Virus record (IMG/VR): IMGVR_UViG_3300020360_000085
Coordinates: 186,520 to 250,519 of that record
Direction: 5' to 3' (one strand)
Origin: a virus
Lineage: Duplodnaviria > Caudoviricetes
DNA length: 64,000 nucleotides
Shown here: positions 1 through 64,000 of the stretch, piece by piece
Position numbering within the stretch: position 1 is the stretch's first letter
Layout: each line of letters opens with the position of its first letter
Program-made: the position numbers and the translations under genes
The notes under the pieces: generated by a model
Database searches by the model: none
What the model was told of the DNA's origin: nothing
Seen by the model: the letters and a program-made list of their open reading frames with translations, nothing else

Positions 1-126
1 TACTTGTACTTCAGAATCTATGTTTGGTTGATATGCTATTAGTTTACCTGCAGAGTTTATATGGTAAATGCCATTGTTTACTTTGTACTTACCCCAATCA
101 GTAACTTCTTGTAATATCTCGATCAT
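1..126 (-). CDS. Hypothetical protein, runs off window edge (MIEILQEVTDWGKYKVNNGIYHINSAG...)
   Basis: Manually translated; ATG at 126 preceded by AAGGTAAGGAG Shine-Dalgarno and a sigma70 promoter; not in ORF track. Confidence 0.75.
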   Translation of the reverse strand, partial: MIEILQEVTDWGKYKVNNGIYHINSAGKLIAYQPNIDSEVQV

Positions 127-156
127 AATTTACTCCTTACCTTAAATTATTAGTAT

Positions 157-184
157 ATTATAGCAAATTATATGTAAAAGTCAA
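157..184 (-). promoter_or_regulatory. sigma70-type early promoter
   Basis: TTGACT-N16-TATAAT with extended TGn. Confidence 0.75.
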
Positions 185-194
185 GCAGATTTAC

Positions 195-201
195 ATAAAT
201 A
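195..201 (+). promoter_or_regulatory. T4-like late promoter motif ATAAATA
   Basis: Upstream of the 278 gene; same motif recurs upstream of many genes in the window. Confidence 0.55.
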
Positions 202-277
202 CGGGTACATCACAAACAACCCCACACAGAAATTTGCAAATTTTTATGTATATACACATAAACAACAGGAGAAATTT

Positions 278-865
278 ATGTATTATTCAGAATCAATGAT
301 TCAGATGGTCGAGGATTTACATGCTCAAGCATCTGCAATGGAGAAAGAAGTAAAGCATATGATGGAACTTGAAGGTCGTGCATTAGGTATAGAATTAGAC
401 AAAAGAAAAAGTCCAAGAGATTTATACAACGAACTTATGGAACATCAAAATGCTAAGGCAGAAGAAGAAGCAATGACATGGGCATACGTTCCATGCCAAA
501 TGGCAGAAGAAGATCCTAATTGCTATCCAGCAGATAGTTTTGATCATTCTTATGATGACCATGCTGAAGTTCATGTTGAAGAGGAAGCCTGTGTGCATGT
601 TGAAGAACATGTAATTGAAAGCGAAGCACCCGCAGATATGCCGGTAGAAGAACATGTAGAACCTGCACCAGCAGAAGAGCATGTTGAGCCTGCACCTGTA
701 GAGGAACATATGGAACCTGCTCCAGTAATGGAAGAGGCACCAATGGAAGAACATGTAGAACCTGCACCAGCAGAAGAGCATGTTGAAGCACCAGCAGTTC
801 AAGAACCAGGTTTTGACGCAAGTGCAGAAGCACCTGCAGAAGACCCTAATCAACCAGCAGGTTAA
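278..865 (+). CDS. Acidic His/Glu/Pro-rich repeat protein
   Basis: 195 aa ORF with AGGAG RBS; tandem EEH(V/M)EPAP repeats. Confidence 0.85.
   Translation: MYYSESMIQMVEDLHAQASAMEKEVKHMMELEGRALGIELDKRKSPRDLYNELMEHQNAKAEEEAMTWAYVPCQMAEEDPNCYPADSFDHSYDDHAEVHVEEEACVHVEEHVIESEAPADMPVEEHVEPAPAEEHVEPAPVEEHMEPAPVMEEAPMEEHVEPAPAEEHVEAPAVQEPGFDASAEAPAEDPNQPAG
644..793 (+). repeat. Tandem 27-nt coding repeats, including an exact 41-nt duplication (647-687 = 746-786)
   Basis: Directly visible in sequence. Confidence 0.9.
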
Positions 866-871
866 TTAGTC

Positions 872-899
872 AAAAAAAAGGCCCCGTTGAGGGGCCTTC
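872..899. terminator. Intrinsic terminator between convergent genes
   Basis: AGGCCCC-gttga-GGGGCCT hairpin with A7 tract on the left (U tract for the minus strand). Confidence 0.85.
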
Positions 900-960
900 T
901 AAAATCCGTGTGCCTTAGGTAGGGAGTAACATAGGTAGGCGCACAAGGATTTTAAACCGT

Positions 961-2073
961 TTACACGATATATTTAATGTATCTTTTACTGAAAGTCTCC
1001 CTTAACTCTTCAGTAAGATCAGTTCTTACATTAAACTTGATTTGATAGTCCTTCATAATTGTTCTAAATAAGAACACAACCATTTCAGGTTCAAAGTTAT
1101 CAAAACTAAACTTTACAATATTGTTAAGTCCTTTTTTCAACTCATCTGAGAAGACACCTTCATTTTTTTCGTATCTTTCATTAAGTTCGTATGCAAGTCC
1201 TACTACTAGTGAGTATTTTGCACTGATTTCTGAACTAACTTTATTATCCAGTTTTTTAACTTTACCATCTAATACCTGATCAGGATTTGGCAAATGTTGT
1301 GCAACTTTTCTGTGCTCAACAAATTTAATTGCCATACCTTCTCCTATAGCACCTGCAATCTCGGCTTTTTGCTCGAAATTACTAGCATTATCAAAACCAT
1401 CTGCTCCTAGCATTTCACTAACAAAAGTCCAACTTCTTGGTGTAGCGAATGCTTGGGAACTAGATTTTGCATCAAAGTCAAACAAGTCACCTTTACTGTA
1501 AGTTAAATAACCTACAACATCAGGGTGTACATTGTTATTAACCGCCCATTGTTGCCAATCATCAAAATTGACGTCCATGTTGATGTGACGGAATCTGTTT
1601 GCCAACGGTGCCGGCATACGGAAAGTTACACCTCTGTCTGTTTCACGGTTACCTGCCGCAACAATTCTTACATTATCAGGTAAAACATATTGTCCTACTT
1701 TTCTGTTAAGAACTAATTGGTAAGCCGCCGCCTGTACACTAGGAGGTGCTGAATTCAACTCATCTAGGAAAAGTACCACAGTATCAAATTCACTTGCGAA
1801 TTCCATACTAGGTAGGTCACTTGGAGGGGACCATTCCATTAAGTTGCTTTCTGGATTTCTAAAAGGATATCCTCTTAGATCAGTTGGTTCAAGAAGTGCT
1901 AAACGCATATCTATCATAGTAGCATTACCTATTTCGCCACTATTAACAATTTGTTCAACAAGTTCTGATTTGCCTATTCCTGGTGCTCCCCAGATAAAAA
2001 TAGGCCTGTTTACTTGAAGTGCCCTCTTAATGATAGGCTTTACTTCAGTTGCTCTAGTTTTTAAAGTTTCCAT
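961..2073 (-). CDS. MoxR-like AAA+ ATPase
   Basis: Walker A GAPGIGKS, Walker B FLDELN, AAGN sensor, ANRF arginine finger, TPRSW motif. Confidence 0.9.
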   Translation of the reverse strand: METLKTRATEVKPIIKRALQVNRPIFIWGAPGIGKSELVEQIVNSGEIGNATMIDMRLALLEPTDLRGYPFRNPESNLMEWSPPSDLPSMEFASEFDTVVLFLDELNSAPPSVQAAAYQLVLNRKVGQYVLPDNVRIVAAGNRETDRGVTFRMPAPLANRFRHINMDVNFDDWQQWAVNNNVHPDVVGYLTYSKGDLFDFDAKSSSQAFATPRSWTFVSEMLGADGFDNASNFEQKAEIAGAIGEGMAIKFVEHRKVAQHLPNPDQVLDGKVKKLDNKVSSEISAKYSLVVGLAYELNERYEKNEGVFSDELKKGLNNIVKFSFDNFEPEMVVFLFRTIMKDYQIKFNVRTDLTEELRETFSKRYIKYIV

Positions 2074-2103
2074 AATTTACTCCTTACCTTAAATTATGTA
2101 TAT

Positions 2104-2131
2104 ATAATAGCACAAAAATAGGTCTTGTCAA
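2104..2131 (-). promoter_or_regulatory. sigma70-type early promoter
   Basis: TTGACA-N16-TATTAT with TGC extension. Confidence 0.7.
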
Positions 2132-2160
2132 CACTTTTTTTAACTTTTTTTTAACTTTTT

Positions 2161-2649
2161 TTACTGAATTATGTCGATAAACGATTCTATATCGTTTCCA
2201 TTGAGTTTATACCAACTAGCATCTTCGCGATTATAGAGAACCATTTTTTTCTTAGTAAAATAGTAAGGCCATTGCATTTGATTATCTAAAACAAGATACA
2301 TTCTGGGTGTAGGCATAATAGAATGATTAAATTCAAAATATTCAAAATTACGTTTTAGTAATTCATTACCTAAATGTGTAAGTCTTAAACCTTGTGGCTG
2401 TCCTCTACGAACTCTGAAATTTTGAAATATTTTATATCCTAACTTGTCTTTGGGTATAGATTTAAATACTTCATAATGTTTACTATTTTTAGGAATGCCT
2501 GGTATTCTAGATGAATTTTTAAGTAACCCTTCTTTGATAATTTTGTAAATTGTGTCTATTACTTTATATTGTAACGGTTGTTCACTTTTTGAGTTCATCT
2601 TCAGAGACTTCAGGTCCTTTGACCATTTGACAAACTTTAAAATCATCAC
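2161..2649 (-). CDS. Hypothetical protein (true start probably near 2598)
   Basis: ORF track; 5' end overlaps next gene. Confidence 0.7.
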   Translation of the reverse strand: MMILKFVKWSKDLKSLKMNSKSEQPLQYKVIDTIYKIIKEGLLKNSSRIPGIPKNSKHYEVFKSIPKDKLGYKIFQNFRVRRGQPQGLRLTHLGNELLKRNFEYFEFNHSIMPTPRMYLVLDNQMQWPYYFTKKKMVLYNREDASWYKLNGNDIESFIDIIQ

Positions 2650-2884
2650 AAGAAAAAATATTATTAAGTCTTTCTGCTAGATTAAAGGCATGTCCAGGAT
2701 TACTAAATGAAACTTTTTTGTATTTAGGGCCAGGATAACTTACTAACGTATGTAATGTTCTTAAATTGATAGGTGTGTCTTTATAGAATACACTAAAAAT
2801 CGCACTTGCTTCTAGCACTTGTTCTGCCTTGTAAGTTTGTTTATTAATTGCTTCTAGCAATACTGTTGGTTTAGGTCTGCTCAT
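2582..2884 (-). CDS. Hypothetical phage protein (MSRPKP...YPGPKYKKVSFSNPGHA)
   Basis: ORF with GGAG RBS and upstream GATAAATA motif. Confidence 0.8.
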   Translation of the reverse strand: MSRPKPTVLLEAINKQTYKAEQVLEASAIFSVFYKDTPINLRTLHTLVSYPGPKYKKVSFSNPGHAFNLAERLNNIFSCDDFKVCQMVKGPEVSEDELKK

Positions 2885-2942
2885 GTGTATAGTCTCCTAT
2901 ACACTTATTTATCTTATTTTGCTATTAAAACTGTTGTTAATA

Positions 2943-3176
2943 TTAGGAATCTTGCTTATCAACAAGTGCTTTAAACTCAGTAAAACCGCCTATTGATTGC
3001 CCTTCAACAACGATTTGAGGGAATGTTCTTGCAGTAGGAAATTTTTCCATTAATTCTTCTCTTGTAAAATCATCAAAAAGCATTTTATAAGTGTAATCGA
3101 ATCCTTTTTGTTCACATACAGCCTTGGCCATATCACAATAAGGACATTCAGGTTTGCTCCAAATTTCTACTTTCAT
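2943..3176 (-). CDS. grx: Glutaredoxin
   Basis: CPYC active site, TFPQI and IGGF motifs. Confidence 0.95.
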   Translation of the reverse strand: MKVEIWSKPECPYCDMAKAVCEQKGFDYTYKMLFDDFTREELMEKFPTARTFPQIVVEGQSIGGFTEFKALVDKQDS

Positions 3177-3180
3177 ATTA

Positions 3181-3453
3181 TTATTTATTATATTCTATTA
3201 ATAGTTTTACATTAATTAGATCTGTTTCTAATTCAAATGAGAGATAACAATTTTGATTTTCATACCAGTCATCTCTGGTGTAATCCATATCTTTATGAGG
3301 TCTAAAATGCCAACCCCATTTACCTTCGCATAATTTATGAATTTGTGGTATTAAACTTCCAGATAATCCGTATGTTCTAGTTTTTATTTGATGTTTAAAT
3401 ATGTGATTATAACCGTAACCGTCTGGTAGTTCTAATTCGCTATACTTAGTCAC
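3181..3453 (-). CDS. Hypothetical protein
   Basis: ORF track, operon-packed. Confidence 0.7.
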   Translation of the reverse strand: MTKYSELELPDGYGYNHIFKHQIKTRTYGLSGSLIPQIHKLCEGKWGWHFRPHKDMDYTRDDWYENQNCYLSFELETDLINVKLLIEYNK

Positions 3454-3967
3454 TATGCTTTCTTAATTCTTTATTTAGAAGTTTAAGTGCTTGTCTGCAT
3501 TCTATTTCTGTTTTATAAGGTCCTTCAAAACCATAATTTACAATAGTAGAATACTTAGGCCCATTTGCATGTTTCCAGCCTTTATCAAACTTAATACAAT
3601 ACCAACCTGCCGCATAATAGATATCGCTATCTGATGTTTTACTAAACAAAGGTACGTCTGGATTGTAATCTGGGTGCCCAAAGTCTATAGGATACGGATT
3701 GGGATAATCAACTTTATGTCCTTTAATATAAAATTCTTCTATAAAGTTTTCAGGCATTTCAATTTGTTCACTAAACAAGTTTACATTACCAAAATAATCA
3801 GTAACTTCTTGTTCATCGTTTAGAGCAACAAATTCTTTACCTGTTATATAGAAATAATGTTCCTGTATATCCTTATTTAAAATACCTAATTTTCTTGGTC
3901 CTTGTCTTACAAGCCAAGCAACGTCAGATATTTGTTGTAATTGTGCTTTATTTTTTAATTTAGTCAT
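3446..3967 (-). CDS. Hypothetical protein
   Basis: ORF track, overlapping neighbours. Confidence 0.75.
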   Translation of the reverse strand: MTKLKNKAQLQQISDVAWLVRQGPRKLGILNKDIQEHYFYITGKEFVALNDEQEVTDYFGNVNLFSEQIEMPENFIEEFYIKGHKVDYPNPYPIDFGHPDYNPDVPLFSKTSDSDIYYAAGWYCIKFDKGWKHANGPKYSTIVNYGFEGPYKTEIECRQALKLLNKELRKHSD

Positions 3968-4196
3968 GTGTTATCTCCTGTGTTCCGTAGTCCCTATCAA
4001 CGGCAACTACTGTTCCGTCTATAGAATATAATTGTTTAATAGGCTGTCCTTTTATATCTTTAAAATGTTCAGGACAGACATCTGTTCTCATCGCTCTATA
4101 AACACGATTGCCACCATCTGGACTAGTATAAATCCAAAATGGATTCGAAGGCCAATCGTCTGTTAATCTTTTAACTGCTCTATCTAACTTGTCCAT
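3960..4196 (-). CDS. Hypothetical protein
   Basis: ORF track. Confidence 0.7.
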   Translation of the reverse strand: MDKLDRAVKRLTDDWPSNPFWIYTSPDGGNRVYRAMRTDVCPEHFKDIKGQPIKQLYSIDGTVVAVDRDYGTQEITHD

Positions 4197-5172
4197 TTAA
4201 AAACTCAGCATAGGCAGTTGCGTCATCGCTCATTCTTTGTAAGTTCCATTTAGAACAGAACTTCATAAAATGTATTCCGACTTGTGTAGCAGGTTCCTTG
4301 TTTACTGCATTAGCAACTATTTGTCTTGCTTCTGCTTTTATTTCATCAGGTTGTGCTGTTAAGTCTATTAATATTTTATTTCTTTCGAAATCGTCTTTTA
4401 CTCTATGTTCAACTTCTTCATGATCTACCCATCTTTGTAACATAAAGTTATTGTAATTAAACCCGCCAGTATTTCTATCATTATATGCTTCTAGTATTCC
4501 TGTTTTGTTTTTTGTGCCTTTACTTCTTGCACCTGGATAGGCACTAAATACGTTATCTGAACTATCTCCCCTAACACATTTTTCAAATAAAACAAATTCA
4601 GGATCTATTGCTTTTTTAGGTTCATTTGTTTTTTTATCTATAACAGTCTCTCCTGTTTTAGCATTTTTAAATCCATCTAAACTAACTATTTGATCAGTAG
4701 TACCATTATATTGTATTACATTATCATCTAATAATTGATAAAAATCACTATCTGTACTTATAATTACATGTTTGTCTTCTGGGTGTTGTTGTATCCATGT
4801 AGCAATTAAGTCATCTGCTTCTGCATTAGACTGTTGTATGACACTACAATTTGTTTTAGCATTAAAAAACTGTATCATATCATCATATGCTTCAAAAAAT
4901 AGTTCATCGTCTTCCATTTGCTTGGGTGTACGTTGGTCCATTGTAACTTTTCTGTTTGCTTTATAAGGCTTGTAAAAGTCTTTTCTCCAACTTCTGCCTT
5001 CTAAACACATTACAACATGATCTCCTTCAAACTCACGCCATACTTTTTTAATACTATTAAACATAATATGCATAGCCATACCCACTCGCATATCTATATC
5101 TTTACCACCCCCAACATGTTTTGCTCTCATAAACATATTAAGGCTATCTACTAAAATATAAGTCTTACTCAT
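4180..5172 (-). CDS. rnh: T4-like RNase H / 5'-3' exonuclease (FEN family)
   Basis: ILVDS, EADDLIA, STDSDFYQL and GDSSDN acidic motifs. Confidence 0.9.
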   Translation of the reverse strand: MSKTYILVDSLNMFMRAKHVGGGKDIDMRVGMAMHIMFNSIKKVWREFEGDHVVMCLEGRSWRKDFYKPYKANRKVTMDQRTPKQMEDDELFFEAYDDMIQFFNAKTNCSVIQQSNAEADDLIATWIQQHPEDKHVIISTDSDFYQLLDDNVIQYNGTTDQIVSLDGFKNAKTGETVIDKKTNEPKKAIDPEFVLFEKCVRGDSSDNVFSAYPGARSKGTKNKTGILEAYNDRNTGGFNYNNFMLQRWVDHEEVEHRVKDDFERNKILIDLTAQPDEIKAEARQIVANAVNKEPATQVGIHFMKFCSKWNLQRMSDDATAYAEFLNGQVR

Positions 5173-5178
5173 AGTCTA

Positions 5179-5436
5179 TTATAATTCCTTCGTATTAATG
5201 CCCAAGTCTTCATTTATTATAGCATCAAAAGGAGATTCTTTCAAGTTTTTTTCACGTTTTTCTTCAAAGTTTCTTTTTAAATCGTATGTTAAATACTTTG
5301 AATAGTTTTCTAATACATATCCAATCTCTTGTGAACTCATATCTTCTATAACTTCTTTTATAACAAAGTCTAACTTTGCAGATAATTCTGCAAGTTTAAT
5401 CTTCGCTGTTGTTTCCAGATTGTTTGATGACGACAT
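5179..5436 (-). CDS. Hypothetical protein
   Basis: ORF track. Confidence 0.65.
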   Translation of the reverse strand: MSSSNNLETTAKIKLAELSAKLDFVIKEVIEDMSSQEIGYVLENYSKYLTYDLKRNFEEKREKNLKESPFDAIINEDLGINTKEL

Positions 5437-5914
5437 CTTGTCCTTCCATTTGCATATCTTCTTGTAGACCGTAATCTTGGTCCGCCATTTCTTGTACTAA
5501 AACAGTTCTGCAAACATCATTAAACCATTTGTTTACTACTGCTTCATCACTTTCACCTGTATAGCCATTACTATGTAAAAACTTAACAAAGTGATCGTTC
5601 CAATCAAGTTCCATATATCCTGCTTTTGCATTTTCAGGATTTACATCTAATTTAAGAACATTAACATAAGGTTGTTCCTTTAATTCAGCAACTTTTTTGT
5701 CGAACTCATATTGTCCAATTTTTCCATTTTTAAGTTGAACTTCTAATTTTGCAAGTTCTTTATCGCTATCAGAGTCAGCATTTATTTCTGCTAACATTTC
5801 CTCAAGTTCATCTCCTTCATAATAATATTCTGCTTCTGCTATTGCACGAGTCTTACCACTAAGACCCCAACTGGCAGGCATCATACTAAATGGAAGTTTA
5901 GTTTTCTTTGCCAT
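5396..5914 (-). CDS. Hypothetical phage protein
   Basis: ORF track, RBS. Confidence 0.75.
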   Translation of the reverse strand: MAKKTKLPFSMMPASWGLSGKTRAIAEAEYYYEGDELEEMLAEINADSDSDKELAKLEVQLKNGKIGQYEFDKKVAELKEQPYVNVLKLDVNPENAKAGYMELDWNDHFVKFLHSNGYTGESDEAVVNKWFNDVCRTVLVQEMADQDYGLQEDMQMEGQDVVIKQSGNNSED

Positions 5915-5915
5915 A

Positions 5916-6524
5916 TTAACCTCTTATATCCTCTATATTTTCTACTTTAGGTACTTCAATAACTTTCTTTTGGATACCTACAATAGAACAAATCCTATTC
6001 TGTAAATCCCAATCTTGTAGTTTCTTTTCAACATCTTCTCTAGTTAAAGATTCTTTTAACTTAGGATTACCAAAATTATGAAAAGGATCTCTATATGTAA
6101 GAGCAAAATCTCCTACATTTAAAGCACCGTCACCTTTAGTCTGCCATTGAAAAGTATCTATTGGTGTCAGTTTACAATCTACTAAAATTGTATATGTAAC
6201 ATTGTCTACATATAATTCTAACGAACTTTCATTAAGAATTTTTTCTGTTACTTTCTTTATACCTTTGATTTGAATATCTAACTGTCTAAGACCCAATGCT
6301 TTATAGTCCATATCTTCATTAGGTATATCTGATTGATAAACTGGCAAACCATCATGTGTATATCCTACAATACCATCATTTGCCATATCAATATTAGCCT
6401 TTTGCCTTTCATAATTATCATCATCATGATCTGCAAATGCTAATAAAGTCATAAGTGCGGCACCCATTAATAATGTAGTTAATAGTGCCCATGGACTTTT
6501 AATATCTAAGTTTATTTTATTCAT
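5916..6524 (-). CDS. Secreted or membrane-anchored hypothetical protein
   Basis: N-terminal hydrophobic segment ending in AFA; AAGGAG RBS. Confidence 0.7.
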   Translation of the reverse strand: MNKINLDIKSPWALLTTLLMGAALMTLLAFADHDDDNYERQKANIDMANDGIVGYTHDGLPVYQSDIPNEDMDYKALGLRQLDIQIKGIKKVTEKILNESSLELYVDNVTYTILVDCKLTPIDTFQWQTKGDGALNVGDFALTYRDPFHNFGNPKLKESLTREDVEKKLQDWDLQNRICSIVGIQKKVIEVPKVENIEDIRG

Positions 6525-6533
6525 ATTTTCTCC

Positions 6534-7421
6534 TTATTTTCCGATTGCATTACCGTATATGTGTACATGTACTCTACTTGTATAGTAGTAACCACGTTTA
6601 ATGGCTTCATCGGCAATAGTGGCCTCAGTTTGTATGAGACCTTCAAATGTTCCACCTACTCCCATAATCCATACAGGAAAGTTGCAACCGGCGTCACGGA
6701 ACATTCTAGTGTTTTCTTCCACTTCCCTCCAACTTTCATCTGTGCCATTAACAACAAACTTTAGTTGACCGTGTGGACTAATTTCTGCGTATCTCCCTAT
6801 AACATCAGGCTTTATTGCTTTTTTAGATTGCTCTCCAGCAGTTGCCCATAGTTTAGGGGATAAACTCCAATACCATTCCCTAGTACCATCATATGTAAAC
6901 CATGCAATATAATCTTCTAGTTCTTGTGTAATAGGTCTAGTACCATTAGTTTCTATAGTCACATAGTTAGGCATATTTTCTCTTCTTTGGAACTCTTCTA
7001 ATACTCCAATCATTGCTGGTTGTGTATTTTTAAGCATAGGCTCTCCGCCTGTAAATACCATGTGAGTTTCTTGTCCTGTATCTGGATGTATAAATTTACC
7101 TTTAGGTAAATGAGCAGTAAGTTCATCACATGCTTCTTCTACAGTTTTATCTGTTATTAAATGGCTATATTTTTTTGCCCATGTATATGAACTATCACAG
7201 CCTTTATCAAAAACAGGTAAATCAAATACATTTGTAATATCTGTAATGTCTAGTTTTTCATAAGGTAATTCATATGTACTAGGATCTGTAGGATCTTTTT
7301 GTCCAAAACCATTACATTGTAAATTACATAGAAAAAATCTCATCCAAAGACTAGGAATACCGACATATTTGCCTTCTCCTTGTGCTGAATAAAATGTTTC
7401 GCTATATTTTACTGTTGTCAT
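6534..7421 (-). CDS. queE: 7-carboxy-7-deazaguanine synthase (radical SAM)
   Basis: SETFYSAQGEG, CNLQCNGF cluster motif, CD(S/T) motif, FTGGEP, IETNGT, HVHIYG C-terminus. Confidence 0.93.
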   Translation of the reverse strand: MTTVKYSETFYSAQGEGKYVGIPSLWMRFFLCNLQCNGFGQKDPTDPSTYELPYEKLDITDITNVFDLPVFDKGCDSSYTWAKKYSHLITDKTVEEACDELTAHLPKGKFIHPDTGQETHMVFTGGEPMLKNTQPAMIGVLEEFQRRENMPNYVTIETNGTRPITQELEDYIAWFTYDGTREWYWSLSPKLWATAGEQSKKAIKPDVIGRYAEISPHGQLKFVVNGTDESWREVEENTRMFRDAGCNFPVWIMGVGGTFEGLIQTEATIADEAIKRGYYYTSRVHVHIYGNAIGK

Positions 7422-7917
7422 CTTCTTTTAAAAATTTTAAAATAGTACCTGGTTCTATATCAGGAACCGCATTACTAATAGCACTATTTACAATACTATG
7501 TATATCACTTACTTCCTCTAAAAGGTTATCCCCATTTACTTTGTCTTCATAAGATTCAATAGCAAGTGTTCTAAAACCTATTTCATATAAATCACTTATG
7601 TCTGTAATATTTATGTTCGTATTTCTTCCCATTTGCAACACTTTTAAAAAAATTGTATCTGCAATACTAGTGGTTGCTAAAGTAATTTCTTGATTATCAA
7701 CAGACTGATTTACAACAACCAATCTATCATGTACGCCTATTGTATCATGATCTGCAACTGCATCTAAACACTCAAAAATTTCTTCAACAGAGACAGGAAA
7801 CCTTTTTTGTATTACATCTACTGGATTTCTGTCTAAAATAGAATCAGTAATATTTCTTACAGGAACCTTTAATGCTCCTATAACAAGTGTGCCATTTAGA
7901 TTACTAATATTACTCAT
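7402..7917 (-). CDS. Hypothetical protein with DUF433-like HTH N-terminus
   Basis: VIGALKVPVRNI...FPVSVEEIFECL resembles the DUF433 pattern (by eye). Confidence 0.45.
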   Translation of the reverse strand: MSNISNLNGTLVIGALKVPVRNITDSILDRNPVDVIQKRFPVSVEEIFECLDAVADHDTIGVHDRLVVVNQSVDNQEITLATTSIADTIFLKVLQMGRNTNINITDISDLYEIGFRTLAIESYEDKVNGDNLLEEVSDIHSIVNSAISNAVPDIEPGTILKFLKEDDNSKI

Positions 7918-8607
7918 TTATTTTCCACATGAGAATTCTTGTTGTAGTTTAATATTATCAAAAAATTCTTTCTTAGTTGAGGCGTCGTCCATAAATCTGC
8001 CTTCTAATACTGTAGTTTGTGTTAAACTGCTATGTGCCATAACACCTCTGTTCTCTACGCAACCATGTGTTGCTTGTACATAAACACCTACATCATTACT
8101 GCCTGTTGCTTTCATAATCTCTCTAGCAATATCAGTAGCAAGTTCTTCTTGTAAAGTACCTCTACTAGCACACCATTGTGCTATTCTAGTATATTTAGAC
8201 AAACCAATAAGTTTTGCCCCTGCAATGATGCCAATATACGCCGTTCCTTTAACTGTTTGATGATGATGCGAACACATACTAGTAAGTTCACTTCTTACTA
8301 CAAGCATACCTTTATATGCTTCTTCTGTATCATTAGGAAATGCAGTAGCCTTAGGCATTGGCTCATATCTACCAGACATAAGTTCATTGATGTACATTTT
8401 TGCAAGACGCCTTCCTGTGTCCATACTGTTAGGATCATTTTCAGTATCTATAACTAAGCCTTTAAGAACATCTTCAAATTTTACTGATAGTTCTTCAATT
8501 AGTGCTTCTTTGTCTCCAGGTTCAATAAATTCACTAATATTATCTCCTGCCCAAAACTTTGCACCTGCTTCTTGTAGTCTTGCTCTTATTTCATCACTTT
8601 TGGCCAT
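7918..8607 (-). CDS. folE: GTP cyclohydrolase I
   Basis: DTGRRLAKMY, SMCSHH, GLSKYTR, LQEEL, HGCVENRG Zn-ligand motifs. Confidence 0.95.
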   Translation of the reverse strand: MAKSDEIRARLQEAGAKFWAGDNISEFIEPGDKEALIEELSVKFEDVLKGLVIDTENDPNSMDTGRRLAKMYINELMSGRYEPMPKATAFPNDTEEAYKGMLVVRSELTSMCSHHHQTVKGTAYIGIIAGAKLIGLSKYTRIAQWCASRGTLQEELATDIAREIMKATGSNDVGVYVQATHGCVENRGVMAHSSLTQTTVLEGRFMDDASTKKEFFDNIKLQQEFSCGK

Positions 8608-8619
8608 TAAAAAGGTCTC

Positions 8620-9108
8620 CTATTTCCACCATTCTTCATATGGAAAGACTATCCATCTTTCCTGATCTGGCAAAACAACGTTTGCCGTAAATTCTACTTC
8701 ATTAAACTCACTGCTTTCTTTATCAAACAAAGTTGCAAATTTAATACCCTCATGTAAAGTAAACATATTGTTATTTTGTTTACTATCAAAATCTTTAATT
8801 ACAGACAATATACCATGTAATGTCTTACCAGAATCATTAATATCATCTACAACTAAAATGTTTTTACTAATGTATTTAGACAAAATGTGTTTAAGAGTCT
8901 CAGAATCTTCGATTTTTCCGTCTCTTGTTTGCCATCTAAATGCTTCAAAAGGCACCTCAAAGTAGTGGCTTAACATAACACCAAAAGGATATGCTCCTCT
9001 ACCAGGGCCTATAATTACATCAGGTTTATAACTTTCATGTGCCATTTCTCTAGCAATGATTCTGCAGTCAGAAACCAAGTCGTTGTATGAGTAATATAAT
9101 TTATTCAT
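8620..9108 (-). CDS. Type I purine-type phosphoribosyltransferase (Gpt/Hpt-like)
   Basis: PRPP loop VVDDINDSGKT; WIVFPYE C-terminus. Confidence 0.88.
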   Translation of the reverse strand: MNKLYYSYNDLVSDCRIIAREMAHESYKPDVIIGPGRGAYPFGVMLSHYFEVPFEAFRWQTRDGKIEDSETLKHILSKYISKNILVVDDINDSGKTLHGILSVIKDFDSKQNNNMFTLHEGIKFATLFDKESSEFNEVEFTANVVLPDQERWIVFPYEEWWK

Positions 9109-9114
9109 AATTAC

Positions 9115-9142
9115 AGTATAACATCATTTTACTTGATGTCAA
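9115..9142 (-). promoter_or_regulatory. sigma70-type promoter, 6 nt from PRTase ATG
   Basis: TTGACA-N16-TATACT with TGT extension. Confidence 0.75.
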
Positions 9143-9143
9143 T

Positions 9144-10100
9144 TTATTTCTTAGACTGATATGCAATTTCATCAGCAACAATTTCTTCTAATGTATTTTG
9201 TGGTTCCCAACCTAACATCTCAAATGCTTTTACTATATTTGCATCTGTTCTTTCAGCATCGCCATCTCTTTTAGGGCCAACTTCTACATTAATTTCTTTT
9301 TCTAATTGTTTTTCTACTTCTGCAATAACTTGCTTTATACTTGTTCCAGATCCGCCACCAATATTAAATATATTACTATTGCCACCATCCATTAAATAGT
9401 TTAAAGCAGATACATGAGCAGATGCTACATCAAAAACATGAGTGTAATCTCTAATACATGTACCATCAGGTGTTTCGTAATCGTCTCCATTTACTGTAAA
9501 AACTTCGTCATTTAAACCAGCATTTACTAGTATAGGTACTAAATGTTGTTTTGGATTAAGTGTATATCCTAATCCTTGATAACTACCTGCGGCATTAAAA
9601 TATCTTAAACTTGCAAAATTAAATTCATAAGCATCTGCATAGTCTTTTAAAACATTTTCTATAATTAACTTACTTCTACCATATGGTGTTTTAGGATTAG
9701 GAATGTCGCTTTCTGCATTTAGAATAGTTTCTGAGTCTCCGTAAACAGAACTTGAACTACTAAAAATAAAATGCTTAACTCCTGCATTTATAGAATGATT
9801 TAAAAGAGATATTGAGTTTGCCACATTATTAGCATAAGTAGAGGCAGGATCTTGTATGCTTAAAGGCACACTATGATCAGCCGCTAGATGAATAACTGCA
9901 TCTGGTTTTGTTAATTCTATTACGCCTTTTAATTGATGATTATCAATATCAAAAGGATATTGTGTGACACCTTCTTGCTGTCTTTTTACCCTGTCAATAT
10001 TAATAACATTATAGCCTGAATCAACAAGTAATTTACAGGTTACACTACCTATAAATCCACTACCACCAGTAACTAAAATAGTTTTTTCTTCATTATCCAT
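9144..10100 (-). CDS. galE: UDP-glucose 4-epimerase
   Basis: GGSGFIG, FSSSSSVYG, YGRSK, RYFNAAG, DGTCIRDY. Confidence 0.92.
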   Translation of the reverse strand: MDNEEKTILVTGGSGFIGSVTCKLLVDSGYNVINIDRVKRQQEGVTQYPFDIDNHQLKGVIELTKPDAVIHLAADHSVPLSIQDPASTYANNVANSISLLNHSINAGVKHFIFSSSSSVYGDSETILNAESDIPNPKTPYGRSKLIIENVLKDYADAYEFNFASLRYFNAAGSYQGLGYTLNPKQHLVPILVNAGLNDEVFTVNGDDYETPDGTCIRDYTHVFDVASAHVSALNYLMDGGNSNIFNIGGGSGTSIKQVIAEVEKQLEKEINVEVGPKRDGDAERTDANIVKAFEMLGWEPQNTLEEIVADEIAYQSKK

Positions 10101-11080
10101 TATTTCTCACTAAACCAGGAATCAAATACTTGTTCACTATCACAAACATTGATTCCGTTAAAATTAAAGTTAGTAATTGCATCTACAGTCATATCCACAC
10201 TTTCTTCAAATCTGTCAAACAGTTTTAAGTTTGGATACAACTCTGGATACACTAACCTATTAGGAAGTACAGGCGTACAACCTAAATACACGGCTTCAGC
10301 AACACCAAAGCCAAAGTTTTCTTGTAAAGCATAACTTACGATTGCTTTACTTTTGCCAAGTAAAGAATAGTATTCTTCCTTGGAAAGATTTTGTTCCTGT
10401 GTTTTTACAAACTGTACCGGAACATTTACCTTTTCAGATACTTGTTTTTCTAATTCATCAAACAACCAAGGTTGTTTTTCATCACAAAGTCTTCCATTAA
10501 AGATAACAATATTTTCTTTTTGTTGCCCTTTGTGTGAATCGAGCCCTGTGTAGTCTACAGGCAAACCTGTAACAACTAACTTGTCAGGGCTCACGATACG
10601 TTTTTTAATTATATCTTGTTTAATAAATTCACTTGCACAAAAAATTGTATCGCTTATATCAAATATAATATCCTCAAAATTCTTTGCCCAACGTTCCATA
10701 TCGCGAACAAAATCTGTATCTGTAAAACTTCCTGCATGAATTATACCTGTAATCTTTACATCAACTTTGTTAAAGTATTTCATATAGGCAATGTTTTCAA
10801 TACCAGGAAACCAAATGTCACTAAAGAAGAATCTGTCGCCATCTGCAATTTCTCCTCTTTCAAACATAGCAGATATTTCTGCCATTTGTAAAGATTTAAA
10901 TTTACTTGTAAAGGCGGCATTTAAAAATTGACCTTCAGGCAAAGGAGGTGTTTCATAAGTAGGCATAATTTTAACATACTCTAAATTTTTATCCTGTAGA
11001 TATTTTTCAATATCTCTGTCCATATGAACAGTATATCTACCATCAATATGTTCTAAAGGTATGTAAATTATTTTACTCAT
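10100..11080 (-). CDS. GT-B fold glycosyltransferase (GT4-like)
   Basis: FNGRLCDEKQ and QENFGFGVAEAVYLGCTPV donor-binding motif; shares a base with the galE start (ATAATG coupling). Confidence 0.82.
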   Translation of the reverse strand: MSKIIYIPLEHIDGRYTVHMDRDIEKYLQDKNLEYVKIMPTYETPPLPEGQFLNAAFTSKFKSLQMAEISAMFERGEIADGDRFFFSDIWFPGIENIAYMKYFNKVDVKITGIIHAGSFTDTDFVRDMERWAKNFEDIIFDISDTIFCASEFIKQDIIKKRIVSPDKLVVTGLPVDYTGLDSHKGQQKENIVIFNGRLCDEKQPWLFDELEKQVSEKVNVPVQFVKTQEQNLSKEEYYSLLGKSKAIVSYALQENFGFGVAEAVYLGCTPVLPNRLVYPELYPNLKLFDRFEESVDMTVDAITNFNFNGINVCDSEQVFDSWFSEK

Positions 11081-11219
11081 TTTCGTTTTCGTCTCCTAAA
11101 CCTTCTCCATAATCTACAACGTGAGTTATTTCATCGTCAAGACTTTGAGCATAATCATTATTTTTATCTGCCTCTGCTTTACTAATTTTTTTAGGCTTTT
11201 TCTTCTCTTCTTCAGTCAT
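11073..11219 (-). CDS. Small acidic hypothetical protein (48 aa)
   Basis: Manual translation MTEEEKKKPKK...VVDYGEGLGDENENE; coupled to both neighbours. Confidence 0.6.
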   Translation of the reverse strand: MTEEEKKKPKKISKAEADKNNDYAQSLDDEITHVVDYGEGLGDENENE

Positions 11220-11395
11220 TACATTGAGTTCTTTTTATCTTGGATTTCAGAACGTCTAACTTTTGTTAATTTGCTGATTTCCATTAATGCCTTTCTTGCT
11301 CTTGTGGCACTTGCTTTTACACCATTATTTTCGAACTTGTCTTGTTCCATAATGTATTCTTCCATCAGTGCTTTAAGTTTTAAATGTGTTTCCAT
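11219..11395 (-). CDS. Histone H1-like Hc1-family small protein (58 aa)
   Basis: Manual translation METHLKLKALMEEYIMEQDKFENNGVKASATRARKALMEISKLTKVRRSEIQDKKNSM; AAGGAG RBS; missed by ORF track. Confidence 0.7.
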   Translation of the reverse strand: METHLKLKALMEEYIMEQDKFENNGVKASATRARKALMEISKLTKVRRSEIQDKKNSM

Positions 11396-11406
11396 ATCTT
11401 TCTCCT

Positions 11407-11787
11407 TTATGGTACTTTTATGTATTCCATTTCACAGCCATTTTCATTATCCTCGGCTACTGAAATCTTTACCCAACGACCAGGATACCTATCTTGTATC
11501 TGTGTCGCTAAATCATCTGCGATCATTTCGCATGACTTGTTATTAAGTTGTATAACATCTTCATTATACAAACTTTCAAGCCATCTTTTAAATTGTATAA
11601 ACTCGATATCTCTGTCATCATGAAACACTTCTATCCACACTTTAAAGTGAAATATGTGTCTGTGTTTATACCCCAAAAAACTTACGTCATACTCGTCTCC
11701 TGTAGCAGTAGCAGGATTTGTATCTGCTCCAGGATAAAAGTGTATTCCCTCTTTACTGAATGTTACCCAAATACTTCTCACGACCAA
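11407..11787 (-). CDS. QueD-like T-fold protein with LxxxHRHxF signature (DpdL-like or QueD substitute)
   Basis: LGYKHRHIFHFKV, DRDIEF, SCEMIA and VAEDNENG motifs; located in deazaguanine cluster. Confidence 0.75.
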   Translation of the reverse strand: MVVRSIWVTFSKEGIHFYPGADTNPATATGDEYDVSFLGYKHRHIFHFKVWIEVFHDDRDIEFIQFKRWLESLYNEDVIQLNNKSCEMIADDLATQIQDRYPGRWVKISVAEDNENGCEMEYIKVP

Positions 11788-11925
11788 CCTCCATCAATTG
11801 TTTCCATTACTATAACTCCTTATTCTCTTGTTTGTCATTATTATAACCGCCAACTAAAAATATTGTTGCAAAGGCAACACTGAAGCACACTAAACTAACA
11901 AAAAATACTAATTGTGTTAATTCCA

Positions 11926-12333
11926 TTATGCCTCCTTATTTGGGTTCCAAATAGTTAGATTTTTAGTTTTAAGTCTATTAGCAACAATTTTGTATCTGGA
12001 CTGCTCTTCCTTCCATTCCTTTAACCATTTATGGCCATCTCTTTCTGCATCTACAAAAATAGCATTTGTAAAGGCCAAAGGAATTAAAATTGCACAATGT
12101 ATTATAATACTTGCTACTGTATTATAACCAAACCATCCGAGATAGTGTGCCGCAATAAATCCAAAAAATACACTCCACATAACAAACAGCACTAACATAA
12201 AGTATGTTTGTAAACTTGGATCTGGTATATACTTTAATGGATTATATCTAACGTCCATTACTCTTCTCCAGCCATTTACAAGACCTAATATTGCCCTTCT
12301 AAATAGGCTTGGCTTCTTCATTAAAGGTTCCAT
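11926..12333 (-). CDS. Membrane protein
   Basis: Two hydrophobic helices; GGAG RBS. Confidence 0.7.
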   Translation of the reverse strand: MEPLMKKPSLFRRAILGLVNGWRRVMDVRYNPLKYIPDPSLQTYFMLVLFVMWSVFFGFIAAHYLGWFGYNTVASIIIHCAILIPLAFTNAIFVDAERDGHKWLKEWKEEQSRYKIVANRLKTKNLTIWNPNKEA

Positions 12334-12438
12334 ATTTTCTCCTATTCAATATGATTTCTTATATATTCTTTTAATACATGCATACCATATGATATCCAAG
12401 TAATAAAAAAAAGACTCCATAAAACTAATTGAAGAATT

Positions 12439-12630
12439 TCAATCATTAACTGAATCCGCTTCAGTTAATCTGTCTAACTCCTCAATATCATGTTCACCAA
12501 TAATTTCAACATCAAAGTTTCCATCTGGTGTTCTATCAACAGTAAATGACATATCATATCCTTTACTTTCTAAAGTATCTACTTTAGCACAAAATTCATT
12601 AAATTCGCTAGTGGTTAATGTTGCTTTCAT
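12439..12630 (-). CDS. Hypothetical protein
   Basis: ORF track, RBS. Confidence 0.65.
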   Translation of the reverse strand: MKATLTTSEFNEFCAKVDTLESKGYDMSFTVDRTPDGNFDVEIIGEHDIEELDRLTEADSVND

Positions 12631-12751
12631 TCTGACTCCTTGTCATTATTTTCTGCTTCTTCATTTGCAGTTTCATTATTTTGCTTCTGCTTTTTTAGTA
12701 TTTCAGCAATAGCACTTTCGTAACTTAATGGTTGTTCTTTTTTATCTTCTG

Positions 12752-12913
12752 TCATTTTTCTGGGTCTTCTAAAATATCTTGTTTCTCTTCTATTACCTTT
12801 CTCATAACGTCATGCTCTGTAGTATCACACCAATTGCAAGGCTGTCCATATGGTATTTGTGTTTCTCCAACATCTTTACAAACATGTGTCCACCATTTAC
12901 CATTCTGCTTCAT
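12752..12913 (-). CDS. Small Cys/His protein (WWTHVC...PCNWC)
   Basis: Manual translation, 53 aa; not in ORF track. Confidence 0.55.
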   Translation of the reverse strand: MKQNGKWWTHVCKDVGETQIPYGQPCNWCDTTEHDVMRKVIEEKQDILEDPEK

Positions 12914-13085
12914 CTATAAGTTCCTGTATCTCATCAGGTATTTCTACACCTGTTCTTTTAAGAAACACAAATAACTTAACAAAAAATCCTTCCCAATCTT
13001 CTATTTCAGTAAAGTCTCCATCAAACTCAACACTTGATATTATATTATGTTCGTCCGTTCCTGTCAACTTATATTTTACAGCCAT
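12897..13085 (-). CDS. Hypothetical protein
   Basis: ORF track. Confidence 0.65.
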   Translation of the reverse strand: MAVKYKLTGTDEHNIISSVEFDGDFTEIEDWEGFFVKLFVFLKRTGVEIPDEIQELIDEAEW

Positions 13086-13561
13086 TATATAATCTCCGCC
13101 CTATTAGTATATTTTATATAAGGCTCAAAATAACTTTTTCTAGTCATTTTTTCTATAGACTCTGAAAATATTCCATCATTAGAATATGTTAAATACTTGT
13201 CATTTATTTTATAACAAGTATTTTCGTTGTATTCTGCTAAATCTGGAATAATAAAATTTAAAATTGGAATAAAGTTATTACTGTTATTGCATTCCATGTT
13301 TATTATATCTGGGCAATAATTAGGAGTAAATTCTAAAGATATATATAAATCTTTTACTGCTAATAACTCTTTTAAAAGGTCTGCCCATAAATTAAATTGA
13401 TTTCTGTTACCTGGATTAAAATTAGTAAAATGGATATGATGTACTTTATTGTTTAATGCTCGTGCTAATATTTCTTCTTTATGTTGCCAGCCATGTACAA
13501 ACAAAGTTTCCTCACCTTTCATAATTGTGTTATCAACTTCGCTACCTAAACTATAAATCAT
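13085..13561 (-). CDS. Hypothetical protein coupled to dpdA
   Basis: ATGA overlap with dpdA stop; GSEVD...TLFVHG...HHIHF motif. Confidence 0.75.
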   Translation of the reverse strand: MIYSLGSEVDNTIMKGEETLFVHGWQHKEEILARALNNKVHHIHFTNFNPGNRNQFNLWADLLKELLAVKDLYISLEFTPNYCPDIINMECNNSNNFIPILNFIIPDLAEYNENTCYKINDKYLTYSNDGIFSESIEKMTRKSYFEPYIKYTNRAEII

Positions 13562-15090
13562 GCCTCAAAATCTCCTGACATAATTTCATGTGTCATTGCA
13601 TTTACATCATCGTCCTGATCAAATTCTTCTTCCTCAAAAAATGCACCAAATCCTGCATTTGTTTTAGCACCAAAACTCATCTCATCTAGTAATTTAACAT
13701 TTTCTTCTATTAGTTCATATGGATTAGGACAAGCAGGATCTAATACTTCCTGGCAAAAACTATCAAAGTATAATGCATTTGCAGGAACATAAGGACTAAA
13801 TTCGTTACTCTTGCCTGATTTTTTATCATTAATATAATCAGTATAATGTACATTAGTTCTATATTTTTCTACATCAGCAAGTCTGTTTGCTTCTTGTACC
13901 GCAGTAATATGATTGTACACACTATGAGCCATATAATATAGATATGTTTGTGTGTCCCAACTTGTAGATGTTGCACTCTTGGCCTTTCCGTTTTTATCTA
14001 GATCGCCTTCTGACATGGCACATATATCTCCTACAGTAAGTCTTTCCATTATAGGAGAATGTGCAAATGGCATAGGCAACTTGGAGCCTTTTAATTGTTG
14101 ATTGTCTATCGCTCTATCCATTAAGTAACTAAACTTTTTAGGATGGAAACTGTTATGTGTATATGTGCTACCATATGCACTATTAACAAACGGACTGGCG
14201 GCATCCATGCTCAAACATATATCTGGACTGTCATGTTTCCTTAACATTCTTTGTATGCTAGTTAAGTAACAGGCCCAATTAAGTTTACCTGTACCCAAGA
14301 AATGTATCCAGCCTTTGCCTTCCAACAATCCATCTTCCCTGAGTTTAAGTATCCTTCTTAGGGCCATTCTCATATTACGTTTTTGTAAATCAGCAAATGC
14401 GTATCCTTCTAATGCAAGTTCGCTATTGCCATATGCTTCTTTACAAAATTTAGGGTCACTAAAATGTTTAACTTTTTCATACCACTCATCACAAGTAGGC
14501 TCATCAACTCCACTCATTACATTTAAGAACTTACACTTACCTGGTGTTCTGTTCTTCATATAGTAGTCCAAGTTGTACAAACTAATTTGCATAGTTTGTT
14601 CAAAAGTTTCTAATCCTGTTTTTTTATTGAAAGGAGGGAAGGCCGCAAAAGGAGGAACATCTAATGTCATTGCCCAATCGCATTGTTCCTCTTCCCATTT
14701 AAGAATTTTATTTACAAGTTTTTCCCTTTCAGGATCATCTGGATTTATAGCATTTGCCCAATCCATTTTAATAACACCAGTTGCAATCTGGAAACCGCCT
14801 GAGTCTCCAAGTATTAGTGTTTTACTTCTATCTCTATCAGTAATCATAGGCTCGCCATCAAGTTTATCTAAATCTAACTGAGCATGACCGGCAGAGTATA
14901 ATCCCCAAGGATAGTAATAGTAAGTGTCTATATCTTTTAGGAAATCCATGCCCTCATGACCTAATTCAAGTCCTTCAGGTACTCTAGGTGCTCCTTCTTT
15001 TTGTAATTTTTCTAACTGCTTTACATAAAAACTACTAATAGCAGGTAAAAATATTGCATAGTCTCTTTGTGTTTTTCCTAAATTTTTCAT
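13558..15090 (-). CDS. dpdA: DNA 7-deazaguanine transglycosylase (TGT-like)
   Basis: TGT motifs LGDSGGFQ, AMTLDVP, HFLGTG and SMDAAS; neighbours queE and folE. Confidence 0.85.
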   Translation of the reverse strand: MKNLGKTQRDYAIFLPAISSFYVKQLEKLQKEGAPRVPEGLELGHEGMDFLKDIDTYYYYPWGLYSAGHAQLDLDKLDGEPMITDRDRSKTLILGDSGGFQIATGVIKMDWANAINPDDPEREKLVNKILKWEEEQCDWAMTLDVPPFAAFPPFNKKTGLETFEQTMQISLYNLDYYMKNRTPGKCKFLNVMSGVDEPTCDEWYEKVKHFSDPKFCKEAYGNSELALEGYAFADLQKRNMRMALRRILKLREDGLLEGKGWIHFLGTGKLNWACYLTSIQRMLRKHDSPDICLSMDAASPFVNSAYGSTYTHNSFHPKKFSYLMDRAIDNQQLKGSKLPMPFAHSPIMERLTVGDICAMSEGDLDKNGKAKSATSTSWDTQTYLYYMAHSVYNHITAVQEANRLADVEKYRTNVHYTDYINDKKSGKSNEFSPYVPANALYFDSFCQEVLDPACPNPYELIEENVKLLDEMSFGAKTNAGFGAFFEEEEFDQDDDVNAMTHEIMSGDFEA

Positions 15091-15398
15091 GTTCCAAATC
15101 CTAATTGACCGTTTACATAGTCATTAACGTTTTTATTTTCTTTTTCTTTTGTATCAAAAACTTTTTCCTCATGTTTAAGTTGAGCCCAATTTTTTTCTCT
15201 ACGTTCCTCGTCTGCCCAGCCACTTTCTATATGTAGTCCTGCAGGTAATGACATATTTTTCTTTTCAGTTTTACTTTCCATTTCACTATTTTTTAATAGT
15301 TCTTCTTCAGAAATACAACCACACATTTTACCACTTAACTCCAACATTAAAACTAAACACATTAGTATCAATAGGATCTTCTGTGTAAGTGTTTGCAA
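15087..15398 (-). CDS. Hypothetical protein (true start likely internal)
   Basis: ORF track; overlaps upstream gene by about 70 nt. Confidence 0.5.
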   Translation of the reverse strand: MQTLTQKILLILMCLVLMLELSGKMCGCISEEELLKNSEMESKTEKKNMSLPAGLHIESGWADEERREKNWAQLKHEEKVFDTKEKENKNVNDYVNGQLGFGT

Positions 15399-16011
15399 TA
15401 CTTAATACTAAGCCACTATCTAAATTATAATTTAAAGCAGTTTCATTTCTTATATAAACATCACTATCACTACCTTCTTCATAAAGAAACTTATTTGTAA
15501 AAGTAATTTTTTCAGCAACTTTGTAAAAAAACCATAAACTGTTTCTAATAATTGCTTCATTTATAGAGTCTGTTTGTAAAGTTGCAATAGAAAATTCGTT
15601 ACTTGCTTTCATTCTGTCTGTTCTTAAAAGTTTGTATCCATATCCAACACCTAGTACTTTCCTATCTCCGTCTGCTCTAAATTTATCATTATCATAACCT
15701 AGCACACCAAATACATATTGCTTTGGAGAAAATGTATAATTAGTTTTTGTATTAAACACAAACTCATTTAAAATTTCTTCGCTATCCTCTTTTTTGTAAA
15801 CATAGTCTGTTTCCAATGTTTGTTGCCACTTATTCTGTTCCCACTGATAGTCAAAACTACCATTAACAGTTACAGAATGGCTATTGATTAAAGTACCACC
15901 AAGTTTTGCACTTCCAGATGCATTTAATGGATTAGACAATATCATAAAAAATAAGAATAGCAGACTACATACTGCTATCTTATAATATTTTTCTACCTTT
16001 TCGTCAGACAT
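15328..16011 (-). CDS. DUF481/YdiY-like outer-membrane beta-barrel
   Basis: Signal peptide, alternating beta-strand pattern, YDNDKF and GVGYGY motifs, C-terminal Trp beta-signal. Confidence 0.75.
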   Translation of the reverse strand: MSDEKVEKYYKIAVCSLLFLFFMILSNPLNASGSAKLGGTLINSHSVTVNGSFDYQWEQNKWQQTLETDYVYKKEDSEEILNEFVFNTKTNYTFSPKQYVFGVLGYDNDKFRADGDRKVLGVGYGYKLLRTDRMKASNEFSIATLQTDSINEAIIRNSLWFFYKVAEKITFTNKFLYEEGSDSDVYIRNETALNYNLDSGLVLSIANTYTEDPIDTNVFSFNVGVKW

Positions 16012-16758
16012 TTAACTCCTTGCTGGAAGTAGATAAGTATATTTTCCTATACCACTGTCTACAATAATTTGCAATAAACCTTGATCATTAATACTCATTA
16101 CACAATTACCAGACTCACTTAATCTTAAAATTTTAAGAACTATGTCTAAAGGCCATCTCCAATCTTTAGTAATACTGCCTTCTATATCATTACTAATTAA
16201 AATTTTTGTTCTATCACTTACACCATCACCAATATGGAAAAATAGTTGTGTACCATCAGTTTTAGGACTAAAGTTTGCCTCAAATCCGCCTAGCACACTA
16301 TTAAAGTAACCTAAATCTTTTAAGTTCTTTTGTGTAGGCACAATGTTTACATCAAACTCTGCACCTTTAAATTTAATTGCTTTTAACTGCTGATTAATTA
16401 CATCTGCCAACATAAATCTGTAATGTGCATCATTACCATCTTGTGCAGTAAATTTAATTTCTACAGGAACATTATCTCCATTCCTTTCTTGCATCACAAC
16501 TTCTTGTTTTGCATTTTCATCATCAAAGCCAGGATATTGCAAGTACCCTTGTAGTACTCCCATTCTGCTTAAACCAATTGTTGAGTCCACAAAGTCAGCA
16601 ACTGCATTATGTGTCTCTCCTTTAAAAATTACAGTCTTGTCTGCATCAACAGTTTCTACTTCTGTTTTGTCCAATGTGCCTGTAATTTTAACCATTTCAA
16701 AAATGCCTAAACTATGTGTGTGTTTTAGAACATCTTTAAATACATCTTTAATAGCCAT
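16012..16758 (-). CDS. Putative DNA sliding clamp (gp45-like)
   Basis: Size, two-domain beta-rich pattern, directly after the polymerase; clamp loader elsewhere in window. Confidence 0.6.
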   Translation of the reverse strand: MAIKDVFKDVLKHTHSLGIFEMVKITGTLDKTEVETVDADKTVIFKGETHNAVADFVDSTIGLSRMGVLQGYLQYPGFDDENAKQEVVMQERNGDNVPVEIKFTAQDGNDAHYRFMLADVINQQLKAIKFKGAEFDVNIVPTQKNLKDLGYFNSVLGGFEANFSPKTDGTQLFFHIGDGVSDRTKILISNDIEGSITKDWRWPLDIVLKILRLSESGNCVMSINDQGLLQIIVDSGIGKYTYLLPARS

Positions 16759-16783
16759 ATTTTATCTCCAAGAATATAACAAT

Positions 16784-16811
16784 ATTATACATTATTATTT
16801 AGATAAGTCAA
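16784..16811 (-). promoter_or_regulatory. sigma70-type promoter
   Basis: TTGACT-N16-TATAAT. Confidence 0.7.
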
Positions 16812-16835
16812 CATATTTTTTCCAGTTTTTTTCGG

Positions 16836-19517
16836 TCATAATTCGAAAAATTTTTGTAATGTTTCACTCTCCGTTGTTTTACTTAATTCAAATCCTAAAG
16901 GACCTAAAACGTTTTCTACTTTTTTGTCCACAACACTTTCTTCCATTGCTTCTTCATCAAAGGGCAACTCCTTAAACCATTGTGGCAAATTTAATTCATC
17001 TGTAGGGTATGCAACACTAGTATAACCCATAGGATTATTTTTAAGTTTACAAACAACTACCTTCATACCATCAGTTATAGGCAGACTGTAGTTATCACTG
17101 TTTGCTTGTCTTAAATTATTCCAATTTATACTTGCCCTGACATGCCCAGGAATCATGTTACTTTGTCCTTCATTTTTTACAGCATCTAACTTATGCAATC
17201 TGTAATTTTCAGGCACTTTAGCCTTAGCCATTAGTTTTGCGGTGTACATTGTAACATTATTAGCACGTTTAGGCATACCTTTTTTCCAAGGATCTAAACT
17301 TTTAAAGTAATCTTTAAAGTCTCTAATTTTTTGTATTGCATGTTCTTCTCCCATACCTTTTAAGGAGTCAATTAATACTTCCTCTAAAAAGTCTTGAATA
17401 AATTCAGGAGTATCAGAACGTTTTATTTCTAATCCCATTGCCTTAAGTTTGCCACCCTCAGGCTGATATCCTTCTATATCTAAACACAGTATTGCGTACC
17501 TTTTCTTTGTTAAAAATAGTCCTGATCTGCCTACTACTTCTCTTCCTGCTTTCATTACTTGTCCAGTGTCTAAAGGAACATTAAAAGTATCTTTTAGATA
17601 TTGCGGAAAAGTTTCACTTACATTTTCAGATATATGATCATACAATTTTATTGCACTATCCATTTCCAGTTTTTCACCTTCAGGTAAGGCCGGAGTAGCA
17701 GTAAAGTAAACAGAATCTGTGTCTCCATATATAATACAATCTCCTTCATGATCATATTCTCCAGTCAACATAAGATTAGTTTGAGCCCCCATATGCCTAG
17801 TAATGCTCCTGCCAGTTAGTGTAGTACTTTGTCCTATACGTTTGTCATAAAATCTACAACCAGGATTTAGTATTGCACCATATAAACTATTAAGTTGAAT
17901 CTTTTTAACTAACTGCCTTTTATCCCAAAAAGCAATCTCTTCAGACGTTGTTGCTTCTTTTTTCTTCTTTTGCATTTGTTGTCTTTCTGCATACCAACGT
18001 TCTAATAAGCCAGGCACAATGCCTTGGAAGTCTGTTTTAAATATTGTGCCATTTGCACTTATATTCCAAGGTTGCCCACTATTAAAAACTAAATTGTAAA
18101 CATCAGCACCTGTAACTTTATGTGTAGATCCATCTTCCATATCCAAATCCATCATATGATCTACATCTTTATTTTTAACAAACTCATATTCATCTGTTCC
18201 AAACTTGCCATGCCAAGCATCACTAAATGTTTTTTTCTCTAACTTCATTGCATTAGTAATTGTTTCTTCTGTATAATCCAAACGTAACTGCCCAACAATA
18301 GTTTCAGGCGCCATATTTAAGGCCCTAAATACACTAGGATACAGACTGTTTAAGTCCATACTGCCTACCCATTCATGAAAACCTTTTTTAGGAGTTGCCA
18401 CAAAGGCACCAGCCGCCTGATCTCTTTCTGATGCTTTAGGTCTGTCAGGAACTACAAACTCCCTCCTGTGTGCTTCATTAATAATTGCTTGTTCTGTTGT
18501 TGCTACCGCCCCCATTGTTGCCGGCAATAGTATTGTATTTTCATGTGCAATAATATTTGCAAGATCGATAAACATTAATTTTTTATCCATTTTTGCAAGT
18601 AGCATAACGTCTTGTATGTTGTATTCTAAAAATTTTACAAAGTCATAATTGTAAAGTCTATCTAGACTACCTTCATAAGGGACTTTTTTCTCCCCTATTT
18701 CCATTTCCCCTATATAGTCTAGCCTATAACTATGTCGTTCCTCATAATTGTATTTCCTATATAAGTTCAGGTAGTCTAGATGAACTCGACCTACTAGGTC
18801 ATAACTGACAACTTCTTTGCCATATTGCTCAAACTTCCTTTCTTTAGGAAGTTTTTTCATAAGGCACAGTCGCCTAGTTTCTGCTTTACCCATTACTCTG
18901 GTAATTCTGTTTACTATGTAAGGTATATCATAACCTTCACTGTTCCAACCACTTATAATATCTGCGTCATCTATAAGTGTAAGAAAAGCATCTAGCATTT
19001 CTTTTTCTGTTTTATATAAAATAACTTCAGGCATATCCTTTGTCATTTCATTTGCTTGTTCAAAAGATATCCTTTTAGGAGGAACAGCAAGACATATCAT
19101 TGTCTCCATCCAATCTAAATATATTCCTATTGCAGTAATAATAGAATAGGGATCTTGAGGACTACTATATCCTCTGCTAGGATCAAAGTCTGATTCTATA
19201 TCTATAAATGCTGTTTGTAATTTAGGAGCAGGAGAATTAGTATAATTATCTGCAAGTGTTTTGTTAAGAGGCCTTATATCACTTTCATAAAGACCGTTGT
19301 GTTTGTTTATGCCTACATTCTTTTTAAAATCTTTTATGTTTGTGCAACGAACTTCTGTTACAGGATCACCATATATACTTTTAGTTTTGCCATTAGGATC
19401 TTTATAATAAAAATTGTGTACAGGTTTAAGTTCTTTTACAACTCTTTCTCCATCCACACGTTCTACGACTGTTACAACGTCTTTCGATTGTTCGTAAAAT
19501 GCGTCTACATAACTCAT
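16836..19517 (-). CDS. Family B DNA polymerase (gp43-like)
   Basis: Exo motifs FIDIE, WNSEGYD, YNIQD; polymerase motifs DLNSLYPS, KIQLNSLYG, YGDTDS. Confidence 0.97.
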   Translation of the reverse strand: MSYVDAFYEQSKDVVTVVERVDGERVVKELKPVHNFYYKDPNGKTKSIYGDPVTEVRCTNIKDFKKNVGINKHNGLYESDIRPLNKTLADNYTNSPAPKLQTAFIDIESDFDPSRGYSSPQDPYSIITAIGIYLDWMETMICLAVPPKRISFEQANEMTKDMPEVILYKTEKEMLDAFLTLIDDADIISGWNSEGYDIPYIVNRITRVMGKAETRRLCLMKKLPKERKFEQYGKEVVSYDLVGRVHLDYLNLYRKYNYEERHSYRLDYIGEMEIGEKKVPYEGSLDRLYNYDFVKFLEYNIQDVMLLAKMDKKLMFIDLANIIAHENTILLPATMGAVATTEQAIINEAHRREFVVPDRPKASERDQAAGAFVATPKKGFHEWVGSMDLNSLYPSVFRALNMAPETIVGQLRLDYTEETITNAMKLEKKTFSDAWHGKFGTDEYEFVKNKDVDHMMDLDMEDGSTHKVTGADVYNLVFNSGQPWNISANGTIFKTDFQGIVPGLLERWYAERQQMQKKKKEATTSEEIAFWDKRQLVKKIQLNSLYGAILNPGCRFYDKRIGQSTTLTGRSITRHMGAQTNLMLTGEYDHEGDCIIYGDTDSVYFTATPALPEGEKLEMDSAIKLYDHISENVSETFPQYLKDTFNVPLDTGQVMKAGREVVGRSGLFLTKKRYAILCLDIEGYQPEGGKLKAMGLEIKRSDTPEFIQDFLEEVLIDSLKGMGEEHAIQKIRDFKDYFKSLDPWKKGMPKRANNVTMYTAKLMAKAKVPENYRLHKLDAVKNEGQSNMIPGHVRASINWNNLRQANSDNYSLPITDGMKVVVCKLKNNPMGYTSVAYPTDELNLPQWFKELPFDEEAMEESVVDKKVENVLGPLGFELSKTTESETLQKFFEL

Positions 19518-19540
19518 AGATAGGCTACCTGTAAAATGTT

Positions 19541-19568
19541 ATTATATAACTTATTTGGAAATTGTCAA
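19541..19568 (-). promoter_or_regulatory. sigma70-type promoter for DNA polymerase
   Basis: TTGACA-N16-TATAAT. Confidence 0.8.
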
Positions 19569-19571
19569 CGA

Positions 19572-19835
19572 TTATAATGTCTTACCAACAACTTCCAAAA
19601 TAGTTTCTAACTCATCGAAATTATCCCTCTCATCGGTAAATTTCGCCTTGTGAGCAACCTTAATGGCCTTCATAAGAATGCCAGGTTTTAACTCCATTTC
19701 TTCTGCTATTGCTTTGACAGTTTCTCTTAATCCTGTGTTAAGAGCGTCAACTTCGTGTAATACTTGATCGCCTTCTTGCACTAATTTTTTTAGTCTAGCG
19801 ATTTCTTCTTGATTGAATACTTTATTGAACGACAT
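19572..19835 (-). CDS. T4 DsbA/GapR-like dsDNA-binding protein
   Basis: Helical 87 aa; LRETVKAIAEEMELKPGILMKAIK pattern. Confidence 0.65.
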   Translation of the reverse strand: MSFNKVFNQEEIARLKKLVQEGDQVLHEVDALNTGLRETVKAIAEEMELKPGILMKAIKVAHKAKFTDERDNFDELETILEVVGKTL

Positions 19836-19876
19836 ATTTATTCCTTTATATACTTTTATTTAATTGATTAAATTAT

Positions 19877-19904
19877 AGTATAACAGGATTTCTGGCTATG
19901 TCAA
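19877..19904 (-). promoter_or_regulatory. sigma70-type promoter
   Basis: TTGACA-N16-TATACT. Confidence 0.75.
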
Positions 19905-20102
19905 GATATTTACTTGTATTCCTAAAGGATTTGTGTTAGGTAGGTCAGGAGTGTAATTTTTTACTTCAATGTTAAACACACTTTTATAACCAGGAGGTTG
20001 TATAAAAGATAGTTCATTAAGTATGTTTCTATCTCTTACTCTATTTCCTTGCTTATCAAAAACTACGAATTCGTTTGCTAGATAATGTACTTCTAGAATC
20101 AT
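19896..20102 (-). CDS. Hypothetical protein
   Basis: ORF track. Confidence 0.65.
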   Translation of the reverse strand: MILEVHYLANEFVVFDKQGNRVRDRNILNELSFIQPPGYKSVFNIEVKNYTPDLPNTNPLGIQVNILT

Positions 20103-20407
20103 ACCTCAACAGAGGCTTCGAAAGTAAATTGAGTATCGTCAAATTCTTCAAAAAGCATTTCAGATATCTTATCACCTTCGTCAGCATCTATCTCCTCTAA
20201 CAAAATAATTTCATATATCCACATAAGACCTTCTGAGTCCTCACTAGTATATGCAATTACTTCTATGCCTACTTTTGATTTTTCTTCATCATAGGCAACT
20301 AATACTTTTGTAGGTACAACACTTTGAACAATGTCGTGATAAGTTATGACGTCCTGATCATCTAACTCGTCTCTACATAATATTCTTACAAAGTGTTTTA
20401 TAAACAT
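20099..20407 (-). CDS. Acidic hypothetical protein
   Basis: ORF track. Confidence 0.7.
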   Translation of the reverse strand: MFIKHFVRILCRDELDDQDVITYHDIVQSVVPTKVLVAYDEEKSKVGIEVIAYTSEDSEGLMWIYEIILLEEIDADEGDKISEMLFEEFDDTQFTFEASVEV

Positions 20408-20409
20408 GA

Positions 20410-20709
20410 TTAATCGCTTTTATCTTTATCTGTTCCTGCATACAAACCAAACCAGGCCGCACCAGCACCAACAATAATACTTATCAAACCAGATTGTTCT
20501 AATGTTGGTTCTTCGAGTCCCATAAACCACATAGTGGAATAATACAGTAAAAATACATAAACACTTAAAAATAAACGTGGAAAAATTCTCCATGCGTCTA
20601 CGGCTCTTGCCATATGTATCCAACCCTGATAAGGATTTTTACTACTGTCTACTGTTTTTGTATCAACCTCTAGGTCTATTTGTACAGTTCGTTTTTCAAT
20701 GTCTGCCAT
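20410..20709 (-). CDS. Two-TM membrane protein (holin-like, unproven)
   Basis: WRIFPRLF followed by two hydrophobic helices; AAGGAG RBS. Confidence 0.6.
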   Translation of the reverse strand: MADIEKRTVQIDLEVDTKTVDSSKNPYQGWIHMARAVDAWRIFPRLFLSVYVFLLYYSTMWFMGLEEPTLEQSGLISIIVGAGAAWFGLYAGTDKDKSD

Positions 20710-20741
20710 TGTTACTCTCCTTTTAAAACTGTGTGTATTAC

Positions 20742-20757
20742 TATTTATCTATAAATA
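20742..20757. promoter_or_regulatory. Back-to-back divergent late promoter motifs
   Basis: TATTTAT-CT-ATAAATA between divergent genes. Confidence 0.65.
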
Positions 20758-20762
20758 TTGAT

Positions 20763-22061
20763 ATGATTCAGATAGTAGTAGAACATATATCAGATAACAG
20801 TTTTCTTACTATTAATGACATGGTAGATCATAAAATATCTGAATATTCACGTGTACAAGAAAATAATAACTGGAGAGAAAGCAACCAATTATCCTGGAAT
20901 AAAAAATTTTTTAATGGTAAACACTTTAAGGTTATAACTTTAGATGAATATGATAGTAGTATTCCAGCACTTTATCTAGTAAATTTAAATCATTGTGTAG
21001 ATAGATTTAATCCTACTTGGGTACGATTATTAAGGGAGGATACTGTAAAATTTTTAAGAACTACAAATATGCCTATAATATTATCTCAACCTATAGAGCA
21101 TACATATGATTTTATTTCTCAGTCGCATGGAGAAAACAGGCTGTCAGAAAGTTTAAATTTTTTAGATCATTTGCTTTGTGAAAGAGGTTTGCGGACTAAT
21201 GATATATTAATACATGGCATATCAAAAATACATAGAAAATCTTGGACATTAAATCAAAGAAGACTAACAGACGTATTTTCCTATCATTTTTTAGACGAAG
21301 CAAAAAATTACAATGAATATGGCAACTCTATAAAATTTCAAGAACATGTAGAGAATTTTGATAATAAACAGAAAAAATTTATATGTTTAAATAGAGTGCC
21401 TAGAGAAATCCGGACTTTATCTTTTTTAAAAAATAGAAAATTTTTAGATAATAGTTATTACACCTTTTTAGGTGAAGAGCCTCCTTGGAGACAAATGTCA
21501 CCACATGAACTGAATATCAGATTTGAAGAGTCTTGCAAATCTAATCCTGATTTAGAGTCTTTAATTAAATACAAAAATGAAATTATACACATGATACCAT
21601 TAACATTACCAGGAGACGATACTACAAATCAAAGAGAAAATTCAGATTTAAATCAATATAGAAAACATGTTTGGTACGAAATAGTAATGGAAACTCATGA
21701 TTATTATTATCACAATATTCCTATGTCTATATTATCTGAAAAAATTACATGGCCTATTTTAAATCATTTGCCATTTTTTACTGTTGGACATCGTATGAAT
21801 AGTTCATTTTTAGAGAAATTAGGATTTCAAACATTTGATGATATATTTTTTACTCCAGGAGAATATAGACATACAGGCACAGATGTTTCAGAACTTTTAA
21901 ATTGCATACACGATGCAATAGAAAATTTTAATAGTAAATGTAATAAAGAAACTTTTATGGAATTAAAAGAAAGGCTAGAATACAATTATAATCATTTGGT
22001 GCAAACAGATTGGTATGAAAGAGAAAAGAACGATTTGTTAAATCCATGGGGATTATATTAA
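20763..22061 (+). CDS. Putative glycosyltransferase-like protein (paralog of 59588 gene)
   Basis: KFICLNRVPR, EIVMET, SEKITWPI...LGFQTFD pattern; start placed at 20763 rather than track 20733. Confidence 0.5.
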   Translation: MIQIVVEHISDNSFLTINDMVDHKISEYSRVQENNNWRESNQLSWNKKFFNGKHFKVITLDEYDSSIPALYLVNLNHCVDRFNPTWVRLLREDTVKFLRTTNMPIILSQPIEHTYDFISQSHGENRLSESLNFLDHLLCERGLRTNDILIHGISKIHRKSWTLNQRRLTDVFSYHFLDEAKNYNEYGNSIKFQEHVENFDNKQKKFICLNRVPREIRTLSFLKNRKFLDNSYYTFLGEEPPWRQMSPHELNIRFEESCKSNPDLESLIKYKNEIIHMIPLTLPGDDTTNQRENSDLNQYRKHVWYEIVMETHDYYYHNIPMSILSEKITWPILNHLPFFTVGHRMNSSFLEKLGFQTFDDIFFTPGEYRHTGTDVSELLNCIHDAIENFNSKCNKETFMELKERLEYNYNHLVQTDWYEREKNDLLNPWGLY

Positions 22062-22870
22062 TCGCTATATCTAAAATTATACATATTATCATTACTCATT
22101 TGTTTTGATATTAAACTACCTATTCTTTTACCACGTAATTTATTAAACTCCTTAACTTTTCTATTATCTTCTTGACTTGTTAAAACCAATTTGCTTTCTA
22201 GTTCTTCTGCGTATTCATCAGATATAGCAAACTCAGGACATATACTTTTTAGATATTGATTATGCATAGTTATAGTAGGATGTGCGTCTACAACATCAGT
22301 ATCTTCATAACTATACCCTGAAAAGAAAGGTTGTTCATGTAAGTATGTATAAAATCCTTTTTTATCTAACTCAAATAAACTTTCTAATGCATCTATATAG
22401 AAATCTAATTCTATACTTTCATAATTCTGTCTTAATTTATTTGTATCAAATCCTTTAAACAAATAAAAATTTATACCTTTAGATTTACAAATTTCCTTTA
22501 TAGACTTTAAACTTGCGTAACTTTGCATTAAACAATAAGCATTACTATATGTGTACTTTAAAAAATCTTCTGAAAATTTACCTTCCTGCCAAACATTACC
22601 GTTGCCTTGCCAACCCCAACTACCAAGTTTACCTTCATGAGGTAGCCATACATCATGTCTTACAAAAGAGGAGGACATTAACATAACTGTATCTCCTTCT
22701 CCTAAGTTAAGAATAGTATCTGCTTCATTAAATATCACATGCATAAATCCGTGACCAGATCCTGCATTACCCAGATTAAAATATTCATCAAAATGTGTGC
22801 CTGCCATGTCGGCCCATGTGGGATAAACGTATTCGGTAAGACTACAGCCAATAGTAATTAATCTACTCAT
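22058..22870 (-). CDS. SGNH-hydrolase-like protein
   Basis: GCSLT block I, NLGNAG block II, DAHP-like C-terminal motif. Confidence 0.55.
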   Translation of the reverse strand: MSRLITIGCSLTEYVYPTWADMAGTHFDEYFNLGNAGSGHGFMHVIFNEADTILNLGEGDTVMLMSSSFVRHDVWLPHEGKLGSWGWQGNGNVWQEGKFSEDFLKYTYSNAYCLMQSYASLKSIKEICKSKGINFYLFKGFDTNKLRQNYESIELDFYIDALESLFELDKKGFYTYLHEQPFFSGYSYEDTDVVDAHPTITMHNQYLKSICPEFAISDEYAEELESKLVLTSQEDNRKVKEFNKLRGKRIGSLISKQMSNDNMYNFRYSD

Positions 22871-22882
22871 ACAAGTATTTAG

Positions 22883-23542
22883 TTACTTGTCTTCTACTAT
22901 TTTAATTCTATTGAGTATTGTTTCTTGTCCGTTGTGATAACGGCCTCTTTTTTGATCTTTAACATAGCCTTCAACTTGAATTGTTTTGCCTACGTTTTGC
23001 ATGTTGCTAGAAAAGAACTTTACAATATGTTTATTATCAACACTAGAAGTAATTAAATAACTCATTGTCCTAGGTATGTATCTGCAAAATTCTACTTTTA
23101 AACTAAATTTACCACGTTTGTTAAGTGTACCAACAGGCTGACTAGATCTTGATAAAACATTTTCTCTGTCAGTCCAGTTATCTTGCTCTAGTTTATTGTA
23201 ATAAACTTTAGGCAAACTAGATGCAATACCTATTTTATCTTTTTCTATATTTTCGCTTGTAACTAATTTGAGAACATTACGTTCAAAATCAGTTAGTTCT
23301 CGTTCTATTGCTTTAAAAGATAGACCTTTAAGATAATCAATAATAGTGTTAGCCATTTCACGATCTTCTTCAGTAATTGCTAAAAAGAACTTTTCTCTGT
23401 AAAAATGATCATATAGTAAATCACTATTGCTTTTTGAATTTTGGTATTTAAGATCGAACTTAACTTGATCTTTTTTAAGAAAACCTTTGTTTAGTCTATG
23501 TGCCGCCGCACTTGCTGATAATACTTCTATTGTTGGGAACAT
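22883..23542 (-). CDS. Hypothetical protein with probable C-terminal OB fold
   Basis: ORF; GKTIQVEGYVK...ETILNRIK pattern. Confidence 0.55.
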   Translation of the reverse strand: MFPTIEVLSASAAAHRLNKGFLKKDQVKFDLKYQNSKSNSDLLYDHFYREKFFLAITEEDREMANTIIDYLKGLSFKAIERELTDFERNVLKLVTSENIEKDKIGIASSLPKVYYNKLEQDNWTDRENVLSRSSQPVGTLNKRGKFSLKVEFCRYIPRTMSYLITSSVDNKHIVKFFSSNMQNVGKTIQVEGYVKDQKRGRYHNGQETILNRIKIVEDK

Positions 23543-23574
23543 TCTTCTCTTTTTCCTTACCTTACTATATATTT

Positions 23575-23602
23575 ATTATAGCAAAAAAAGAGAGTATGTC
23601 AA
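23575..23602 (-). promoter_or_regulatory. sigma70-type promoter
   Basis: TTGACA-N16-TATAAT, TGC extension. Confidence 0.8.
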
Positions 23603-23609
23603 GTATTTT

Positions 23610-23954
23610 TTAAGATTTTTCTGGAAATATTTTTGATAATATATCGTCAGAGCCTTTGTTTAAAAAGCCTTTAACGTTGTTAAGATCTAATATAATTTCT
23701 ATTATTTCAAGATGACCATCGTAACTGTAGTCAACATCTTTAATAATATCTAAAGGATCATTTAATGATATAGTTTTTGGAATATCTGACTTAGGTATTT
23801 CAAATACAAAATTGTCATCGTAACAAAAAGAAATACTGTAAATAAAATCACAAGGCAAAGACTTAGGAAAGAGATCTTTAATTAAACTTTGAAGATTCTC
23901 TCCTTCGTCTGTCCTTTTGCCCATGAGCACTATTTTGGTGCTCTTTCTAGTCAT
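23610..23954 (-). CDS. Hypothetical protein
   Basis: ORF track. Confidence 0.7.
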   Translation of the reverse strand: MTRKSTKIVLMGKRTDEGENLQSLIKDLFPKSLPCDFIYSISFCYDDNFVFEIPKSDIPKTISLNDPLDIIKDVDYSYDGHLEIIEIILDLNNVKGFLNKGSDDILSKIFPEKS

Positions 23955-24529
23955 TATTTGGCTTTAGATTTTTTAGGCTTTAAACTAGGATCTAGTTTAT
24001 ATGCTTCTGCTTTTTTACTCTCTGCGTCTTCCATTAGTTGTTTAGCATCTTGTTCAATCATTTCTGCTTGTACTAATAGTCCTTCTGCCGCACTGGCATC
24101 TCCTGTAACCTCTACTGGGTTTGGAGTTTGCAAAGTGTCAGGATCAACATCAACATTTAATGGTGGATTAGATCCTGTTTCTAATTTGTTAATTTCAGCA
24201 TTAACTTCCTGTAATGATATTTTTTGGCTAGGTGTAGGAGTCAAAAATACCATATCAACTGGAACTTTAATTAACTTTTTACTAAAATGTAAATCATTAA
24301 GTATATTAGTACCGTCACTAAACTGACGTCTTGATAAAACTTCAGATACATTATTAGATTCTTGTGCTTCTAAACTAGCAACAATATTCATTAAATCGTC
24401 GTGTTTAGAATCTTCAAGTGATGCTGATTCAACAATTAAGCAGTTATCTGGTTCATTAGGAACTTCCCTGAATACAACTACGCAAGGTTTTTCTCCATAA
24501 GAACCGACATGTTTCATTAATTCTGCCAT
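23954..24529 (-). CDS. Hypothetical phage protein
   Basis: ORF track, GGAG RBS. Confidence 0.8.
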   Translation of the reverse strand: MAELMKHVGSYGEKPCVVVFREVPNEPDNCLIVESASLEDSKHDDLMNIVASLEAQESNNVSEVLSRRQFSDGTNILNDLHFSKKLIKVPVDMVFLTPTPSQKISLQEVNAEINKLETGSNPPLNVDVDPDTLQTPNPVEVTGDASAAEGLLVQAEMIEQDAKQLMEDAESKKAEAYKLDPSLKPKKSKAK

Positions 24530-24530
24530 A

Positions 24531-24836
24531 TTATTCTCCGTCGTTTGACTCTACAGGTGCTTCTGCTGGTGCTTCACCATCTGCTTCTTGAGCCTGAGTC
24601 TGTTGCTCTGCAACGTACCCTAAAAAATTACTTAGTTTATCGTACACACCACCAACTTGTGATAGTTCGTTGCCTCTAAAGGCACCTCTTTGTGTTGCTA
24701 AATCTACAATCTGTGCTAACAGTTGCAAATCATTTAAACCAATACTCTCTGGTACTTGTTGTCCTTCTTCAGCAGAAACTTCTGGAGCAATTTGCTCCTC
24801 TACTTCCGCTTCATTTGAAATTTGTTCTTCAGCCAT
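24531..24836 (-). CDS. Acidic hypothetical protein
   Basis: ORF, RBS, upstream ATAAATA. Confidence 0.8.
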   Translation of the reverse strand: MAEEQISNEAEVEEQIAPEVSAEEGQQVPESIGLNDLQLLAQIVDLATQRGAFRGNELSQVGGVYDKLSNFLGYVAEQQTQAQEADGEAPAEAPVESNDGE

Positions 24837-24897
24837 TATAACTCCTTATTAATATTTATATTTAACTTAATGGTAATTAAGGTTGTAGGAAAAATGG

Positions 24898-25191
24898 TTA
24901 GTTTTCTTTTCCTATTTCTTTTATACCTTTATCTGTATTGTAAAAGTGTATAAAATTTTGCATATCTAAGGGACTTTCAAAATAAACATAATATGTTACA
25001 TGGCCATATACATTATCACTTTGATAATATACTAAAAATTCAGGAACTTCTTTAATATAGTCTACTATATCTAAGACAGAATCTTTAGAACTCTCTACAC
25101 GAACTTTGTGCCTTAACATAGTAATATATAATTCATTACCATGTAAATTTTCCCAATCATTATCACTAAGGCAAGTCGTTCGATGTATCAT
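24898..25191 (-). CDS. Hypothetical protein
   Basis: ORF track. Confidence 0.65.
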   Translation of the reverse strand: MIHRTTCLSDNDWENLHGNELYITMLRHKVRVESSKDSVLDIVDYIKEVPEFLVYYQSDNVYGHVTYYVYFESPLDMQNFIHFYNTDKGIKEIGKEN

Positions 25192-25819
25192 ACAATCCCT
25201 CAGGTGGATAAGAAATATAATATATTTCTCTTTCTTCTTTTATTATGCCATATAACCAACTTTTGTCTTTAGTTACCTCTGTTATAAGTGTAGCAATATA
25301 TCTAGGCCAGCCTACCACATCTTTAATATGTGCTGGACAAATACCATATGAATCGATACCATTTGCTCTTTGATTTTGTATAATTTGGTAATCTACTGCT
25401 CGTTGCATTTTATATGTTAGTAAATTTTTAAATTCAGGATTTGTGTCTTTTGCAATTTGGCTAGTGATATGTGCTATTTCTCCTTTAAAATTATTTTCTA
25501 TAAGCCAATCAAACACAAATACTTTAAAAAAATTAGTGTCTAAATTGTTTTGATACCATTCATTAAAAATTATTTTTTGCGTATCAACATTTTGATTATG
25601 TATAGGATGATTTAATTCGAAAGGTACACCAACATTAATATTAAACACAACATAGTCAGGAAAAGGTAAATTTTCTTTTGCTTGTTCTATAAATTCGGCA
25701 GGGTTTGTATAATTTACATTTTCCCTGCCTAATTGTGTTACTTTATGACCGTCCTCATGCCATTGGTCTACCATATGCTGACTAAAGTCTGAACTTTTGC
25801 CAAATAACCAAATGTTCAT
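25166..25819 (-). CDS. Short-chain dehydrogenase-like Rossmann protein
   Basis: IWLFGKSSDFS nucleotide loop, VVFNIN, YKMQR (YxxxK-like), YGICPAH. Confidence 0.5.
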   Translation of the reverse strand: MNIWLFGKSSDFSQHMVDQWHEDGHKVTQLGRENVNYTNPAEFIEQAKENLPFPDYVVFNINVGVPFELNHPIHNQNVDTQKIIFNEWYQNNLDTNFFKVFVFDWLIENNFKGEIAHITSQIAKDTNPEFKNLLTYKMQRAVDYQIIQNQRANGIDSYGICPAHIKDVVGWPRYIATLITEVTKDKSWLYGIIKEEREIYYISYPPEGLYDTSNDLP

Positions 25820-27156
25820 TCTTCGTCTTTTCTAGTATAAGGAATAGTTATTCCAAATGGTGCTTCAGGACTTCTGTCTCCATAACCACCATGCACAATA
25901 AACAATGTATCACAGTAATGCTCATCTCCCCAACTTCCATAAGGATAGCCGTCAGTAAACATTACATGCTTCTTAGGAGTAATACCGTTTTCTTTCATGT
26001 AATCAAATACACAATCAAAATCAGTACCGCCACCACCATGCAGTTCGTATTCCATAAACTCGCCCATGTTACCCTGATCAAATACTTGAGGGTTGTAAAC
26101 ATCTGTATCAAAACAAACTAAATGTATTTTAAAGTCTGTGTATTGGTCCATAACACCTTTAACTTCTCCTAAAAAGTCTCTAGCCATATCGTCAAATATA
26201 GAACCTGACATATCCATGGATACAAAAATATCTATTGTTGTTTCCCTATCTAATCCAGGAAAGTAGTAACCTTCTTCTCTACCTTTTCTGCTAGGAGTTT
26301 GCATAGTGTAATCACTTCTCATAACACTTTGTATTTGCATAGCAAGTAATTGTCTCCAATCAAGTTGTGGATTCAAAAACTTATCTAGCAATCTTTTTAC
26401 TCCGCCTGGCAAGTTACCAGCACCTGCCGCCTTGGCGGCCTGCATAGTAGCATTCTGGAACTCTTGTTTTATTTGTTCTTTTTCTTCAGCAGTATATTGT
26501 GCAGGACCGTCTTTGCCTTCCTCGTCTCCATCTGAATTGCCTTTGTTTACAGAGTCAGGACTTGCATCGTCACCTTCCTCTCTATCTAAATGCACATCAA
26601 AAGTATCTTGATTTACTTCAATAATTTGTCCATTTTCCTGCATTTCGTCAAAAAGTTCATCGTAAATTTCTTCAGATATTTTACCTCTGTATTTCCAATC
26701 ATGACATATTTGCACAATTTTTATTTCTTCGCCTACTCTAGCATCAATAAGATCAGCATTAATAACATAATCGTTTGCTATGTTCCATAATACAGGATGT
26801 CTGTCTCCTCTCCTAGTAACATCCATATGATCATATACACAATGTAAAACTTCGTGACCCATAAGGAATACAGTTTCTTCATCGCTTAAAGCACCTACAA
26901 AATGCTTGTTGTAATAAAAATATTTGCCGTCAGTTGCGGCTGTAGGACACCATTCTGTAGCATCTTTAAGGATTAGTCTAGTTGCTAAGTTGCCAAAGAA
27001 AGGTGCTGACATCAGCATTTCTATTCTGGCTTTAATAAGTTTATCTAGTATTTCCTCATCAGAAAGACTAGTTTCTGGTATATCTACTAATGTTTTACTA
27101 GATCTATCAGAAGCATTACCTTTTGCTTTTGGTGTTTTATCTAAAATATCTGTCAT
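25816..27156 (-). CDS. DUF2201-like metallopeptidase + VWA domain protein
   Basis: HEVLH zincin motif, TAATDG, MIDAS DMSGS, GGGGTDF, MFTDG. Confidence 0.88.
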   Translation of the reverse strand: MTDILDKTPKAKGNASDRSSKTLVDIPETSLSDEEILDKLIKARIEMLMSAPFFGNLATRLILKDATEWCPTAATDGKYFYYNKHFVGALSDEETVFLMGHEVLHCVYDHMDVTRRGDRHPVLWNIANDYVINADLIDARVGEEIKIVQICHDWKYRGKISEEIYDELFDEMQENGQIIEVNQDTFDVHLDREEGDDASPDSVNKGNSDGDEEGKDGPAQYTAEEKEQIKQEFQNATMQAAKAAGAGNLPGGVKRLLDKFLNPQLDWRQLLAMQIQSVMRSDYTMQTPSRKGREEGYYFPGLDRETTIDIFVSMDMSGSIFDDMARDFLGEVKGVMDQYTDFKIHLVCFDTDVYNPQVFDQGNMGEFMEYELHGGGGTDFDCVFDYMKENGITPKKHVMFTDGYPYGSWGDEHYCDTLFIVHGGYGDRSPEAPFGITIPYTRKDEE

Positions 27157-27180
27157 AAGTTACTCCTAACTATGTATAAT

Positions 27181-27208
27181 AGTATAGCAAAATTCACAGA
27201 TATGTCAA
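27181..27208 (-). promoter_or_regulatory. sigma70-type promoter
   Basis: TTGACA-N16-TATACT, TGC extension. Confidence 0.8.
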
Positions 27209-27224
27209 GTAGTTTTTTCATTTA

Positions 27225-27350
27225 TTTTACCCTAATCAGAGTTGTCGCCTATTCGTTTTACCGCGTCGGAGAATCTAGATCACGGAGTGTCTACGATTCG
27301 ATAGTTGCCCAGCCAACTACCTCGTTTGCCCTGTCAAACGAACAAGTGCT
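27225..27350 (-). ncRNA. Candidate structured small RNA with own promoter
   Basis: GC-rich intergenic island with three hairpins; TTGACA-N16-TACCCT at 27354-27381. Confidence 0.5.
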
Positions 27351-27390
27351 AATAGGGTAGCATGAATTTTTTATTTGTCAAGTCTTTTTA

Positions 27391-27855
27391 CTAGATTATT
27401 TGTATATTGTGGTATAGTAAATCTTTATCGTCTTGGTGAGGATTTGTTAAAGGCATAATACAACATAACTCTCTTTTAACATAATAATTAATATTAGGGA
27501 GAGATTTTTGTAATCTGGTAACTGCACTATGAACACACATTCCATAATGCATTCCACAAAATACTATATGGGAATAAATTTTTGCGTCAATAGTTAATTG
27601 ATGTATAGTAGAATATCTTGGATAATCTTTATAAAGACTATGTATTGGAGATGTTGCCTCCTGAAATACAACAACATTTTTAGCATGTTGTATATCGTGG
27701 AAAAGTTTATCTAAAAAAAGATGATTATGTTGATTAATATCAATACCTAAATCTAAAAATTCTAATTGGTCTTTTTCAGGCTGATTTAACCAAGGATCAA
27801 CAATTACCCATAAGGCGTCTTTTTGTAAAAATTTGTGATCATTGTGTAAATGCAT
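27391..27855 (-). CDS. Cysteine-hydrolase/isochorismatase-like hypothetical protein
   Basis: LWVIVDPW and VFCGMHYGMCV pattern. Confidence 0.4.
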   Translation of the reverse strand: MHLHNDHKFLQKDALWVIVDPWLNQPEKDQLEFLDLGIDINQHNHLFLDKLFHDIQHAKNVVVFQEATSPIHSLYKDYPRYSTIHQLTIDAKIYSHIVFCGMHYGMCVHSAVTRLQKSLPNINYYVKRELCCIMPLTNPHQDDKDLLYHNIQII

Positions 27856-27917
27856 ACTGATATTTATTGTATGCTAAAAAAATAAAGCCTTGTCCTGAAC
27901 AGGTTAAGATTTTTTAA

Positions 27918-28361
27918 TTAGACGCCGTATTTGACATTACCTCTTAAGGCAAAATATAATGCAACTACATATAAACTAACATGTAAGTAATCGTATAAAA
28001 TAACATCTAATAAACTTGCAGGTTTCATTAACCATAAGACTCCTGTAACTACGCAGGTCATTGTGATTGCACTAAATCTAGTTAATAAATCTCCTAAGTT
28101 CCAAATAACAGTTTGCATAAATTCACTAAACCATCTGTGCCATGGCATGACACCAATTAAGCCACCTACTAATAATCCTATTGCGGCGCCTATTTCACCA
28201 AATGTTACAAACCACCAAACAATATAGGGTAGGTTCCACATCTCTGCTTCTAATCCCATATTTCCATTGTACTTTGCAAAACCCTGTTGGAAAAACATTA
28301 CACTCAATGGAATTCTTAATAAAAATGTGGCTAGTGGTGCCGGTGCTTTTAATATATCCAT
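27918..28361 (-). CDS. DoxX-family membrane protein
   Basis: LLRIPL..FFQQGFAK and GEIGAAIGLLVG. Confidence 0.75.
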   Translation of the reverse strand: MDILKAPAPLATFLLRIPLSVMFFQQGFAKYNGNMGLEAEMWNLPYIVWWFVTFGEIGAAIGLLVGGLIGVMPWHRWFSEFMQTVIWNLGDLLTRFSAITMTCVVTGVLWLMKPASLLDVILYDYLHVSLYVVALYFALRGNVKYGV

Positions 28362-28957
28362 TATGTCTCCTTATAGGTAATTATGTCGTATATTTCTTTC
28401 CAATTTTTAATAACTGTAGCATCTCCAATGTAATCCATGTTATGTCCATGCTCTACTAATATGCCATTTAATCCTGCATCTATACCCCAATTTACATTTT
28501 CAGGCTTGTCTTCTATCCAGTAATTACCAGGATAATTTTCTCCATACTCCTGTAAAATAGTATCTTTGTCTGCGCCTGTGTCTAAACATATTACATCTAT
28601 AAATGCATCTCCAAATAGTTTTTTAAGATTTCTTTCTCTTAAATATTTTGCATATGGATCTAAACTTAAACTTGTAATAGCAATAAATTTATACTGATGT
28701 TGCTCATGTAATTTTTTAACAAAAAATTGTGCATCACGTAATGGAGGTAAAAACCCTATTGCGGCACTTTCATTAAATTGCTTAACTAATTTGTTGCCGG
28801 CTTCTGAGGACATGCCATATCGTTGACCAATATTATACAAATACTGATAACCTTCAACTTTTTCATGCCCATGATGTTCCATCCAAACTGAGAAACCTTC
28901 TTCCCAATCTAGTATTACACCATCACAATCTGTAAGTATTATTTTATCTTTTTTCAT
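28361..28957 (-). CDS. HAD-family 5'(3')-deoxyribonucleotidase-like protein
   Basis: ILTDCDGV motif I, IEDKPEN motif IV. Confidence 0.8.
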   Translation of the reverse strand: MKKDKIILTDCDGVILDWEEGFSVWMEHHGHEKVEGYQYLYNIGQRYGMSSEAGNKLVKQFNESAAIGFLPPLRDAQFFVKKLHEQHQYKFIAITSLSLDPYAKYLRERNLKKLFGDAFIDVICLDTGADKDTILQEYGENYPGNYWIEDKPENVNWGIDAGLNGILVEHGHNMDYIGDATVIKNWKEIYDIITYKET

Positions 28958-28978
28958 AAATTTTTACTCCCATAACTT

Positions 28979-29006
28979 ATTATACTAGAAAACAAGTATT
29001 TGTCAA
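28979..29006 (-). promoter_or_regulatory. sigma70-type promoter
   Basis: TTGACA-N16-TATAAT. Confidence 0.75.
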
Positions 29007-29028
29007 GCATAAAAGGTTAAATAGTAAT

Positions 29029-29586
29029 ATGAAAACAATTAACGTATTTCCTAACAGAGTCTTTACAGAAAATCTACAATTAACTAAAGAGCAAAATGAT
29101 TCTATATTAGACGAAGTGGATTATCTTGTAGATAGAGAGCAAGTAGATGATACACATTTTGGCTGGATTACACCAAATGGTAGATCTATGGGAGAGCAAA
29201 CAGGTAAATTAACCAAATTAGTTGTAAACAGATTTGCAAGTGAAATAACACCTCAATTTAATACAGGAAACAAAAAAATTGAAATGGCAGATTTAAAACT
29301 GTCTATGATAAGACCTGGCCAAGCAGTTCCACATTTTGTAACAAAATATAGTTGGTACACGGCTATAGTATTTTTGCAAACCACAAACAGAGGTAGTCAT
29401 TTATATTTTGATGATATGGGTCCAAGGCACTTTGCAACACCTAAAGGTTTCGACGAATGGTCACATTATATAAAACCCGCAAAAAACAAAGTTATATATT
29501 TTCCAAGTCATTTAATAACAGGATTTACATCTAATGAATCCATGATAAACAATATCACTTTATCACTTAACTTCCTAGTTAAGTAA
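29029..29586 (+). CDS. 2OG-Fe(II) oxygenase-fold protein, metal ligands degenerate
   Basis: IYFPSHL...ITLSLNF jelly-roll pattern; HxH/D, distal His and Arg not retained. Confidence 0.55.
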   Translation: MKTINVFPNRVFTENLQLTKEQNDSILDEVDYLVDREQVDDTHFGWITPNGRSMGEQTGKLTKLVVNRFASEITPQFNTGNKKIEMADLKLSMIRPGQAVPHFVTKYSWYTAIVFLQTTNRGSHLYFDDMGPRHFATPKGFDEWSHYIKPAKNKVIYFPSHLITGFTSNESMINNITLSLNFLVK

Positions 29587-29638
29587 CTAAATATCACTGT
29601 ACAATAAAGTACAACACACATACACACAGGAGAAAAAA

Positions 29639-29854
29639 ATGTCAGAATATAGATCTGGGTTCGATATCAGAACCATGTTACTTTCACAAGCACAAAGTAT
29701 CCATATGGATAACTATGATAGAATGAAAGAATCAGTTTTTACACACAATGATCTCTTTCCTAATGATAAGAAAGAACTTCCTGCAGTAGAAATATCTGCA
29801 GAAGATATTATTGCAACTGCAAAAGAACTGAACACATTTGTAAGTGAAAAATAA
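29639..29854 (+). CDS. Small hypothetical phage protein
   Basis: AGGAG RBS; FDIRTMLL...DIIATAKEL. Confidence 0.75.
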   Translation: MSEYRSGFDIRTMLLSQAQSIHMDNYDRMKESVFTHNDLFPNDKKELPAVEISAEDIIATAKELNTFVSEK

Positions 29855-29881
29855 AAAAAGGGCGGTATAAAACCGCCCCTT
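29853..29881. terminator. Intrinsic terminator between convergent genes
   Basis: A7 then GGGCGGT-ataaa-ACCGCCC. Confidence 0.85.
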
Positions 29882-29908
29882 AAATAGTCTTTAAACTATT
29901 GGATTACA

Positions 29909-32900
29909 TTACACATAGTTGTAATGAACTGTTGCCACCATGGCACCTGCAGTGGTTGTTGCCGCTGAGGATCCATTAGATTGCATAAACTGTACTTGAA
30001 CAGTTGCATTTTTTGTAAGTGTATCATCACCATCTAATTCAATGATGTAAGATCCGGCCGTTGCCGCATCGGCATCTGAAGAAGCAACTAATGTGTCTCC
30101 TGATCCACCATTTTCTTTAATTAGTATGTGGTTAAATGATCCACCACTAAATGCTGTACTTACTTTTAATACAATTTTATCTGCGTAATAAGTTCTACCT
30201 GAAACATTTGGTACTGTACCAATGTTAAAAGTTGTATCTGAACTGTTTGCAGTAAATGTACTTCTAAGTATAAGTCCATCACCACCGTTATTGTCAACAT
30301 AGTCTTTAACAGCCGCTGAAGTTGGTATTGTAGTATCATTATCATTGTTACTAATACCATCTGATTCATCAACAAACTTAGTAATTGATATACTCTCACC
30401 TGAGTCTGTTAATGTTCCAAAACTTACAGCACCACTGATTGTAGCACTTGTACCTATAAATCCAGCCGCTTCAAAATTTGTTGCCGCTAATGTTAGGTCG
30501 CCACTGCCACTACCGTCTGCAGTAGTTGTTGCCGCCACAAACCTATCAACACTTTGGTCCCATCCTAAGAATCCGTTGTTACCATCTGATCCTCTTTCGT
30601 AAATGTGACCTATGTCATTAGGGTTAGCACCTGATAATCCAGACTGTAGAACAACTAATGTATCTGCAATAGTTGTGTTAGTCGAATTTACACTTGTTGT
30701 TGTACCACTAACTGTTAAGTTACCACCAACTGTAACATCACTTGAGAAAGCACCAGTTGTTGCTCCACTAAGAGCACCACCTGTTAAAGTTGCTGTTCCG
30801 TCTGTTAATGTTGTTGATGTAACACTTGTTAAACCTGTCAAAGTTGCATCTAGGTTTACAGTTAATGTATTACCACTTCCTACTGTAGTGATATTAGTAC
30901 CACCAGCAATATCAAGTGTTTCTGAGTCTAGATCAATTGCTAAAGCACCACCACTATCGCCTTGGAAGTCCAAGTCTTGTGCAGTAAGTTGAGTATCAAC
31001 GTATGCTTTAACTGATTGCTGTGTAGGAACAAGTGAAGCACTATCACTAGCCATGTTGTCTTCGTCAACAAATGCTGTAATTGTGATTGAACCGTCACTT
31101 AATGATCCGTATTGTACAGTACCACTTGCTGTGATGTTTGTTGCACCTGTAATAGCACCACTAGAAGCACTTAACGTACCATCTGTTAGTGTACCACCTT
31201 GTACTGAGCCACTGAATGTAGCCGCAACACCACCAGTTAGTGTACCGTCGGATAAAGTTGCCGCACCGTCAGTAATAGCACCAGCAGTAACTAGGTTACC
31301 TGCTGTTATGTTGCCACTTACTGTTGGAGCATTAACAAGTCCTACTGTAATTGTGTTGTTAGTAACTGCTGTTTCGATCTCATTACTTGTACCTGAAATA
31401 GTTAGTTTTTCACCACCATTTACAGTATCCTCAGTACCACTATCAGCATCAATATTGAAACTTGTTGTTATTGAGGTATTAGAGGCCGCTGTTATACGTC
31501 CTTGAGCGTCAACAGTAATTACTGGAACTGCTGTTGCGCCACCATATGAGCCAGCACTTACGGCTGTATTATCTAGATTTAATGTTACTGTTTGGCTACC
31601 TGCCGCGGATGTAAGACCTGTACCACCTGCAATAGTTAGTGACTGTGAGTCTAAGTCGACAGCACCTGTTCCACTATCACCTGCAAGGTCTAAGTCTTGT
31701 GCAGTAATATTTGTATCTACATAATTTTTAACTGCCGCTGATGTAGGTATAGATGTGTCATTGTCATTACTTCCAATGCCATCACTTTCATCAACGAATT
31801 TTGTGACTGCAATTGACTCACCTGAGTCTGTTAGAGTTCCAAAACTTATAACACCTGAAGCAGTTAAGTTTACAGCACCTGTCATAGATCCTGAAGCAAT
31901 TTCCATTGTTCCATCTTTAAATCTACCTGCTGTTACATTACCACTTGCTGTAACTGTTGTTGCACCACTTAAAGCACCACTTGTTAGTGTTGCTGTTCCG
32001 TCTGTAAGTGAACCACCTGTTACTGCACCTGTTGTTGTATATGCACCTGCTTTAACTGTTTCTGAACCGAAGTCCCATTGAGTTGTAGCCGCTTTATAAA
32101 GTATCTGTTTGATACTTCCGTTTGCATTTGCTTCGAAACCAGCATCGGTATTTGCACCGCCACTGTTTACTCTAAATATTGCGTCTGCTGTTTCAACTGT
32201 TGTTGAATTTACTGTTGTCTGTGTACCTTGTACCGTTAGGTTACCTGTAATAATCGCATCACCTGTAAGACTAACTGTTGTTGCTGTAATGTCATCTGAA
32301 AGGAAACTACCTGTTACGGTTAAGTTATTCCCTACTGTGACATTATTTGGTAATCCAATTTGGATTTGGTTATCTGAAACTGTTGTTTCGATTTCGTTAC
32401 TTGTACCCACAAAGTTTAGGGTGTCTGTACCAACTGTAACAGTATCATCTGAACCGGAATCTGCTCCGATTGTCAATGTGCTAGATGTAGAAGCAGTACT
32501 TACTGCTGTAATTCTACCTTTAGCATCTACTGTTATAACTGGAATAGCACTACTGCCACCATAACTACCAGCACTAACACCTGAGGCCGCCAACGTTGTT
32601 GTCAACGTTATGTTTTGACTACCGTCAAAAGTTGTAGCACCTGCAGTTGTATCACCTGCTATTGTTATCGTTCTACCTGTTTCAAGTACGGTTGCATTTG
32701 CGGCCGTACCTGTTAAGTCACCAGTAATTGCACCAGAGGCGTTGACAGTTGTAAAACTACCTGCCGCCGCAGAAGCGCCGCCAATGACTGTGCCATCGAT
32801 TGCACCGCCATCAATATTGACGTTATTACTGGCCTGTGTAGCAATATTGCCTAAGCCTAAATTTGTTCTGGCGTCTCCGGCACCTGTTGCACCTGTACCA

Positions 32901-33220
32901 CCATTTGCAACTGGTAATGTACCACTTACATCTGATCCTAATGCAACTGCACCTGCAGACATAGTACCTGATGAAACCTTAATAACACCTGATGATGAAC
33001 TAAAGTTTTGCCCTGTACCACCGAACTGAGTACCTATAGCAGTACCATTCCAAGTACCACTACCTACTGTACCGAAACGAACATCTTCCAGAGTGGAACC
33101 ATTTGATTGCGTGAAGTCAAATCTGGTATTACTTGAGTCGTAGACAAGTCTACCACCACTTTTACCCATTTGCACGTCGGCCGCAATACCTTTGATTCCA
33201 AAGTTCTTAATGTCAGCCAT
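29909..33220 (-). CDS. Long Gly/Thr/Ser-rich structural protein (tail fibre-like)
   Basis: 1103 aa; repeated GSYGG..IPVITVDA.GRITA and PTSAAVK.YVD modules. Confidence 0.75.
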   Translation of the reverse strand: MADIKNFGIKGIAADVQMGKSGGRLVYDSSNTRFDFTQSNGSTLEDVRFGTVGSGTWNGTAIGTQFGGTGQNFSSSSGVIKVSSGTMSAGAVALGSDVSGTLPVANGGTGATGAGDARTNLGLGNIATQASNNVNIDGGAIDGTVIGGASAAAGSFTTVNASGAITGDLTGTAANATVLETGRTITIAGDTTAGATTFDGSQNITLTTTLAASGVSAGSYGGSSAIPVITVDAKGRITAVSTASTSSTLTIGADSGSDDTVTVGTDTLNFVGTSNEIETTVSDNQIQIGLPNNVTVGNNLTVTGSFLSDDITATTVSLTGDAIITGNLTVQGTQTTVNSTTVETADAIFRVNSGGANTDAGFEANANGSIKQILYKAATTQWDFGSETVKAGAYTTTGAVTGGSLTDGTATLTSGALSGATTVTASGNVTAGRFKDGTMEIASGSMTGAVNLTASGVISFGTLTDSGESIAVTKFVDESDGIGSNDNDTSIPTSAAVKNYVDTNITAQDLDLAGDSGTGAVDLDSQSLTIAGGTGLTSAAGSQTVTLNLDNTAVSAGSYGGATAVPVITVDAQGRITAASNTSITTSFNIDADSGTEDTVNGGEKLTISGTSNEIETAVTNNTITVGLVNAPTVSGNITAGNLVTAGAITDGAATLSDGTLTGGVAATFSGSVQGGTLTDGTLSASSGAITGATNITASGTVQYGSLSDGSITITAFVDEDNMASDSASLVPTQQSVKAYVDTQLTAQDLDFQGDSGGALAIDLDSETLDIAGGTNITTVGSGNTLTVNLDATLTGLTSVTSTTLTDGTATLTGGALSGATTGAFSSDVTVGGNLTVSGTTTSVNSTNTTIADTLVVLQSGLSGANPNDIGHIYERGSDGNNGFLGWDQSVDRFVAATTTADGSGSGDLTLAATNFEAAGFIGTSATISGAVSFGTLTDSGESISITKFVDESDGISNNDNDTTIPTSAAVKDYVDNNGGDGLILRSTFTANSSDTTFNIGTVPNVSGRTYYADKIVLKVSTAFSGGSFNHILIKENGGSGDTLVASSDADAATAGSYIIELDGDDTLTKNATVQVQFMQSNGSSAATTTAGAMVATVHYNYV

Positions 33221-33313
33221 TATGTTCTCCTAATACTAGTATTTGTTCTAATTCGAATTAAACGGTTTTTTGCTGAACCGTTACAAGTATTTATCTTAAA
33301 TTAAGGAATTTGT

Positions 33314-35329
33314 TTAGACGTATGTTAGTTTGACTGTAACGTTTCCGTTCGATGCAGAGTAATGATTACAACGTACCCTAATAGTTTGGTCTTGAGTTTC
33401 AGTTGCAGGGTAAACATAATCTGGAGTACATACATATGAGCCTAATGTTGTTAAATCATTACTAGGACTATCACAATATATGTCTGCATCGCCAAGTGTT
33501 CCAACTTCAACATTTGGTAATACATTACCTGTGTAACTGCTAAATGCTGTATCAACGTCTACATAAACTGATATAATTTTTCTTCCAGGAGATATATTTC
33601 CAATGTTTTGTGTTGTACTGGTTCCAAATCCACCTGCCGGCATTGTAAATGTTGTAGTAAGTGTTTTAGCATCAACGTTTGCACTATCCTGATCTGAAAC
33701 TTTGACCCAGGCACTACCTGTATAAAGATAAAGTCCCCATTCGCCGTCACCTTTATTAGTAACGTATGCTTGGTCACCTGCTTGTGAACTTAAGGCATCT
33801 CTGCTACTAACGTCTGCTACAAGTGTTGTACCTCCTGTTCTAATACCCTGTTCAATATTCAATGCTAACGGGAACATTCCAGTATGTCCACTTGCTATGC
33901 CTGTGTTTACACGAAAGTTTTCTGTACCTTCGTAAAGATCAATTGGTCCACCATCGCTTCTGGTTAGTTTTAATCTTTCAGTACCAGTTGCACTAGTAGT
34001 TGCAGGAAGTCCAGAAGTGTTACTACCGCCTACATAACCGTAGCCACCTGTGTCTGCGTTCCCATTGTATAGGTTTATTGCGTTACCGTTGCTTTCTGTA
34101 AGTGTCAGTACTGTTGCTGTTGCAGTTACAGTAAGGTTACCTATACCTGCGGCATCTATATCTGTTTTCATATCTTCTGGCGTAGATACACCTGCATACT
34201 GTGAACCGTTAGTTGTAAAGTTTACAAGAGTGTTACCACTACCACTATCTATGTATGCACTAAATGGTGTATAACCACCTACAAGTCCGTAAATTGTGTT
34301 AGGTCCGTCAGATGTAATAATTGTTGGTGTTGGCGTTGTATTTGCAACAACACTAGTATTACTAGTATGACTGTTAATCTGTGTAGCAACTAGCGATACA
34401 TTTAAATTACTGCCACTGCCATCAAAGGCAATACTTTGGCCATTTAAAGATATGGTATGAGAGTCTGGAATCTCTGGACCATCAACATTTCCTGTTAATA
34501 CTGTGGGTATAGCATCTTGTATTTTTAAAAAAGCAATTTTACCTGTATCGCTTGTTGTAAATTCTCCTGTATTGCTCACGTAAATATAATCGCCCTGTGA
34601 GCCTGGAATACTAGGCTCAAAATCTATAATCTGATTGTTAGGCATTACCATAAACTGATTAGGACCAGGTCCTGCTTCAGTTACAACACCTATCATTTTT
34701 GCCATTGTGGCTGTATTTGCTTTAGTAAATCCTGCACTACTAACAGCAACAATATCTCCTTTAGATAAACCATGAGATGTTTGCTCTAATACATAATTTT
34801 GTTGTGGATTTAAATATTCAAATCTACTTGCTACAGTAGGATAAAATTGTGCCGCCGCCGTTGTAGGCAGAGGATCTAACATTGGTACGCCTTTCTCGTT
34901 TAGGGAAAATACAACTGCTGATCCTGAAGTAGGAGCACCATTACCTGTACTTGCTCTAAATGTATTATAACGTAGCCAGTCCTCTACAATACATGTAACA
35001 CTATTTGCTGTTTTGGCTGATATGGAATGTATTTTCCAACATAATCCTGAGTTTGCCATTGCTATCCAATCGCCTACTACAATATCTAATCCATTAAAAG
35101 AAAAGTCGTCTCTTGTTAAGTGGGAACCATGTGATTGTGCTGTAACACTAAATGTAATTTCCCATCTGTAATATTTTTTAGTTGCACCTGCACCCTCATA
35201 CCACTGATCGCCTGTGCCATTCTGGTGTGGCCAATATGCGTTACCTGATACTGCTGATATACTTGTACCTAAAACTTTATTTGGTACGTTAAGTACTATT
35301 TGCGAGGATTTGAAGTTAGTTAAAGCCAT
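33314..35329 (-). CDS. Structural virion protein (baseplate/tail-associated)
   Basis: 671 aa G/T/S-rich; late cluster. Confidence 0.6.
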   Translation of the reverse strand: MALTNFKSSQIVLNVPNKVLGTSISAVSGNAYWPHQNGTGDQWYEGAGATKKYYRWEITFSVTAQSHGSHLTRDDFSFNGLDIVVGDWIAMANSGLCWKIHSISAKTANSVTCIVEDWLRYNTFRASTGNGAPTSGSAVVFSLNEKGVPMLDPLPTTAAAQFYPTVASRFEYLNPQQNYVLEQTSHGLSKGDIVAVSSAGFTKANTATMAKMIGVVTEAGPGPNQFMVMPNNQIIDFEPSIPGSQGDYIYVSNTGEFTTSDTGKIAFLKIQDAIPTVLTGNVDGPEIPDSHTISLNGQSIAFDGSGSNLNVSLVATQINSHTSNTSVVANTTPTPTIITSDGPNTIYGLVGGYTPFSAYIDSGSGNTLVNFTTNGSQYAGVSTPEDMKTDIDAAGIGNLTVTATATVLTLTESNGNAINLYNGNADTGGYGYVGGSNTSGLPATTSATGTERLKLTRSDGGPIDLYEGTENFRVNTGIASGHTGMFPLALNIEQGIRTGGTTLVADVSSRDALSSQAGDQAYVTNKGDGEWGLYLYTGSAWVKVSDQDSANVDAKTLTTTFTMPAGGFGTSTTQNIGNISPGRKIISVYVDVDTAFSSYTGNVLPNVEVGTLGDADIYCDSPSNDLTTLGSYVCTPDYVYPATETQDQTIRVRCNHYSASNGNVTVKLTYV

Positions 35330-35341
35330 TAACTATACTCC

Positions 35342-38300
35342 TTAATCGTAAACCACAAACTCAATCCATGCGTGAGTGGTTGTTCCAAAACTTCTACTTG
35401 CACCTGTTTCTGCCTCTCTCAATCTCAGTTTAAGTGCTATAGTTGACGAGCCATTAAACAATGTAGGTGAACCACTGGAGCCTCCTCCTGCTAATTCTCT
35501 AAGTCCCATTGTTGTTTCTAATGGTACAACCAGATATTTGTTATTTGCGTAATCGTATCCATACATCATAATACTTGCTGGAGGATAAGTTATTGAACTA
35601 TCAAATGTTACTGTTACATCTCCACCACTTGCACTATCTATACTGATACTATCTATTAAACTTGTTTTGTCAGATGTTGTGTCTAATTGTCCACTAGAGT
35701 TATAATTTAATTTAAATCTTTGTATTGTGGCACCTGAACCTCCGCCACCGCCACTAATGTTTACATTTGAAACACCTGTAATTCTACCTTGTTGGTCAAC
35801 TGTTATTTGAGCACTTTTTGATGCACTACCATATACACCTGGTGTTACGGCTGTGTTTGCCAAGTCTAGTGTAGCATCTCCTGAAGTTGCGCCTCCACTA
35901 AGTCCTGTTCCTGCCACAACACTAGTGATATCTCCACTACCACCGCCACCACTTATGGCAACGTTTGTAACATTAGTAATTCTTCCAACTGCATCTACAG
36001 TAAACTGTGGAGTTGTTGTAGCATTACCATATGTTCCTGGTGTAACAGACGTGTTTGCAAATTTATATGATATAACATTAGTTGCAACTTCTACATTCAT
36101 TTCACCTGAAGTGCCAAGGAATGTTAATGTTTCAGTTGGCCCATCAAATGTATGTGTACCTGTATTACCTGCAATTCCAAAACTTGTATTAGAAGCAGTT
36201 TGTAATACTGTTGTTAGATCTACATTACCTGATTGTCCTGATAAACTAATTACATTACCTGCTAAGGTTAAATCTTGTGCATCTGTATCAGTATCTCTCA
36301 TTTTTTGTAATACAGTTGTTAAATCTACTGTACTACCAGAGCCTGATATCGTAATAACGTTACTTGTATTATTAATGCTTATTGTTTGGTCAACAGCACC
36401 GTCGGCACCTCTAACATTACCTGCGTCTATTGTACTTGCATTACTTAATGTAAGTATTAGATTACCTGAACCATTTACAGTAGCAGTTGATGTGCTTATT
36501 CCATCATTACCTGCGGCACCAGTGGCACCTACATTACCTTGTGGTCCTTGTACACTACCAACATCTTGTGTTGATGTGTTACTGTATGTTAGTATTAAAT
36601 TACCACCACTAATAGTAGCGGCTGTTACTCCATTACCTGTGGCACCGGTGTTACCTACGTTTCCTTGTGGACCTTGTGGTCCTGTTGCGCCTACTCCTGA
36701 TAAATCTACTGTTGTTCCGTCATATGTTAAATCACTATTTGCTAGTGTTAAAGTTGGTCTACTTGCTACATCACTGAAATTACCAGTAAATGCAACTGTG
36801 CTTAATTCTGTATTACTATTTGCTAATGCATTGGCAACTTCCGCCAAACTGTCTAAATTTACATTAGCACCGCCTATTAATGTGTTGACTTCTGCATCAA
36901 CATAGGCTTTCATATTTGTATTTGCTGTTGTTATGTCACTTGTTATTGGTATTTTAACCCAAGCACCACCATGTGCAAAGTACATGGCCGCGTCAGCATG
37001 TGAATGAGCAATAGCACCATGGTATGTTGTAGCATTAGGAAAATCTGATTGATTTGCATAATAAAATCTAGTTTTTCCTACATCTACTGTGCTGTTACTT
37101 CCACTTATTGTAATTATATTTGCACTTAAAGATAATGTTTGCTGTAAAGCAGATAAGTTTGCAGATGTACCATTAGTAATTTGTAATGTTGTATTTGCGG
37201 CATTCCATGTTAAATTTTGTGCATCTCCGTCAGCAACCCAGGCATAATCACTTCCATTCCAACTTAATACCTGATTAGATGTTGCACTACTTGTATTTAA
37301 GTGTGCATCAACATTTGCGTCTGCATAATTACCTGCAACACTACCTAGTAACGATGTTAAATCTACATTACCTGATTGTCCTGTTAAACTAATTACATTA
37401 CCTGCTAAGGTTAAGTCTTGTGCATCAGTATCTGTTGTTTGAGCAATCCAGGCATAATCTGAACCGTTCCAACTTAATACATATCCTGCTGTTGGGTTAC
37501 TTTGATTAAGATGTGAGTCTACTGAGGCATCGCTATAACTACCGCCACTGCTTACGTTTGCTGGTGTAAATGTAAACACACCTGCATTATCATATGATAA
37601 ACTACCATTACCACTAGGTGTTGCTGTAGTAACACTAAATGATGTTAAAGTAACATTACCGCCACCTGAACCTGTCTGATCTCCTGCTACAAATTTACCA
37701 CTGCTACTATTATAAACTAAAACTTGTCCGTTTGTTACACCACTTGCATCTACATCACTAAGGTCTGCTATGCTCATTGCCTGTGCGGCTGTGGTTGGAT
37801 TTACTGCAAATGTAATTGTATCTGCATTAGCATCTGTTGTTAATGATATTCCTGTACCGCCTGTAATTGTTAAATCATCTTCTAGTTTTTCTGCACTAAC
37901 TGAAGTTTGACCAGTAACATGTATATTTGCAAAACCTAAACTTGCATTACCTGAACCACTACCACCACTTACTGCTACACTATCTACTGAACTTATTCTT
38001 CCATAAGTATCAACTGTTATACGTGGAGCATGTGTTGTATTACCATATACACCTGCTGTAACACCTGTTGCTACTAAATTTAATGTAGCATTTGAATTGT
38101 TTCCTGTGCCGCCTGTTACTGTAATTTGTCCTGCTGTACCAATTACATTACCAACATAGTCTGCTGTTAAACTACTTGCCTGTGCTAAAGTGATTTCTGT
38201 AGGTGTTACTGCTGTAACTTGTCCTTTATCGTTTACTGTAATTGCTGGAATATGTGTTGCGTTGCCATAACTGCCTGAGATGTTTGCTATAGGTGTTATG

Positions 38301-38617
38301 TAAACACCATTTGCATTAGATGTTAATCCCCCATCTGAGCCTGCAACAACATTTACTACATAACCAGTACCGCCAAAATTTACACCATTACCTGCACTAT
38401 AAGGTGCATAAGTTTCTGCTCTCCATTCACTTGCGGCTGAATTATATTGCAGTACCTGGCCTCCGCCTGGAGCAGATGCATTAACATTATTAATATCATT
38501 TAAATCAATGTTATTGAATATAACGTTGCCTTCAGAACCGTCAACTTGTAAGTATTTTCCTGCTGAACCGGTAAAATTTGAAGGTGTATCCGTTAATGTA
38601 ATAAAGGTGTTTGCCAT
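35342..38617 (-). CDS. Tail fibre-like protein with collagen-like segment
   Basis: GxYGN...ITVD..GRI modules, GATGPQGPQG triplets, internal duplications. Confidence 0.75.
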   Translation of the reverse strand: MANTFITLTDTPSNFTGSAGKYLQVDGSEGNVIFNNIDLNDINNVNASAPGGGQVLQYNSAASEWRAETYAPYSAGNGVNFGGTGYVVNVVAGSDGGLTSNANGVYITPIANISGSYGNATHIPAITVNDKGQVTAVTPTEITLAQASSLTADYVGNVIGTAGQITVTGGTGNNSNATLNLVATGVTAGVYGNTTHAPRITVDTYGRISSVDSVAVSGGSGSGNASLGFANIHVTGQTSVSAEKLEDDLTITGGTGISLTTDANADTITFAVNPTTAAQAMSIADLSDVDASGVTNGQVLVYNSSSGKFVAGDQTGSGGGNVTLTSFSVTTATPSGNGSLSYDNAGVFTFTPANVSSGGSYSDASVDSHLNQSNPTAGYVLSWNGSDYAWIAQTTDTDAQDLTLAGNVISLTGQSGNVDLTSLLGSVAGNYADANVDAHLNTSSATSNQVLSWNGSDYAWVADGDAQNLTWNAANTTLQITNGTSANLSALQQTLSLSANIITISGSNSTVDVGKTRFYYANQSDFPNATTYHGAIAHSHADAAMYFAHGGAWVKIPITSDITTANTNMKAYVDAEVNTLIGGANVNLDSLAEVANALANSNTELSTVAFTGNFSDVASRPTLTLANSDLTYDGTTVDLSGVGATGPQGPQGNVGNTGATGNGVTAATISGGNLILTYSNTSTQDVGSVQGPQGNVGATGAAGNDGISTSTATVNGSGNLILTLSNASTIDAGNVRGADGAVDQTISINNTSNVITISGSGSTVDLTTVLQKMRDTDTDAQDLTLAGNVISLSGQSGNVDLTTVLQTASNTSFGIAGNTGTHTFDGPTETLTFLGTSGEMNVEVATNVISYKFANTSVTPGTYGNATTTPQFTVDAVGRITNVTNVAISGGGGSGDITSVVAGTGLSGGATSGDATLDLANTAVTPGVYGSASKSAQITVDQQGRITGVSNVNISGGGGGSGATIQRFKLNYNSSGQLDTTSDKTSLIDSISIDSASGGDVTVTFDSSITYPPASIMMYGYDYANNKYLVVPLETTMGLRELAGGGSSGSPTLFNGSSTIALKLRLREAETGASRSFGTTTHAWIEFVVYD

Positions 38618-38658
38618 ACTTATCCTAAAGTGTAATAGTTATAACACTATTTATCACT

Positions 38659-39072
38659 TTATGCGGATAAAACTACCTTGGATATTTGGCCGTATGATGC
38701 ATCGTAAGTAGAGCCGTCACCAACATGCTCTCTGTCCATATAGACTCTTACGAATGTAAAGTTTCCTTGAAATGTATATGCTTCTGATCTGTTTGCAGGG
38801 TCATTGCTGTTAAATTGTACATATCCTGAAGCATTAAACTCTGTGCCTGTTGAAGATGTAGGCACAAGATCGAACCAATCTGAATCTGTAGGTGTTAATG
38901 ATAACGATGCTTGTATTCTAAGTCTGCCTACAAATTGGTTGTAAATTACCTGAACTGTATGATAACCGTCGCTATATCCATAATATGCGTCGCCTTTTAC
39001 TTCTGTACTGTATTTGTTCATAGTGGTGCCTGTTGACTCCATCATGTTAATACTTCTTCTGTTAATTGGCAT
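38659..39072 (-). CDS. Hypothetical (probable virion) protein
   Basis: ORF track; late cluster. Confidence 0.7.
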   Translation of the reverse strand: MPINRRSINMMESTGTTMNKYSTEVKGDAYYGYSDGYHTVQVIYNQFVGRLRIQASLSLTPTDSDWFDLVPTSSTGTEFNASGYVQFNSNDPANRSEAYTFQGNFTFVRVYMDREHVGDGSTYDASYGQISKVVLSA

Positions 39073-39612
39073 CTAGTTATCCTTGTTGTTTTTTAAGTAA
39101 TTTTGTATATTACTTATGTATTTATCACTTACTTCAACTATTTGTCCACTATTATCGTAATAAATATCTCCTTCTTTAATAACAGAAATACTTAAAATAT
39201 ATCTTGTTACTTCAGAATTGTTTTCTACTGTATGAAAATTTTGTGTATTAAATAACACAGCCTGGTTGTTTTCGTAAATATGTTGTAAACTAGGTTTGCT
39301 TTTGTCTCTATTGTATATTATTAATGGACTATTTCCCCAATCTCCTATTAAAGGAAAGTTAATAGCAGAATGTCTTCCGTAGTCTTTATGTATATCTAAT
39401 TTAGTAAAAGGCAACATTTCAGCAAAATAACAACCTTTAGGGGTATAACCTATCTTTATAATTTGATCATAAAGATATTCAAGAATATATTTGTTTGTTG
39501 TTCTACAATATTTGTTGTTGATGCCGGGTTCGGCTATCCACGGAGTTTTTTCTTCTTTTAATATTTTACACAGACGTTTTTGCGACCATTCTATGTCTAT
39601 GTTTTTAAACAT
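39073..39612 (-). CDS. 2OG-Fe(II) oxygenase-like protein
   Basis: IHKD (HxD), FHTV distal His, TRYILS Arg. Confidence 0.7.
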   Translation of the reverse strand: MFKNIDIEWSQKRLCKILKEEKTPWIAEPGINNKYCRTTNKYILEYLYDQIIKIGYTPKGCYFAEMLPFTKLDIHKDYGRHSAINFPLIGDWGNSPLIIYNRDKSKPSLQHIYENNQAVLFNTQNFHTVENNSEVTRYILSISVIKEGDIYYDNSGQIVEVSDKYISNIQNYLKNNKDN

Positions 39613-40295
39613 TAAGGTCTAACTATTTGAAATACATTAGATACAATGTCATCATATGCTAGTTTAATCCAAGGCTGTAAATCTTTGTATTCTTTTTCTG
39701 TCATATAGACGTAGTTGTTTCTCCAACCTGCTGTATGATTAGAATACCATTTGCAATCAGTTACTGTATCGTTCACAAAGTCATAAAAATCTCTAGAACG
39801 TTTTTTAACATCAGATGCAGATTCGCTATCATAAAATCCAACATTAGTTTCTAATTTTATGTCATATTTGTTATACCAAAACTTACCTTGATAAACTTTT
39901 TTAATTTTTATATCTGGAAGTAGCAAATTTTCTACATGTTCCCTATTAATAGGACCATGTAAATTTTCAACTGCTTGTGGGAAATTTTGTAAAAAATTGT
40001 CTAATTGATCTATACTTTTAAAAAATAATAATCTGTTTTTAGTTGTCCATTGACTTCTAACACCAAAGTAAAAAGAATCCATACACCATCTGTCTATATC
40101 ATTATGTAATTCGATATCATACTTTATACTGTTGCCTTGCAGTTCTGTTTTATACATATATTCATTATAATACTCTTTTGCAGAAGGAGTTACATCAAAA
40201 CCTTTATAGTTTGATCCTAGTACTGTAGTTTTTTCTACTTGTTCTTTTGCTCTTCTAACCCAATATGAACTCATCTTTATCCTCATTAAAGTCAA
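39612..40295 (-). CDS. Hypothetical protein
   Basis: ORF track. Confidence 0.7.
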   Translation of the reverse strand: MTLMRIKMSSYWVRRAKEQVEKTTVLGSNYKGFDVTPSAKEYYNEYMYKTELQGNSIKYDIELHNDIDRWCMDSFYFGVRSQWTTKNRLLFFKSIDQLDNFLQNFPQAVENLHGPINREHVENLLLPDIKIKKVYQGKFWYNKYDIKLETNVGFYDSESASDVKKRSRDFYDFVNDTVTDCKWYSNHTAGWRNNYVYMTEKEYKDLQPWIKLAYDDIVSNVFQIVRP

Positions 40296-42444
40296 TAGTA
40301 ATAGTAATATTTTTTAAATCCTCAAATAATATTTTTTTACTTAGTGGCTTTTTAATTTTTTCCTCAAAAACTCTTTTTAAAGGTCTTGCACCCATACTAG
40401 GCTGATATCCTTTTTCAGAAAGTTGGTTTTTAGCAACGTCTGTTACAAGCAACTTAATACCTGTTTCATTTTCATTTAGTAACTCATTTGTTTCTTTAAC
40501 TAGTCTGTCTACAATCTTTAACATAAGTTCAGGATCTAATTTATTAAATTTAACAACACCATCAAGCCTATTCCTAAATTCAGGTGTAAAGAACTTCTCA
40601 ACCGCTTTTTCTATCTCTTTGGTTTTTGCTTGATCTCCAAATCCTATTTTTAGTGTTTCAGAACTTGCGGCTCCAAGATTACTAGTCATTAGTAATACAA
40701 CATTAGTAAAGTCCACTTTTTTACCTGTGCTACCTGTAAGGTTACCGTCGTCCATAACTTGTAGTAATACTTGTAATACTTCTGGTGCGGCCTTTTCAAC
40801 TTCATCAAGTAGTAATACACAATTAGGATTTTCCTCTACTTCAGATAATAGTTGACCTTGACCCATTTTGCCTTCAGCATGTCCTACGTATCCTGGAGGA
40901 GCACCTATAAGTTTACTTACACTATGTCTCTCCTGATACTCTGACATATCAAATTTAATTAGTTTTGCTTCTAGTTCTTTTGATAATGCCCTAGCAGTTT
41001 CAGTTTTACCTGTTCCTGTAGGTCCTACAAATAGAAAACTACCTATTGGCTTATTGCCCTCTCTTAGTCCTGCTTTACTAACAAGTATTGCTTCTACAAT
41101 TTTATCTATAGCATTATCCTGCCCAAATACAGTTTGTTTAATTCTGTAATCCAGACTTTTATAACTATCAGTTTTTTCTATATCTATTACATCTACACCT
41201 ACTTTGGATATTTTACTTACAGTTTGAATTATGTCTTTTAATTCTACAATTTTATCTTCCCTTAATTTAACTGCGGCACCACTGGCATCCATAACATCTA
41301 TTGCTTTGTCTGGAAAGTATTTGTTTTTAATATAACGTTCTGATAAGTCCACAACTTTGTCTAAAACTTCATCTGAATATGCAACTTTATGAAAGTCTGA
41401 ATAATATGTTTGAAGGCCTTTTACAATTTCTTTTGTGTCTTCAACACTTGTAGGCTCAATGTCTAGTCTAGCGAACCTACGCATAAGTGCCTTATCTTTT
41501 TCAAAACTGTTTGCAAATTCGTCTGGAGTTGTGGCACCTATAGTTAAAAGTTTACCTGCACCTAGTACAGGTTTTAAAATGTTTGCCACGTCTACACTAC
41601 CTTGCCCTGTGCTACCGGCACCCATAATCATATGTATTTCATCTATAAACAAAATTGCTTCAGGAGATTTTTCCAAACCTCTTAGTAATTGCTTAACACG
41701 TTCCTCAAAGTCTCCTCTGTACCTAGTTCCTGCGAGTAGATCAGATACATTAAGACTGTAAATAACTTTGTTAAGTAATGGCTTAGGAACATCTCCCTCA
41801 ACAATTCTTTTTGCTAATCCTTCTGCTATTGCTGTTTTACCTGTTCCAGGTTCTCCAACAATAACACAATTATTTTTCTTACGTCTTGCTAAAACGTGAA
41901 CTAAATCACTTACCTCGGTATGCCTACCAATTAGAGGATCTATATTTTTAGCAGTTGCTTCTTCATTTAAGTTTTTAGTAAACTCTTTAAGAAGTTCTGC
42001 AGACTTTTTACTGTAGTCTCTTGCCTCTAAATTACTAATAATTAGATCTTCATCTATTCCATGAATATTTAAATAGTACTTTGCTTGACTTTCTTTTTCT
42101 TTAAGAATAGAAATTAATAAGTCTATAGGCAATATAGTATCTCTTCCTGTAAAAACTGCGTTTGCAAGACCACGTTGAATAACTCTTTCAACACTTACAG
42201 TTCTTTTAGGCATACCTTTAGGTCCGTTTTGTCCTTTTAACTTGCTCCATTCAGATTCTATATAAGCATCTAATGAATCAATTACAGGACCAGTGTCTAC
42301 ACCCATTTCTTTCATTAACTTTGCAATAGTTTTACTTTTTAACAACTCTATAGTAATATGCTCTATAGTCATGTATTCATGACTCTGATTAGTAGCATTA
42401 TCTAATGCTTTAGTTAAAATTGTTTCTATTGATTTATGATCCAT
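40255..42444 (-). CDS. clpA: ATP-dependent Clp protease ATPase subunit ClpA
   Basis: Clp N domain; two AAA modules [13 protein letters not shown] and [15 protein letters not shown]; no ClpB middle domain. Confidence 0.93.
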
Positions 42445-43243
42445 TCCAGTCCTTGTTTCTAATTTTATTTAATACTTCTAACTGCTCTTCATCCGTGATT
42501 ATTGGCGTTTGTAAGTCTACTATTAAATATAAACTTCCAACTAATCCATTATTAGGATCTACCATGCCATAATCTTTTATTCTTAGCCTAGTTCCATTTT
42601 GTGATCCATGTGGTATCATTACTTCTATTTTTTTGCCATCTACATGCTCAAAAGGCAATTTAGTACCTGTAATTGCATCTATTGTATTAACACCTATTCT
42701 GCAAAATAAATTATTACCATCTCTGCCCCAATTTTCAGGATACTCAATAAAAACTTTTATTATTAAATCTCCAGGAGGTAATTCTGTATAACGTAACGGA
42801 CCTTTACCAGATAATCTTAAATTACTTCCGTCCTTTACACCTTGTGGTATAGTTACATCTAAAGTAGCATATCCTGTATTAACAACAACATTTGTGCCTT
42901 TATATGCTTGTAACAGACTAATATTTAAGTCCATTCTGCCATCTGGATTCCTTTGTGGTTGTTGTCTCCTAATACCGCCACCAAATATTTCACTAAAAAT
43001 ATCTCCAAAAGGACTACCTTGTCCAAAAGGATCACTACCAAATTGTTCGAAAGGATTGGGATTGTCATATTGTGCTCTTTTGTCTGGATCACTTAGCACA
43101 CTATAAGCCGCCTGTATCTGTTTAAACTGTTGTTCGTCTCCTCCCTTATCAGGGTGGTGTTTCATCGCAAGTTTACGATAGGCTTTTTTAATATCCTGTT
43201 GAGAGGCATCCTTACTGACGCCCAGCATTTGGTAGTGATCCAT
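42434..43243 (-). CDS. dnaJ: DnaJ/CbpA-like co-chaperone
   Basis: J domain with HPD; G/F region; no Zn finger; start placed at MDHYQ (43243). Confidence 0.92.
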
Positions 43244-43249
43244 ACAGTT

Positions 43250-43277
43250 ATTATACACATAATTGACAGGATGTCAA
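43250..43277 (-). promoter_or_regulatory. sigma70-type promoter 6 nt from dnaJ ATG
   Basis: TTGACA-N16-TATAAT. Confidence 0.8.
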
Positions 43278-43709
43278 TTAATCTTTGTCTTTATTGAACT
43301 TTTTTGGTTCGAAATTATTTTTGCTTTCTGCTGAGTCTTCTTTTTTAGGCTCGTAATATTGTTGATATGCTTCTATTATTGATCTAAGTTTTACAATATG
43401 ATTTCTCATTCTAACATTATTTTTTGCAACAAGTTCCCAATCCTCATCACTATAACCAAATACTACAGGATCAATGTTTGCTTCTTTCATTTTAGCAAAT
43501 ACTTCTTCCTGATTGTCGCTTGTTATAACAATTAAGTTTACTTGCTCTAGTGTCTCAACAGGAGGTAATTGTAAGTTAAGAGGTGTACGTTCTATCTCTT
43601 TAGTAAAGATTTCTAATTGCTTTGTACTTGCACAACCACTAATAAGGAATATAGTTAGGATTGGCAATATTAGTACATTCTGCATTAATTTGCGATTTCT
43701 TAGTTGCAT
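43278..43709 (-). CDS. Putative o-spanin (lipoprotein)
   Basis: Lipobox ISGC; overlaps end of i-spanin. Confidence 0.7.
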   Translation of the reverse strand: MQLRNRKLMQNVLILPILTIFLISGCASTKQLEIFTKEIERTPLNLQLPPVETLEQVNLIVITSDNQEEVFAKMKEANIDPVVFGYSDEDWELVAKNNVRMRNHIVKLRSIIEAYQQYYEPKKEDSAESKNNFEPKKFNKDKD

Positions 43710-44124
43710 TTAACTCCTCCTCTGTAAGTGGTGAGCCTTGTGCTATCTCAAAGCACCTTGCTCTTTGTTGTTCTCTTTTACGTTCTATTCTTTCTATACT
43801 TTTAGGTTTATTTAATGCTAGGTTACCTATATCTCTTCTTTCCCCTGAAGCATTTACCTTATTAAATTTTTCTTCTGCAAGTTGTAAATCTGCTGTAAGT
43901 TTTGTATTTGTTTCTGTCAATTGTAAATTAATAGTTTGTATTTGTTCTATATCTTTTAATTGTTGTTCAATAACAGCCTGTTGCTGATCAACAGCATCAT
44001 TTAATTTTGCATTGTTTAATGTAAGGATTTCGTTTTCTGATTTCAGATGTTGAACATACCAAATGCCGCCTCCGGCGCCCATTAGCATGATAAAAAAGAG
44101 TGCTATTTTAATCTGGCTGAACAT
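43639..44124 (-). CDS. Putative i-spanin
   Basis: N-terminal TM, long coiled coil, C-terminal Cys residues. Confidence 0.72.
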   Translation of the reverse strand: MFSQIKIALFFIMLMGAGGGIWYVQHLKSENEILTLNNAKLNDAVDQQQAVIEQQLKDIEQIQTINLQLTETNTKLTADLQLAEEKFNKVNASGERRDIGNLALNKPKSIERIERKREQQRARCFEIAQGSPLTEEELNATKKSQINAECTNIANPNYIPY

Positions 44125-44335
44125 TATTGCCTACAACCTCCAGTAGTTGCGACACAGTCATTACTTCAAATGTTTCCTCTTCTGGGATAGTGATGTTAAG
44201 TTTTTCTTCTACTTGAAGTATAACATCTACTATATCAAATTCGTCACCTCCGAGATCGTCCATTAAGTGTGTATTATCCTCAATAGGCTTATCTCCGAAA
44301 TGGCTTTTTAATATTTCTATTACCTGCTCTCTCAT
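44108..44335 (-). CDS. Acyl carrier protein-like, lacking the phosphopantetheine Ser
   Basis: DDLGGDEFDIVDVILQVEE aligns to ACP EDLGADSLDTVELVMALEE with S to E; ITIPEE...TV motif. Confidence 0.85.
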   Translation of the reverse strand: MREQVIEILKSHFGDKPIEDNTHLMDDLGGDEFDIVDVILQVEEKLNITIPEEETFEVMTVSQLLEVVGNNVQPD

Positions 44336-44339
44336 GTGT

Positions 44340-45122
44340 CTAAACCATTTTTGTTACAAGAATGTCATCGTTGTTTCCAAATACGACAATATATTCTGCT
44401 ATAGGTATTGCTTTCATTTCGCCTAACATAGAGTTAAACTTTCTTAAACTGTAATTCATTTCTTTAACAGCACTTTCTGAAATACCTAAATCAGACATAA
44501 TATCTTTTGCAGGACCAAAATCAACTATTTCTAATGTTGCTATGTCCTTACTACCTCTCATGTGTAGTTTATTATCATTTATGCCTGCCTCTAGTAAACT
44601 TGACCCTTTTAAAAACTCTAATATTTTATTTGAGTTATCTTGTGCTTCTGCTTCTAGTCTTTCTGTTTCTTGCTGTTTGGCTTCTTCTGCCTTTTGAGCC
44701 TTCCAATCATCTGGACTAAGATACGATTCAGGGTCTAATTGCACAAATTTATTTAATTCTTCTGATTGTAAATCAATTAATTTTTCACTTAATAGTGTAC
44801 TAATATTCCAATCTAAATCACCACTTATATTTTCTATTTCTTTTACTAAACTTTTTATGTTATCTAATGAATTTTCGTTTCTGTCCATTTCTACAAATAC
44901 CATAAAGTAATTTTCAGGATTTGGATTAGGCGACACTTCAACATCTCTAATTTCATGAATACTATGATTTAAAAATCTATACAAGTCCTTTCCTGCTTGT
45001 TGCTCATGTATGTGAAAGCCAACAACCATAACATCTTTAGTTTCGCCTGTTTTAGGTTCAAACTCATCTACACTTATTTTTTTAAGCATAGTATTTTTTA
45101 AATCTTGTTGTCTTAGTGCCAT
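44340..45122 (-). CDS. Hypothetical phage protein
   Basis: ORF track. Confidence 0.8.
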   Translation of the reverse strand: MALRQQDLKNTMLKKISVDEFEPKTGETKDVMVVGFHIHEQQAGKDLYRFLNHSIHEIRDVEVSPNPNPENYFMVFVEMDRNENSLDNIKSLVKEIENISGDLDWNISTLLSEKLIDLQSEELNKFVQLDPESYLSPDDWKAQKAEEAKQQETERLEAEAQDNSNKILEFLKGSSLLEAGINDNKLHMRGSKDIATLEIVDFGPAKDIMSDLGISESAVKEMNYSLRKFNSMLGEMKAIPIAEYIVVFGNNDDILVTKMV

Positions 45123-45694
45123 TATAAAATTCCTGTATTAGGTACTGTTTTGTTAATACTAGATGCTTGATTTTGACTATTTAAATCTGCATCTTCCATA
45201 TCTACAAACTGACTATCAACTTCTACAACATCTGGTGTAAACTCGTCTACATAACGTCTAGGCATATCAATACTTACAACCCAAATAGGTTCTGATATAG
45301 TTTTTGGTTTGTATCTTGTAGAACCGTCGTTTCTTTTTTCTAAAGTAACATCGTCAAAAGACTGTACTTTTTTAGGTCTAATAAGTGTATCTTTATTGAA
45401 TTTGACTAAACAATCTCTAGCAATAAGTCTTTTTGCACCATCTGGATCTGGCATGTCATTGTAAGGATACATTAATTTAACATTTACAAAATGCCTTCCT
45501 AATGTGGGTCCTTCTAATATTTCACCTTTCATCCAGTTTTTAAATGCATAAAGATCTAGGCCATCTAAAGTTTTTTCGAACTCTAATAGCATATCTAACA
45601 AAGTATTAGAACTAGATATATTTTTTATGTTATCATTTAATATTTTTGCTGAAATTGTCATCTTGTCTCCTATACATCTATTTATCATATTCAT
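45122..45694 (-). CDS. Hypothetical phage protein (likely start 45663)
   Basis: ORF track; GGAG RBS before MTISAK; GATAAATA upstream. Confidence 0.75.
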   Translation of the reverse strand: MNMINRCIGDKMTISAKILNDNIKNISSSNTLLDMLLEFEKTLDGLDLYAFKNWMKGEILEGPTLGRHFVNVKLMYPYNDMPDPDGAKRLIARDCLVKFNKDTLIRPKKVQSFDDVTLEKRNDGSTRYKPKTISEPIWVVSIDMPRRYVDEFTPDVVEVDSQFVDMEDADLNSQNQASSINKTVPNTGIL

Positions 45695-45791
45695 AAAATG
45701 AGTTGTTTTAGGTTTGAACTGTAGTATTAAATATTATATGTACATATGAAGTTATTAAACAAAAGTACAGATTTAACACACAATAATTATG

Positions 45792-45826
45792 ACCGTGACG
45801 GCAGTAGTGCCTTGCACGGTTTTTTT
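45792..45826 (+). terminator. Hairpin + U tract in phoH leader
   Basis: ACCGTG/CACGGT and GGCA/TGCC stems followed by T7. Confidence 0.55.
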
Positions 45827-45846
45827 ATGGCTATAAGGAGGCTAAC

Positions 45847-46596
45847 ATGTCCAGAAAGGCTAGAAAGAAAAAATGCAACAATTATAGAAAACAAAAATTT
45901 AAAGGAGATAATTATTTGAGAGTAATAGAAGGGGGCGCCTTATTACGCAAAAGACAAAAAGATGTTAATATTGTACCACGTAATTTTCATCAAGATGACT
46001 TACTTGGTTTAATAGAAGACAAAAATATCAACATTGTGTTTGCAGTAGGTCCAGCAGGAACGGGCAAAACACTAATATCAACATTGGCAGGTATTCGTGC
46101 AATTAAACAAAACAAAATAGACAAGTTTGTGGTAACGAGACCAGCAGTATCTGTTGACGAGCAACATGGCTTTTTGCCAGGCACGTTAATGGAGAAAATG
46201 GCACCATGGACAAGACCTATATTTGATGTGTTTGAAGAATATTATACGCCAGATCAAATAGAATTTATGATAAACGACAACAAGATCGAAATTGCACCAT
46301 TGGCATACATGAGAGGAAGAACATTCAAAAACTCTTACATTATAGCAGATGAAATGCAAAATGCAACGGACAATCAAATGAAAATGTTATTAACAAGATT
46401 AGGTAATAACAGTAAAATGATTGTAACGGGCGATTTAGATCAACACGACCGAGGTTACGAAACCAATGGCTTAAAATGTTTTATGGAGAGACTTATGAAG
46501 ACACAATCTAAATTAATTAAAGCAGTTAATTTTACAAATAAAGACATAGAAAGGCATGAGGTAGTGACGGAAGTGTTACGTTTATACGAAACTTAA
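45847..46596 (+). CDS. phoH: PhoH-family ATPase
   Basis: GPAGTGKT, LAYMRGRT, ADEMQN, GDLDQHD, RH motif. Confidence 0.95.
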   Translation: MSRKARKKKCNNYRKQKFKGDNYLRVIEGGALLRKRQKDVNIVPRNFHQDDLLGLIEDKNINIVFAVGPAGTGKTLISTLAGIRAIKQNKIDKFVVTRPAVSVDEQHGFLPGTLMEKMAPWTRPIFDVFEEYYTPDQIEFMINDNKIEIAPLAYMRGRTFKNSYIIADEMQNATDNQMKMLLTRLGNNSKMIVTGDLDQHDRGYETNGLKCFMERLMKTQSKLIKAVNFTNKDIERHEVVTEVLRLYET

Positions 46597-48086
46597 TTAT
46601 TTAAATAACTACTTTTTTCATTAATATAGTTACTTATATGAGATATCTGTGGCTCTATTCCGGGGCCATTAACAGCCTCGGAAATTAACCAGTCCCAACA
46701 AGACTCATCTATAAGTCCATTTTTTCTGCAATAACTTCTAGCACGAAGTTTAAAGGCATCTGCTGACTTATTGTCTGCAAATTCATGTTTCCAAAATATT
46801 TCTGTGCCTCCACTATAATCTGATTTATGTGTTACTTCAAGTCCAAACTTTCCAGGATCTTTTACCATCATACTAGCATGTTCAGAACCATGAGTTTGTT
46901 CTTCCAAATGTAAACTGTTAATACTTATTGCGTCTACTAATTTATGTTCACAAATATGTTTCATAACTTCCATAGCATGTTCTAATGGCTCTCCAGGTAG
47001 TCCTATAATGTATGTGGATATAATATACCAATTAGGATAATGTTCCTTAATATATTTTAAAAATTCATACGCCTGTTCTTTCCTAGTATTTTTTCTAATG
47101 TTTTTACTAGCAACAGGGTGCAAAGTTTCAATACCAAAAAAGTGTCCATGAAATCCTATCTCATCAAACTTTTCTAACTGATGTTGCTTTGCCATTAGTA
47201 AATCAAATCTAGTAAAGCCACATATTTTAGGTTGGTAGTCTAAGTATCTAATTGCATTAAGTAAGTTATCTAATTTAACTTCGTCCTCATTAAAGGTGTC
47301 ATCTACACAACTAAAGTTTGTTATTCCATATTCTGTTTTTGCTTTTTGGAAAAAACTTGCTAGTGCTTCGCAAGAAGAGTCCTCAATATTTTTTGCATTT
47401 CTAAATTCAAAATTACAAAATGTACAATTAAACTTACAGCCTAATCTTGTTTCAAAATTTAAAACGTCTGTAGATTGTAAGCAATAGTCGTCATACAAAT
47501 CAGATATAATTGGTTTTTCTAGAACAGATGACGTTAAAGGTTTAATTGCTTTAAGGCCATCATAATCTTCAAAGTTAATAGCAACATCTCCATCTATCCA
47601 ATTTTCAAATAAATGTAATGCTCTACCAATAAAAATATAATCAGGTTTAAGCAAAGGCTTACCACAATCTGTTTTACCGTTCCTGGAATCGTATGCATAA
47701 CCATGATTAGGACCGCCTAATATAACAGTACAATCCAAATGTTCTTTTAAAATATTAACTGCCATACCGAAAGTCATTCGAGGATCTAAAGTTCTATTGT
47801 TAAATAATGCACTACCTAATAATAAAGGTTTTTTAATATTATTGTTTTTACACCAGTTTAAAATATCCATTGCTAAAACTTCTGGATTCCAAAAATCCAC
47901 GTAATTAATTACTGTACTAGGAATGTCTCTTTCAACAAATACTTCATGTAGGGCAAAAGGACCTAAAGGTCTAATTGCAAAAGGGCCGTTATTATTTTTT
48001 TGATTGGTGAGTTCAAAAATGATTGCACCGTCGAATGAGGCACTCATTTTAGTAAATTTTGCGTAGCATATAATCAAACGGCTCAA
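46593..48086 (-). CDS. B12-binding-type radical SAM protein
   Basis: RLGCKFNCTFC (CxxxCxxC), GGP in N-terminal domain, VDDTF, FGIET; true start probably 48047. Confidence 0.8.
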   Translation of the reverse strand: MSRLIICYAKFTKMSASFDGAIIFELTNQKNNNGPFAIRPLGPFALHEVFVERDIPSTVINYVDFWNPEVLAMDILNWCKNNNIKKPLLLGSALFNNRTLDPRMTFGMAVNILKEHLDCTVILGGPNHGYAYDSRNGKTDCGKPLLKPDYIFIGRALHLFENWIDGDVAINFEDYDGLKAIKPLTSSVLEKPIISDLYDDYCLQSTDVLNFETRLGCKFNCTFCNFEFRNAKNIEDSSCEALASFFQKAKTEYGITNFSCVDDTFNEDEVKLDNLLNAIRYLDYQPKICGFTRFDLLMAKQHQLEKFDEIGFHGHFFGIETLHPVASKNIRKNTRKEQAYEFLKYIKEHYPNWYIISTYIIGLPGEPLEHAMEVMKHICEHKLVDAISINSLHLEEQTHGSEHASMMVKDPGKFGLEVTHKSDYSGGTEIFWKHEFADNKSADAFKLRARSYCRKNGLIDESCWDWLISEAVNGPGIEPQISHISNYINEKSSYLNN

Positions 48087-48297
48087 CTGTTCTTATTTCA
48101 AAGTTTTTGCCATCTAATTCTTGTCCCTTAATATGAGTGGGAGTCTTTTTACTAACACTTTTAAGTTTAAAAACTTTTTTAGACCTAGGATGTATTTTTC
48201 TGCCGTCTATAATTTCTTCTTTGTCTTTAAACCAAACAGTTAGTTCATATTCTTCATATGCTATTTTTTTAAACCAATTGGATATATTTGTCCACAT
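48049..48297 (-). CDS. Hypothetical protein
   Basis: ORF track. Confidence 0.7.
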   Translation of the reverse strand: MWTNISNWFKKIAYEEYELTVWFKDKEEIIDGRKIHPRSKKVFKLKSVSKKTPTHIKGQELDGKNFEIRTVEPFDYMLRKIY

Positions 48298-48325
48298 AAC
48301 AAACGTATTTATCGTGTAGAATTTA

Positions 48326-49249
48326 CTAAGTTGCGTTTAATTGAAGTTCTATTAGTGTTGCGGCCAAATTAATTTCAGGATCTGCACACAAACTGCTTTT
48401 AGCCATACCGTTCCTTATTAACACTATTGCTTGGTCTTGTTGTTGCTCTGTTGTACCCCATAAGTCTAAGTTCCTATACATAAACTTGTAAATGTCATCA
48501 TATTCTTCAGGCCTTGCTTGGCTACAAATAAGTGTCCTTGCACCTTTGTAGTCTCCGCCTTTAAACATTTCTATAGCATTTAACATCCAGTCGCTTTGTG
48601 CTTGATCGCCATCTTGTGGACGTTGTAGAATGTTCTCTACCACGTTTTGTTGCACCAGGTTAATACATTTACGCAAATCAGGATAACTTGCTTGTACATA
48701 AGTGTCTAGTGTTTCTAAATCTAGTTGCACACCCTCATCTAAACCAATTTGTGCTATCCTGGCAGTAAACTCATTAATGTCTAGTTTCTCAATATGGAAG
48801 CCTTGACATCTACTATGTAATGCAGGAATAATTCTTTGTGGATAATTACAAGTTAAAATAAATCTACAACTAGTGTGATACATCTCCATAACACCACGTA
48901 ATGCCGCCTGACCGTTAGGTGTAATATAGTCTGCTTCGTCAAGTAATACATACTTAATATCGCCAAACGGCATTGTGGACGAAAAGTTTGTTATCTTGTT
49001 TCTGATAGTATCAACATTGTTTTCATTACTAGCATTTATTTCTAGTATGTCCATGTCATCTACTTCAAGTTCCAGTAACAAAACTTTCGCTAGTGTAGTC
49101 TTTCCTACACCAGGGGCACCACTGAATAGCAAGTGTGGTAGTGCCCCTTCTTTAACCCAACCACTTACCTGTTGGCGTTGGCCCTCATCTCGAAACACAT
49201 AGGTACCTATGCTTGAGGGCCGATATTTTTCTGTCCAAAGTTCTTTCAT
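48326..49249 (-). CDS. Clamp loader ATPase subunit (RFC/gp44-like)
   Basis: WTEKYRP, GAPGVGKT, INAS, LLDEAD, SRC. Confidence 0.95.
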   Translation of the reverse strand: MKELWTEKYRPSSIGTYVFRDEGQRQQVSGWVKEGALPHLLFSGAPGVGKTTLAKVLLLELEVDDMDILEINASNENNVDTIRNKITNFSSTMPFGDIKYVLLDEADYITPNGQAALRGVMEMYHTSCRFILTCNYPQRIIPALHSRCQGFHIEKLDINEFTARIAQIGLDEGVQLDLETLDTYVQASYPDLRKCINLVQQNVVENILQRPQDGDQAQSDWMLNAIEMFKGGDYKGARTLICSQARPEEYDDIYKFMYRNLDLWGTTEQQQDQAIVLIRNGMAKSSLCADPEINLAATLIELQLNAT

Positions 49250-49572
49250 ACATTAAGTCCTATAAAAAGCATAACTCCACCCATTACTGCTAACATAAGA
49301 AATTGTATAACAGCCATAACAGTTATCTGTTTCATAGGATGTAATTTATCTATAGAACCTAATTGTTCAGCCTGTGTGTTTTTTATTTTAGTATATTCTT
49401 TCATAAGTTTACCAGTTGTGTATAATATTTGCCATAATTAATATTGCACACAAAACATTTACTAAAAGTATTGTTGTTCTAATTACTCCAACAACATCAT
49501 CATTAGTAGGATCATATCCATCTTGTTCACTATACGAACCTAATGCATGTTTCCAGATTGTCCATAAATTTT

Positions 49573-49824
49573 TCAATGTATTGTCCTCTTTTTAGTTTCG
49601 TTGCTATCAACATATCTAATTTCGATCAATTCATCAACATCAGTATTTCTAATTTCATCTATTATAGCAATAAAATCTTCTTTGTCAAGATTTAATTTTA
49701 AATGTTTTATTGCTACTGCAAATACTACACTTGCAATAGTAATAGGATGATGGCCTTCTTTAATTTGATCTTGAAAGATATCATCAATCATATCTAGAAT
49801 AACTTCCATTTCTGTATCTGTCAT
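49573..49824 (-). CDS. Hypothetical protein
   Basis: ORF track. Confidence 0.65.
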   Translation of the reverse strand: MTDTEMEVILDMIDDIFQDQIKEGHHPITIASVVFAVAIKHLKLNLDKEDFIAIIDEIRNTDVDELIEIRYVDSNETKKRTIH

Positions 49825-49915
49825 TCTTGATTATGCCTCGGGTCTTGTTGTTGCTTAATAAGTTCTTTTAATTGTTCCTCTGTATATTGAGGTCTTTGTT
49901 GTTGTTGTGGTTGGC

Positions 49916-50080
49916 TCATATCTCTATCACATCTCCTGCTTTTGGTTGATTTCTCTTACTATTATACCATTCAAAACTGCAATACGCATCACAAAATACA
50001 TGTTTTTTATCTGCTGTAAAATATTTTACATTACTTAAATTAACTTGTTTATTACATGTACTACAAGGAAGAGTCTGCAT
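49916..50080 (-). CDS. Small zinc-finger protein (CxxC...CxxxC), 54 aa
   Basis: Manual translation MQTLPCSTCNKQ...FCDAYCSFEW; sigma70 promoter at 50087-50114. Confidence 0.65.
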   Translation of the reverse strand: MQTLPCSTCNKQVNLSNVKYFTADKKHVFCDAYCSFEWYNSKRNQPKAGDVIEI

Positions 50081-50103
50081 AGTAGTATTATACTATATTA
50101 CTT

Positions 50104-51069
50104 TTATATGTCAAGTGATTCTAGCAAAGATTCTTTGTTAGGAATATTATGATTTAAAATATATAAAGTTACAATATCTTTATCCTCTTTAGATAATAGA
50201 GATATATTTAAATGTTCTGGCCATGTAACGTTATTAATTTCCCAATCATATCCATTTGTGTTAATCCAATCGTGTAATTTAGGCAGTTCCATTATATTGT
50301 CTTTGTGTATTGTAGACGTAATACTAAAGTCATAGCCGTATTTTTTAACTTGAGATATAAAGTTTAGTATGTCTTGCCAATTACTGCCTTCTCTGACTCT
50401 GTCATTAGTTTCTCCTATGCCATCTATACTGATGTAGAACATAACTTTTTTACATCTGTCCCATGCTATTTTCATTCTGTCTGTTATACCATGGGTACCA
50501 TTTGTATTATATATCGCTGTAAGTTCCTTAGCAGACTTAAAACTTTCTATAAATCTAATATGCCTGTTAGTCATTAAAGGTTCACCGCCTAAAAACAAAA
50601 CAGTATTAATTGTGTCAGGAATATTTTTAAATTCATCTGTGTCTTTAATTAATTGTTTGGGTGGTAAATCAGGATATAGTTTTTTGCCCCAAGCATTACT
50701 CCATTCTGGAGAACACATTACACACATTAGATTACAAATGTTATCATATCCTACTTCAACAAAGTCTAGGCTAACAGATTTACAATCATATCTCTTATTA
50801 AATTCTATTCTTCTTGCAGGTGCATAAACTGTTTTTCTTTCTAAAAAGCCTTCTGCTTCTTCGTCATAACATTTTTGGCAACCAGGTATATGCTCTCCTG
50901 CTTTTGCTTTTTGTCTAAGTTCCTCATATACAGGTAGTGTAAGTATTTTGTTTATATCGCCATCAAAATTTGCAACAGGATATTTAAACCTGCAACAAGG
51001 AAATACTCTGTTATCGCTTCTTATGTTTGTGTGATGCCAAAAGGCACTACATATTGTTTTATTACTCAT
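50104..51069 (-). CDS. Radical SAM protein with N-terminal SPASM/twitch-like region
   Basis: CNLMCVMC, FLGGEP, YNTNGT, ISIDG. Confidence 0.85.
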   Translation of the reverse strand: MSNKTICSAFWHHTNIRSDNRVFPCCRFKYPVANFDGDINKILTLPVYEELRQKAKAGEHIPGCQKCYDEEAEGFLERKTVYAPARRIEFNKRYDCKSVSLDFVEVGYDNICNLMCVMCSPEWSNAWGKKLYPDLPPKQLIKDTDEFKNIPDTINTVLFLGGEPLMTNRHIRFIESFKSAKELTAIYNTNGTHGITDRMKIAWDRCKKVMFYISIDGIGETNDRVREGSNWQDILNFISQVKKYGYDFSITSTIHKDNIMELPKLHDWINTNGYDWEINNVTWPEHLNISLLSKEDKDIVTLYILNHNIPNKESLLESLDI

Positions 51070-51865
51070 CTCTTTGACTTTTATTTAAATCTATTGCTTT
51101 CTTTAAAAGTTTAAGTTCGTTCTTTTTAAGTTTACTATAATAAAGAAACGCCTTTGTATCTTTTGGAAAACAATGACCACCAAAGCCAAATTGTCCGTCA
51201 GGTCCAGGTACTTGCATATGACTATTACCTATGCGAGTATCTCTGGTAACCATATCAATAAATTGTTCCCATGTACTATGAGAGCCACTTGCTTGATGTA
51301 GTTTAAAAAGTTCGTTAAACCATGTAACTTTGGTAGCCAACCAACTATTTATAGAGTATTTAATTAAACTTGCAGTAATTAAATCAACTTTAAATGTAGG
51401 TACAGTTCTCACACTACTATGGCGTATATATGCTTTTTCTACAGTTTCGCAATCTCTCCATTTGCCGCCAAGTATTTGCATATTTGGATTTATAAAGTCT
51501 TGCAAACTGTTCGCCTCAGTTAAAAATTCAGGATTGTAAACTATCTTCAATCCTTTACCAAAGTCTTTTTTCATTTTTGTTAAATGATCTGGAGTAATTG
51601 TACTTTTAATTACACATATACCTTTGTAACGTAAATCCCATAAATCTTTTAAAACATCTCTAACAATACTTACATCTACATCATCATGACTAGGAAGTTT
51701 ATTAGTAGGGACACAAATAAAAAGGAGTGGCGGATCATAATTGACAAGGTCAATAATTGTGTTGTCGTTTATTAGGGGATCCACCACAAACTGTTGGACA
51801 TCTCTGTCAAAACCATAGGCAACTGCAGAACCCACAAAGCCTTTGCCTATTATTCCTAGTTTCAT
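51062..51865 (-). CDS. UDP-glucose/GDP-mannose dehydrogenase family
   Basis: IIGKGFVG, KSTI, YNPEFL, GFGGHCFPKD. Confidence 0.9.
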   Translation of the reverse strand: MKLGIIGKGFVGSAVAYGFDRDVQQFVVDPLINDNTIIDLVNYDPPLLFICVPTNKLPSHDDVDVSIVRDVLKDLWDLRYKGICVIKSTITPDHLTKMKKDFGKGLKIVYNPEFLTEANSLQDFINPNMQILGGKWRDCETVEKAYIRHSSVRTVPTFKVDLITASLIKYSINSWLATKVTWFNELFKLHQASGSHSTWEQFIDMVTRDTRIGNSHMQVPGPDGQFGFGGHCFPKDTKAFLYYSKLKKNELKLLKKAIDLNKSQRDE

Positions 51866-52098
51866 CTTTGTAACTTTCGTTCAGCCTGCTCTAACCTTTT
51901 CTCTTCCAACCATTCGTCTTCGCCTGAATATTTAGGTGCATTTTCTATCATCTCTTTAGCATAAAAATAAATTTCATAAATTTTTTGCTTACACCCCCAA
52001 CCATTAAATCCATCTATGTTTGGGTCGTGCATAACACCGTCCCATTGCCATAGTTGTTCTTTAATTTTTTCTTTACCTGTTTTTTCTATGTATGGCAT
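51862..52098 (-). CDS. Hypothetical protein
   Basis: ORF track. Confidence 0.65.
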   Translation of the reverse strand: MPYIEKTGKEKIKEQLWQWDGVMHDPNIDGFNGWGCKQKIYEIYFYAKEMIENAPKYSGEDEWLEEKRLEQAERKLQR

Positions 52099-52261
52099 CT
52101 GTTGTTCCTGCTTCTAATCCAATAGCACTTAAAATACAAAATATAGATAATATTAGCCACCATGGACTTATGTTTGCAAAAATAACACCTGCGAGTATTG
52201 TAATACCCGTAAGTCCTATTGTTGTAACACCTGTTGCATGTTTTACTTCTGGCAGTTTCAT
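52073..52261 (-). CDS. Small membrane protein
   Basis: Two hydrophobic segments. Confidence 0.6.
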   Translation of the reverse strand: MKLPEVKHATGVTTIGLTGITILAGVIFANISPWWLILSIFCILSAIGLEAGTTDAIHRKNR

Positions 52262-52677
52262 TAGTCTCTTTCCTTTTTAATGGCACCAATAGTACTACCT
52301 GTAATATTTAATGTTGAGGCTGATGGATCTGTATCACTTACTAGCATACATGCAGATGGTTCTACCTTCCAAATTTTTTGATCTGGATCTAATCTATCGT
52401 CTTGTGGTATTTTAAAACCTTCAGTCCAACGGCCATATTCTACATATACCCATTGTCCAGGTTTTAGATAATCTATATTAGGACCAACATCAAATACTTT
52501 AAACCATCTAGGCGTAACACCTTCTGCTTTTCCTATTGTGGATTTAACTATGATTCCGTATTCAGTTGTTTTATCACCGAAGTCTCCTTCAATGCAAAAT
52601 ATGTTATCAGTCCTTGGTCTTACCCTTGGCATCTGGTGCATCCTCCTTGGTATAATATGGAACCATTTCGATGTCAC
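52261..52677 (-). CDS. GroES-like co-chaperonin (true start likely MPRVRP)
   Basis: KTTEYGIIV mobile loop, VFDVGP, LKPGQWV. Confidence 0.6.
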   Translation of the reverse strand: MTSKWFHIIPRRMHQMPRVRPRTDNIFCIEGDFGDKTTEYGIIVKSTIGKAEGVTPRWFKVFDVGPNIDYLKPGQWVYVEYGRWTEGFKIPQDDRLDPDQKIWKVEPSACMLVSDTDPSASTLNITGSTIGAIKKERD

Positions 52678-53092
52678 CGTTTGGGAGTTCTACTTCTTTA
52701 TAGCCTAGTGGCTCTTGCTCATCAAAACTCTCACCTTGTGGTGCCTCTGGTTCTGGTTGCTTAACTTTTTGTTGTTTTTTGGCTTCAGTTCGCACATTTT
52801 CTTTAGCCGTTTTAGCCGTCTTAACTTCTGGTGTTGCACCATCAGGTGTTAATTTTCCAGATGTTGTTGGCGTTGGTCCTTTAAGACTTTGTTGTGCTGT
52901 ACTACTCTGTGGATTATCTTTGTAGTATGCTCTAACCCTTTGGTCTCTACCTTCTACAATTTCTCCACCAGGACCTAAAGTATTACCTTCAGCATCAACA
53001 CCCATATTACCCATTGCAGGTATATCTTTTTGTTGTGCCATTATAGAGTCTAAGTCTATAACTTGTCCTTTGTTAGTTCTTCTGTTTACCAT
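52607..53092 (-). CDS. Hypothetical phage protein
   Basis: ORF track. Confidence 0.75.
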   Translation of the reverse strand: MVNRRTNKGQVIDLDSIMAQQKDIPAMGNMGVDAEGNTLGPGGEIVEGRDQRVRAYYKDNPQSSTAQQSLKGPTPTTSGKLTPDGATPEVKTAKTAKENVRTEAKKQQKVKQPEPEAPQGESFDEQEPLGYKEVELPNGDIEMVPYYTKEDAPDAKGKTKD

Positions 53093-53568
53093 TATTTTAA
53101 AAATTCCTTGATATCTAATTCATATTTATGGCTATCTACCTTGTGTACACCCAAAATATAGAGCAAATAACTGGCGACACTACTTCCTCTGCCTACACCC
53201 CACACCAAATTATTTTGTCTCATAGTGTCTATTATATAAACTAAAAGTTGTAATATAGGGTATAAACCACGTTCTTTGTACATGGCTAACTCCATTTCTA
53301 CTCTCCCTATCTCGTCGGGATCACGTTGCACGAGTTTTTCATGTACATATTTTTCTATATCAAGTTCTTTATAGTGTTTAGGTATATTGAAGTCTTTGCT
53401 TATAAGTACATCATCATTAATAGGCAACAAGTCTAATTCAACACAATGTTTATTGAACTGATCTACACTTTCAAATGCAACATCATAAATGCCTTTATCT
53501 CTGTATAGTAATTCTATACCTTGTTGCTCAGTCGCCAGATAATCTTTCATATTAACATTATATGACAT
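53092..53568 (-). CDS. Stand-alone fragment homologous to DNA Pol III alpha (DnaE)
   Basis: VWGVGRGSSVASYLLYILGVHKVD matches DnaE GPGRGS motif; ends before catalytic PDxDxD. Confidence 0.75.
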   Translation of the reverse strand: MSYNVNMKDYLATEQQGIELLYRDKGIYDVAFESVDQFNKHCVELDLLPINDDVLISKDFNIPKHYKELDIEKYVHEKLVQRDPDEIGRVEMELAMYKERGLYPILQLLVYIIDTMRQNNLVWGVGRGSSVASYLLYILGVHKVDSHKYELDIKEFLK

Positions 53569-53586
53569 AGTTGTCTAAAAGTCAAG

Positions 53587-54345
53587 TTAATTTGGATCTT
53601 TTGGAACTAATTTTGGCTTAAATTTCTTTTTAGCAAAGTCAACTTCTATAAGTTTACCTTTTTCTATAACTTGTGGGTCTTCTCCGTCTAAATGTTCTTT
53701 TGCTAACTCTCCTATAATTTGTCCTTCTATTTCTCTTATAGGAGCAGACATTTTATCGTTTACACTATCTCTGTCTGTGTTCTCAAAAAACATATCATAT
53801 TCTTCCTTGTTTGGTAAAAAGTTATCATATGTACTAAAGTCCTTTCTAAACCACCAAGGAGTTTCCCAAACACTAAACTCGCCTAACCAAGTTTTAATAT
53901 TAGGTAGTGAGTCGTACTTTAAATCATCAGAAAACATTTCATATGATAATGTTTCATCCATCTCTTTAAGTTTAAGCATTTCTACTATACTACTATCATG
54001 ACATAGTGTATTAAGTTTTGCATGTAAACAAGATATTAAACATGCTTCATTTATTGTTGGCAATATCATAAAATTATTATCATAAGGACTAAAAATATTT
54101 TCTGCCTGAGTTTTAGATTCTAAATCATACATCACAGTTTGATGTAATTGTTCATATACAAAACTGCTAATTGTACTAAAACTTATATTTTGATATATGT
54201 ATGCTTGGTCATAAGTTACATCGCTTGATTGTTCTGTGCGTAATGTGAAAGACAGTTCATATAATACTGCCTTAATACTTTTACTGTGGTCATCTAAAAC
54301 AATACCTTTAAAAGGAATAGTTTTGCTTACTGTGAGTATGTTCAT
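53587..54345 (-). CDS. Hypothetical protein
   Basis: ORF track. Confidence 0.75.
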   Translation of the reverse strand: MNILTVSKTIPFKGIVLDDHSKSIKAVLYELSFTLRTEQSSDVTYDQAYIYQNISFSTISSFVYEQLHQTVMYDLESKTQAENIFSPYDNNFMILPTINEACLISCLHAKLNTLCHDSSIVEMLKLKEMDETLSYEMFSDDLKYDSLPNIKTWLGEFSVWETPWWFRKDFSTYDNFLPNKEEYDMFFENTDRDSVNDKMSAPIREIEGQIIGELAKEHLDGEDPQVIEKGKLIEVDFAKKKFKPKLVPKDPN

Positions 54346-54791
54346 GTTTTTGCTCCAAACACAGGTATATTACCAACATCAGGCTTTGCTCCTGAACTTT
54401 TAATTGGTCTGTCTACAGGTGTTATAAATGTTGGTGTAGTTTTTCTACTACCCGTAACTGGTTTATCTATACCTTCACTCTTGGAAGGTTTATCTCCAGA
54501 ATAAAATCTTTTAAAATATGTAATTAACTCTTGCTTAGAGTAATCAGGAGTTTCAATTTTTTCTTCTATTTGGCCTATTTCTAGTACGTCTGGTTCTTCT
54601 TTTATTGTACGTTGAGCCACAACTACAGTTAATTGATCTTTTGCCATGTCTAACATGTTTCCAATTTGCTGTCTTATAGTTGAATCTTTTACTAATGCAT
54701 AAAATTTTGTGTTAAGTTTTGTAATCTCATCACGTAACTCTTGCTCTTTTAAGCCTTGTAATTTATCAAAATAGTCAAAGTGTTCTGTCAT
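54342..54791 (-). CDS. Hypothetical protein
   Basis: ORF track. Confidence 0.7.
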   Translation of the reverse strand: MTEHFDYFDKLQGLKEQELRDEITKLNTKFYALVKDSTIRQQIGNMLDMAKDQLTVVVAQRTIKEEPDVLEIGQIEEKIETPDYSKQELITYFKRFYSGDKPSKSEGIDKPVTGSRKTTPTFITPVDRPIKSSGAKPDVGNIPVFGAKT

Positions 54792-55603
54792 TTTAATCTA
54801 TCAAAGTGATAATCTAGTGTAGTTTCACTAATTGTAACTTTGCGTCTCCTTTGTCTTAAAATAATATCCATATAACTAGGAGTATTTAAAACTAATTTTT
54901 CTATTGTGTAACTTTCCTGGTTACCATCTGCGGCACAATTATAACCTTTTATTTTATGAGTCCAGGAACCTAAGTTTGTAGGATACGTTTCCTGTTCGTA
55001 ATTTTTCATATCTACACCTGCTAATGTTAATACAGCAATATTGCCAAATATATCAGGAGTATCTGCGTAAACGGTAGTTTTTTCTCTTGCATTTGTTTTA
55101 TCTAACATAATAGTAAAGTTATTAGAACTTAAAAGTTTATTGTGGTTATCACCAAAAGTTTTTTTAAATCCTAAAGTTTCAAATATTTCGAAATTAGGAA
55201 CTGCATTATTGTTAATTACTAGGCCTGTAAATCTTGTAGGTCCATATAGAACTTTTTGTTTTTGATTTATTGTTGTGTAAAAACTTGTAATAGAACTTTC
55301 TATACCAGTTTCTGTATTAAGATATAATTCAAGTCCATTAATATTACAGATATGCCATGTTGATACGTCATCATAGTAAGCACCAGATACTGCGATAGTT
55401 TCTTGATGGCATACTAAACCTAAACCTGCAAATCCTGTATATGCTGGATCTCCTTTAACTAAAATAATACATTCATTAAGATGCCAGAAATGGCAATCGT
55501 AATCATTACGTTTAGTTACTTTTGCATATCCTAATTTTTCTAGTTCTGTTTCTGTTTGTCCTTGGTTTTGTGTTTTATAAACCAAAAAGTTTACTATACT
55601 CAT
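54788..55603 (-). CDS. VOC/HppD-N-like hypothetical protein
   Basis: LEKLGY and FETLGF repeated VOC-like halves; start placed at MSIVNF. Confidence 0.4.
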   Translation of the reverse strand: MSIVNFLVYKTQNQGQTETELEKLGYAKVTKRNDYDCHFWHLNECIILVKGDPAYTGFAGLGLVCHQETIAVSGAYYDDVSTWHICNINGLELYLNTETGIESSITSFYTTINQKQKVLYGPTRFTGLVINNNAVPNFEIFETLGFKKTFGDNHNKLLSSNNFTIMLDKTNAREKTTVYADTPDIFGNIAVLTLAGVDMKNYEQETYPTNLGSWTHKIKGYNCAADGNQESYTIEKLVLNTPSYMDIILRQRRRKVTISETTLDYHFDRLK

Positions 55604-55962
55604 ATGCCTGCAAACTGAATACTTTCTCCACAACCACAACTGCTAACTGCTTGAGGAGATTGTACCACTAGTGTTTTTCCTTTTATGCCTTCATCTAATA
55701 AATCAATAATGCTTCCAGATATGTAAGGCTTACAAATATCTTCAACAATAATTGAATAATTTCCTAATTTAGTTATTGCATATTCATCTGCATTAAATTC
55801 ATGTACAATTTTCCATTCATATTCGAAACCTGCACACCCACTTGGTTTTACTCCTAAAGACACGCCTACGCCATTTTGGTTTTCGATTTGTGTAACTAGA
55901 TGATCAGTTGCTGATTCTGTAACTGTTATAAATTCTGGATTGTAAGTTTTTATCATTTCCAT
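55600..55962 (-). CDS. iscA: A-type Fe-S carrier (IscA/HesB)
   Basis: ITVTESA, SGCAGFEY, SCGCGES. Confidence 0.92.
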   Translation of the reverse strand: MEMIKTYNPEFITVTESATDHLVTQIENQNGVGVSLGVKPSGCAGFEYEWKIVHEFNADEYAITKLGNYSIIVEDICKPYISGSIIDLLDEGIKGKTLVVQSPQAVSSCGCGESIQFAGI

Positions 55963-56006
55963 ACCTATATTTATCATATAAAAGTATGGATTTTAGGAGT
56001 ATAGAA

Positions 56007-56597
56007 TTACTCTCTATTAGAAATTATTTCGTCAACTAAACCAAAGTCTAAGGCTTCTTGTGCTGTCATGAAGTTATCTCTGTCCATTGCAGACTCAAAC
56101 TCCTCATAAGTTTTACCTTTAGTATTATGCCTAACATAAGCATCTGTTAGTTCTTTTTTAATTCTGATTATTTCATTTGCACGAATCTGTATATCACTTG
56201 CTTGTCCACTTGCACCGCCTAAAGGTTGGTGTATCATATGTCTAGCACCAGGCAACATAAAACGTTTATTAGGAGCACCTGCATTTGCGAGGAAACTACC
56301 CATACTAGCCGCCTGTCCCATAACAATAGTTGATACATCTGGCTTAATATACTGCATTGTATCGTACATAGCCATACCACTTGTTACTACTCCGCCAGGA
56401 CTGTTGATATAAAAGTTTATATCTGCGTCAGGATCTTCTGCTTCAAGGAAAAGTAACTGAGCACAAATGCTGTTACTTACTGCGTCATTAACTTCCCCAT
56501 TTAGGAACACAATTCGTTCTTTTAGCAATCTGCTATAGATGTCGTAACTGCGTTCTCCATTGGAGGTCTTTTCTATTACATAGGGTACAAAATTCAT
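56007..56597 (-). CDS. clpP: ATP-dependent Clp protease proteolytic subunit
   Basis: DIYSRLL, YINSPGG, AASMG (Ser), MIHQP (His), DRD (Asp). Confidence 0.97.
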
Positions 56598-56607
56598 ATT
56601 AATACTT

Positions 56608-56635
56608 ATTATATAGTCTTTTTAGAATTTGTCAA
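56608..56635 (-). promoter_or_regulatory. sigma70-type promoter for clpP
   Basis: TTGACA-N16-TATAAT. Confidence 0.75.
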
Positions 56636-56641
56636 TAGTGG

Positions 56642-58711
56642 TCAGTCTGAATATACTTCTAGATCTCTAAAAATTAATACATTAGAATCTTCTATATTAA
56701 TATCTGCAGGAGATCGATATCCTACATCTGTAGGATGATCTGTTGTTGAACTTGCATGTACTGTTGTAGTTGCAAATTGTGTTGCGGCCTTTCCTTGTAT
56801 TTGACCAAATGAGTTTTCAGGTGCTTCTTTTTCTGTTTTAAGATTACTTTTATATGCACCTTGTTTGTAGAACATAACAGGATCTTTCTTTTTAAACTTG
56901 TTATCCATTTCTAATATTTTAGGCATAAGAGTATATGTAGTTTGTTCTTCAGACTCTTCTAGTATATTGTAATCTAAAGTTACTTTTAAAGGATACTCGT
57001 ATTGTTCATTATACATATAAGCATTATTAAATGTAACAACTTCCTCTGGAACATCATAACCTAAATCTTCTCTAACCATTTGTACTGCAATATCTCTTAG
57101 TTCGTTTATATGCTCATATACAAACTTATTAAGTAAGTCTTTCATAAAGTGTCCTGGTGGTAATTCACTTTGTGGAACTCCAAACAATTTAGGAAAGTCA
57201 AAATTAACTTCTAGATTTTTTGCATCAGCAACTTTACCTGTACTTAGGTAATATGTTTCAACTTGTTCTACAAAACCGATTGCGTCTTTTGTTAAAGGAT
57301 GTTCTTTTAATATTTCAAATAATCTATCATAAAATATTCTGTATCTTAATCCAAATTTAGCAAATAGATATCTGGACAGCATTTGTGTTACACCATTTAT
57401 ATGAAACTCTCTTAACAAAATACTATACACCCAACCGTCAACAGTATCGTTTATATCCATTGTTCTGGTTGCTCTTACTAGACCAATCTTCTCAGGTGCA
57501 CCTTGCCAGTCATTTGGATTTTTATAGTTAGTGTAGTCGTATGCTTCTATAATATCTAATCCATACTCTTCCCTGTAAGCAGGTGTATTCATTTCGCTAT
57601 TTTTAAGTATTTGTGTATTCCAAACACTTATAGCATAGTGTTGTCCTATCTCTAATATTTTACTTAAACCATCTCTCCAACTGTCTTTGGTCTCCTCAGG
57701 CATAGGTAAAATAAGTTCTGTATAACTATATAAGTTTCTTTTGTTTGCTTCTTTAAGCAAATGCTCTAACTTATTCATTTGCAAGTTTTTTCTTTTAATT
57801 GCTTCTAATACACTCTCTGACATACTTTGTACAGCAAAAGTTATTCCTCTACTATAAGGCCCTAGTATAGTTGCAATTTCTAAACAAACATCTGTATTGT
57901 TTTTGTTGTATTGAAAATTTATACCGTCTATAATACTTTCTGGAGCATCTGCATACTTACGAGCAATTTTGGCTATCTCTATATCTCTGTCTTTAAATAT
58001 ACCTACATTAGCATCAGCACTTAGCACATACGATACTCTGTTCTTACTCATCCACTTCCAGTTGTTCTCAACTCTGTCCATTTCGAACTTTTTGACTTTA
58101 GAGTATGTAAGTCCTCCCCAATCACAAAATGAACAAAGGAACGGACAACCTCTATTGGTTTCGTAAACTGCATTCCAAACTTTGTCTGGATAATTTTGAA
58201 CTAACCAGTCAAACTCTCCTGACTGATATGGATCAACAAGTTCATTAAGTTCATGTATTCTTTCTCCACTTAATGTTCTTGGTAATGGTTCTTTATCTCT
58301 AACCTTTCTTAATAAGTCTACAAATGCAAACTCTCCTTCCAGTTTTAAAAATACGTCTATGTGATCGTATTCATTTTCCATACCTACCCATACATTTGGA
58401 CCACCAAACATTATAACACAATCTGGAAATCTTTCCTTTACAAGTTTGCTCATTGTTAAGTTCCATTCTGTGTTCCATACATAGTTACTAAATCCGCAAA
58501 CTGCAGGATTGTCTAATCGCTCTATTAGTTCTTCTGGATTTTCTCTTGCACAAAATAGTTCTGAACCGAACTCAAAATAGTCTGTAATGTCTTTTTTACT
58601 TTTTGCGTATGCAGTTAAACATGCAATACTGTAAGGTAACCATAGGCTATCCCTACCTGCAACTCTAACTGTATAATTTATCTGAAATAAGTAAACATTT
58701 TTCTTTGACAT
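56642..58711 (-). CDS. B12-binding radical SAM protein
   Basis: WLPYSIA, FSNYVWN, FGGP, LEGE, ETNRGCPFLCSFCDW. Confidence 0.88.
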   Translation of the reverse strand: MSKKNVYLFQINYTVRVAGRDSLWLPYSIACLTAYAKSKKDITDYFEFGSELFCARENPEELIERLDNPAVCGFSNYVWNTEWNLTMSKLVKERFPDCVIMFGGPNVWVGMENEYDHIDVFLKLEGEFAFVDLLRKVRDKEPLPRTLSGERIHELNELVDPYQSGEFDWLVQNYPDKVWNAVYETNRGCPFLCSFCDWGGLTYSKVKKFEMDRVENNWKWMSKNRVSYVLSADANVGIFKDRDIEIAKIARKYADAPESIIDGINFQYNKNNTDVCLEIATILGPYSRGITFAVQSMSESVLEAIKRKNLQMNKLEHLLKEANKRNLYSYTELILPMPEETKDSWRDGLSKILEIGQHYAISVWNTQILKNSEMNTPAYREEYGLDIIEAYDYTNYKNPNDWQGAPEKIGLVRATRTMDINDTVDGWVYSILLREFHINGVTQMLSRYLFAKFGLRYRIFYDRLFEILKEHPLTKDAIGFVEQVETYYLSTGKVADAKNLEVNFDFPKLFGVPQSELPPGHFMKDLLNKFVYEHINELRDIAVQMVREDLGYDVPEEVVTFNNAYMYNEQYEYPLKVTLDYNILEESEEQTTYTLMPKILEMDNKFKKKDPVMFYKQGAYKSNLKTEKEAPENSFGQIQGKAATQFATTTVHASSTTDHPTDVGYRSPADINIEDSNVLIFRDLEVYSD

Positions 58712-58715
58712 GTTA

Positions 58716-59111
58716 CTATTTATCTGTGTTTACAAGATAGTGAATTGAATTAATTACTGATTGTATTCCTCTTTGTCGTTGAGTGGTCAGCAGACCTGCA
58801 ATAGGTTTGAAGTCGTGAAACTTTATGTCGAGGACATCTTGTGTTTTACAACCATTAAATGTGGTGCATAGTAGTTTGCCGATACCTTTTACGATATATG
58901 CATCACTATCTATAGCAAAGTTCCACTGACCGTTGACTTGTTCGCCTAAAACCCATACACGGCTTTGGCAACCTGATATTTCATTATCAGGTGTTCTTAA
59001 TTCTATAGGGAAGTCTTTTACCGTTTTGCCTTCGTCTAAAAGGTACTCAAAAAGATATTCTTGATCTAAATCAACAAAACTTTCAAGTATAGTGGTTAAG
59101 TCTGACTTCAT
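58716..59111 (-). CDS. sufE: SufE-family sulfur acceptor
   Basis: ISGCQSRVWV with catalytic Cys, DSDAYIVKG, QRQRG. Confidence 0.9.
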   Translation of the reverse strand: MKSDLTTILESFVDLDQEYLFEYLLDEGKTVKDFPIELRTPDNEISGCQSRVWVLGEQVNGQWNFAIDSDAYIVKGIGKLLCTTFNGCKTQDVLDIKFHDFKPIAGLLTTQRQRGIQSVINSIHYLVNTDK

Positions 59112-59155
59112 GCTGTTATTTATGAAGTCAGATAATTTGAATATTGTAGTACTGG

Positions 59156-59554
59156 TTAGTCTCTACTTGCTAACAGTTCTTTGCTGTATGCTAAATCGTA
59201 TTCTGTACCAGATGTTAATTGTGCTAGTGTACTTGCATTGGCATTTACAGCCTTGTAAAACTCTGCTGGGTCTGTGCCGTCTTTCTGGAAGTAAACAACG
59301 TAATTTGCTCCGTCATTTATACCATCACTAGGATTGTCTATTTTATGTATAGGTGTATATCCTACAAAACTATCTGCACCATCTACACCTGCAGGTTCTA
59401 AAGAACCAATATTAACACCTTCTTGTACTGCTGAAACATCTATGCCGTCTCTTCTGGCCGCAAAGGCTTTGGCATTATCTCTGCCGTCTGAGCCATCAAC
59501 TCTTTTAATTTCATCTGCTGATACACCTTTTGCTGTATAATCAACTCGTGCCAT
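59156..59554 (-). CDS. Hypothetical (probable virion) protein
   Basis: GGAG RBS, GATAAATA upstream. Confidence 0.75.
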   Translation of the reverse strand: MARVDYTAKGVSADEIKRVDGSDGRDNAKAFAARRDGIDVSAVQEGVNIGSLEPAGVDGADSFVGYTPIHKIDNPSDGINDGANYVVYFQKDGTDPAEFYKAVNANASTLAQLTSGTEYDLAYSKELLASRD

Positions 59555-59587
59555 TTTATGCTCCTATAAAACTATATAATGTATTTA

Positions 59588-60937
59588 TCATTCTGAACCA
59601 ATAGGGTCTATACACATTACAGTATTATTATATTTGGGAAACAGTTTAGTAAGTTTTTTTGAATATTCTGTTTCTTTATAATAGTTTTCTTCAACAGACA
59701 GACTAATAAATTTTTCTAGTTCATCTTCTATTACTTGTTTAAGATCTGTATAATGAACTGTAAAGTTTGTTTTTAATTCATCTATAAAATATTTTCTATT
59801 ATTCCAACTGAATCCTTGGAATCTGTCATTTTGTAAATTGAATACTTGTCTGTTATGCTCTAATTTATCTATAATTACAGATTCAGACATTTTTTTATTA
59901 AGTTTTGTTTTATCTAATTTAGACAAAACTTCTAGTTCATATGTAATAGCATTTATACGAGTGCCTAAATGTTCAATATTATCATATTCTTCAGACCATA
60001 AATCATCAAAAGTTTCATAACCGTGCTGTTTGAGTTCTGCTAACTGTCCTGGAGCACCTAATAATATAAACGGTCTCCCGTAATATATGGGCCTCCAGAT
60101 TTTTTCTGTGTAAAAAGTTGTCTGCCACCATTCAGGTGCTTCTGAAAAACTGTACCTATACCCAATTGGTTGTGTGCCTATAATTGTTTCTGTTACAACA
60201 TCTAAATATGCCCAGTTATGAGAATATAAAAATTCAGGATTAACATCTTTTTTATGACTATTAACATCATAATGATTGCTATCAGAACCAGAAGGCAACA
60301 TAATAGGAAATTCTAAACCGTCTAATTCAGGATCGTTAGTTTTAGGATCTTCTAAATAAGTAACAACACCATGCTTTAGTAAGTTGTTTTTAGATAACTT
60401 TTTAAGTAAATCCAATCTGTGTTGTCTATCAGCACCATTATAAAAAGTATATACATATGGTTTTATAAATTTACCTTCTCTGTCTATTTGCTCATAATAA
60501 TCTACATGTGCTGAATTAACAACATCGTCCCATGTATTTAAAAACTTAGCCTGTGCTAATTTAGGTACATCTATTTTAGCACCTACATTTTCATACCATT
60601 GTTCGTAACTTTCTTCTAACTTAGAATTGCCATGCATAAATGTAACGTTTTCTATTGGGAAGTCTGCTAGTTCACAAGCATTATAAATCCAATCAAGAAC
60701 ACTTACTCTAATACCATAAACATTTTTGAATATAAAAAATCCTGCTTCTGAACTAAAGTCTATAAAAAGATATTTTGCATTTGTTTTAGCAACATAGTGT
60801 TTAATTACAATGTCCAGATGTTTTTGAAACATTGGGTGCATACTAACTACTAGATGTAACACAGGTTCTTTCATATTACTATTTAAGGAAAAGCCAGGTA
60901 TTTCTACCTGGCTTCCGGTTGATATGGTCGTAACCAT
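59588..60937 (-). CDS. Putative glycosyltransferase-like protein (paralog of 20763 gene)
   Basis: YNGADRQHR, DVVTET, TEKIWRPI...GYETFD. Confidence 0.5.
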   Translation of the reverse strand: MVTTISTGSQVEIPGFSLNSNMKEPVLHLVVSMHPMFQKHLDIVIKHYVAKTNAKYLFIDFSSEAGFFIFKNVYGIRVSVLDWIYNACELADFPIENVTFMHGNSKLEESYEQWYENVGAKIDVPKLAQAKFLNTWDDVVNSAHVDYYEQIDREGKFIKPYVYTFYNGADRQHRLDLLKKLSKNNLLKHGVVTYLEDPKTNDPELDGLEFPIMLPSGSDSNHYDVNSHKKDVNPEFLYSHNWAYLDVVTETIIGTQPIGYRYSFSEAPEWWQTTFYTEKIWRPIYYGRPFILLGAPGQLAELKQHGYETFDDLWSEEYDNIEHLGTRINAITYELEVLSKLDKTKLNKKMSESVIIDKLEHNRQVFNLQNDRFQGFSWNNRKYFIDELKTNFTVHYTDLKQVIEDELEKFISLSVEENYYKETEYSKKLTKLFPKYNNTVMCIDPIGSE

Positions 60938-60949
60938 ATAAAAATTTTT

Positions 60950-61117
60950 TTACATTATCGGTTCCATTGCTACATACATAAACCAAACTATAAAAGCAAG
61001 TGTACCAAACGTTACCATGTCTTCACATGCCTGCCCAGACGGACATACTCGTTCTTTAAATTGCTTTAGTGTTTGGAAAATATCGGCAACAGCCGCCTTC
61101 ATTGTTGCGGTTGTCAT
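60950..61117 (-). CDS. Small protein with C-terminal TM helix
   Basis: AGGAG RBS before MTTATM (track start 61159 is upstream). Confidence 0.65.
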   Translation of the reverse strand: MTTATMKAAVADIFQTLKQFKERVCPSGQACEDMVTFGTLAFIVWFMYVAMEPIM

Positions 61118-61164
61118 TTTAGTTCTCCTAGACCTAAATAATTTAGCACCCAGTTCCACAGATT

Positions 61165-61322
61165 CTCACGAACTCTGCTCGGTCAGTAAAAAGTTCCTTA
61201 ACTTTTAGAGCATCGTAATGTTGCTGTTCCTCACATTGGGTCATTTAGCGGATACACACCGCGACAACCGACTGCTCTCCAAACTGATCGTTGTAGACGA
61301 AAGGATGGTTCACGTCCGCTCT
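61165..61322 (-). ncRNA. Candidate structured leader RNA / sRNA
   Basis: GC-rich, multiple stems, directly after GATAAATA at 61323-61330. Confidence 0.45.
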
Positions 61323-61353
61323 TATTTATCCTTATTAACTCAGTAGTTTATGA

Positions 61354-61629
61354 TTAGTGGGGGTTTCGCACAATTTGGTAATTGTAATCAGGATGTTCCC
61401 AGGAAAATCTAAATTGTGCAAACATATCTTCAGGCATAGATACTAACAATGATTTACCTTTTGTGTCTACATGTGTATCTATAATTAAGTCCTGGTAAAC
61501 ATAATTCCATGTGGCTGTCCAAATAACTAAAGCACTTTGTATTTGGTTTGCAACAGTACTGGCTCTAGATAATTCATCTAGTGTATGCAATTCAGTGCCA
61601 TGTGGTAATTCAAATCTAACTGTCTTCAC
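61354..61629 (-). CDS. Hypothetical protein
   Basis: ORF track. Confidence 0.7.
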   Translation of the reverse strand: MKTVRFELPHGTELHTLDELSRASTVANQIQSALVIWTATWNYVYQDLIIDTHVDTKGKSLLVSMPEDMFAQFRFSWEHPDYNYQIVRNPH

Positions 61630-61837
61630 TACCTAACTCCATAATAAAGTCTAATACATCAGATTCCTCTTCTGTTGTTCTTTCCATTAGAACACTTAGA
61701 CCTTTTTGTTCACAATCTTTTATAAACTTTCTGGCATGCCAGCCTCTCATTTCTCCAACCCATACAGGTTCAAGTGTATTAGGATTTATATATGCCATGT
61801 TAAATAATGTAAAGTCTGATTTGTTGTCTATGCTCAT
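61616..61837 (-). CDS. Hypothetical protein
   Basis: ORF track. Confidence 0.7.
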   Translation of the reverse strand: MSIDNKSDFTLFNMAYINPNTLEPVWVGEMRGWHARKFIKDCEQKGLSVLMERTTEEESDVLDFIMELGSEDS

Positions 61838-62088
61838 AGTAAACTCATTTTTAATAATGCTAAATCTGTACCGCTCTCAAATCTAAACTCTATACTTTCC
61901 CTGGCTTTGTTATAGTCAAACAAATAATTACCTGGTTGTATGCCTATCTGATAGCACCACTCCCTAATGGCTTTTTTGGTATGTAGATTAAAATGACGTT
62001 TTTGTCTGTAGTTCATAGTAATACTATGAGTTTGCCACTTGTCCCAATACTCCTGTTCCTGCTCGTTAAAAGTCTTAAACCTAGCCAT
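61834..62088 (-). CDS. Hypothetical protein
   Basis: ORF track; sigma70 promoter 62096-62123. Confidence 0.7.
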   Translation of the reverse strand: MARFKTFNEQEQEYWDKWQTHSITMNYRQKRHFNLHTKKAIREWCYQIGIQPGNYLFDYNKARESIEFRFESGTDLALLKMSLL

Positions 62089-62144
62089 TCATTACATTAT
62101 ACAATAAACTGGTCATTTGTCAATAGTTGGTGATAAATAGTAGT

Positions 62145-62828
62145 ATGGAAAACATGCAGGACATATTAAAGAAGTATTACAACTCTGGCGGTAAAGACTT
62201 GTTTAAAGAACAAGACGACGGATCTAAAGACATAGGAGTAAATTCTCACAATCCTATAAATGGACCTACATACAGTTTTGATGAAATTAAAAAGAAAGAT
62301 CCTGCATTAGAGGAAAATTTAAAAACAAGATGGTCAAACGAAGTACCAGATGGTAGTAGTTTATATATAAAAGAAGAAATACGAAAAACTAATCAGTTTA
62401 AATATCCACTAGATACAATAAAATTTAGAAATTATGCCAGTGGTTCTGATTTTGATGATTCAAAAAGTTTTTTATTAGAATTATTGCTTTACAAATATTT
62501 TCCAGACCTTAATGAATTTGGAACCGATACTTATGGATATTTGGGAAGTAAAGAACAACCTGTAGAAATGCAAAGGAAAAGTCTTTTATCCAATATGGTT
62601 CCTGCTATGATACCTTGCATACAGATAGTTGCTGTTAGTAGTGCAGTAGAAGTTTTTGACGCATTATTAATTTTAAAAACTTTGAAAGACTATATGGAAA
62701 AAGATCATACAGAAAGAAGATTACCTCGACAAGAAGGCAAGGTTCATTTTTACAGAGGCAACTCACAAGGCAAAGGTGCTAGGGCAGTACTTAATGCGGC
62801 CAAAAAAATTGGCATGCCCATAAAGTAA
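62145..62828 (+). CDS. Hypothetical protein
   Basis: ORF; start placed 5 nt after ATAAATA. Confidence 0.7.
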   Translation: MENMQDILKKYYNSGGKDLFKEQDDGSKDIGVNSHNPINGPTYSFDEIKKKDPALEENLKTRWSNEVPDGSSLYIKEEIRKTNQFKYPLDTIKFRNYASGSDFDDSKSFLLELLLYKYFPDLNEFGTDTYGYLGSKEQPVEMQRKSLLSNMVPAMIPCIQIVAVSSAVEVFDALLILKTLKDYMEKDHTERRLPRQEGKVHFYRGNSQGKGARAVLNAAKKIGMPIK

Positions 62829-62829
62829 A

Positions 62830-63342
62830 ATGAAACTAAATGAAATATTTGGTTTAAAAGATCGTTTTGCGAAGTTTAAAGCAGATCGTGAGACTGTACC
62901 TGTACCACCTAAAACAAATTTATATCATGTCACATTGGCACATAACTGGCCTAGCATACAGCGACAAGGTTTAATACCTGGTGGTGTATGTAAATCATAT
63001 AATGCCTGTGATAACAACTATGTGTATTTAACAGACAATGCCGGTATAGCCACAGCCGTAATAGGTAGCAGTGACCTATCTCAACAAGAAATAGACAAGA
63101 GTAATGGTAAAGGTGTAATAATGTTAATAAACAGTACTAAACTTAAACCTGAATTACTCAGCAGTGATCCTGGAGTTCCAGCAAATTGGACAAATCCCAA
63201 ATACACCTACAGATATCAGGGAACAATACCTGCTGATGCTATAGTTATGCATGATGAATTTGAATTAGACTATGGGTATTATTTAAATAAACAATTTAGA
63301 CATTTACGTCCTGGAAAGCCTGGCGAAAAATATCGTCCTTAA
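62830..63342 (+). CDS. Tpt1/KptA- or ADP-ribosyltransferase-fold protein
   Basis: LYHVT..NWPSIQRQGLIP and VYLTD motifs; Y.YQGTIP..AI. Confidence 0.55.
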   Translation: MKLNEIFGLKDRFAKFKADRETVPVPPKTNLYHVTLAHNWPSIQRQGLIPGGVCKSYNACDNNYVYLTDNAGIATAVIGSSDLSQQEIDKSNGKGVIMLINSTKLKPELLSSDPGVPANWTNPKYTYRYQGTIPADAIVMHDEFELDYGYYLNKQFRHLRPGKPGEKYRP

Positions 63343-63593
63343 TTGATCTGCCTGCCTGTAACCTGTGTGTACACATTTAATATAGACTGATTAAATCGTG
63401 GCTTCTCCCACTGACGTTCATGTACATAGTATAACACCATTTTAGTAAGAACTTCCAGACTGGCTATACTGGCACCTATACTGGCACTACCAGTTAATAA
63501 CCAAGACAGAAGAAAAGTATCAGCACTTGCTAGAACTCTCCAAGTACAGGTCTTGCAAAAACTGATTACATGTGCTCGTTTTTTGTAACTCAT
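63339..63593 (-). CDS. DUF2061-family membrane protein
   Basis: KTCTWRVLAS.DT and KMVLYYVHER.W. Confidence 0.85.
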   Translation of the reverse strand: MSYKKRAHVISFCKTCTWRVLASADTFLLSWLLTGSASIGASIASLEVLTKMVLYYVHERQWEKPRFNQSILNVYTQVTGRQIN

Positions 63594-63683
63594 ATGAATA
63601 TTTACAGATGATGTGGCATTAAATTAACAGTTAGTATAAGTTATATGTTGCTTTAATGCCACACCTGTTTTAGATATAGTTGA

Positions 63684-63845
63684 TTATGCTACCCAACGTG
63701 TGCCACGATATATGCCTTGCGACATTTTCGGGGTTTCTGTCTTATGTTTAGCCTCAACTCTGACACCTCTATAAATATAACCAAGCGATTTTTTAGCCGC
63801 TTTGGGTTTATTTTGTTTAGTGAGTTTGATTCCTCTATAAGTCAT
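63684..63845 (-). CDS. YRG-motif peptide, DUF4278/IF17-like (53 aa)
   Basis: Manual translation MTYRGIKLTKQNKPKAAKKSLGYIYRGVRVEAKHKTETPKMSQGIYRGTRWVA; GGAGG RBS; not in ORF track. Confidence 0.8.
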   Translation of the reverse strand: MTYRGIKLTKQNKPKAAKKSLGYIYRGVRVEAKHKTETPKMSQGIYRGTRWVA

Positions 63846-63854
63846 GTCATCCTC

Positions 63855-63998
63855 CTCTAATTTTTGTTAAAAGAAAATGCGTTCCTTCGACTTTCGGTCT
63901 CGTTCGGCTGTTGCCTACTTGCTTACCTTTGAGTTAGATCTCAAAGAGGTTTTCAGGTCTACTTCCGTTCACTGCTACATTTAGAGTGAATGAACGAT
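63855..63998 (-). ncRNA. Glutamine-II (Downstream-peptide)-type riboswitch, expanded variant
   Basis: P1 CGUUC/GAACG, ACGGAAGUAG...CGAAGGAACGC core, P2 UUCACU/AGUGAA, possible pseudoknot CUCUAA/UUAGAG at the RBS, downstream YRG peptide. Confidence 0.75.
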
Positions 63999-64000
63999 TG

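Follow-up and report, generated by a model that had tools for sequence, protein, structure and literature searches.

Virulent double-stranded DNA phages are known to avoid restriction sites. In Escherichia phage 121Q, analyzed here as an example, the loss of Type II palindromes exceeds what codons and composition predict and is compensated by synonymous changes; it is unconditional, extending to 30 (nested) sites including GGATCC, GAGCTC, and CTCGAG. Modification of guanine by DpdA enzymes is also known. Escherichia phage CAjan carries dPreQ0 at GA and GGC, its GGT sites are cut, and protection from restriction by 7-deazaguanine has been demonstrated (PMC7544227), whereas Pseudomonas phage iggy has a GA motif (PMC10484667). 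Digests of the Pseudomonas jumbo phage PA5oct (Wroclawvirus, with Paride) were interpreted as showing a modified G in GA, GG, or both (PMC12191111), and DpdA3, found with DpdL in phages such as Cellulophaga phiST and Campylobacter CP220, replaces all guanines (PMC10516641).

We analyzed a 64,000-nucleotide stretch of a marine giant phage genome (Caudoviricetes; the window) together with the 250,519-nt, 66% complete contig that holds it (G000). As in 121Q, Type II sites are lost, but here shielded copies are retained. Site avoidance and DpdA modification are each known already; conditional avoidance is apparently new, a literature search for it having returned nothing relevant, with most subscription papers outside the search.

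A DpdA gene and its neighbors

One run of genes on the minus strand of the window comprises the following:

13558..15090, minus: DpdA-like DNA guanine transglycosylase, 510 aa (DSGG motif, fold)
11407..11778, minus: DpdL-like T-fold protein with LxxxHRHxF (motif; tblastn)
10100..11080, minus: glycosyltransferase-like protein (putative role), traveling with dpdA/dpdL
9144..10100, minus: GalE UDP-glucose 4-epimerase (TIGR01179, above cut-off), putatively linked to the modification
8620..9108, minus: purine phosphoribosyltransferase-like protein
7918..8607, minus: FolE, GTP cyclohydrolase I, first step of 7-deazaguanine synthesis (PF01227, E 1.5e-37)
6534..7421, minus: QueE-like radical SAM enzyme, 7-carboxy-7-deazaguanine synthase (phrog_2076, E 7.4e-51)

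The transglycosylase was recognized by motif and fold. Residues D96, S97, G98, and G99 are invariant in 58 homologs, and the top Foldseek matches of the predicted structure (pLDDT 85.6) are all TGTs (best E 5.4e-7). Pfam searches of the contig for TGT, QueC, and PTPS were blank, and neither QueC nor a canonical QueD was found in the 66% of the genome that the contig represents. The protein has more than 4,600 database relatives. Only 13 phage records match it at E<1e-5, namely those of PA5oct-like phages, of Phosso, and of Vibrio phage 2.275.O.

Its PA5oct/Paride counterpart is 47.5% identical, and those phages likewise carry an orthologous dpdA, a glycosyltransferase gene, dpdL, and queE next to a DNA polymerase gene. 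LxxxHRHxF is the DpdL motif (PMC10516641), and tblastn matched the DpdL-like protein to ACP17 (49.6%) and phiST (32.8%). The locus shares this motif and FolE plus QueE with the DpdA3/DpdL phages, and may also share their lack of QueC. With CAjan and iggy the genome shares a TGT-fold DpdA accompanied by FolE/QueE, a probable short G-purine target with protection against restriction, and conditional avoidance; it differs in that this DpdA has no detectable match in either phage and no QueC was found here. We infer that DpdA is the writer of a G-A/G-G modification.

Missing words and their shielded copies

A sequence-only reading of the window had suggested, from an eye scan, that AGCT and GCWGC are avoided. 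Counting bears this out: AGCT occurs 0 times against 113.7 expected under a maximal-order Markov model, and GCAGC plus GCTGC 0 times against 45.5, whereas GATC, GGCC, CCWGG, and GTAC are present (151, 64, 71, and 184 copies). Its remark that none of the Ala-Ala pairs it checked starts with GCA or GCT extends to the whole contig, where all 240 begin with GCG (123) or GCC (117), yet GCA and GCT make up 4050 of 4851 Ala codons. The contig holds just two copies of AGCT, both outside the window. Against a protein-preserving synonymous-codon shuffle, which ignores codon-pair preferences and uses our own simple gene calls (256 genes, 96% of the contig), observed/expected counts are 2/568 for AGCT and 0/223 for GCWGC, with retained words near expectation (GATC 0.95, GGCC 1.14, CCWGG 1.17, GTAC 1.00). 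The depletion therefore exceeds base, codon, and protein constraints, and the avoidance of AGCT and GCWGC is confirmed as one part of a broader, context-dependent pattern involving ≈15 more Type II-like sites.

Across the entire 250-kb contig, ≈15 restriction-type words approach zero only where the site neither contains nor adjoins a G that precedes A or G; copies with such a G persist. The shielding G-purine step is internal to the word or, in certain words only, sits one base beyond it. The purged set includes RGCY/RGCB, GCNGC, GCGC, GCNNGC, GCN7GC, CASTG, GTYRAC, GTMKAC, CAATTG, CTGCAG, and others, and unprotected/protected copies in the window are as follows:

RGCY: 0/277
GCNGC: 0/64
GCN7GC: 0/63
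CATATG: 0/39
CASTG: 0/33
GTMKAC: 0/29
GTYRAC: 0/27
GCNNGC: 0/21
CAGN3CTG: 0/18
CTGCAG: 0/15
GCGC: 0/10
CAATTG: 0/9
YACGTR: 1/9
CGCG: 0/6
CTTAAG: 0/3
GTGCAC: 0/1

GTAC (95/89), TGCA (354/0), ACGT (78/37), and CATG (57/141) are not purged in the window. Contig-wide, observed/expected counts for unprotected versus protected copies are 0/152 versus 292/170 for GCN7GC, 0/56 versus 135/179 for CASTG, 0/54 versus 36/81 for GCGC, 0/46 versus 80/154 for GCNNGC, 0/26 versus 41/73 for CAATTG, 1/26 versus 90/94 for CATATG, and 0/16 versus 53/58 for CTGCAG. Classing GCN7GC and GCNGC as undepleted was rejected because bulk counts mislead: that of GCN7GC stands at 0.92 of expectation while its unshielded copies are purged. 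No purge was seen at GC-to-GC spacings of 3–6 and 8–15.

Sites ending in G are kept before A or G and almost never before C or T. Flanking-G protection is enzyme-specific: GCWGC, GTATAC, and GTTAAC are not rescued by it, and neither is AGCT in this genome (2/265). Both strands and intergenic DNA follow the conditional rule. A blind palindrome scan returned almost only known enzyme specificities or their sub-words, matching AluI/CviJI, Fnu4HI/TseI, MwoI, TspRI, BsaAI, HhaI, Cac8I, and HincII/HpaI as well as AccI/BstZ17I, MfeI, NdeI, PstI, AflII, ApaLI, and AlwNI. The purged word AGCG had no verifiable specificity match; M.CviJI is presumably a reader of RGCB.

The probable protecting motif in this genome and its relatives

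A G-purine rule accounts for 21–22 nested REBASE sites, whereas rules containing neither GG nor GA account for at most 4. A GG-only mask fits the GC-containing sites but misses those ending in G, for which GA is needed too. The CAjan rule (GA plus GGC) fits more poorly, at 11 sites; here GGT and GGA also protect, and for several enzymes protection reaches one base outside the site, unlike in CAjan and iggy. Taking the second G of GG as the modified base explains 14–15 sites and fails on G-ending sites, making this placement improbable rather than impossible. Because the purge of G-containing sites spares only those that a G-purine step overlaps, the pattern, as an indirect test, points to partial, motif-limited modification and not to the full replacement described for DpdA3.

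The rule was derived post hoc on G000. The held-out relatives G001 and G002, which share ancestry with it, keep 0–2 unprotected copies for the same set, GTMKAC excepted, and their observed/expected AGCT counts are 0/121 unprotected versus 35/44 protected. In G003, G004, Paride, and Phosso, also held out, the rule is the same but the purged sites are different. Paride purges few (CTGCAG, CAGCTG, GTGCAC, and ACGCGT) and keeps unprotected AGCT (411/488) and GCWGC (221/223), as does G003 (255/312 and 168/140). The avoided set thus differs by lineage, and the pattern recurs in many independent assemblies. As positive controls, the conditional test returned GA plus GGC for CAjan and GA for iggy, the measured motifs; 121Q, in which this DpdA has no match, showed unconditional loss only. 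Pooled host loci, tried as a negative control, were dominated by 80 copies of one gene and discarded.

The digests of PA5oct, whose DpdA is orthologous, favor the same motif. Four of the resistant enzymes, all but ApaLI, contain GA/GG by construction (PMC12191111), and resistance to ApaLI lends weak support, there being just two ApaLI sites in Paride, both G-flanked. The same paper's DraI entry gives a site other than TTTAAA, and its text names resistant enzymes only (PMC12191111). Searchable papers give no chemical identity for the PA5oct/Paride base; these culturable relatives make the chemistry directly testable.

A hypermodification target motif normally requires purified virion DNA with long-read kinetics or digests. 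Here it could be obtained from assembled sequence, and the test was correct on both phages with measured motifs, so that modification motifs and the restriction repertoires of uncultured hosts would become predictable for metagenomic phages. Modification and site avoidance split the work within one genome, a split that ordinary avoidance statistics conceal.

Host restriction as the probable cause, and competing explanations

The best reading, to which we assign a probability of roughly 85%, is that a G-A/G-G modification shields the DNA and host restriction has purged the unshielded sites. DpdA would exchange the first G of G-A/G-G steps, though poorly in GGG runs, for a 7-deazaguanine derivative, replacing about 39–47% of all G; the modified G would block restriction at overlapping sites, and Type II systems scattered over a host population of marine Gammaproteobacteria (SAR92/Porticoccus or SAR86) would select away every unshielded copy. 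The seemingly absolute loss of AGCT and GCWGC would follow from their place within RGCY/RGCB and GCNGC, of which they are the members without a shielding G. Copies of GATC, GGCC, and CCWGG are all shielded, which would keep these words common. GTAC, TGCA, ACGT, and CATG are common though unshielded, and the corresponding enzymes are therefore probably absent from the hosts.

In favor of this reading, SAR86-family genomes encode a Bsp6I-family nuclease next to a C5 methylase, and also a HaeIII-like methylase and nucleases of the MutH-domain and NgoFVII-like types. The Bsp6I family, which we take to be specific for GCNGC, occurs in 1 of 266 SAR86-order genomes. C5 methylases occur in only 30 of 139 and 36 of 121 genomes of the candidate-host families, and the five best AOX-matched genomes gave no C5 or beta-class methylase match. 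A MunI-family search matched neither SAR86 nor its own controls and is hence uninformative. Since cognate systems are patchy or rare in these hosts, 15 absolute purges need selection summed over many strains.

That methylase-poor picture would also suit nucleases encoded by the phage or by co-infecting phages, acting in self restriction-modification, host-DNA degradation, or phage-phage competition, and m4C at RGCY is frequent in marine myovirus-like genomes (PMC8919816). We consider this source improbable: the contig has no PF00145, PF01555, or PF02086 match (methylase families only, in a 66%-complete contig), and ≈15 unrelated, lineage-varying specificities are more readily explained by a host pan-genome than by the genes of a single phage. 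Selection by host methyltransferases, with methylation harming the phage (for instance through methyl-directed nucleases) and modified G blocking the methylase, is a quite unlikely variant. The data identify sites rather than enzymes, classic m5C/m4C targets are numerous among the purged sites, and some methylases act less well on dG+ DNA (PMC5567051); the idea nevertheless requires an additional unseen component, the SAR86 methylase genes examined often adjoin nuclease genes, and it is protection from restriction that has been demonstrated for 7-deazaguanine.

The sequence-only reading had left two causes side by side, host restriction at sites that the modification does not protect and a constraint of the modification itself. 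The first is strongly supported, protection tracking G before A or G. The second, under which the words might for example be toxic or unreplicable when modified, did not hold up and is now very unlikely: in its favor, the lost words are rich in GC and a guanine-modifying pathway is encoded, but the absent copies are those lacking the inferred target, AGCT and GCWGC persist near expectation in phages with orthologous DpdA that purge other words, and GTATAC and GCAATG, though purged in this lineage, are not purged in relatives whose DpdA is 88% identical. Codon-pair bias, mutational bias, or an assembly or library artifact has a negligible chance of being the cause, even with the shuffle's neglect of codon pairs and our simple gene calls, given zero counts at spacing 7 but not at the same-frame spacings 4, 10, and 13, adherence on both strands and in intergenic DNA, recurrence across independent assemblies, and the almost exclusive return of known specificities by the blind scan.

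Within the reading of modification plus host restriction, we tentatively raise the possibility that a bulky base not yet described, probably a sugar-bearing 7-deazaguanine, is what the PA5oct-like branch of DpdA places at G-A/G-G. Such a base, if real, would account for the glycosyltransferase beside dpdA/dpdL and for protection from one base outside the site, and the purged words would then also amount to a list of ≈15 restriction specificities active in streamlined marine Gammaproteobacteria, including an RGCB-like one.

A search for an early-gene block free of template-strand GA/GG found none, the longest such runs being 200–250 nt. The coding strand shows a mild TC deficit (rho 0.68 versus 0.95 for GA; 0.89 in Paride), which we do not count as support.

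Absence of AGCT and GCWGC

The window forms the final 64 kb of a linear 250,519-nt IMG/VR virus record (completeness estimate 66%) from marine metagenomes, whose family B DNA polymerase is 43–46% identical to jumbo-phage homologues including those of Phosso, Atu_ph07, and 121Q. Under a maximal-order Markov model, the window contains no AGCT (113.7 expected) and no GCAGC or GCTGC (45.5 expected), bearing out the avoidance that a sequence-only reading had noticed by eye. The whole contig holds two copies of AGCT and none of GCWGC, where a shuffle preserving all proteins and codon usage predicts 568 and 223. GATC, GGCC, CCWGG, and GTAC, already described as common, indeed occur at 0.95–1.17 of shuffle expectation, and the reported bias of Ala-Ala pairs extends to the entire contig: 240 of 240 start with GCG or GCC, codons that together make up 17% of Ala codons.

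Context-dependent site loss

We screened 4,416 palindromic patterns blindly, using a mask for G followed by A or G (a G-purine step) within or adjoining the site. The output consisted almost exclusively of known specificities or their sub-words.

Sites in the contig, observed/expected: unprotected copies; protected copies (G-purine mask)
AGCT: 0/312; 2/265
GCNGC: 0/156; 260/137
GCN7GC: 0/152; 292/170
CASTG: 0/56; 135/179
YACGTR: 0/55; 38/45
GCGC: 0/54; 36/81
GCNNGC: 0/46; 80/154
GTYRAC: 0/37; 81/100
GTMKAC: 0/34; 89/127
CAATTG: 0/26; 41/73
CATATG: 1/26; 90/94
CTGCAG: 0/16; 53/58
CTTAAG: 0/13; 16/24
GTGCAC: 0/12; 8/19
CAGN3CTG: 0/10; 80/76
AGCG (asymmetric): 2/162; 225/222
GCAATG (asymmetric, BsrDI site): 0/29; 77/83

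GTATAC (0/60) and GTTAAC (0/56) are also missing, and GTAC, TGCA, ACGT, and CATG retain hundreds of unprotected copies. Splitting copies by GG/CC overlap gives 0/176 without versus 292/147 with overlap for GCN7GC, 0/58 versus 80/139 for GCNNGC, and 0/56 versus 36/77 for GCGC, every remaining copy of which has G directly 5′ or C directly 3′; GC-to-GC spacings of 3–6 and 8–15 show no purge. The loss of AGCT and GCWGC looks absolute because AGCT is the sole RGCY word, and GCWGC the half of GCNGC, without GG/CC. The rare leftover AGCT, AGCGT, and AGCCC copies all have a GA step at their edge. Unshielded AGCG is likewise purged in relatives (5/52 and 0/51); this purge and the enrichment of AGCA in the contig suggest an RGCB-like specificity.

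Among the candidate rules tested, the G-purine rule with one 5′ flanking base explains 21–22 nested REBASE palindromes, versus 11 for GG alone, 11 for GA+GGC, and at most 4 for rules containing neither GG nor GA. When a site ends in G, copies followed by A or G persist, and those followed by C or T almost never do (RCAATTG, 0/24 before C and 0/29 before T; RCATATG, 2/23 and 0/30), a result pointing to the step's first G as the target. The inferred target covers 39%–47% of all G. GGA, GGC, and GGT are all protective, and GGG runs protect poorly (GGGC as the only rescue, 2/~26; GGGATG, 1/36). A G just outside the site rescues GCGC, GCNNGC, GCN7GC, and GTGCAC but not GCWGC, GTATAC, or GTTAAC. AGCT is rescued in this way in relatives (35/44, 35/38) and hardly in the contig (2/265). 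Some partial depletions lie beyond the full reach of the rule (GGATG to about half, GGATCC 6/22, GAATTC 22/55, CCGG 62/134), and TACGTA survives only where GG is directly 3′.

Candidate modification genes, relatives, and control phages

Candidate modification genes
Window 13558–15090: candidate DpdA writer, invariant DSGG motif
Near dpdA: DpdL-like protein, LxxxHRHxF motif
Window 10100–11080 (-), locus L034 10623–11684, locus L209 500–1501: glycosyltransferase-like gene

A PDB search with the candidate DpdA model (pLDDT 85.6) is topped by tRNA-guanine transglycosylases. Its nearest cultured homologues, at 47.5% identity, are those of Pseudomonas phages PA5oct and Paride, and it may lie outside the characterised subfamilies. 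LxxxHRHxF is the motif of DpdL (PMC10516641). GalE, a PRTase, FolE, and QueE are also encoded near dpdA, as is the glycosyltransferase-like protein; QueC, canonical QueD, and a DNA methylase were not found in the incomplete contig. In PA5oct and Paride, dpdA, the glycosyltransferase-like gene, and dpdL are neighbours; the glycosyltransferase-like gene lies between the other two in Paride and beside dpdL in Phosso and ACP17, a placement suggesting that its product may modify the altered base further. The contig has three small genes in the dpdA–dpdL interval (window ~12439–13085, -) that carry 16–25 template-strand GA/GG steps per kb versus a median of 46; coding strands are TC-poor genome-wide (rho 0.68).

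Two related contigs with 88% identical DpdA have 0–2 unprotected copies of the palindromic sites listed above, except for GTMKAC, which is retained; GCAATG and GTATAC are purged in our contig's lineage but not in these relatives. More distant contigs (64–65%) keep AGCT and, in one (G003), GCWGC, and purge other sites by the G-purine rule, such as CGCG (0/27 versus 92/100).

Conditional avoidance also occurs in the cultured phages CAjan, iggy, Phosso, and Paride (loci L210–L215, L229–L241, L035–L049). From 16 candidate rules per phage, with GA+GGC included because it was already known, the test selects GA+GGC for CAjan (7 sites; CCWGG unprotected 0/14, protected 74/64) and GA for iggy (5 sites), in both cases the measured motif (PMC7544227, PMC10484667). 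Paride purges CTGCAG (unprotected 0/13, protected 66/68) and CAGCTG (0/11, 13/30); it has no unprotected copies for five enzymes that PA5oct DNA resists and 29–46 for HindIII, BsgI, FspI, and NdeI, an agreement partly by construction. Phosso yields 15 nested sites under the G-purine rule, predicting modification at its G-A/G-G steps. In Escherichia phage 121Q (L216–L228), which has no match to the contig's DpdA, loss is unconditional and takes in 30 nested palindromic patterns, among them GCGC (0/123) and sites containing GA/GG; the G-purine rule scores 1, and the best rule (6) only splits degenerate patterns.

The set of lost sites tracks lineage and the protecting rule tracks the modifying enzyme. 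This excludes a sequence constraint of the modification itself, one of two explanations raised by the sequence-only reading, and leaves the other, host restriction, supported at unshielded sites.

Probable host restriction

We consider it highly probable (about 0.85) that host restriction acts on sites unshielded by DpdA modification at G-A/G-G, which would protect overlapping sites. The contig, like CAjan and iggy, works as motif-limited protection, combined with classical avoidance; the complete replacement of DpdA3 is contradicted here. Restriction-site avoidance and DpdA-based protection are established, and our partial coverage of the literature yielded no paper that describes site avoidance dependent on a modification motif or infers the motif from it. 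From sequence alone, the conditional pattern allows the modification motif and the restriction specificities of the host to be read, an approach checked against two phages whose motifs had been measured.

The contig's alternative oxidase (L065 2434–3027, -) shares 84–87% identity with proteins of streamlined Porticoccus and no more than 77% with those of SAR86, making a marine gammaproteobacterium the probable host. By eye, the contig begins (L065 1–60) inside an apparent reverse-strand serine tRNA gene. The five genomes that best match the oxidase contain no C5 or beta-class methylases; C5 methylases occur in 30 of 139 SAR86-family and 36 of 121 Porticoccaceae genomes. At one SAR86 locus, a Bsp6I-family nuclease adjoins a methylase 80% identical to one from another genome, and SAR86 loci also encode a HaeIII-like methylase and MutH-domain and NgoFVII-like nucleases. 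We take their targets to be GCNGC, GGCC, GATC, and GCSGC, respectively. In the contig, GCWGC is purged and GGCC, GATC, and GCSGC are kept, matching the prediction of the G-purine rule. The Bsp6I-family nuclease appears in 1 of 266 SAR86-order genomes. Given that each candidate system is rare, the purge would have to reflect selection summed across a large, varied host population, the weakest link in this account. SAR86-family genomes (L146–L175) carry diverse, patchy Type II-like methylase-nuclease cassettes, with many methylase neighbours lacking a Pfam match.

Follow-up and report, generated by a model that had tools for sequence, protein, structure and literature searches.

The window, a 64,000-nucleotide stretch of DNA, belongs to a 250-kb contig (completeness 66%) from an uncultured marine jumbo phage, a relative of Pseudomonas phage PA5oct. 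At positions 6534-15090 of the window lies a cluster of ten genes, all on the minus strand and all found at the positions and in the order originally predicted. It is flanked, on the same strand, by a family B DNA polymerase gene (16836-19517; phrog_262, E 5e-195), a sliding clamp homologue (16012-16758) similar to a gene that is annotated as PCNA in the PA5oct-like phage PAC2, and an RNase H/5'-3' exonuclease gene (4180..5172; phrog_107, E 1.7e-39), whose product also matches an RNase H annotated in a PA5oct-like phage. The cluster is embedded in the phage's replication module.

The 510-aa product of the gene at 13558-15090, originally called dpdA, had no sequence match in Pfam (including TGT), PHROG, NCBIfam or PDB, and no Pfam TGT match was found across the 250-kb contig. 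Its AF2 model (pLDDT 91.6) adopts a TGT fold, and the best 48 Foldseek matches in the PDB were all TGT/ArcTGT (E about 1e-5). Alignment of the family profile with hhalign identified ACP17 gp123 as a homologue (probability 96%, E 3.6e-9). The motif D96-S-G-G-x-Q101 and D296 are invariant among 54 homologues, so that both catalytic-type aspartates are kept as a conserved pair. The fold and the homology to the ACP17 DpdA uphold the dpdA assignment, for a divergent protein that the sequence libraries miss, and we regard it as a long candidate DpdA-type DNA guanine transglycosylase. The start of the adjacent 158-aa gene (13085-13561) overlaps the dpdA stop as ATGA, as expected from the predicted translational coupling. 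Pfam and PDB searches gave no match for this partner; an HMM recovered it from 74 loci as well as from ACP17 (gp122) and one further locus (L131), and long DpdA was present every time.

The 126-aa T-fold protein encoded at 11407-11787 had been described as QueD/DpdL-like. It contains the sequence LGYKHRHIF, which conforms to the DpdL signature LxxxHRHxF (PMC10516641), and it lacks the cysteine that serves catalysis in the PTPS/QueD motif, so that the DpdL part of the description stands and the QueD part does not. Consistently, tblastn matched it to ACP17 gp125 (49%) and to phiST DpdL (33%, E 2e-6). Its invariant residues are H42-R-H44, D58-R59, S85-C-E87 and E112-D113. In the literature, DpdL has been proposed to decarboxylate 7-carboxy-7-deazaguanine (CDG) to 7-deazaguanine.

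Two further genes point to precursor synthesis, one for GTP cyclohydrolase I (FolE, 7918-8607; PF01227, E 1.5e-37; phrog_2197, E 2.8e-43) and one for a QueE-like radical SAM CDG synthase (6534-7421; phrog_2076, E 7.4e-51). The latter carries cysteines C32-x3-C36 and C75, and its matches to several QueE NCBIfam models were weak, every one below cut-off. QueC and QueF are absent from the window, as first noted, and a search of the whole 250-kb contig (66% complete) found neither of them and no canonical QueD. The FolE/QueD/QueE trio of the original prediction is therefore incomplete on this contig; complete relatives encode QueD elsewhere in the genome. We count the missing QueD against the interpretation developed below.

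These genes resemble the phiST dDG system, which comprises FolE, QueD, QueE, DpdL and DpdA3 (Cui, Hutinet et al., NAR 2023, PMC10516641). Both systems are QueC-less, encode a DpdL with LxxxHRHxF and keep genes for FolE, QueE and a divergent DpdA of TGT fold beside replication genes; phiST replaces guanine by a 7-deazaguanine, as the window phage would. However, the DpdA3 of phiST is short (259 aa), the phage lacks the glycosyltransferase, 158-aa partner, GalE and PRTase, and its measured DNA base is plain dDG, whereas the window phage combines a 510-aa DpdA with a built-in GT4 glycosyltransferase, GalE and PRTase. The cluster is best explained as a QueC-less, DpdL-type 7-deazaguanine DNA-modification system.

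Three small genes lie among these. A 58-aa Hc1-like, histone H1-like DNA-binding protein (11219-11395; PF07432, E 9.4e-12, above cut-off) is kept between DpdL and the glycosyltransferase in 30 loci of the window phage's clade. An acidic protein of 171 aa (7402-7917), whose gene shares 20 nt with the start of queE and is conserved upstream of queE within that clade, had been called DUF433-like; the gene is real, and the DUF433 assignment is a weak Atlas lead (score 0.82), Pfam, PHROG and NCBIfam searches having given no match. A predicted 135-aa membrane protein (11926..12333, minus strand) without a family match is poorly conserved, present in just 5 of 110 loci, and is not a pathway core gene.

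The gene at 10100-11080 encodes a retaining GT4-type (GT-B) glycosyltransferase (GT), as judged from its AF2 fold (pLDDT 82.9) and motifs. The model aligned best with BshA (3mbo_B; VIA Z 22.4, 292 residues aligned, rmsd 3.3), and MshA and GlgM matched too. Residues E254-x7-E262 (EX7E) and R197...E201-K202 (GR..EK) are invariant, and Pfam support was weak. By model and motifs, the enzyme is catalytically intact. BshA and MshA are retaining GT4 enzymes of bacillithiol and mycothiol biosynthesis; they match over the whole protein (Z 20.7-22.4) and share the EX7E motif, but identity is 12-15%, they transfer sugar to malate or inositol phosphate, and their genomic context is unrelated. The adjoining gene (9144-10100) encodes UDP-glucose 4-epimerase GalE, scoring 301 bits against the TIGR01179 equivalog cut-off of 262 and matching PDB GalE entries down to E 4e-63. 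The GT stop codon and the galE start codon overlap in TAATG, indicating translational coupling and agreeing with the original prediction.

Across phage genomes, many of them unrelated, the predicted co-occurrence was strongly borne out. Of 80 viral loci collected around a GT relative, 77 have DpdL no more than 3 kb away; in the other three the GT sits at a contig end. The arrangement varies, with at least 12 gene orders, and the linkage recurs in five of six genome-bin loci and in six cultured lineages (PA5oct, ACP17, BUDD, BCSR5, BUCT-ZZ01 and Phosso). The two genes are neighbours or close together in PA5oct-like phages, BUDD/X1, BCSR5, BUCT-ZZ01, Phosso and ACP17. Synteny within the window phage's own clade is inherited and was not counted as independent evidence. 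GT presence also tracks the long DpdA type in 11/11 cultured lineages: the six with a GT all have long DpdA, and the five without (phiST, RHph_I1_18, Ahp1, D479 and Bakedbeans) all have the short phiST-type DpdA3. DpdL itself shows no such partition. GT homologues unlinked to dpdA in other genomes would have spoken against the original prediction, and the linkage held; the GT is thus very probably an integral part of the deazaguanine system rather than a passenger. We found no description of this link in the literature.

The same data bear on a reading in which GT and GalE have nothing to do with DNA and merely happen to lie here, as auxiliary genes for virion-protein glycosylation or host-surface remodelling. 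Phages often carry GT4 genes of this kind and often galE as an auxiliary gene, and the weak Pfam support would fit. Against this, the DpdL linkage recurs across gene orders and lineages, and GT presence follows DpdA type without exception. Moreover, the GT is the only Glycos_transf_1-like (GT1/GT4-like) gene in the 250-kb contig, and no flippase or polymerase family matched any of the ten cluster proteins, making this reading very unlikely.

The structural matches of the GT also include tetrahydrobiopterin glucosyltransferases (5ze7, E 8.5e-8; 9v0l, Z 18.9). Since pterin synthesis starts with FolE followed by a PTPS-like T-fold protein, the cluster might make a glycosylated pterin, comparable to cyanobacterial biopterin glucoside, and no deazapurine. 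However, the pterin-GT matches are no better than generic GT4 matches, DpdL lacks the PTPS/QueD Cys, QueE and the TGT-fold enzyme are constant cluster members, and no sepiapterin reductase was found among the cluster genes examined. We give this idea very little credence.

A less remote alternative, though still an unlikely one, is that the GT acts on a small-molecule intermediate only, for instance by forming a short-lived glycosyl ester or carrier with CDG or with a precursor of pterin type, which DpdL or DpdA would process to leave plain, sugar-free dDG or dCDG in DNA. The closest solved GT4 enzymes (BshA, MshA and the pterin glucosyltransferase) use small molecules, not nucleic acid, which also argues against a sugar on the DNA base. 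Furthermore, the GT keeps company with DpdL rather than DpdA, and ACP17 dpdL and dpdA expressed without the GT in E. coli gave no dDG (PMC10516641), a result that we also count in favour of a sugar-decorated base. Yet phiST makes dDG without a GT and with an equally similar DpdL, indicating that DpdL needs no GT, and DpdA type shifts with GT presence. In addition, relatives carry GalE (57 of 110 loci), GFO/IDH/MocA and MDR dehydrogenases near the GT (L023), or a second GT near the first (BUCT-ZZ01), which suggests that sugar is used stoichiometrically and in diversifying forms, not as a catalytic carrier; BCSR5 has a weak PIG-L-like deacetylase match.

The remaining gene (8620-9108) encodes a type I purine (6-oxopurine-like) PRTase (PF00156, E 5.7e-17), whose best PDB match is the purine PRTase 1vdm (E 3e-9), followed by HGPRTs. 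In tubercidin and toyocamycin biosynthesis, a PRTase step is carried out by TubE/ToyH. By analogy, the enzyme might join deazaguanine to PRPP; the nucleotide, once reduced and phosphorylated, would be built into DNA by the phage polymerase, while the GT and TGT-like protein would act otherwise on nucleotides. The PRTase occurs in 83/110 loci, in PA5oct-like phages including PA5oct and in BUCT-ZZ01, the cluster adjoins the DNA polymerase gene, and no DpdA3-type activity has yet been reconstituted (PMC10516641). However, ACP17, BUDD, BCSR5 and several metagenomic architectures retain GT, DpdL and DpdA without a PRTase in the stretches around the cluster, the TGT-fold protein keeps both catalytic-type aspartates, and guanine salvage accounts for the PRTase equally well. 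Such a nucleotide route seems improbable.

We favour base exchange in DNA. Synthesis of CDG by FolE, QueD and QueE is established chemistry for these families; here FolE and QueE would act with a QueD encoded elsewhere or by the host. DpdL would convert CDG to the base used, proposed to be 7-deazaguanine, and the long DpdA with its 158-aa partner would exchange it for guanine in phage DNA, as fold and family suggest. The PRTase may return freed guanine to GMP and then GTP for FolE. The coupled GalE would supply a UDP-hexose 4-epimer to the GT, which may place a hexose or HexNAc on the deazaguanine, either as free base before insertion or in DNA afterwards, giving virion DNA with glycosyl-7-deazaguanine replacing G. 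We put a sugar-decorated base at close to an even chance. The CDG carboxyl, originally offered as an example of where the sugar may sit, gains no support, as DpdL, the proposed decarboxylase, would strip that carboxyl. Should DpdL yield plain 7-deazaguanine, the base would offer an O-glycosyltransferase no obvious hydroxyl, which counts against our reading; likewise, phiST and Vibrio phage VP1 fully replace G by plain dDG, so a sugar is not required for the pathway as such.

There are precedents for glycosylated bases. T4 alpha- and beta-glucosyltransferases act on 5-hydroxymethylcytosine in DNA and, like the GT here as we interpret it, are phage GT-B enzymes using a UDP-sugar to decorate a non-canonical base as counter-defence. 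However, they are not GT4 enzymes, their acceptor is a hydroxymethyl on a pyrimidine, and they gave no sequence match and were not among the GT's top structural matches. QTMAN (GTDC1) and QTGAL (B3GNTL1) glycosylate queuosine in tRNA with mannose or galactose (PMC11755703), thus decorating a 7-deazaguanine derivative already in nucleic acid, but they work on tRNA and attach the sugar to the queuosine cyclopentenediol, a group that the window pathway is unable to produce. The 30 best Swiss-Prot structural matches of the GT did not include GTDC1.

The closest cultured relative, PA5oct (Wroclawvirus), shares the module of polymerase, clamp, DpdA (47.5% identity), GT (32.7%), DpdL (59%), an epimerase fragment, PRTase and QueE. 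It differs in host and habitat, its epimerase is ~171 aa, and its FolE and QueD lie elsewhere in the genome. Whereas the window phage is known through its genes, for PA5oct there is experimental evidence of a modified G: its DNA withstands cutting at restriction sites that contain G, and a modified-G sensor targets it (PMC12191111). If our interpretation is correct, the DNA of the window phage would hold a sugar-bearing deazaguanine, a base so far undescribed.

The cluster (6534–15090, minus strand) lies within a replication module on the same strand, with a family B DNA polymerase gene (16836–19517) and a sliding clamp gene (16012–16758) on one side and an RNase H/exonuclease gene (4180–5172) on the other. 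The source contig is 250.5 kb long, with a CheckV completeness of 66%, and the GC content of the window is ~32%. The closest cultured relatives are PA5oct-type Pseudomonas jumbo phages (Wroclawvirus); a megablast search of cultured phages with the cluster as query gave no match. All genes named in the original prediction were found in the order claimed: dpdA, a 158-aa partner gene, dpdL, an Hc1-type gene, a glycosyltransferase (GT) gene, galE, a phosphoribosyltransferase (PRTase) gene, folE, a gene for a 171-aa protein, and queE. FolE matched PF01227 (E 1.5e-37), and the type I PRTase matched PF00156 (E 5.7e-17), had 1vdm as its top PDB match and is purine-type. For the 171-aa protein, the sole source of the name 'DUF433-like' was an Atlas lead at 0.82.

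Several features in and around the cluster were recorded alongside. The interval from the sliding clamp gene to dpdA holds a DUF481 gene (15328–16011, minus strand; PF04338, E 3e-22), whose family comprises predicted outer-membrane proteins; this apparently auxiliary gene is absent or relocated in relatives, for example 3′ of the 158-aa gene in two relative loci (L006 and L007). A 58-aa Hc1-type histone H1-like protein (11219–11395, minus strand; PF07432, E 9.4e-12, above the cut-off) is encoded between dpdL and the GT gene and kept in 30 related loci, which gives the DNA-modification cluster a small basic DNA-binding protein. Directly 3′ of the 158-aa gene there is a sigma-70 consensus without mismatch (12/12; TTGACA-17-TATAAT; 13039–13067, minus strand), and the stretch separating galE from the PRTase gene contains an 11/12 match that has an extended TG (9115–9142, minus strand); the total count of such promoter-like sites was not above that of shuffled sequences. 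Elsewhere in the window, positions 30000–38000 have a GC content of 0.39–0.41 against ~0.32 and are occupied by very long ORFs, three in number (of 1103, 671 and 1091 aa); a weak tail-fibre match was obtained for one of them. An ATP-dependent (Lon-like) protease homologue of 729 aa (40255–42444, minus strand; phrog_4871, E 6e-240) and an HNH endonuclease family protein of 446 aa (25816–27156, minus strand; phrog_1314) are also encoded.

Searches of Pfam, PHROGs, NCBIfam and PDB sequences gave no match to the 510-aa protein. The Pfam TGT model PF01702 matched neither this protein nor any other on the whole contig, and the DpdA profile reached E ~1.3 at best against PDB TGT sequences. Its AF2 model, built on 54 homologues (pLDDT 91.6), retrieved exclusively TGT, ArcTGT and QTRT1 structures at ranks 1–48 of a Foldseek search of the PDB (E 1e-5 to 4e-4; TM by target ≤0.54). 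D96-S97-G98-G99-x-Q101 and D296 are fully or almost fully conserved among the 54 homologues (26–69% identity), and in a profile match the DSGG loop lined up with DSGGYQ of Z. mobilis TGT. As to the Cys/His cluster of the TGT zinc site, these homologues share no invariant cysteine, and short phage DpdA3 proteins are likewise too small for that subdomain. The family profile also aligned with ACP17 gp123, the DpdA used by Cui et al. (hhalign probability 96%, E 3.6e-9), and an HMM built from the loci matched phiST DpdA3 at 9e-5. By fold, aspartates and homology, the protein belongs to the DpdA/tRNA-guanine transglycosylase superfamily, and base exchange in DNA is its predicted activity. No successful reconstitution of DpdA3-type proteins has been reported (PMC10516641). 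The dpdA gene is translationally coupled to the 158-aa gene through an ATGA overlap; no family was found for the 158-aa partner in Atlas, in a Pfam scan of 18 members or in a PDB profile search.

FolE, QueD and QueE together make 7-carboxy-7-deazaguanine (CDG), and TGT-fold enzymes swap guanine for 7-deazaguanines. The 126-aa T-fold protein of the cluster had been labelled 'QueD/DpdL-like'; the DpdL half of that label stood and the QueD half did not. It carries LGYKHRHIF, which fits the LxxxHRHxF signature that replaces CxxxHGH of QueD in DpdL (PMC10516641), and L38, H42, R43, H44 and F46 are invariant among 25 homologues. Supporting this assignment, tblastn matched it to phiST CGPG_00067 (33%, E 2e-6) and to ACP17 (49%, E 8e-34), and the DpdL HMM matched phiST at E 1.3e-30. 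Judged by its sequence, the protein is DpdL, not QueD, and its context is that expected of DpdL: FolE, QueE and DpdA are present and QueC is absent. DpdL has been proposed to be a CDG decarboxylase (PMC10516641).

The QueE-like protein (6534–7421, minus strand) matched phrog_2076 'QueE-like' over its full length (E 7.4e-51) and fell far under the cut-off of every NCBIfam QueE model; its Pfam Radical_SAM match was likewise below cut-off. Its cysteines are atypical, with C32-x3-C36 followed after ~38 residues by C75 in GCDSSYTW; the protein may represent a separate QueE subtype of phages in which the cluster-binding loop carries an insertion. The absence of queC and queF from the window held up and extends to the whole contig, two thirds of the genome by its completeness estimate, where no canonical QueD, QueC or QueF was found. 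In complete relatives (a PA5oct-like phage, ACP17 and G001, a 328-kb contig with terminal repeats), QueD is encoded far from the cluster; QueD of the window phage is thus probably encoded in the missing third of the genome or supplied by the host. QueC was not found in these three genomes. An apparent QueC match in G001 proved to be NAD synthase (NadE).

The GT (10100–11080, minus strand) was modelled by AF2 as a complete GT-B enzyme with two Rossmann domains (pLDDT 82.9). Its best VIA match was BshA (3mbo_B; Z 22.4, 292 aligned residues, rmsd 3.3), followed by MshA, GlgM, PglA and pterin glucosyltransferases; more than 700 chains matched at VIA Z ≥8, covering the entire model (residues 1–326). 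The GT4 EX7E motif (E254-x7-E262) and the donor diphosphate-binding R197...E201-K202 are invariant among 19 homologues, down to 30% identity. With both motifs in a complete fold, the GT looks catalytically competent. Its Pfam scores, 17 bits for Glyco_transf_4 (E 0.006) and 16 bits for Glycos_transf_1, did not reach the gathering cut-offs of 28.5 and 26.4, and it matched phrog_4356 'glycosyltransferase' at E 2.6e-6. QTMAN/GTDC1 was not among the top 30 Swiss-Prot matches to the fold, and a BFVD search returned only the ACP17 GT and generic viral GTs. The 250-kb contig has no second Glycos_transf_1-like gene, which speaks against the GT serving a polysaccharide pathway. An unlikely alternative is that the cluster yields a pterin glycoside: pterin glucosyltransferases are among the structural matches, but DpdA and DpdL are companions of the GT in the cluster itself.

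GalE (9144–10100, minus strand) scored 301.3 bits against TIGR01179 (cut-off 262.3) and matched GalE structures in the PDB at E 4e-63. Its gene is translationally coupled to the GT gene through a TAATG overlap, which suggests UDP-Gal/Glc or UDP-GalNAc/GlcNAc as the GT donor. A threonine occupies the position aligned with E. coli Y299 and human C307; from the roles of these residues, N-acetylated UDP-sugars may thus also be GalE substrates.

The original prediction, that the GT places a sugar on a deazaguanine inserted into phage DNA, named GT homologues that stand apart from dpdA in other genomes as the finding that would count against it. We examined cultured phages, IMG/VR and genome bins, and co-occurrence of the GT with deazaguanine genes was borne out in all three. 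Among cultured phages, tblastn at ~25% identity or more matched the GT in PA5oct-like phages, Phosso, ACP17, Xanthomonas BUDD and X1, Burkholderia BCSR5 and Synechococcus BUCT-ZZ01. In every one the GT adjoins DpdL or lies within 3 kb of it, and the neighbour of the GT is usually a long DpdA; in ACP17 the order is gp122 (partner), gp123 (DpdA), gp124 (GT), gp125 (DpdL) and gp126 (QueE). IMG/VR held at least 576 GT relatives. In the best 80 loci, with 31–91% identity, DpdL lies ≤3 kb from the GT in 77, and in the remaining three the GT is located at the end of a contig. Gene orders around the GT took at least 12 different forms, so inheritance of a single synteny block does not account for the linkage. 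Of six GT-relative loci in genome bins, five carried DpdL and/or a long DpdA, and the sixth was a partial GT match only, beside a DpdL match. The DpdA family itself comprises more than 4,600 metagenomic clusters at 90% identity. That GT and GalE are unrelated auxiliary genes is unlikely in view of this linkage. Of 110 loci, 57 have GalE together with the GT, and its place in the gene order takes two forms. We hold with good confidence that the GT belongs to the deazaguanine system.

DpdL occurs without the GT in phiST, RHph_I1_18, Ahp1, D479 and Bakedbeans. The DpdA3 of all five GT-less lineages is short (260–290 aa) and of the phiST type, and none of the five has the 158-aa partner, whereas all six GT-bearing lineages have a long DpdA (420–540 aa). 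DpdL is not split in this way: the window protein is 52% identical to that of GT-less RHph_I1_18 and 49% to that of GT-bearing ACP17. Since DpdL is unsplit while GT and DpdA type change together, DpdL probably has one function common to both types of system. The joint change would be expected if the transglycosylase handled a different, sugar-related substrate. In RHph_I1_18, the gene directly 3′ of dpdL (7414–8238 of its locus) is annotated as Appr-1-p processing (macro domain), and the short DpdA3 as a DUF3310 protein.

Sugar-related genes vary between lineages. A GFO/IDH/MocA oxidoreductase and an MDR alcohol dehydrogenase are inserted beside dpdA in one relative locus (L023, 5478–7255), and BUCT-ZZ01 has a second GT beside DpdA (6010–7353). 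In BUDD the GT has a PP-loop protein of the PAPS-reductase type as a neighbour (7365–8938; 49 bits), and BCSR5 has a weak PP-loop match of the same type near the GT, together with an AAA_28 protein (6245–8993). A PIG-L-like deacetylase match beside the BCSR5 GT fell under the Pfam cut-off and found no support in NCBIfam or the PDB; the pairing of a GT with a putative deacetylase recalls BshA/BshB and MshA/MshB. In PAC2, a PA5oct-like phage, the epimerase gene (10809–11321) encodes ~171 aa, about half a GalE, and may be what is left of a full-length gene or one part of a split one. Another relative locus (L027, 13078–14883) has a 373-aa protein of unknown identity and a Bax inhibitor-1 family membrane protein (PF01027, E 4.5e-55) inserted in the cluster, and ORFs similar to the latter occur in L016 (12220–12888) and L023. 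Lineage-specific tailoring together with a phage-encoded epimerase would fit a sugar that is consumed stoichiometrically under diversifying selection, by analogy with hmC glycosylation in T-even phages. A less likely alternative is that the GT acts in a transient small-molecule step. Isoelectric points and net charges, considered for the GT and DpdA families, showed all cluster proteins to be acidic, the presumed DNA-binding DpdA included, so charge cannot separate a DNA-acting GT from a small-molecule GT.

We propose that the long DpdA, with its 158-aa partner, would insert a deazaguanine base into phage DNA, that the PRTase would salvage the released guanine into the GTP pool feeding FolE, and that the GT, supplied by GalE, would add a hexose or HexNAc to the deazaguanine before or after insertion. 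With low probability, the same purine-type PRTase could instead serve a nucleotide-level route. The weakest point of the proposal is the acceptor atom, as plain 7-deazaguanine has no hydroxyl; the CDG carboxyl, the acceptor suggested originally, would be lost if DpdL is a decarboxylase. Sequence and fold show the enzyme families, the conserved motifs and the gene coupling, and the original prediction is partly supported. We put the presence of such a base in the DNA of the window phage at close to an even chance. The wider proposal is more tentative and falls a little short of even: a hexose- or HexNAc-bearing 7-deazaguanine would replace G in virion DNA of the abundant marine jumbo-phage clade and of PA5oct, ACP17, BUCT-ZZ01, BUDD, BCSR5 and Phosso, diversified under host-defence pressure by lineage tailoring (GalE, a second GT, dehydrogenases and a possible deacetylase).

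Phage DNA is known to contain eight 7-deazaguanine derivatives, of which, to our knowledge, none bears a sugar; our literature searches found no description of a glycosylated deazaguanine or of a GT within such clusters. The window system operates in the manner of the phiST pathway to plain 7-deazaguanine (dDG), as one of the DpdL/DpdA systems, with three co-inherited additions: a GT4 enzyme, a long DpdA and the 158-aa partner. Its clade further adds GalE and the PRTase. In logic, though not in enzyme family, it resembles the glucosylation of hmC in T4 and the formation of manQ/galQ in eukaryotes (PMC11755703). Vibrio phage VP1 carries plain dDG as a full replacement. Full replacement of G by plain dDG was also measured in GT-less phiST by Cui et al., whose analysis did not include ACP17 DNA; expression of ACP17 dpdL and dpdA in E. 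coli gave no dDG, and the authors suggested that other enzymes may be required (PMC10516641). PA5oct DNA is attacked by END nucleases, one of them specific for modified G; a modified G was inferred, the base itself not being identified (PMC12191111).

If the proposal is correct, a glycosylated purine would open a new class of natural DNA bases and be for purines what glucosyl-hmC is for pyrimidines; a confirmed sugar-bearing base would be a new natural DNA base and the product of a GT4 enzyme. It would matter for the modified G of the therapeutic phage PA5oct, for the reason why DpdL and DpdA could not be reconstituted in E. coli, and for a large metagenomic family, with its >4,600 DpdA clusters and at least 576 GT relatives. 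Target recognition by defences that sense modification (END nucleases, Dag glycosylases and type IV enzymes) would be a further point on which it bears.

Follow-up and report, generated by a model that had tools for sequence, protein, structure and literature searches.

A spanin-linked phage homologue of acyl carrier protein with an acidic residue in place of the phosphopantetheine serine

Acyl carrier protein (ACP) is among the most connected proteins in bacteria. Its canonical carrier function requires the Ser that receives phosphopantetheine, and the conserved acidic residues on its surface are not needed for folding. ACP also acts as an adaptor, as in MukBEF and mitochondrial complex I. 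For several bacterial partners, published work describes how binding relates to the state of the ACP: glycerol-3-phosphate acyltransferase is inhibited more strongly by apo-ACP than by holo-ACP, SpoT does not bind apo-ACP, and the reaction of AcpS on ACP has been summarised (PMC3896788). In Escherichia coli, IscS binds ACP via D35 and D38 and does not bind an S36T variant, and SufS does not bind ACP at all (PMC13343975). The mitochondrial ACP of Plasmodium falciparum has lost its phosphopantetheine site and performs an essential role via protein binding alone (Falekun et al., eLife 2021, PMC8547962). A literature search, incomplete in its coverage, found no paper on phage ACPs that lack the Ser.

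We analyzed a gene that encodes such a protein in a 64,000-nt window, which forms the final part of an IMG/VR virus record (250,519 bp, estimated completeness 66%). Judging from the neighboring genes, the virus, an uncultured ocean phage, is a jumbo phage related to PA5oct, GAP32, and SCTP-2. The features of the locus are as follows.

45122..45694, minus strand: homologue of the PA5oct gp189 virion structural protein, first gene of an apparent unit (PHROG 12928, E 8e-35; tblastn to PA5oct and GAP32)
44340..45122, minus strand: homologue of the PA5oct gp188 virion structural protein (PHROG 13138, E 5e-27; synteny with PA5oct)
44108..44335, minus strand: gene for the Ser-less ACP-fold protein, 75 aa, ATG at 44335-44333 (Pfam PP-binding, AlphaFold2, Foldseek)
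44234..44257, minus strand: DLGGDEFD motif, residues 27-34 (sequence; profile alignment to PDB ACPs)
44240-44242, minus strand: GAA codon of Glu32, at the position of the phosphopantetheine Ser (profile alignment to PDB ACPs)
43639..44124, minus strand: i-spanin, 161 aa, with an N-terminal membrane helix and a coiled coil (PHROG 739 Rz-like spanin, E 5e-11)
43278..43709, minus strand: o-spanin lipoprotein with lipobox LISGC, Cys26 (PHROG 812 Rz-like spanin, E 6e-7)
43250..43277, minus strand: perfect match (12/12) to the sigma-70 consensus TTGACA-16-TATAAT, from a pattern scan only, in which overall site counts were not above those of shuffled sequences

The 75-aa product, laid out as MREQ...DDLGGDEFD...IPEEETF...QPD, is a true ACP-fold homologue. 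It matches the PP-binding profile of Pfam (PF00550) over positions 2-66 of 67 with 32.6 bits (cut-off 20.8, E 1e-7) and PHROG 5934, "acyl carrier protein," and a profile of its family matches solved type II ACPs (lowest E value 9e-13). AlphaFold2, run on 125 sequences, gave a model (pLDDT 88.8) with four helices, which span residues 2-13, 32-46, 52-57, and 61-71. When this model was compared with the PDB using Foldseek, the top 50 matches were all ACPs, in holo as well as apo form, with TM-scores up to 0.88 and rmsd values of 1.0-1.3 Å. The protein, which is predicted to be soluble, equals AcpP in acidity (pI 4.05, net charge about -15), and neither a membrane segment nor an enzyme domain was found in it. 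It misses the threshold of the AcpP equivalog TIGR00517 (39.0 bits vs 70.45), and its best NCBIfam match, NF002148, is likewise below the cut-off (41.3 bits vs 71).

The original prediction had read a Ser-to-Glu replacement within an otherwise retained acidic ACP pattern, and both parts of that reading hold. The codons GAC GAT CTC GGA GGT GAC GAA TTT GAT are present in the ORF, DLGgDEfD of the family profile falls on DLGaDSlD of the solved ACPs with Glu32 occupying their Ser column, and the docking residues of helix II as well as the IPEEE loop are conserved in the clade. Helix II of the model begins at residue 32, that is, at the attachment-site position, and the GAA codon is at least two base changes away from every Ser codon. 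A functional carrier has its phosphopantetheine-accepting Ser in a DSL motif; here, the site is Glu or Asp in every full-length member. Established ACP chemistry thus gives good grounds for regarding canonical 4'-phosphopantetheinylation as excluded, in keeping with the predicted non-acylatable nature of the protein, which would be a non-carrier ACP paralogue.

The acidic residue is a property of a whole family. A word-indexed protein search of marine metagenomes returned 50 homologues, including some fragments, with identities of 58-99%, and the motif D-L-G/N-G/A-D-E-F/L/I-D is found in every full-length one. Glu32 is invariant in 25 aligned homologues with 61-99% identity, and the more distant members retrieved by an exhaustive search of representatives (P0056, P0061, and P0074, with 45-49% and 41% identity) have Glu or Asp at the site. 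The 39 loci correspond to 22 distinct ACP-like genes, all with an intact frame, in which the site is Glu or Asp in 22/22 and Ser in 0/22. The patterns used to scan IMG/VR (IPEEETF and DLGGDEF) favor Glu forms, a bias from which the protein homologue searches are free. Homologues carrying Ser would have spoken against the original prediction; among about 70 members of the family, there are none, and the site is acidic throughout. As no full-length homologue departs from Glu or Asp, a chance match and a sequencing error can both be ruled out. The two residues swap between close relatives (Glu in L035 vs Asp in L036, Glu in L033 vs Asp in L038). The identical protein occurs on 64 contigs from ocean metagenomes, and relatives are found in Tara samples.

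In a maximum-likelihood tree with 65 Ser-bearing ACPs, which was built on 81 columns and whose deep branches are poorly resolved, the family is recovered as one clade with 96/98 support, at the end of a long stem. This suggests a single-clade origin, with one loss of Ser followed by toggling between Glu and Asp. Pairwise dN/dS values are 0.04-0.25 at dS 0.25-0.6, the few values near 1 coming from very distant, saturated pairs, and even at about 40% identity many residues remain unchanged. By these comparisons, the gene is maintained under purifying selection. The loss of the essential Ser and an AcpP equivalog score of 39 vs 70.45 bits could be taken as signs of a decayed, functionless remnant of a captured host acpP gene. 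We give practically no weight to this, as it is contradicted by the low dN/dS, by the frame being intact in 22 distinct genes, and by the residues that stay invariant across the family.

What the clade conserves is informative about function. Among its non-redundant members, D27, L28, D31, D34, D/E37, E43, I48, I50, and P51-E54 are 90-100% conserved, and these are the positions conserved in canonical ACPs, in which they form the docking surface composed of helix II and the loop. That surface acidic residues are kept although folding does not need them is our main, indirect argument for a docking function. From the Glu/Asp fixed at the Ser site together with the retained acidic docking surface, we propose a binding-only role. 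The protein would be a stable four-helix descendant of a type II ACP, an unloadable apo-like mimic that acts purely by protein binding, probably on a host protein recognizing the body of ACP, a reading to which we assign a probability of roughly 55%. In this mechanism, the obligatory Glu/Asp at the acceptor site would block loading with 4'-phosphopantetheine, and the acidic surface of helix II and the loop would bind partner enzymes at their basic patches. The best candidates for a target would be host proteins that recognize the ACP body and not the pantetheine arm, such as AcpS, FAS enzymes, or the acyltransferases that act in glycerol-3-phosphate or lipid A acylation, and binding would block or re-tune envelope lipid synthesis. 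We infer both the identity of the target and the direction of the effect; a host envelope-lipid or FAS enzyme appears more probable as the partner than a phage protein.

By analogy with known ACP interactions, a decoy for ACP-dependent host proteins or defense effectors, as was originally suggested, is plausible, and one such route has precedent because apo-ACP strongly inhibits glycerol-3-phosphate acyltransferase. The published apo-ACP data argue for PlsB-type inhibition, and the S36T data argue against IscS as a target. SpoT, which had been named as a possible partner, fares poorly because it has been reported not to bind apo-ACP. Since IscS and SpoT need the pantetheine arm, a Ser-less mimic would miss arm-dependent partners. 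The further suggestion that Glu mimics a phosphate fits the Glu/Asp-only pattern of this clade but does not generalize, as the Ser site is Ala, Lys, Cys, Asn, or Pro in independent Ser-less lineages. The requirement for Glu/Asp fits either a phosphate-like extra negative charge at the edge of the docking surface or a stabilization of the first turn of helix II.

Two other uses of an acidic, strictly carboxylate-bearing ACP fold were weighed against the mimic. Many phage anti-restriction proteins are small and acidic, and a pI of 4.05 with a net charge of -15 would suit an acidic DNA mimic or anti-defense protein for which the ACP fold is only a scaffold. However, canonical ACPs are equally acidic, what is conserved is the set of ACP docking residues and not a DNA-like array of charges, and the gene is not among the early genes, which makes this very unlikely. 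Alternatively, the protein might still be a carrier by other chemistry, with cargo on the Glu/Asp carboxylate or on another residue. The site is strictly carboxylate in the clade, the phage has large biosynthetic islands, and the amino-group carrier LysW uses a C-terminal Glu. Yet no ATP-grasp or other ligase gene accompanies the ACP-like gene in the loci examined, no other Ser, Thr, or Cys is invariant, and we know of no precedent for carboxylate cargo on an ACP fold, so that we find this idea harder still to credit. As for genes that might serve a carrier, the 250-kb record contains no PPTase (PF01648), no PlsB/PlsC-type acyltransferase (PF01553), and no second PP-binding gene, the ACP-like gene being the only one; with a record only 66% complete, missing partner genes are weak evidence, and the host would have a PPTase of its own.

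The setting of the gene was then compared with that in related phages. On the minus strand, the order is gp189-like, gp188-like, ACP-like, i-spanin, o-spanin, DnaJ-like, and ClpA-like, with PhoH divergent upstream. PA5oct has PhoH, gp189, gp188, DnaJ, and ClpA, its gp188 and DnaJ genes being directly adjacent, and in SCTP-2 the two virion genes are followed by genes for a related i-spanin and a probable o-spanin and then by ClpA, again without the ACP-like gene. No cultured close relative with the gene was found: at the DNA level, the locus matched nothing in the phage collection, and tblastn of the protein gave only seven remote matches, most annotated as acyl carrier protein and two unannotated. 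Two aspects of this setting speak against the mimic reading, namely, that the gene is placed with structural and lysis genes and away from the early genes typical of host takeover, and that the related PA5oct and SCTP-2 manage without it.

Genes in the unit are tightly packed. The ACP-like gene follows the gp188-like gene after a 4-nt gap, its stop overlaps the i-spanin start by 17 nt, and the o-spanin gene overlaps the end of the i-spanin gene. The predicted location directly upstream of the spanins is borne out, as the next two genes match PHROG 739 and PHROG 812 and encode the expected membrane helix and lipobox, respectively. The i-spanin gene is immediately downstream of the ACP-like gene in 39/39 loci, the junction being an overlap of 1-26 nt in most of them and a gap of about 10 nt in some gene calls. 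A programmed frameshift fusing the two proteins was considered and rejected, as the clades do not share one overlap length or relative frame (17 nt, 1 nt, 10-nt gap) and a slippery site is missing. With 143 aa in the listed version (probable start Met9), the o-spanin is long relative to the typical length of about 60 aa, and it has a C-terminal domain that is conserved and common to its relatives. A spanin of the Pelagibacter phage HTVC008M, which has no ACP-like gene, is 52% identical to the i-spanin in the window; this likeness hints at a SAR11-like envelope or at spanin exchange. The HTVC008M relative (117049-117479, L014) corresponds to gp145/gp146, for which the annotation gives two distinct hypothetical ORFs.

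In one subclade (L010-L012, L060, and L061), the gene is part of a recognizable lysis cassette, with the order GH108 endolysin, 43-52-aa CxxC protein, ACP-like protein, i-spanin, and o-spanin. The small protein is acidic, with a CxxC...C arrangement (MRTCQNCGREHEG...), and its gene, located between those for the endolysin and the ACP-like protein, overlaps the start of the latter (L011:5493-5624, L010:901-1059, L060:2613-2771); it is absent from the window. In a related subclade, the spanins are followed by a protein of the MotA/ExbB family and an ExbD/TolR-like membrane protein (L011:6730-8694, L010:2206-4038, L060:3923-5093), and such a TolQR/ExbBD-like pair beside phage lysis genes is unusual. 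The part of the window that was examined yielded no endolysin. In relatives, a PF00959 lysozyme comes after ClpA and one further gene; the corresponding place in the window (39073-39612, minus strand) has a 179-aa ORF with a faint match to Asp/Asn beta-hydroxylase.

Spanin adjacency may reflect a lysis-related role or an inherited gene order. T4 RIII is a small cytoplasmic antiholin, and the ACP-like protein could similarly be a cytoplasmic lysis-timing factor, or couple the lipid state of the envelope to lysis. The invariable i-spanin neighbor in all 39 loci and the endolysin-to-o-spanin order around the gene in one subclade, where the endolysin lies upstream, are in line with this. The protein itself, however, is soluble and acidic, with neither a membrane segment nor an enzyme domain that would make a lysis function evident, and no holin was identified near its gene. 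The adjacency may be simple inherited synteny, related spanins occur without the gene in SCTP-2 and HTVC008M, and the independent Ser-less phage ACPs adjoin MazG, dUTPase, and T4-like early genes instead of lysis genes. We therefore consider a role in lysis timing unlikely.

In another reading, the protein would belong to a phage-encoded protein or assembly, as its adaptor or structural subunit, instead of being a decoy for host enzymes. In favor of this reading, besides the 4-nt gap or start-stop overlap after the gp188-like gene and the overlap with that for the i-spanin, the fold matches include MukBEF, complex I, and MmpL5 structures that contain ACP as a bound subunit, and the clade has fixed residues of its own that are atypical of ACPs (G30, F33, Q41, L46, and T55-F56), of which G30, F33, Q41, and T55-F56 are invariant on the surface. 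There is precedent for a cofactor-free ACP in the Plasmodium Nfs1-Isd11 complex (PMC8547962), and the phage encodes SufE as well as numerous radical SAM enzymes. Against it, the upstream gp188-like virion protein is itself very acidic (net charge -20), the soluble domain of the spanin is periplasmic, PA5oct and SCTP-2 share the virion proteins, DnaJ or ClpA, without having the ACP-like gene, and none of the phage proteins stands out as a partner. On balance, such an adaptor is a real but minority possibility. An iron-sulfur helper role is retained only as a minor variant of this reading, as E. coli IscS depends on Ser36 and on the arm, ACP is not bound by SufS (PMC13343975), and a cysteine desulfurase is missing from the record. 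The SufE gene, at 58740-59078 on the minus strand (87 bits), is thus found in a record without that enzyme. In relatives, SufE lies within a block of radical SAM, UDP-glucose dehydrogenase, SufE, CBU_0592, and SDR genes beside PhoH.

Returning to the binding-only mimic, the unit structure suggests with which proteins it might be produced. The sigma-70 consensus lies just after the o-spanin stop and before the DnaJ-like gene, and this pattern match suggests that the ACP-like gene belongs to a unit of virion and spanin genes separate from DnaJ-ClpA. The protein would probably be made together with the two virion proteins and the spanins. DnaJ-ClpA may form a separate unit driven by the host polymerase, and the start of DnaJ is more likely Met6 (about 43243) than the listed GTG. 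The T4 late promoter motif TATAAATA showed no enrichment and does not occur near the ACP-like/spanin unit. Contigs from RNA libraries of two studies match the ACP-like gene at 99% identity, one of them spanning the junction with the i-spanin gene, and four RNA runs cover parts of the unit. Such contigs, which can contain DNA and carry no information on level, strand, or a single transcript, and whose gaps in coverage have no significance, are a weak sign of transcription.

Loss of the Ser is not confined to the spanin-linked clade. Other Ser-less ACPs are found on separate branches of the tree (an Ala clade, P0105, P0142, P0166, P0169, and P0087), which points to independent losses. In other phage-like contigs that carry independent Ser-less ACPs, the neighbors are MazG, dUTPase, or T4-like early genes, and the link to spanins is therefore not general. 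Separately, a 114-kb T4-like contig (L062, with Imm, SbcCD-like, and Cpn10 genes) has an ACP-like gene with Asp at the Ser site (L062:6001-6791) and a second PP-binding gene two genes downstream of it. More speculatively, the Ser-less ACPs might be a convergent class of phage effectors that, as unloadable mimics, occupy a universal docking site for ACP on a host enzyme of envelope lipid synthesis (PlsB/PlsX- or LpxA/LpxD-type) or on another client; in the present spanin unit, shutdown of membrane or LPS synthesis would be timed with envelope disruption. We consider this improbable as a whole.

The recurrence of Ser loss across phages is the main source of interest. If phages repeatedly turn ACP into an unloadable mimic, this would reveal a conserved and so far unrecognized weak point of the host or a reusable adaptor module, and databases would be mislabeling such genes as auxiliary genes of lipid metabolism. 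The acidic-only site in a family abundant in the ocean is a clean natural experiment. The contributions of the present analysis are the evidence for toggling between Glu and Asp and for a single-clade origin, the dN/dS values, a comparison with the loci of PA5oct and SCTP-2, and the constraints that the literature sets on possible targets.

Among known systems, the closest is AcpP of bacterial type II FAS (PF00550; TIGR00517), especially in its apo form. Fold (TM 0.88, rmsd about 1.2 Å), size, and charge are the same, and the two proteins share the DLGxD-x-LD start of helix II, an acidic helix II, and the IPxEE loop. Unlike AcpP, the phage protein has Glu/Asp for the acceptor Ser in every member, reaches only 39 bits against TIGR00517, and is encoded beside spanins with no FAS genes nearby. 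The P. falciparum mitochondrial ACP resembles it in the loss of the phosphopantetheine site. That protein is, however, eukaryotic and organellar, with a known partner, Isd11-Nfs1, whereas the phage record has neither an LYR-type partner nor a cysteine desulfurase. Finally, the other Ser-less lineages in the tree differ from the spanin-linked clade in their separate branches and in their neighbors, which are MazG, dUTPase, and T4-like genes.

Follow-up and report, generated by a model that had tools for sequence, protein, structure and literature searches.

A jumbo marine phage carries a type-1 glutamine riboswitch with an extended P3 domain, followed by a short leader and a DUF4278-like triple-YRG mini-protein; together these parts probably make up a self-contained phage cassette, derived from SAR86, for which we propose an ON switch. 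The stretch analyzed (hereafter the window, 64,000 nt) corresponds to the last 64 kb of the 250,519-bp IMG/VR viral record IMGVR_UViG_3300020360_000085, which has a GC content of 33.5% and an estimated completeness of 66%. Its major capsid protein displays 69% identity to PA5oct-like jumbo phages of Pseudomonas and 62–64% identity to jumbo phages of Sinorhizobium, Xanthomonas and Erwinia; the carrier of the cassette is a jumbo T4-related marine phage. The cassette occupies the very end of the window, on the minus strand, and only 2 nt of the record remain upstream of the aptamer. Its features are as follows:

63876..63998, minus strand: Glutamine-I riboswitch aptamer, extended-P3 variant (RF01739, 49 bits; 99 bits against our covariance model R1, see below)
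63996-63991, minus strand: CGUUCA core block, exact, read from the sequence
63992..63996, minus strand: 5′ strand of P1, CGUUC, pairing with GAACG at 63884-63880 (Rfam structure line)
63969..63990, minus strand: P2 hairpin of 22 nt, with a "phage-type" loop containing CUCUAA at 63986-63981
63968-63959, minus strand: ACGGAAGUAG core block, exact, read from the sequence
63890..63958, minus strand: P3 domain, with a basal stem, hairpin 1, an arm bearing a second AGUA/GAA (loop-E-like) motif and ending in hairpin 2, and junction strands that are invariant
63889-63879, minus strand: CGAAGGAACGC core block, exact, read from the sequence
63879, minus strand: linchpin C, positioned from the consensus ...GAACG-C-AU
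63848..63879, minus strand: predicted hairpin sequestering the Shine-Dalgarno (SD) sequence, 13 bp, 63879-63867 with 63860-63848, loop 63866-63861 (MFE folds)
63857-63851, minus strand: SD sequence GAGGAGG, separated from the AUG (63845) by 5 nt, read from the sequence
63684..63845, minus strand: basic triple-YRG mini-protein of 53 aa, DUF4278-like, stop codon included (ORF call)
63604..63668, minus strand: strong hairpin after the stop codon, lacking a U tract (enclosing 111-nt stretch, −25.2 kcal/mol, z −3.7)

The RF01739 Glutamine (glnA-type) model matches positions 63998-63876 (−) well above its cut-off of 35 bits (Infernal, E 1e-7). The match covers all 53 of the 53 model positions and places 63 extra nt in the P3 loop, and it is the single above-gathering match in the 64-kb window among all 4227 Rfam families. 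RF01704 (Downstream-peptide, Glutamine-II) gave no match in the 250-kb record, in a weak search that gave none in the control genomes either, and is also absent from the Rfam scan of the region at E ≤ 10. The architecture is the three-stem type-1 (glnA) one, and not Downstream-peptide. An earlier note on this DNA had placed a glutamine riboswitch of the Downstream-peptide type at this site and had suggested a search with both models. Since the core blocks are exact and RF01739 matches, that observation is correct with the exception of the motif name: the glutamine aptamer stands, and its type is the one recognized by the glnA model, the Downstream-peptide model finding nothing.

Conservation within the aptamer follows the expected core. 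P1 is invariant in 36 of 36 extended-P3 variants, and the P2 stem covaries across the family (86 distinct sequences), the same 22-nt P2 hairpin recurring in many viral loci ahead of different genes. Both linchpin nucleotides are present, the G in ACGG (63966/63965) and C63879; according to the summary given in PMC6212724 of the crystal structures of Ren et al., the linchpin C pairs with the conserved G upon glutamine binding. From these sequence features, we regard the element as a genuine glutamine-riboswitch aptamer carried by a phage.

The window copy differs in the 69 nt that separate ACGGAAGUAG from CGAAGGAACGC. We scanned IMG/VR with an exact pattern for aptamers having 45–75 nt between the two core blocks and obtained 100 viral contigs. 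At 42 loci, the pattern bridged two tandem aptamers; at 59 loci (36 distinct sequences), P3 is truly long and strikingly conserved, in the order GAAAACCUC, a variable hairpin, GG, NNAGC-N-AGUA, a second variable hairpin and GAAC-GAGACCGA (alignment A1). The covariance model R1 was built from a manually written structure comprising the basal P3 stem, hairpin 1, the C-G pair flanking AGUA/GAA, and hairpin 2. It finds only one copy of the extended-P3 aptamer in the 250-kb record, and served to realign 100 viral and cellular loci (alignment A3), with statistics computed on the 86 distinct sequences. Standard pairs are formed in 97.9% of cells versus 82.5% in column shuffles, and in 32–62% when the partners are slid by 1–3 columns. 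Changes on both sides of a pair amount to 331 cells versus about 100 in the control, and compensatory pairs occur in every helix of the P3 domain. The AGUA/GAA arm, which we take to be a loop-E (bulged-G) signature, varies in a coordinated manner: in one subgroup, insertion of a U on the 5′ side is accompanied by an A on the 3′ side, and in another G.A replaces the A.C opposition. This covariation argues that the 69-nt "insertion" is a conserved, covarying folded domain.

Several other descriptions of this domain were considered and set aside. Scanned alone, the P3 domain matches no Rfam family at E ≤ 10, and the idea that a known RNA family is nested here was dropped. In unconstrained MFE folds, the 5′ strand of P1 pairs with GAACGA of the P3 domain; we consider this pairing incidental, since it would be disrupted in variants with GAAAGAG or GGAACAGAG, in which the arm is nevertheless kept. 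A long-range CGG/CCG pairing proposed by RNAalifold was not adopted; it has no covariation because all its positions are invariant. Note that the domain forms a three-way junction in which an AGUA/GAA motif of its own is present; it partly resembles the 3′ half of the aptamer. We found no description of this large conserved P3 domain in the searchable literature; it is a defined target for structural work.

The leader between the aptamer and the AUG is 33 nt long, and its predicted fold is dominated by the 13-bp hairpin that pairs the 3′ tail of the aptamer with the SD (−9.5 kcal/mol) and is recovered when the whole leader is folded. This structure is a prediction whose conservation is seen across the short leaders: a hairpin of the aptamer's 3′ tail with the SD is found in 29 of the 29 distinct short leaders of related viral loci, the linchpin C lies in its closing pair in 27 of them, and its arms covary (CAUCUC/GGAGAUG, CACCU/AGGGUG, CAUUUUCUUUU/GGAGGAUG). 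For Synechocystis gifB, the linchpin C and the bases following it have been proposed to mask the ribosome-binding site (RBS) until glutamine releases them (PMC6212724). The layout of the phage leader is the same as this proposed layout, and we therefore read the switch, by analogy, as a translational ON switch. Without glutamine, the tail from C63879 onward would pair with the SD in an A-U/G-U-rich 13-bp hairpin stacked on P1, and translation would be blocked; with glutamine bound, the G of ACGG would capture the linchpin C, the base of the hairpin would be destabilized and the ribosome site would open.

The weak point of this reading is that the aptamer and the 13-bp hairpin would compete for just 1–3 nt, with the ON direction taken by analogy only. 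Such a small overlap would also suit an OFF switch, or a switch that controls RNA stability or transcription and not the initiation of translation, as would the strong hairpin 3′ of the ORF, which is possibly a 3′ end or a stabilizer. We consider these variants improbable: the stretch from the aptamer to the ORF contains no terminator, every short leader has the SD-sequestering design, and in the homologous cyanobacterial switches glutamine increases expression.

A different expression platform had been put forward in the earlier note, in which CUCUAA of the P2 loop (63986-63981) pairs with UUAGAG overlapping the RBS (63860-63855). The two motifs are indeed exact reverse complements, a 6-bp match that on its own does not exceed chance expectation (a few per cent by a rough estimate for segments of 13 and 20 nt). 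As a platform, however, this real complementarity is not conserved among the 29 short leaders: CUCUAA is found in the P2 loop of 13 and UUAGAG at the RBS of two, and both occur together only in the window phage. In one related locus (L076), the UUAGAG RBS is kept with an unrelated P2. The complementarity is thus retained as an observation and the platform is not.

Downstream of this leader, the 53-aa ORF with three YRG motifs described in the earlier note is present at 63845-63684 (−), with YRG at residues 3, 25 and 46, so that the aptamer directly precedes what by its sequence is a translated-looking, DUF4278-like, triple-YRG mini-protein. The protein is basic, with a pI of 10.7 and 14 K/R versus 2 D/E. 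Its DUF4278 (PF14105) score is 23.8 bits versus a cut-off of 25.3 (E 5.7e-5, residues 1–49), and DUF4278 is matched at E ≤ 0.01 by 36 of 36 aligned phage and SAR86 relatives, the best at 3e-9. Only the nine residues of the three YRG motifs are invariant in the peptide alignment. The nearest ESM Atlas clusters are DUF4278 proteins of 52–57 aa, one of them recorded as viral, and a word-based protein search returned just three near-identical peptides. From the alignment, AlphaFold2 predicts beta-hairpins around the second and third YRG, without a globular core (pLDDT 75.7, pTM 0.24). The search for a solved structural relative with a PDB sequence profile gave none, only a chance match to uS19 (E 1.6).

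We then scanned the core pattern over one genome per species for 185,579 prokaryotic species. The extended-P3 pattern was found in 48 genomes, 47 from the SAR86 cluster and related uncultured Gammaproteobacteria and one Halieaceae MAG, and in none of the cyanobacteria. The SAR86 copies score 90–104 bits against R1, and the aptamer precedes a protein of 52–55 aa with three YRG spaced as in the phage peptide. In the two loci annotated (2/2), the SAR86 cassette adjoins glnK-amtB, once convergent and once co-directional. The GC content of the phage (33.5%) compares with a median of 35.8% for the SAR86 loci. These sequence relationships suggest that SAR86-like hosts are the probable source of the cassette and probably also the cells in which it acts; from the riboswitch lineage and the GC content only, we infer that SAR86 is the most likely host of the phage. 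The phage SufE is uninformative on the host, having ≤ 36% identity everywhere among 301 genomes of the SAR86 class and showing no taxonomy. A search of the phage for a TonB receptor gave no match, no tRNA was found within the 64-kb window, and the phage record contains no glutamine synthetase (GS) gene. RF01739 in SAR86 receives a passing mention in one 2025 paper (PMC12379486); beyond it, we found no account of the SAR86 distribution in the searchable literature.

The position of the cassette at the very end of the record could point to a chimeric contig end, or to host contamination instead of true phage DNA, and some small "viral" contigs do have peptides nearly identical to the SAR86 ones. 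Both origins are extremely improbable. An independent Tara Oceans contig of 141.9 kb (L107) has an identical aptamer, a peptide 98% identical and the same downstream genes, and extends 3.1 kb further upstream than the window; the cassette is therefore not an assembly chimera. Also against these origins are the leader and P2, which are of the phage and not of the SAR86 type, and another contig (L030), where the cassette is flanked by the major head and tail-tube genes within a T4-like cluster. Searches against 50,697 GenBank phage records, with blastn for the 2-kb end and for the cassette and with tblastn for the peptide, returned nothing meaningful, a weak test for a motif this short.

Upstream of P1, an exact TATAAATA, which we take to be the T4 late-promoter consensus, is found at 5–25 nt in 36 of 70 distinct viral upstream regions, compared to a background of 0.8% per 60 nt in the same loci, and often just past an intrinsic terminator; it is found in 0 of 47 SAR86 loci. 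In the related phages, the cassette would thus be transcribed from a T4-type late promoter just upstream of P1. Upstream sequence for the window copy comes from L107, where AATAAATA (7 of 8) lies 27 nt upstream of P1 and overlaps a perfect TATAAT, with a 6-bp GCAA hairpin between these boxes and the aptamer. A simple scan for sigma-70 promoters and terminators around the L107 cassette gave nothing above background. Given this 7-of-8 box overlapping a perfect TATAAT, late expression of the window phage's cassette would be likely, the boxes being compatible with early or late expression.

To look at transcription, Logan metatranscriptome contigs were aligned to 63200-64000. A contig of 288 nt, 100% identical, covers 63714-64000 in two runs of one sample (k-mer depths 108 and 31), a variant contig of 301 nt from a run of another study covers 63693-63998, and a third metatranscriptome run gave fragments only. 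No contig was found on 63200-63690, which acts as an internal silent control. These data support transcription of the stretch comprising the switch and the ORF. Note that the ends of the 288-nt and 301-nt contigs are probably graph branch points and not RNA ends, the contigs probably breaking because k-mers are shared among riboswitch copies.

It is a reasonable inference that the phage senses the nitrogen status of its host, and the peptide would most likely be a nitrogen-status effector with a host protein or RNA as its binding partner. The earlier note had framed it as a counterpart of the cyanobacterial inactivating factor IF17. DUF4278 is the N-terminal moiety of IF17 and is dispensable for GS inactivation; it stabilizes IF17 and improves the inactivation, and the inhibitory residues are in the IF7-like C-terminal part (PMC6316151). 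As the 53-aa peptide consists of DUF4278 only, a moiety dispensable in IF17, GS is only a possible target: judged by length, there is no room for an IF7-like C-terminal region, with the arginines that inactivation requires, in a protein covered by DUF4278 over residues 1–49 of 53.

That a cyanophage would use a P2-loop/RBS switching helix and an IF17-like peptide to shut down the GS of its host is, in our view, very improbable. The 6-nt complementarity is there, IF17 contains DUF4278, gifB is under the control of glutamine riboswitches in cyanobacteria (PMC6212724), and the N-terminal part of IF17 reportedly improves GS inactivation (PMC6316151). Against this, the two halves of the helix co-occur only here, with the RBS half found next to a different P2 elsewhere, the extended-P3 variant is in 47 of 48 cellular cases a SAR86-type one, with no cyanobacterial match in the scan of 185,579 species, psbA was not found in the 250 kb of the record, and the IF7-like GS-binding part is absent from the peptide. 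The cyanobacterial/IF17 frame is not supported.

With the riboswitch and platform unchanged, the target could instead be the GS of SAR86 itself. In the five SAR86 genomes checked, GS is a single GlnII-type enzyme encoded next to ntrB, and neither GlnE nor the type III GS N-terminal domain was found; so no adenylylation control was found in these genomes. A peptide made at high glutamine and inhibiting this enzyme would be a form of product feedback, with the same regulatory logic as in Synechocystis. The known target of IF17 is type I GS. We judge the GlnII reading unlikely, given that the inactivating factors known so far target type I GS by means of residues that the peptide lacks. A predicted complex of the SAR86 peptide with the SAR86 GlnII dimer (partner pLDDT 23–24) is evidence neither for nor against binding. 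Having no IF7-like part, and with a GlnII-type GS in SAR86, inhibition of GS is thus one possibility among several.

Alternatively, the peptide may act on GlnK/PII, AmtB or NtrB, or, as a basic protein of beta-hairpin repeats, may bind RNA or the ribosome, which we hold as a tentative possibility. The proximity of the cassette to glnK-amtB in the two SAR86 loci examined, in two orientations, would suit a role in nitrogen signaling; this adjacency is not universal, however, and the phage copy lacks glnK-amtB neighbors. Binding to RNA or the ribosome would be in line with the high pI, the excess of K/R over D/E and the predicted beta-hairpins around YRG lacking a globular core. On a broader reading, P3 would be a second functional module and the YRG mini-protein a so far unrecognized SAR86 nitrogen-status effector, expressed late by the phage; we consider this combination unlikely. 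The P3 domain could then take a second input, for example a further metabolite, or the basic YRG protein itself if it binds the leader of its own gene. If true, jumbo and T4-like phages would use a late YRG mini-protein to reset the nitrogen assimilation of their host, and the riboswitch variant common to SAR86 and these phages would give a first means, at the sequence level, of linking uncultured phages to SAR86.

Riboswitches count as rare among phages (PMC5473149). In this case, a compact unit found in many uncultured marine myophages, one jumbo phage included, contains a metabolite-sensing switch, and in many related viral contigs a putative T4 late-promoter box lies just upstream of this unit. 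The pairing of a glutamine riboswitch with DUF4278 is extended beyond cyanobacteria to SAR86 and its probable phages. SAR86 is among the most abundant surface-ocean heterotrophs. The cassette offers a testable handle on the role of free-standing DUF4278 proteins, on the control of nitrogen assimilation in a streamlined bacterium where a GlnII-type GS was the only one found and GlnE was not found, and on which phages infect this uncultured clade.

Glutamine riboswitches, the DUF4278 link in cyanobacteria and occasional marine-phage copies are already published (PMC6212724, PMC5473149, PMC9004378). The closest described system is the leader of gifB (encoding IF17) in Synechocystis sp. PCC 6803, a type-1 glutamine riboswitch (Klaehn et al. 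2018, PMC6212724). It has in common with the phage cassette the RF01739 family, the conserved core, the linchpin G-C, the tail–RBS pairing and a DUF4278 product, and in both, by analogy for the phage, expression would be expected to rise with glutamine. Unlike the gifB leader, the phage P3 contains the conserved three-way domain of ~69 nt, and unlike IF17, the phage product is of 53 aa with DUF4278 only, without the IF7-like GS-binding part. The phage cassette also differs from gifB in being phage-borne, in having a T4 late-type promoter in its relatives, and in having its cellular kin in SAR86 and not in cyanobacteria.

The type-2 RF01704 riboswitches of Prochlorococcus and Synechococcus (for example PMM1846/yfr6) likewise precede a short free-standing DUF4278 product and share conserved core sequences with the phage cassette, whereas the phage aptamer is of another architecture, RF01704 has no match there and the host group is a different one. 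Among phages, glutamine riboswitches have been described in two cyanophage genomes (McCown et al. 2017, PMC5473149), and in the OM43 phage Melnitz, the Pelagibacter phage Mosig and the Prochlorococcus phage AG-345-P14 (PMC9004378). As in those phages, we observed a glnA-type aptamer on a marine myophage; their aptamers are tied to ssrA/tmRNA or given with no regulated gene, whereas here the aptamer precedes a YRG ORF. A YRG/DUF4278 product for phage copies, the P3 domain and the late-promoter unit were not found in the searchable literature.

The chromosomal cassette of SAR86 is nearest to the phage one, with the same extended-P3 aptamer and the same triple-YRG peptide of 52–55 aa. The SAR86 copies have a longer P2 and a conserved ~60-nt element located after the aptamer and ahead of the start codon, neither of which is present in the phage copy; the latter has instead the 33-nt leader with a direct anti-SD hairpin and a phage-type P2, with the TATAAATA box in its phage relatives. 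Compared in this way, the phage leader is a stripped-down form of the SAR86 leader.

At window position 64000 the viral record breaks off, only 2 nt before the aptamer match begins on its upstream side, and the metatranscriptome contigs end at most one base from the same point. This end is probably not biological: k-mers common to the riboswitch copies probably branch the assembly graph there, so that both the record and the metatranscriptome contigs stop. On L107, the independent Tara Oceans contig that carries a near-identical cassette and extends further upstream, a GCAA loop caps a 6-bp stem (GUAACG GCAA CGUUAC; L107 2940-2955) in the stretch from a promoter-like AT-rich box to the aptamer, and the 3' arm of this hairpin is similar to the P1 strand CGUUC.

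At its other end, the cassette is followed by two features:

63604-63668, minus strand: 13-bp perfect stem (GUGUGGCAUUAAA paired with UUUAAUGCCACAU), directly 3' of the peptide stop codon
63339-63593, minus strand: predicted 84-aa membrane protein, DUF2061 (79 bits), downstream of the cassette and co-oriented with it

No U tract accompanies the stem; 3' of it lie a box resembling TAAATA and the gene for the DUF2061 protein. The DUF2061 protein has no PHROG family match.

Other viral contigs carry glutamine aptamers in tandem pairs, upstream of small proteins of other kinds. One kind is a different family of ~50-aa peptides, which start with MTKYQ and end with LP.YITDNPFYP, and its loci display the same direct anti-SD hairpin, in which the segment 3' of the aptamer pairs with the Shine-Dalgarno region:

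L005, L010, L012, L013, L024-L026, L037, L047, L050, L055, L068-L070, L080-L083, L095, L102 (viral contigs): MTKYQ-type tandem loci

Among these, L069 is a hybrid in which GYIYRGVRY is also present. A third small protein of ~65-67 aa lies downstream of tandem aptamers in five viral contigs (L031, L049, L073, L085 and L094); its called frame starts with VTMNRFDHLHK.

As for the glutamine synthetase (GS) of SAR86, a GlnII-type enzyme of 348 aa is the only one found (L172 in genome G002, and four other genomes), and its gene lies directly upstream of an ntrB-like kinase gene. Neither GlnE nor a type III GS N-terminal domain was found in these five SAR86 genomes of 1.2-1.3 Mb.

The SAR86 loci (L108-L154) share with some viral loci (L004, L021 and L039, for example) a conserved element of ~60 nt that separates the aptamer from the start codon of the YRG gene. 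It is composed of GUUGAGAAGGGUGU, a variable hairpin and AUGUACGAAAUCGAAACGAAAA, in that order, and could be a second module with a regulatory structure. The leader of the window phage, unlike those of SAR86, does not contain this element. The 22-nt P2 hairpin of the window aptamer (UUCACUCUAAAUGUAGCAGUGA; 63969-63990, minus strand) is nearly identical across many otherwise divergent phage riboswitches, single as well as tandem and ahead of different genes, whereas the SAR86 copies are devoid of it.
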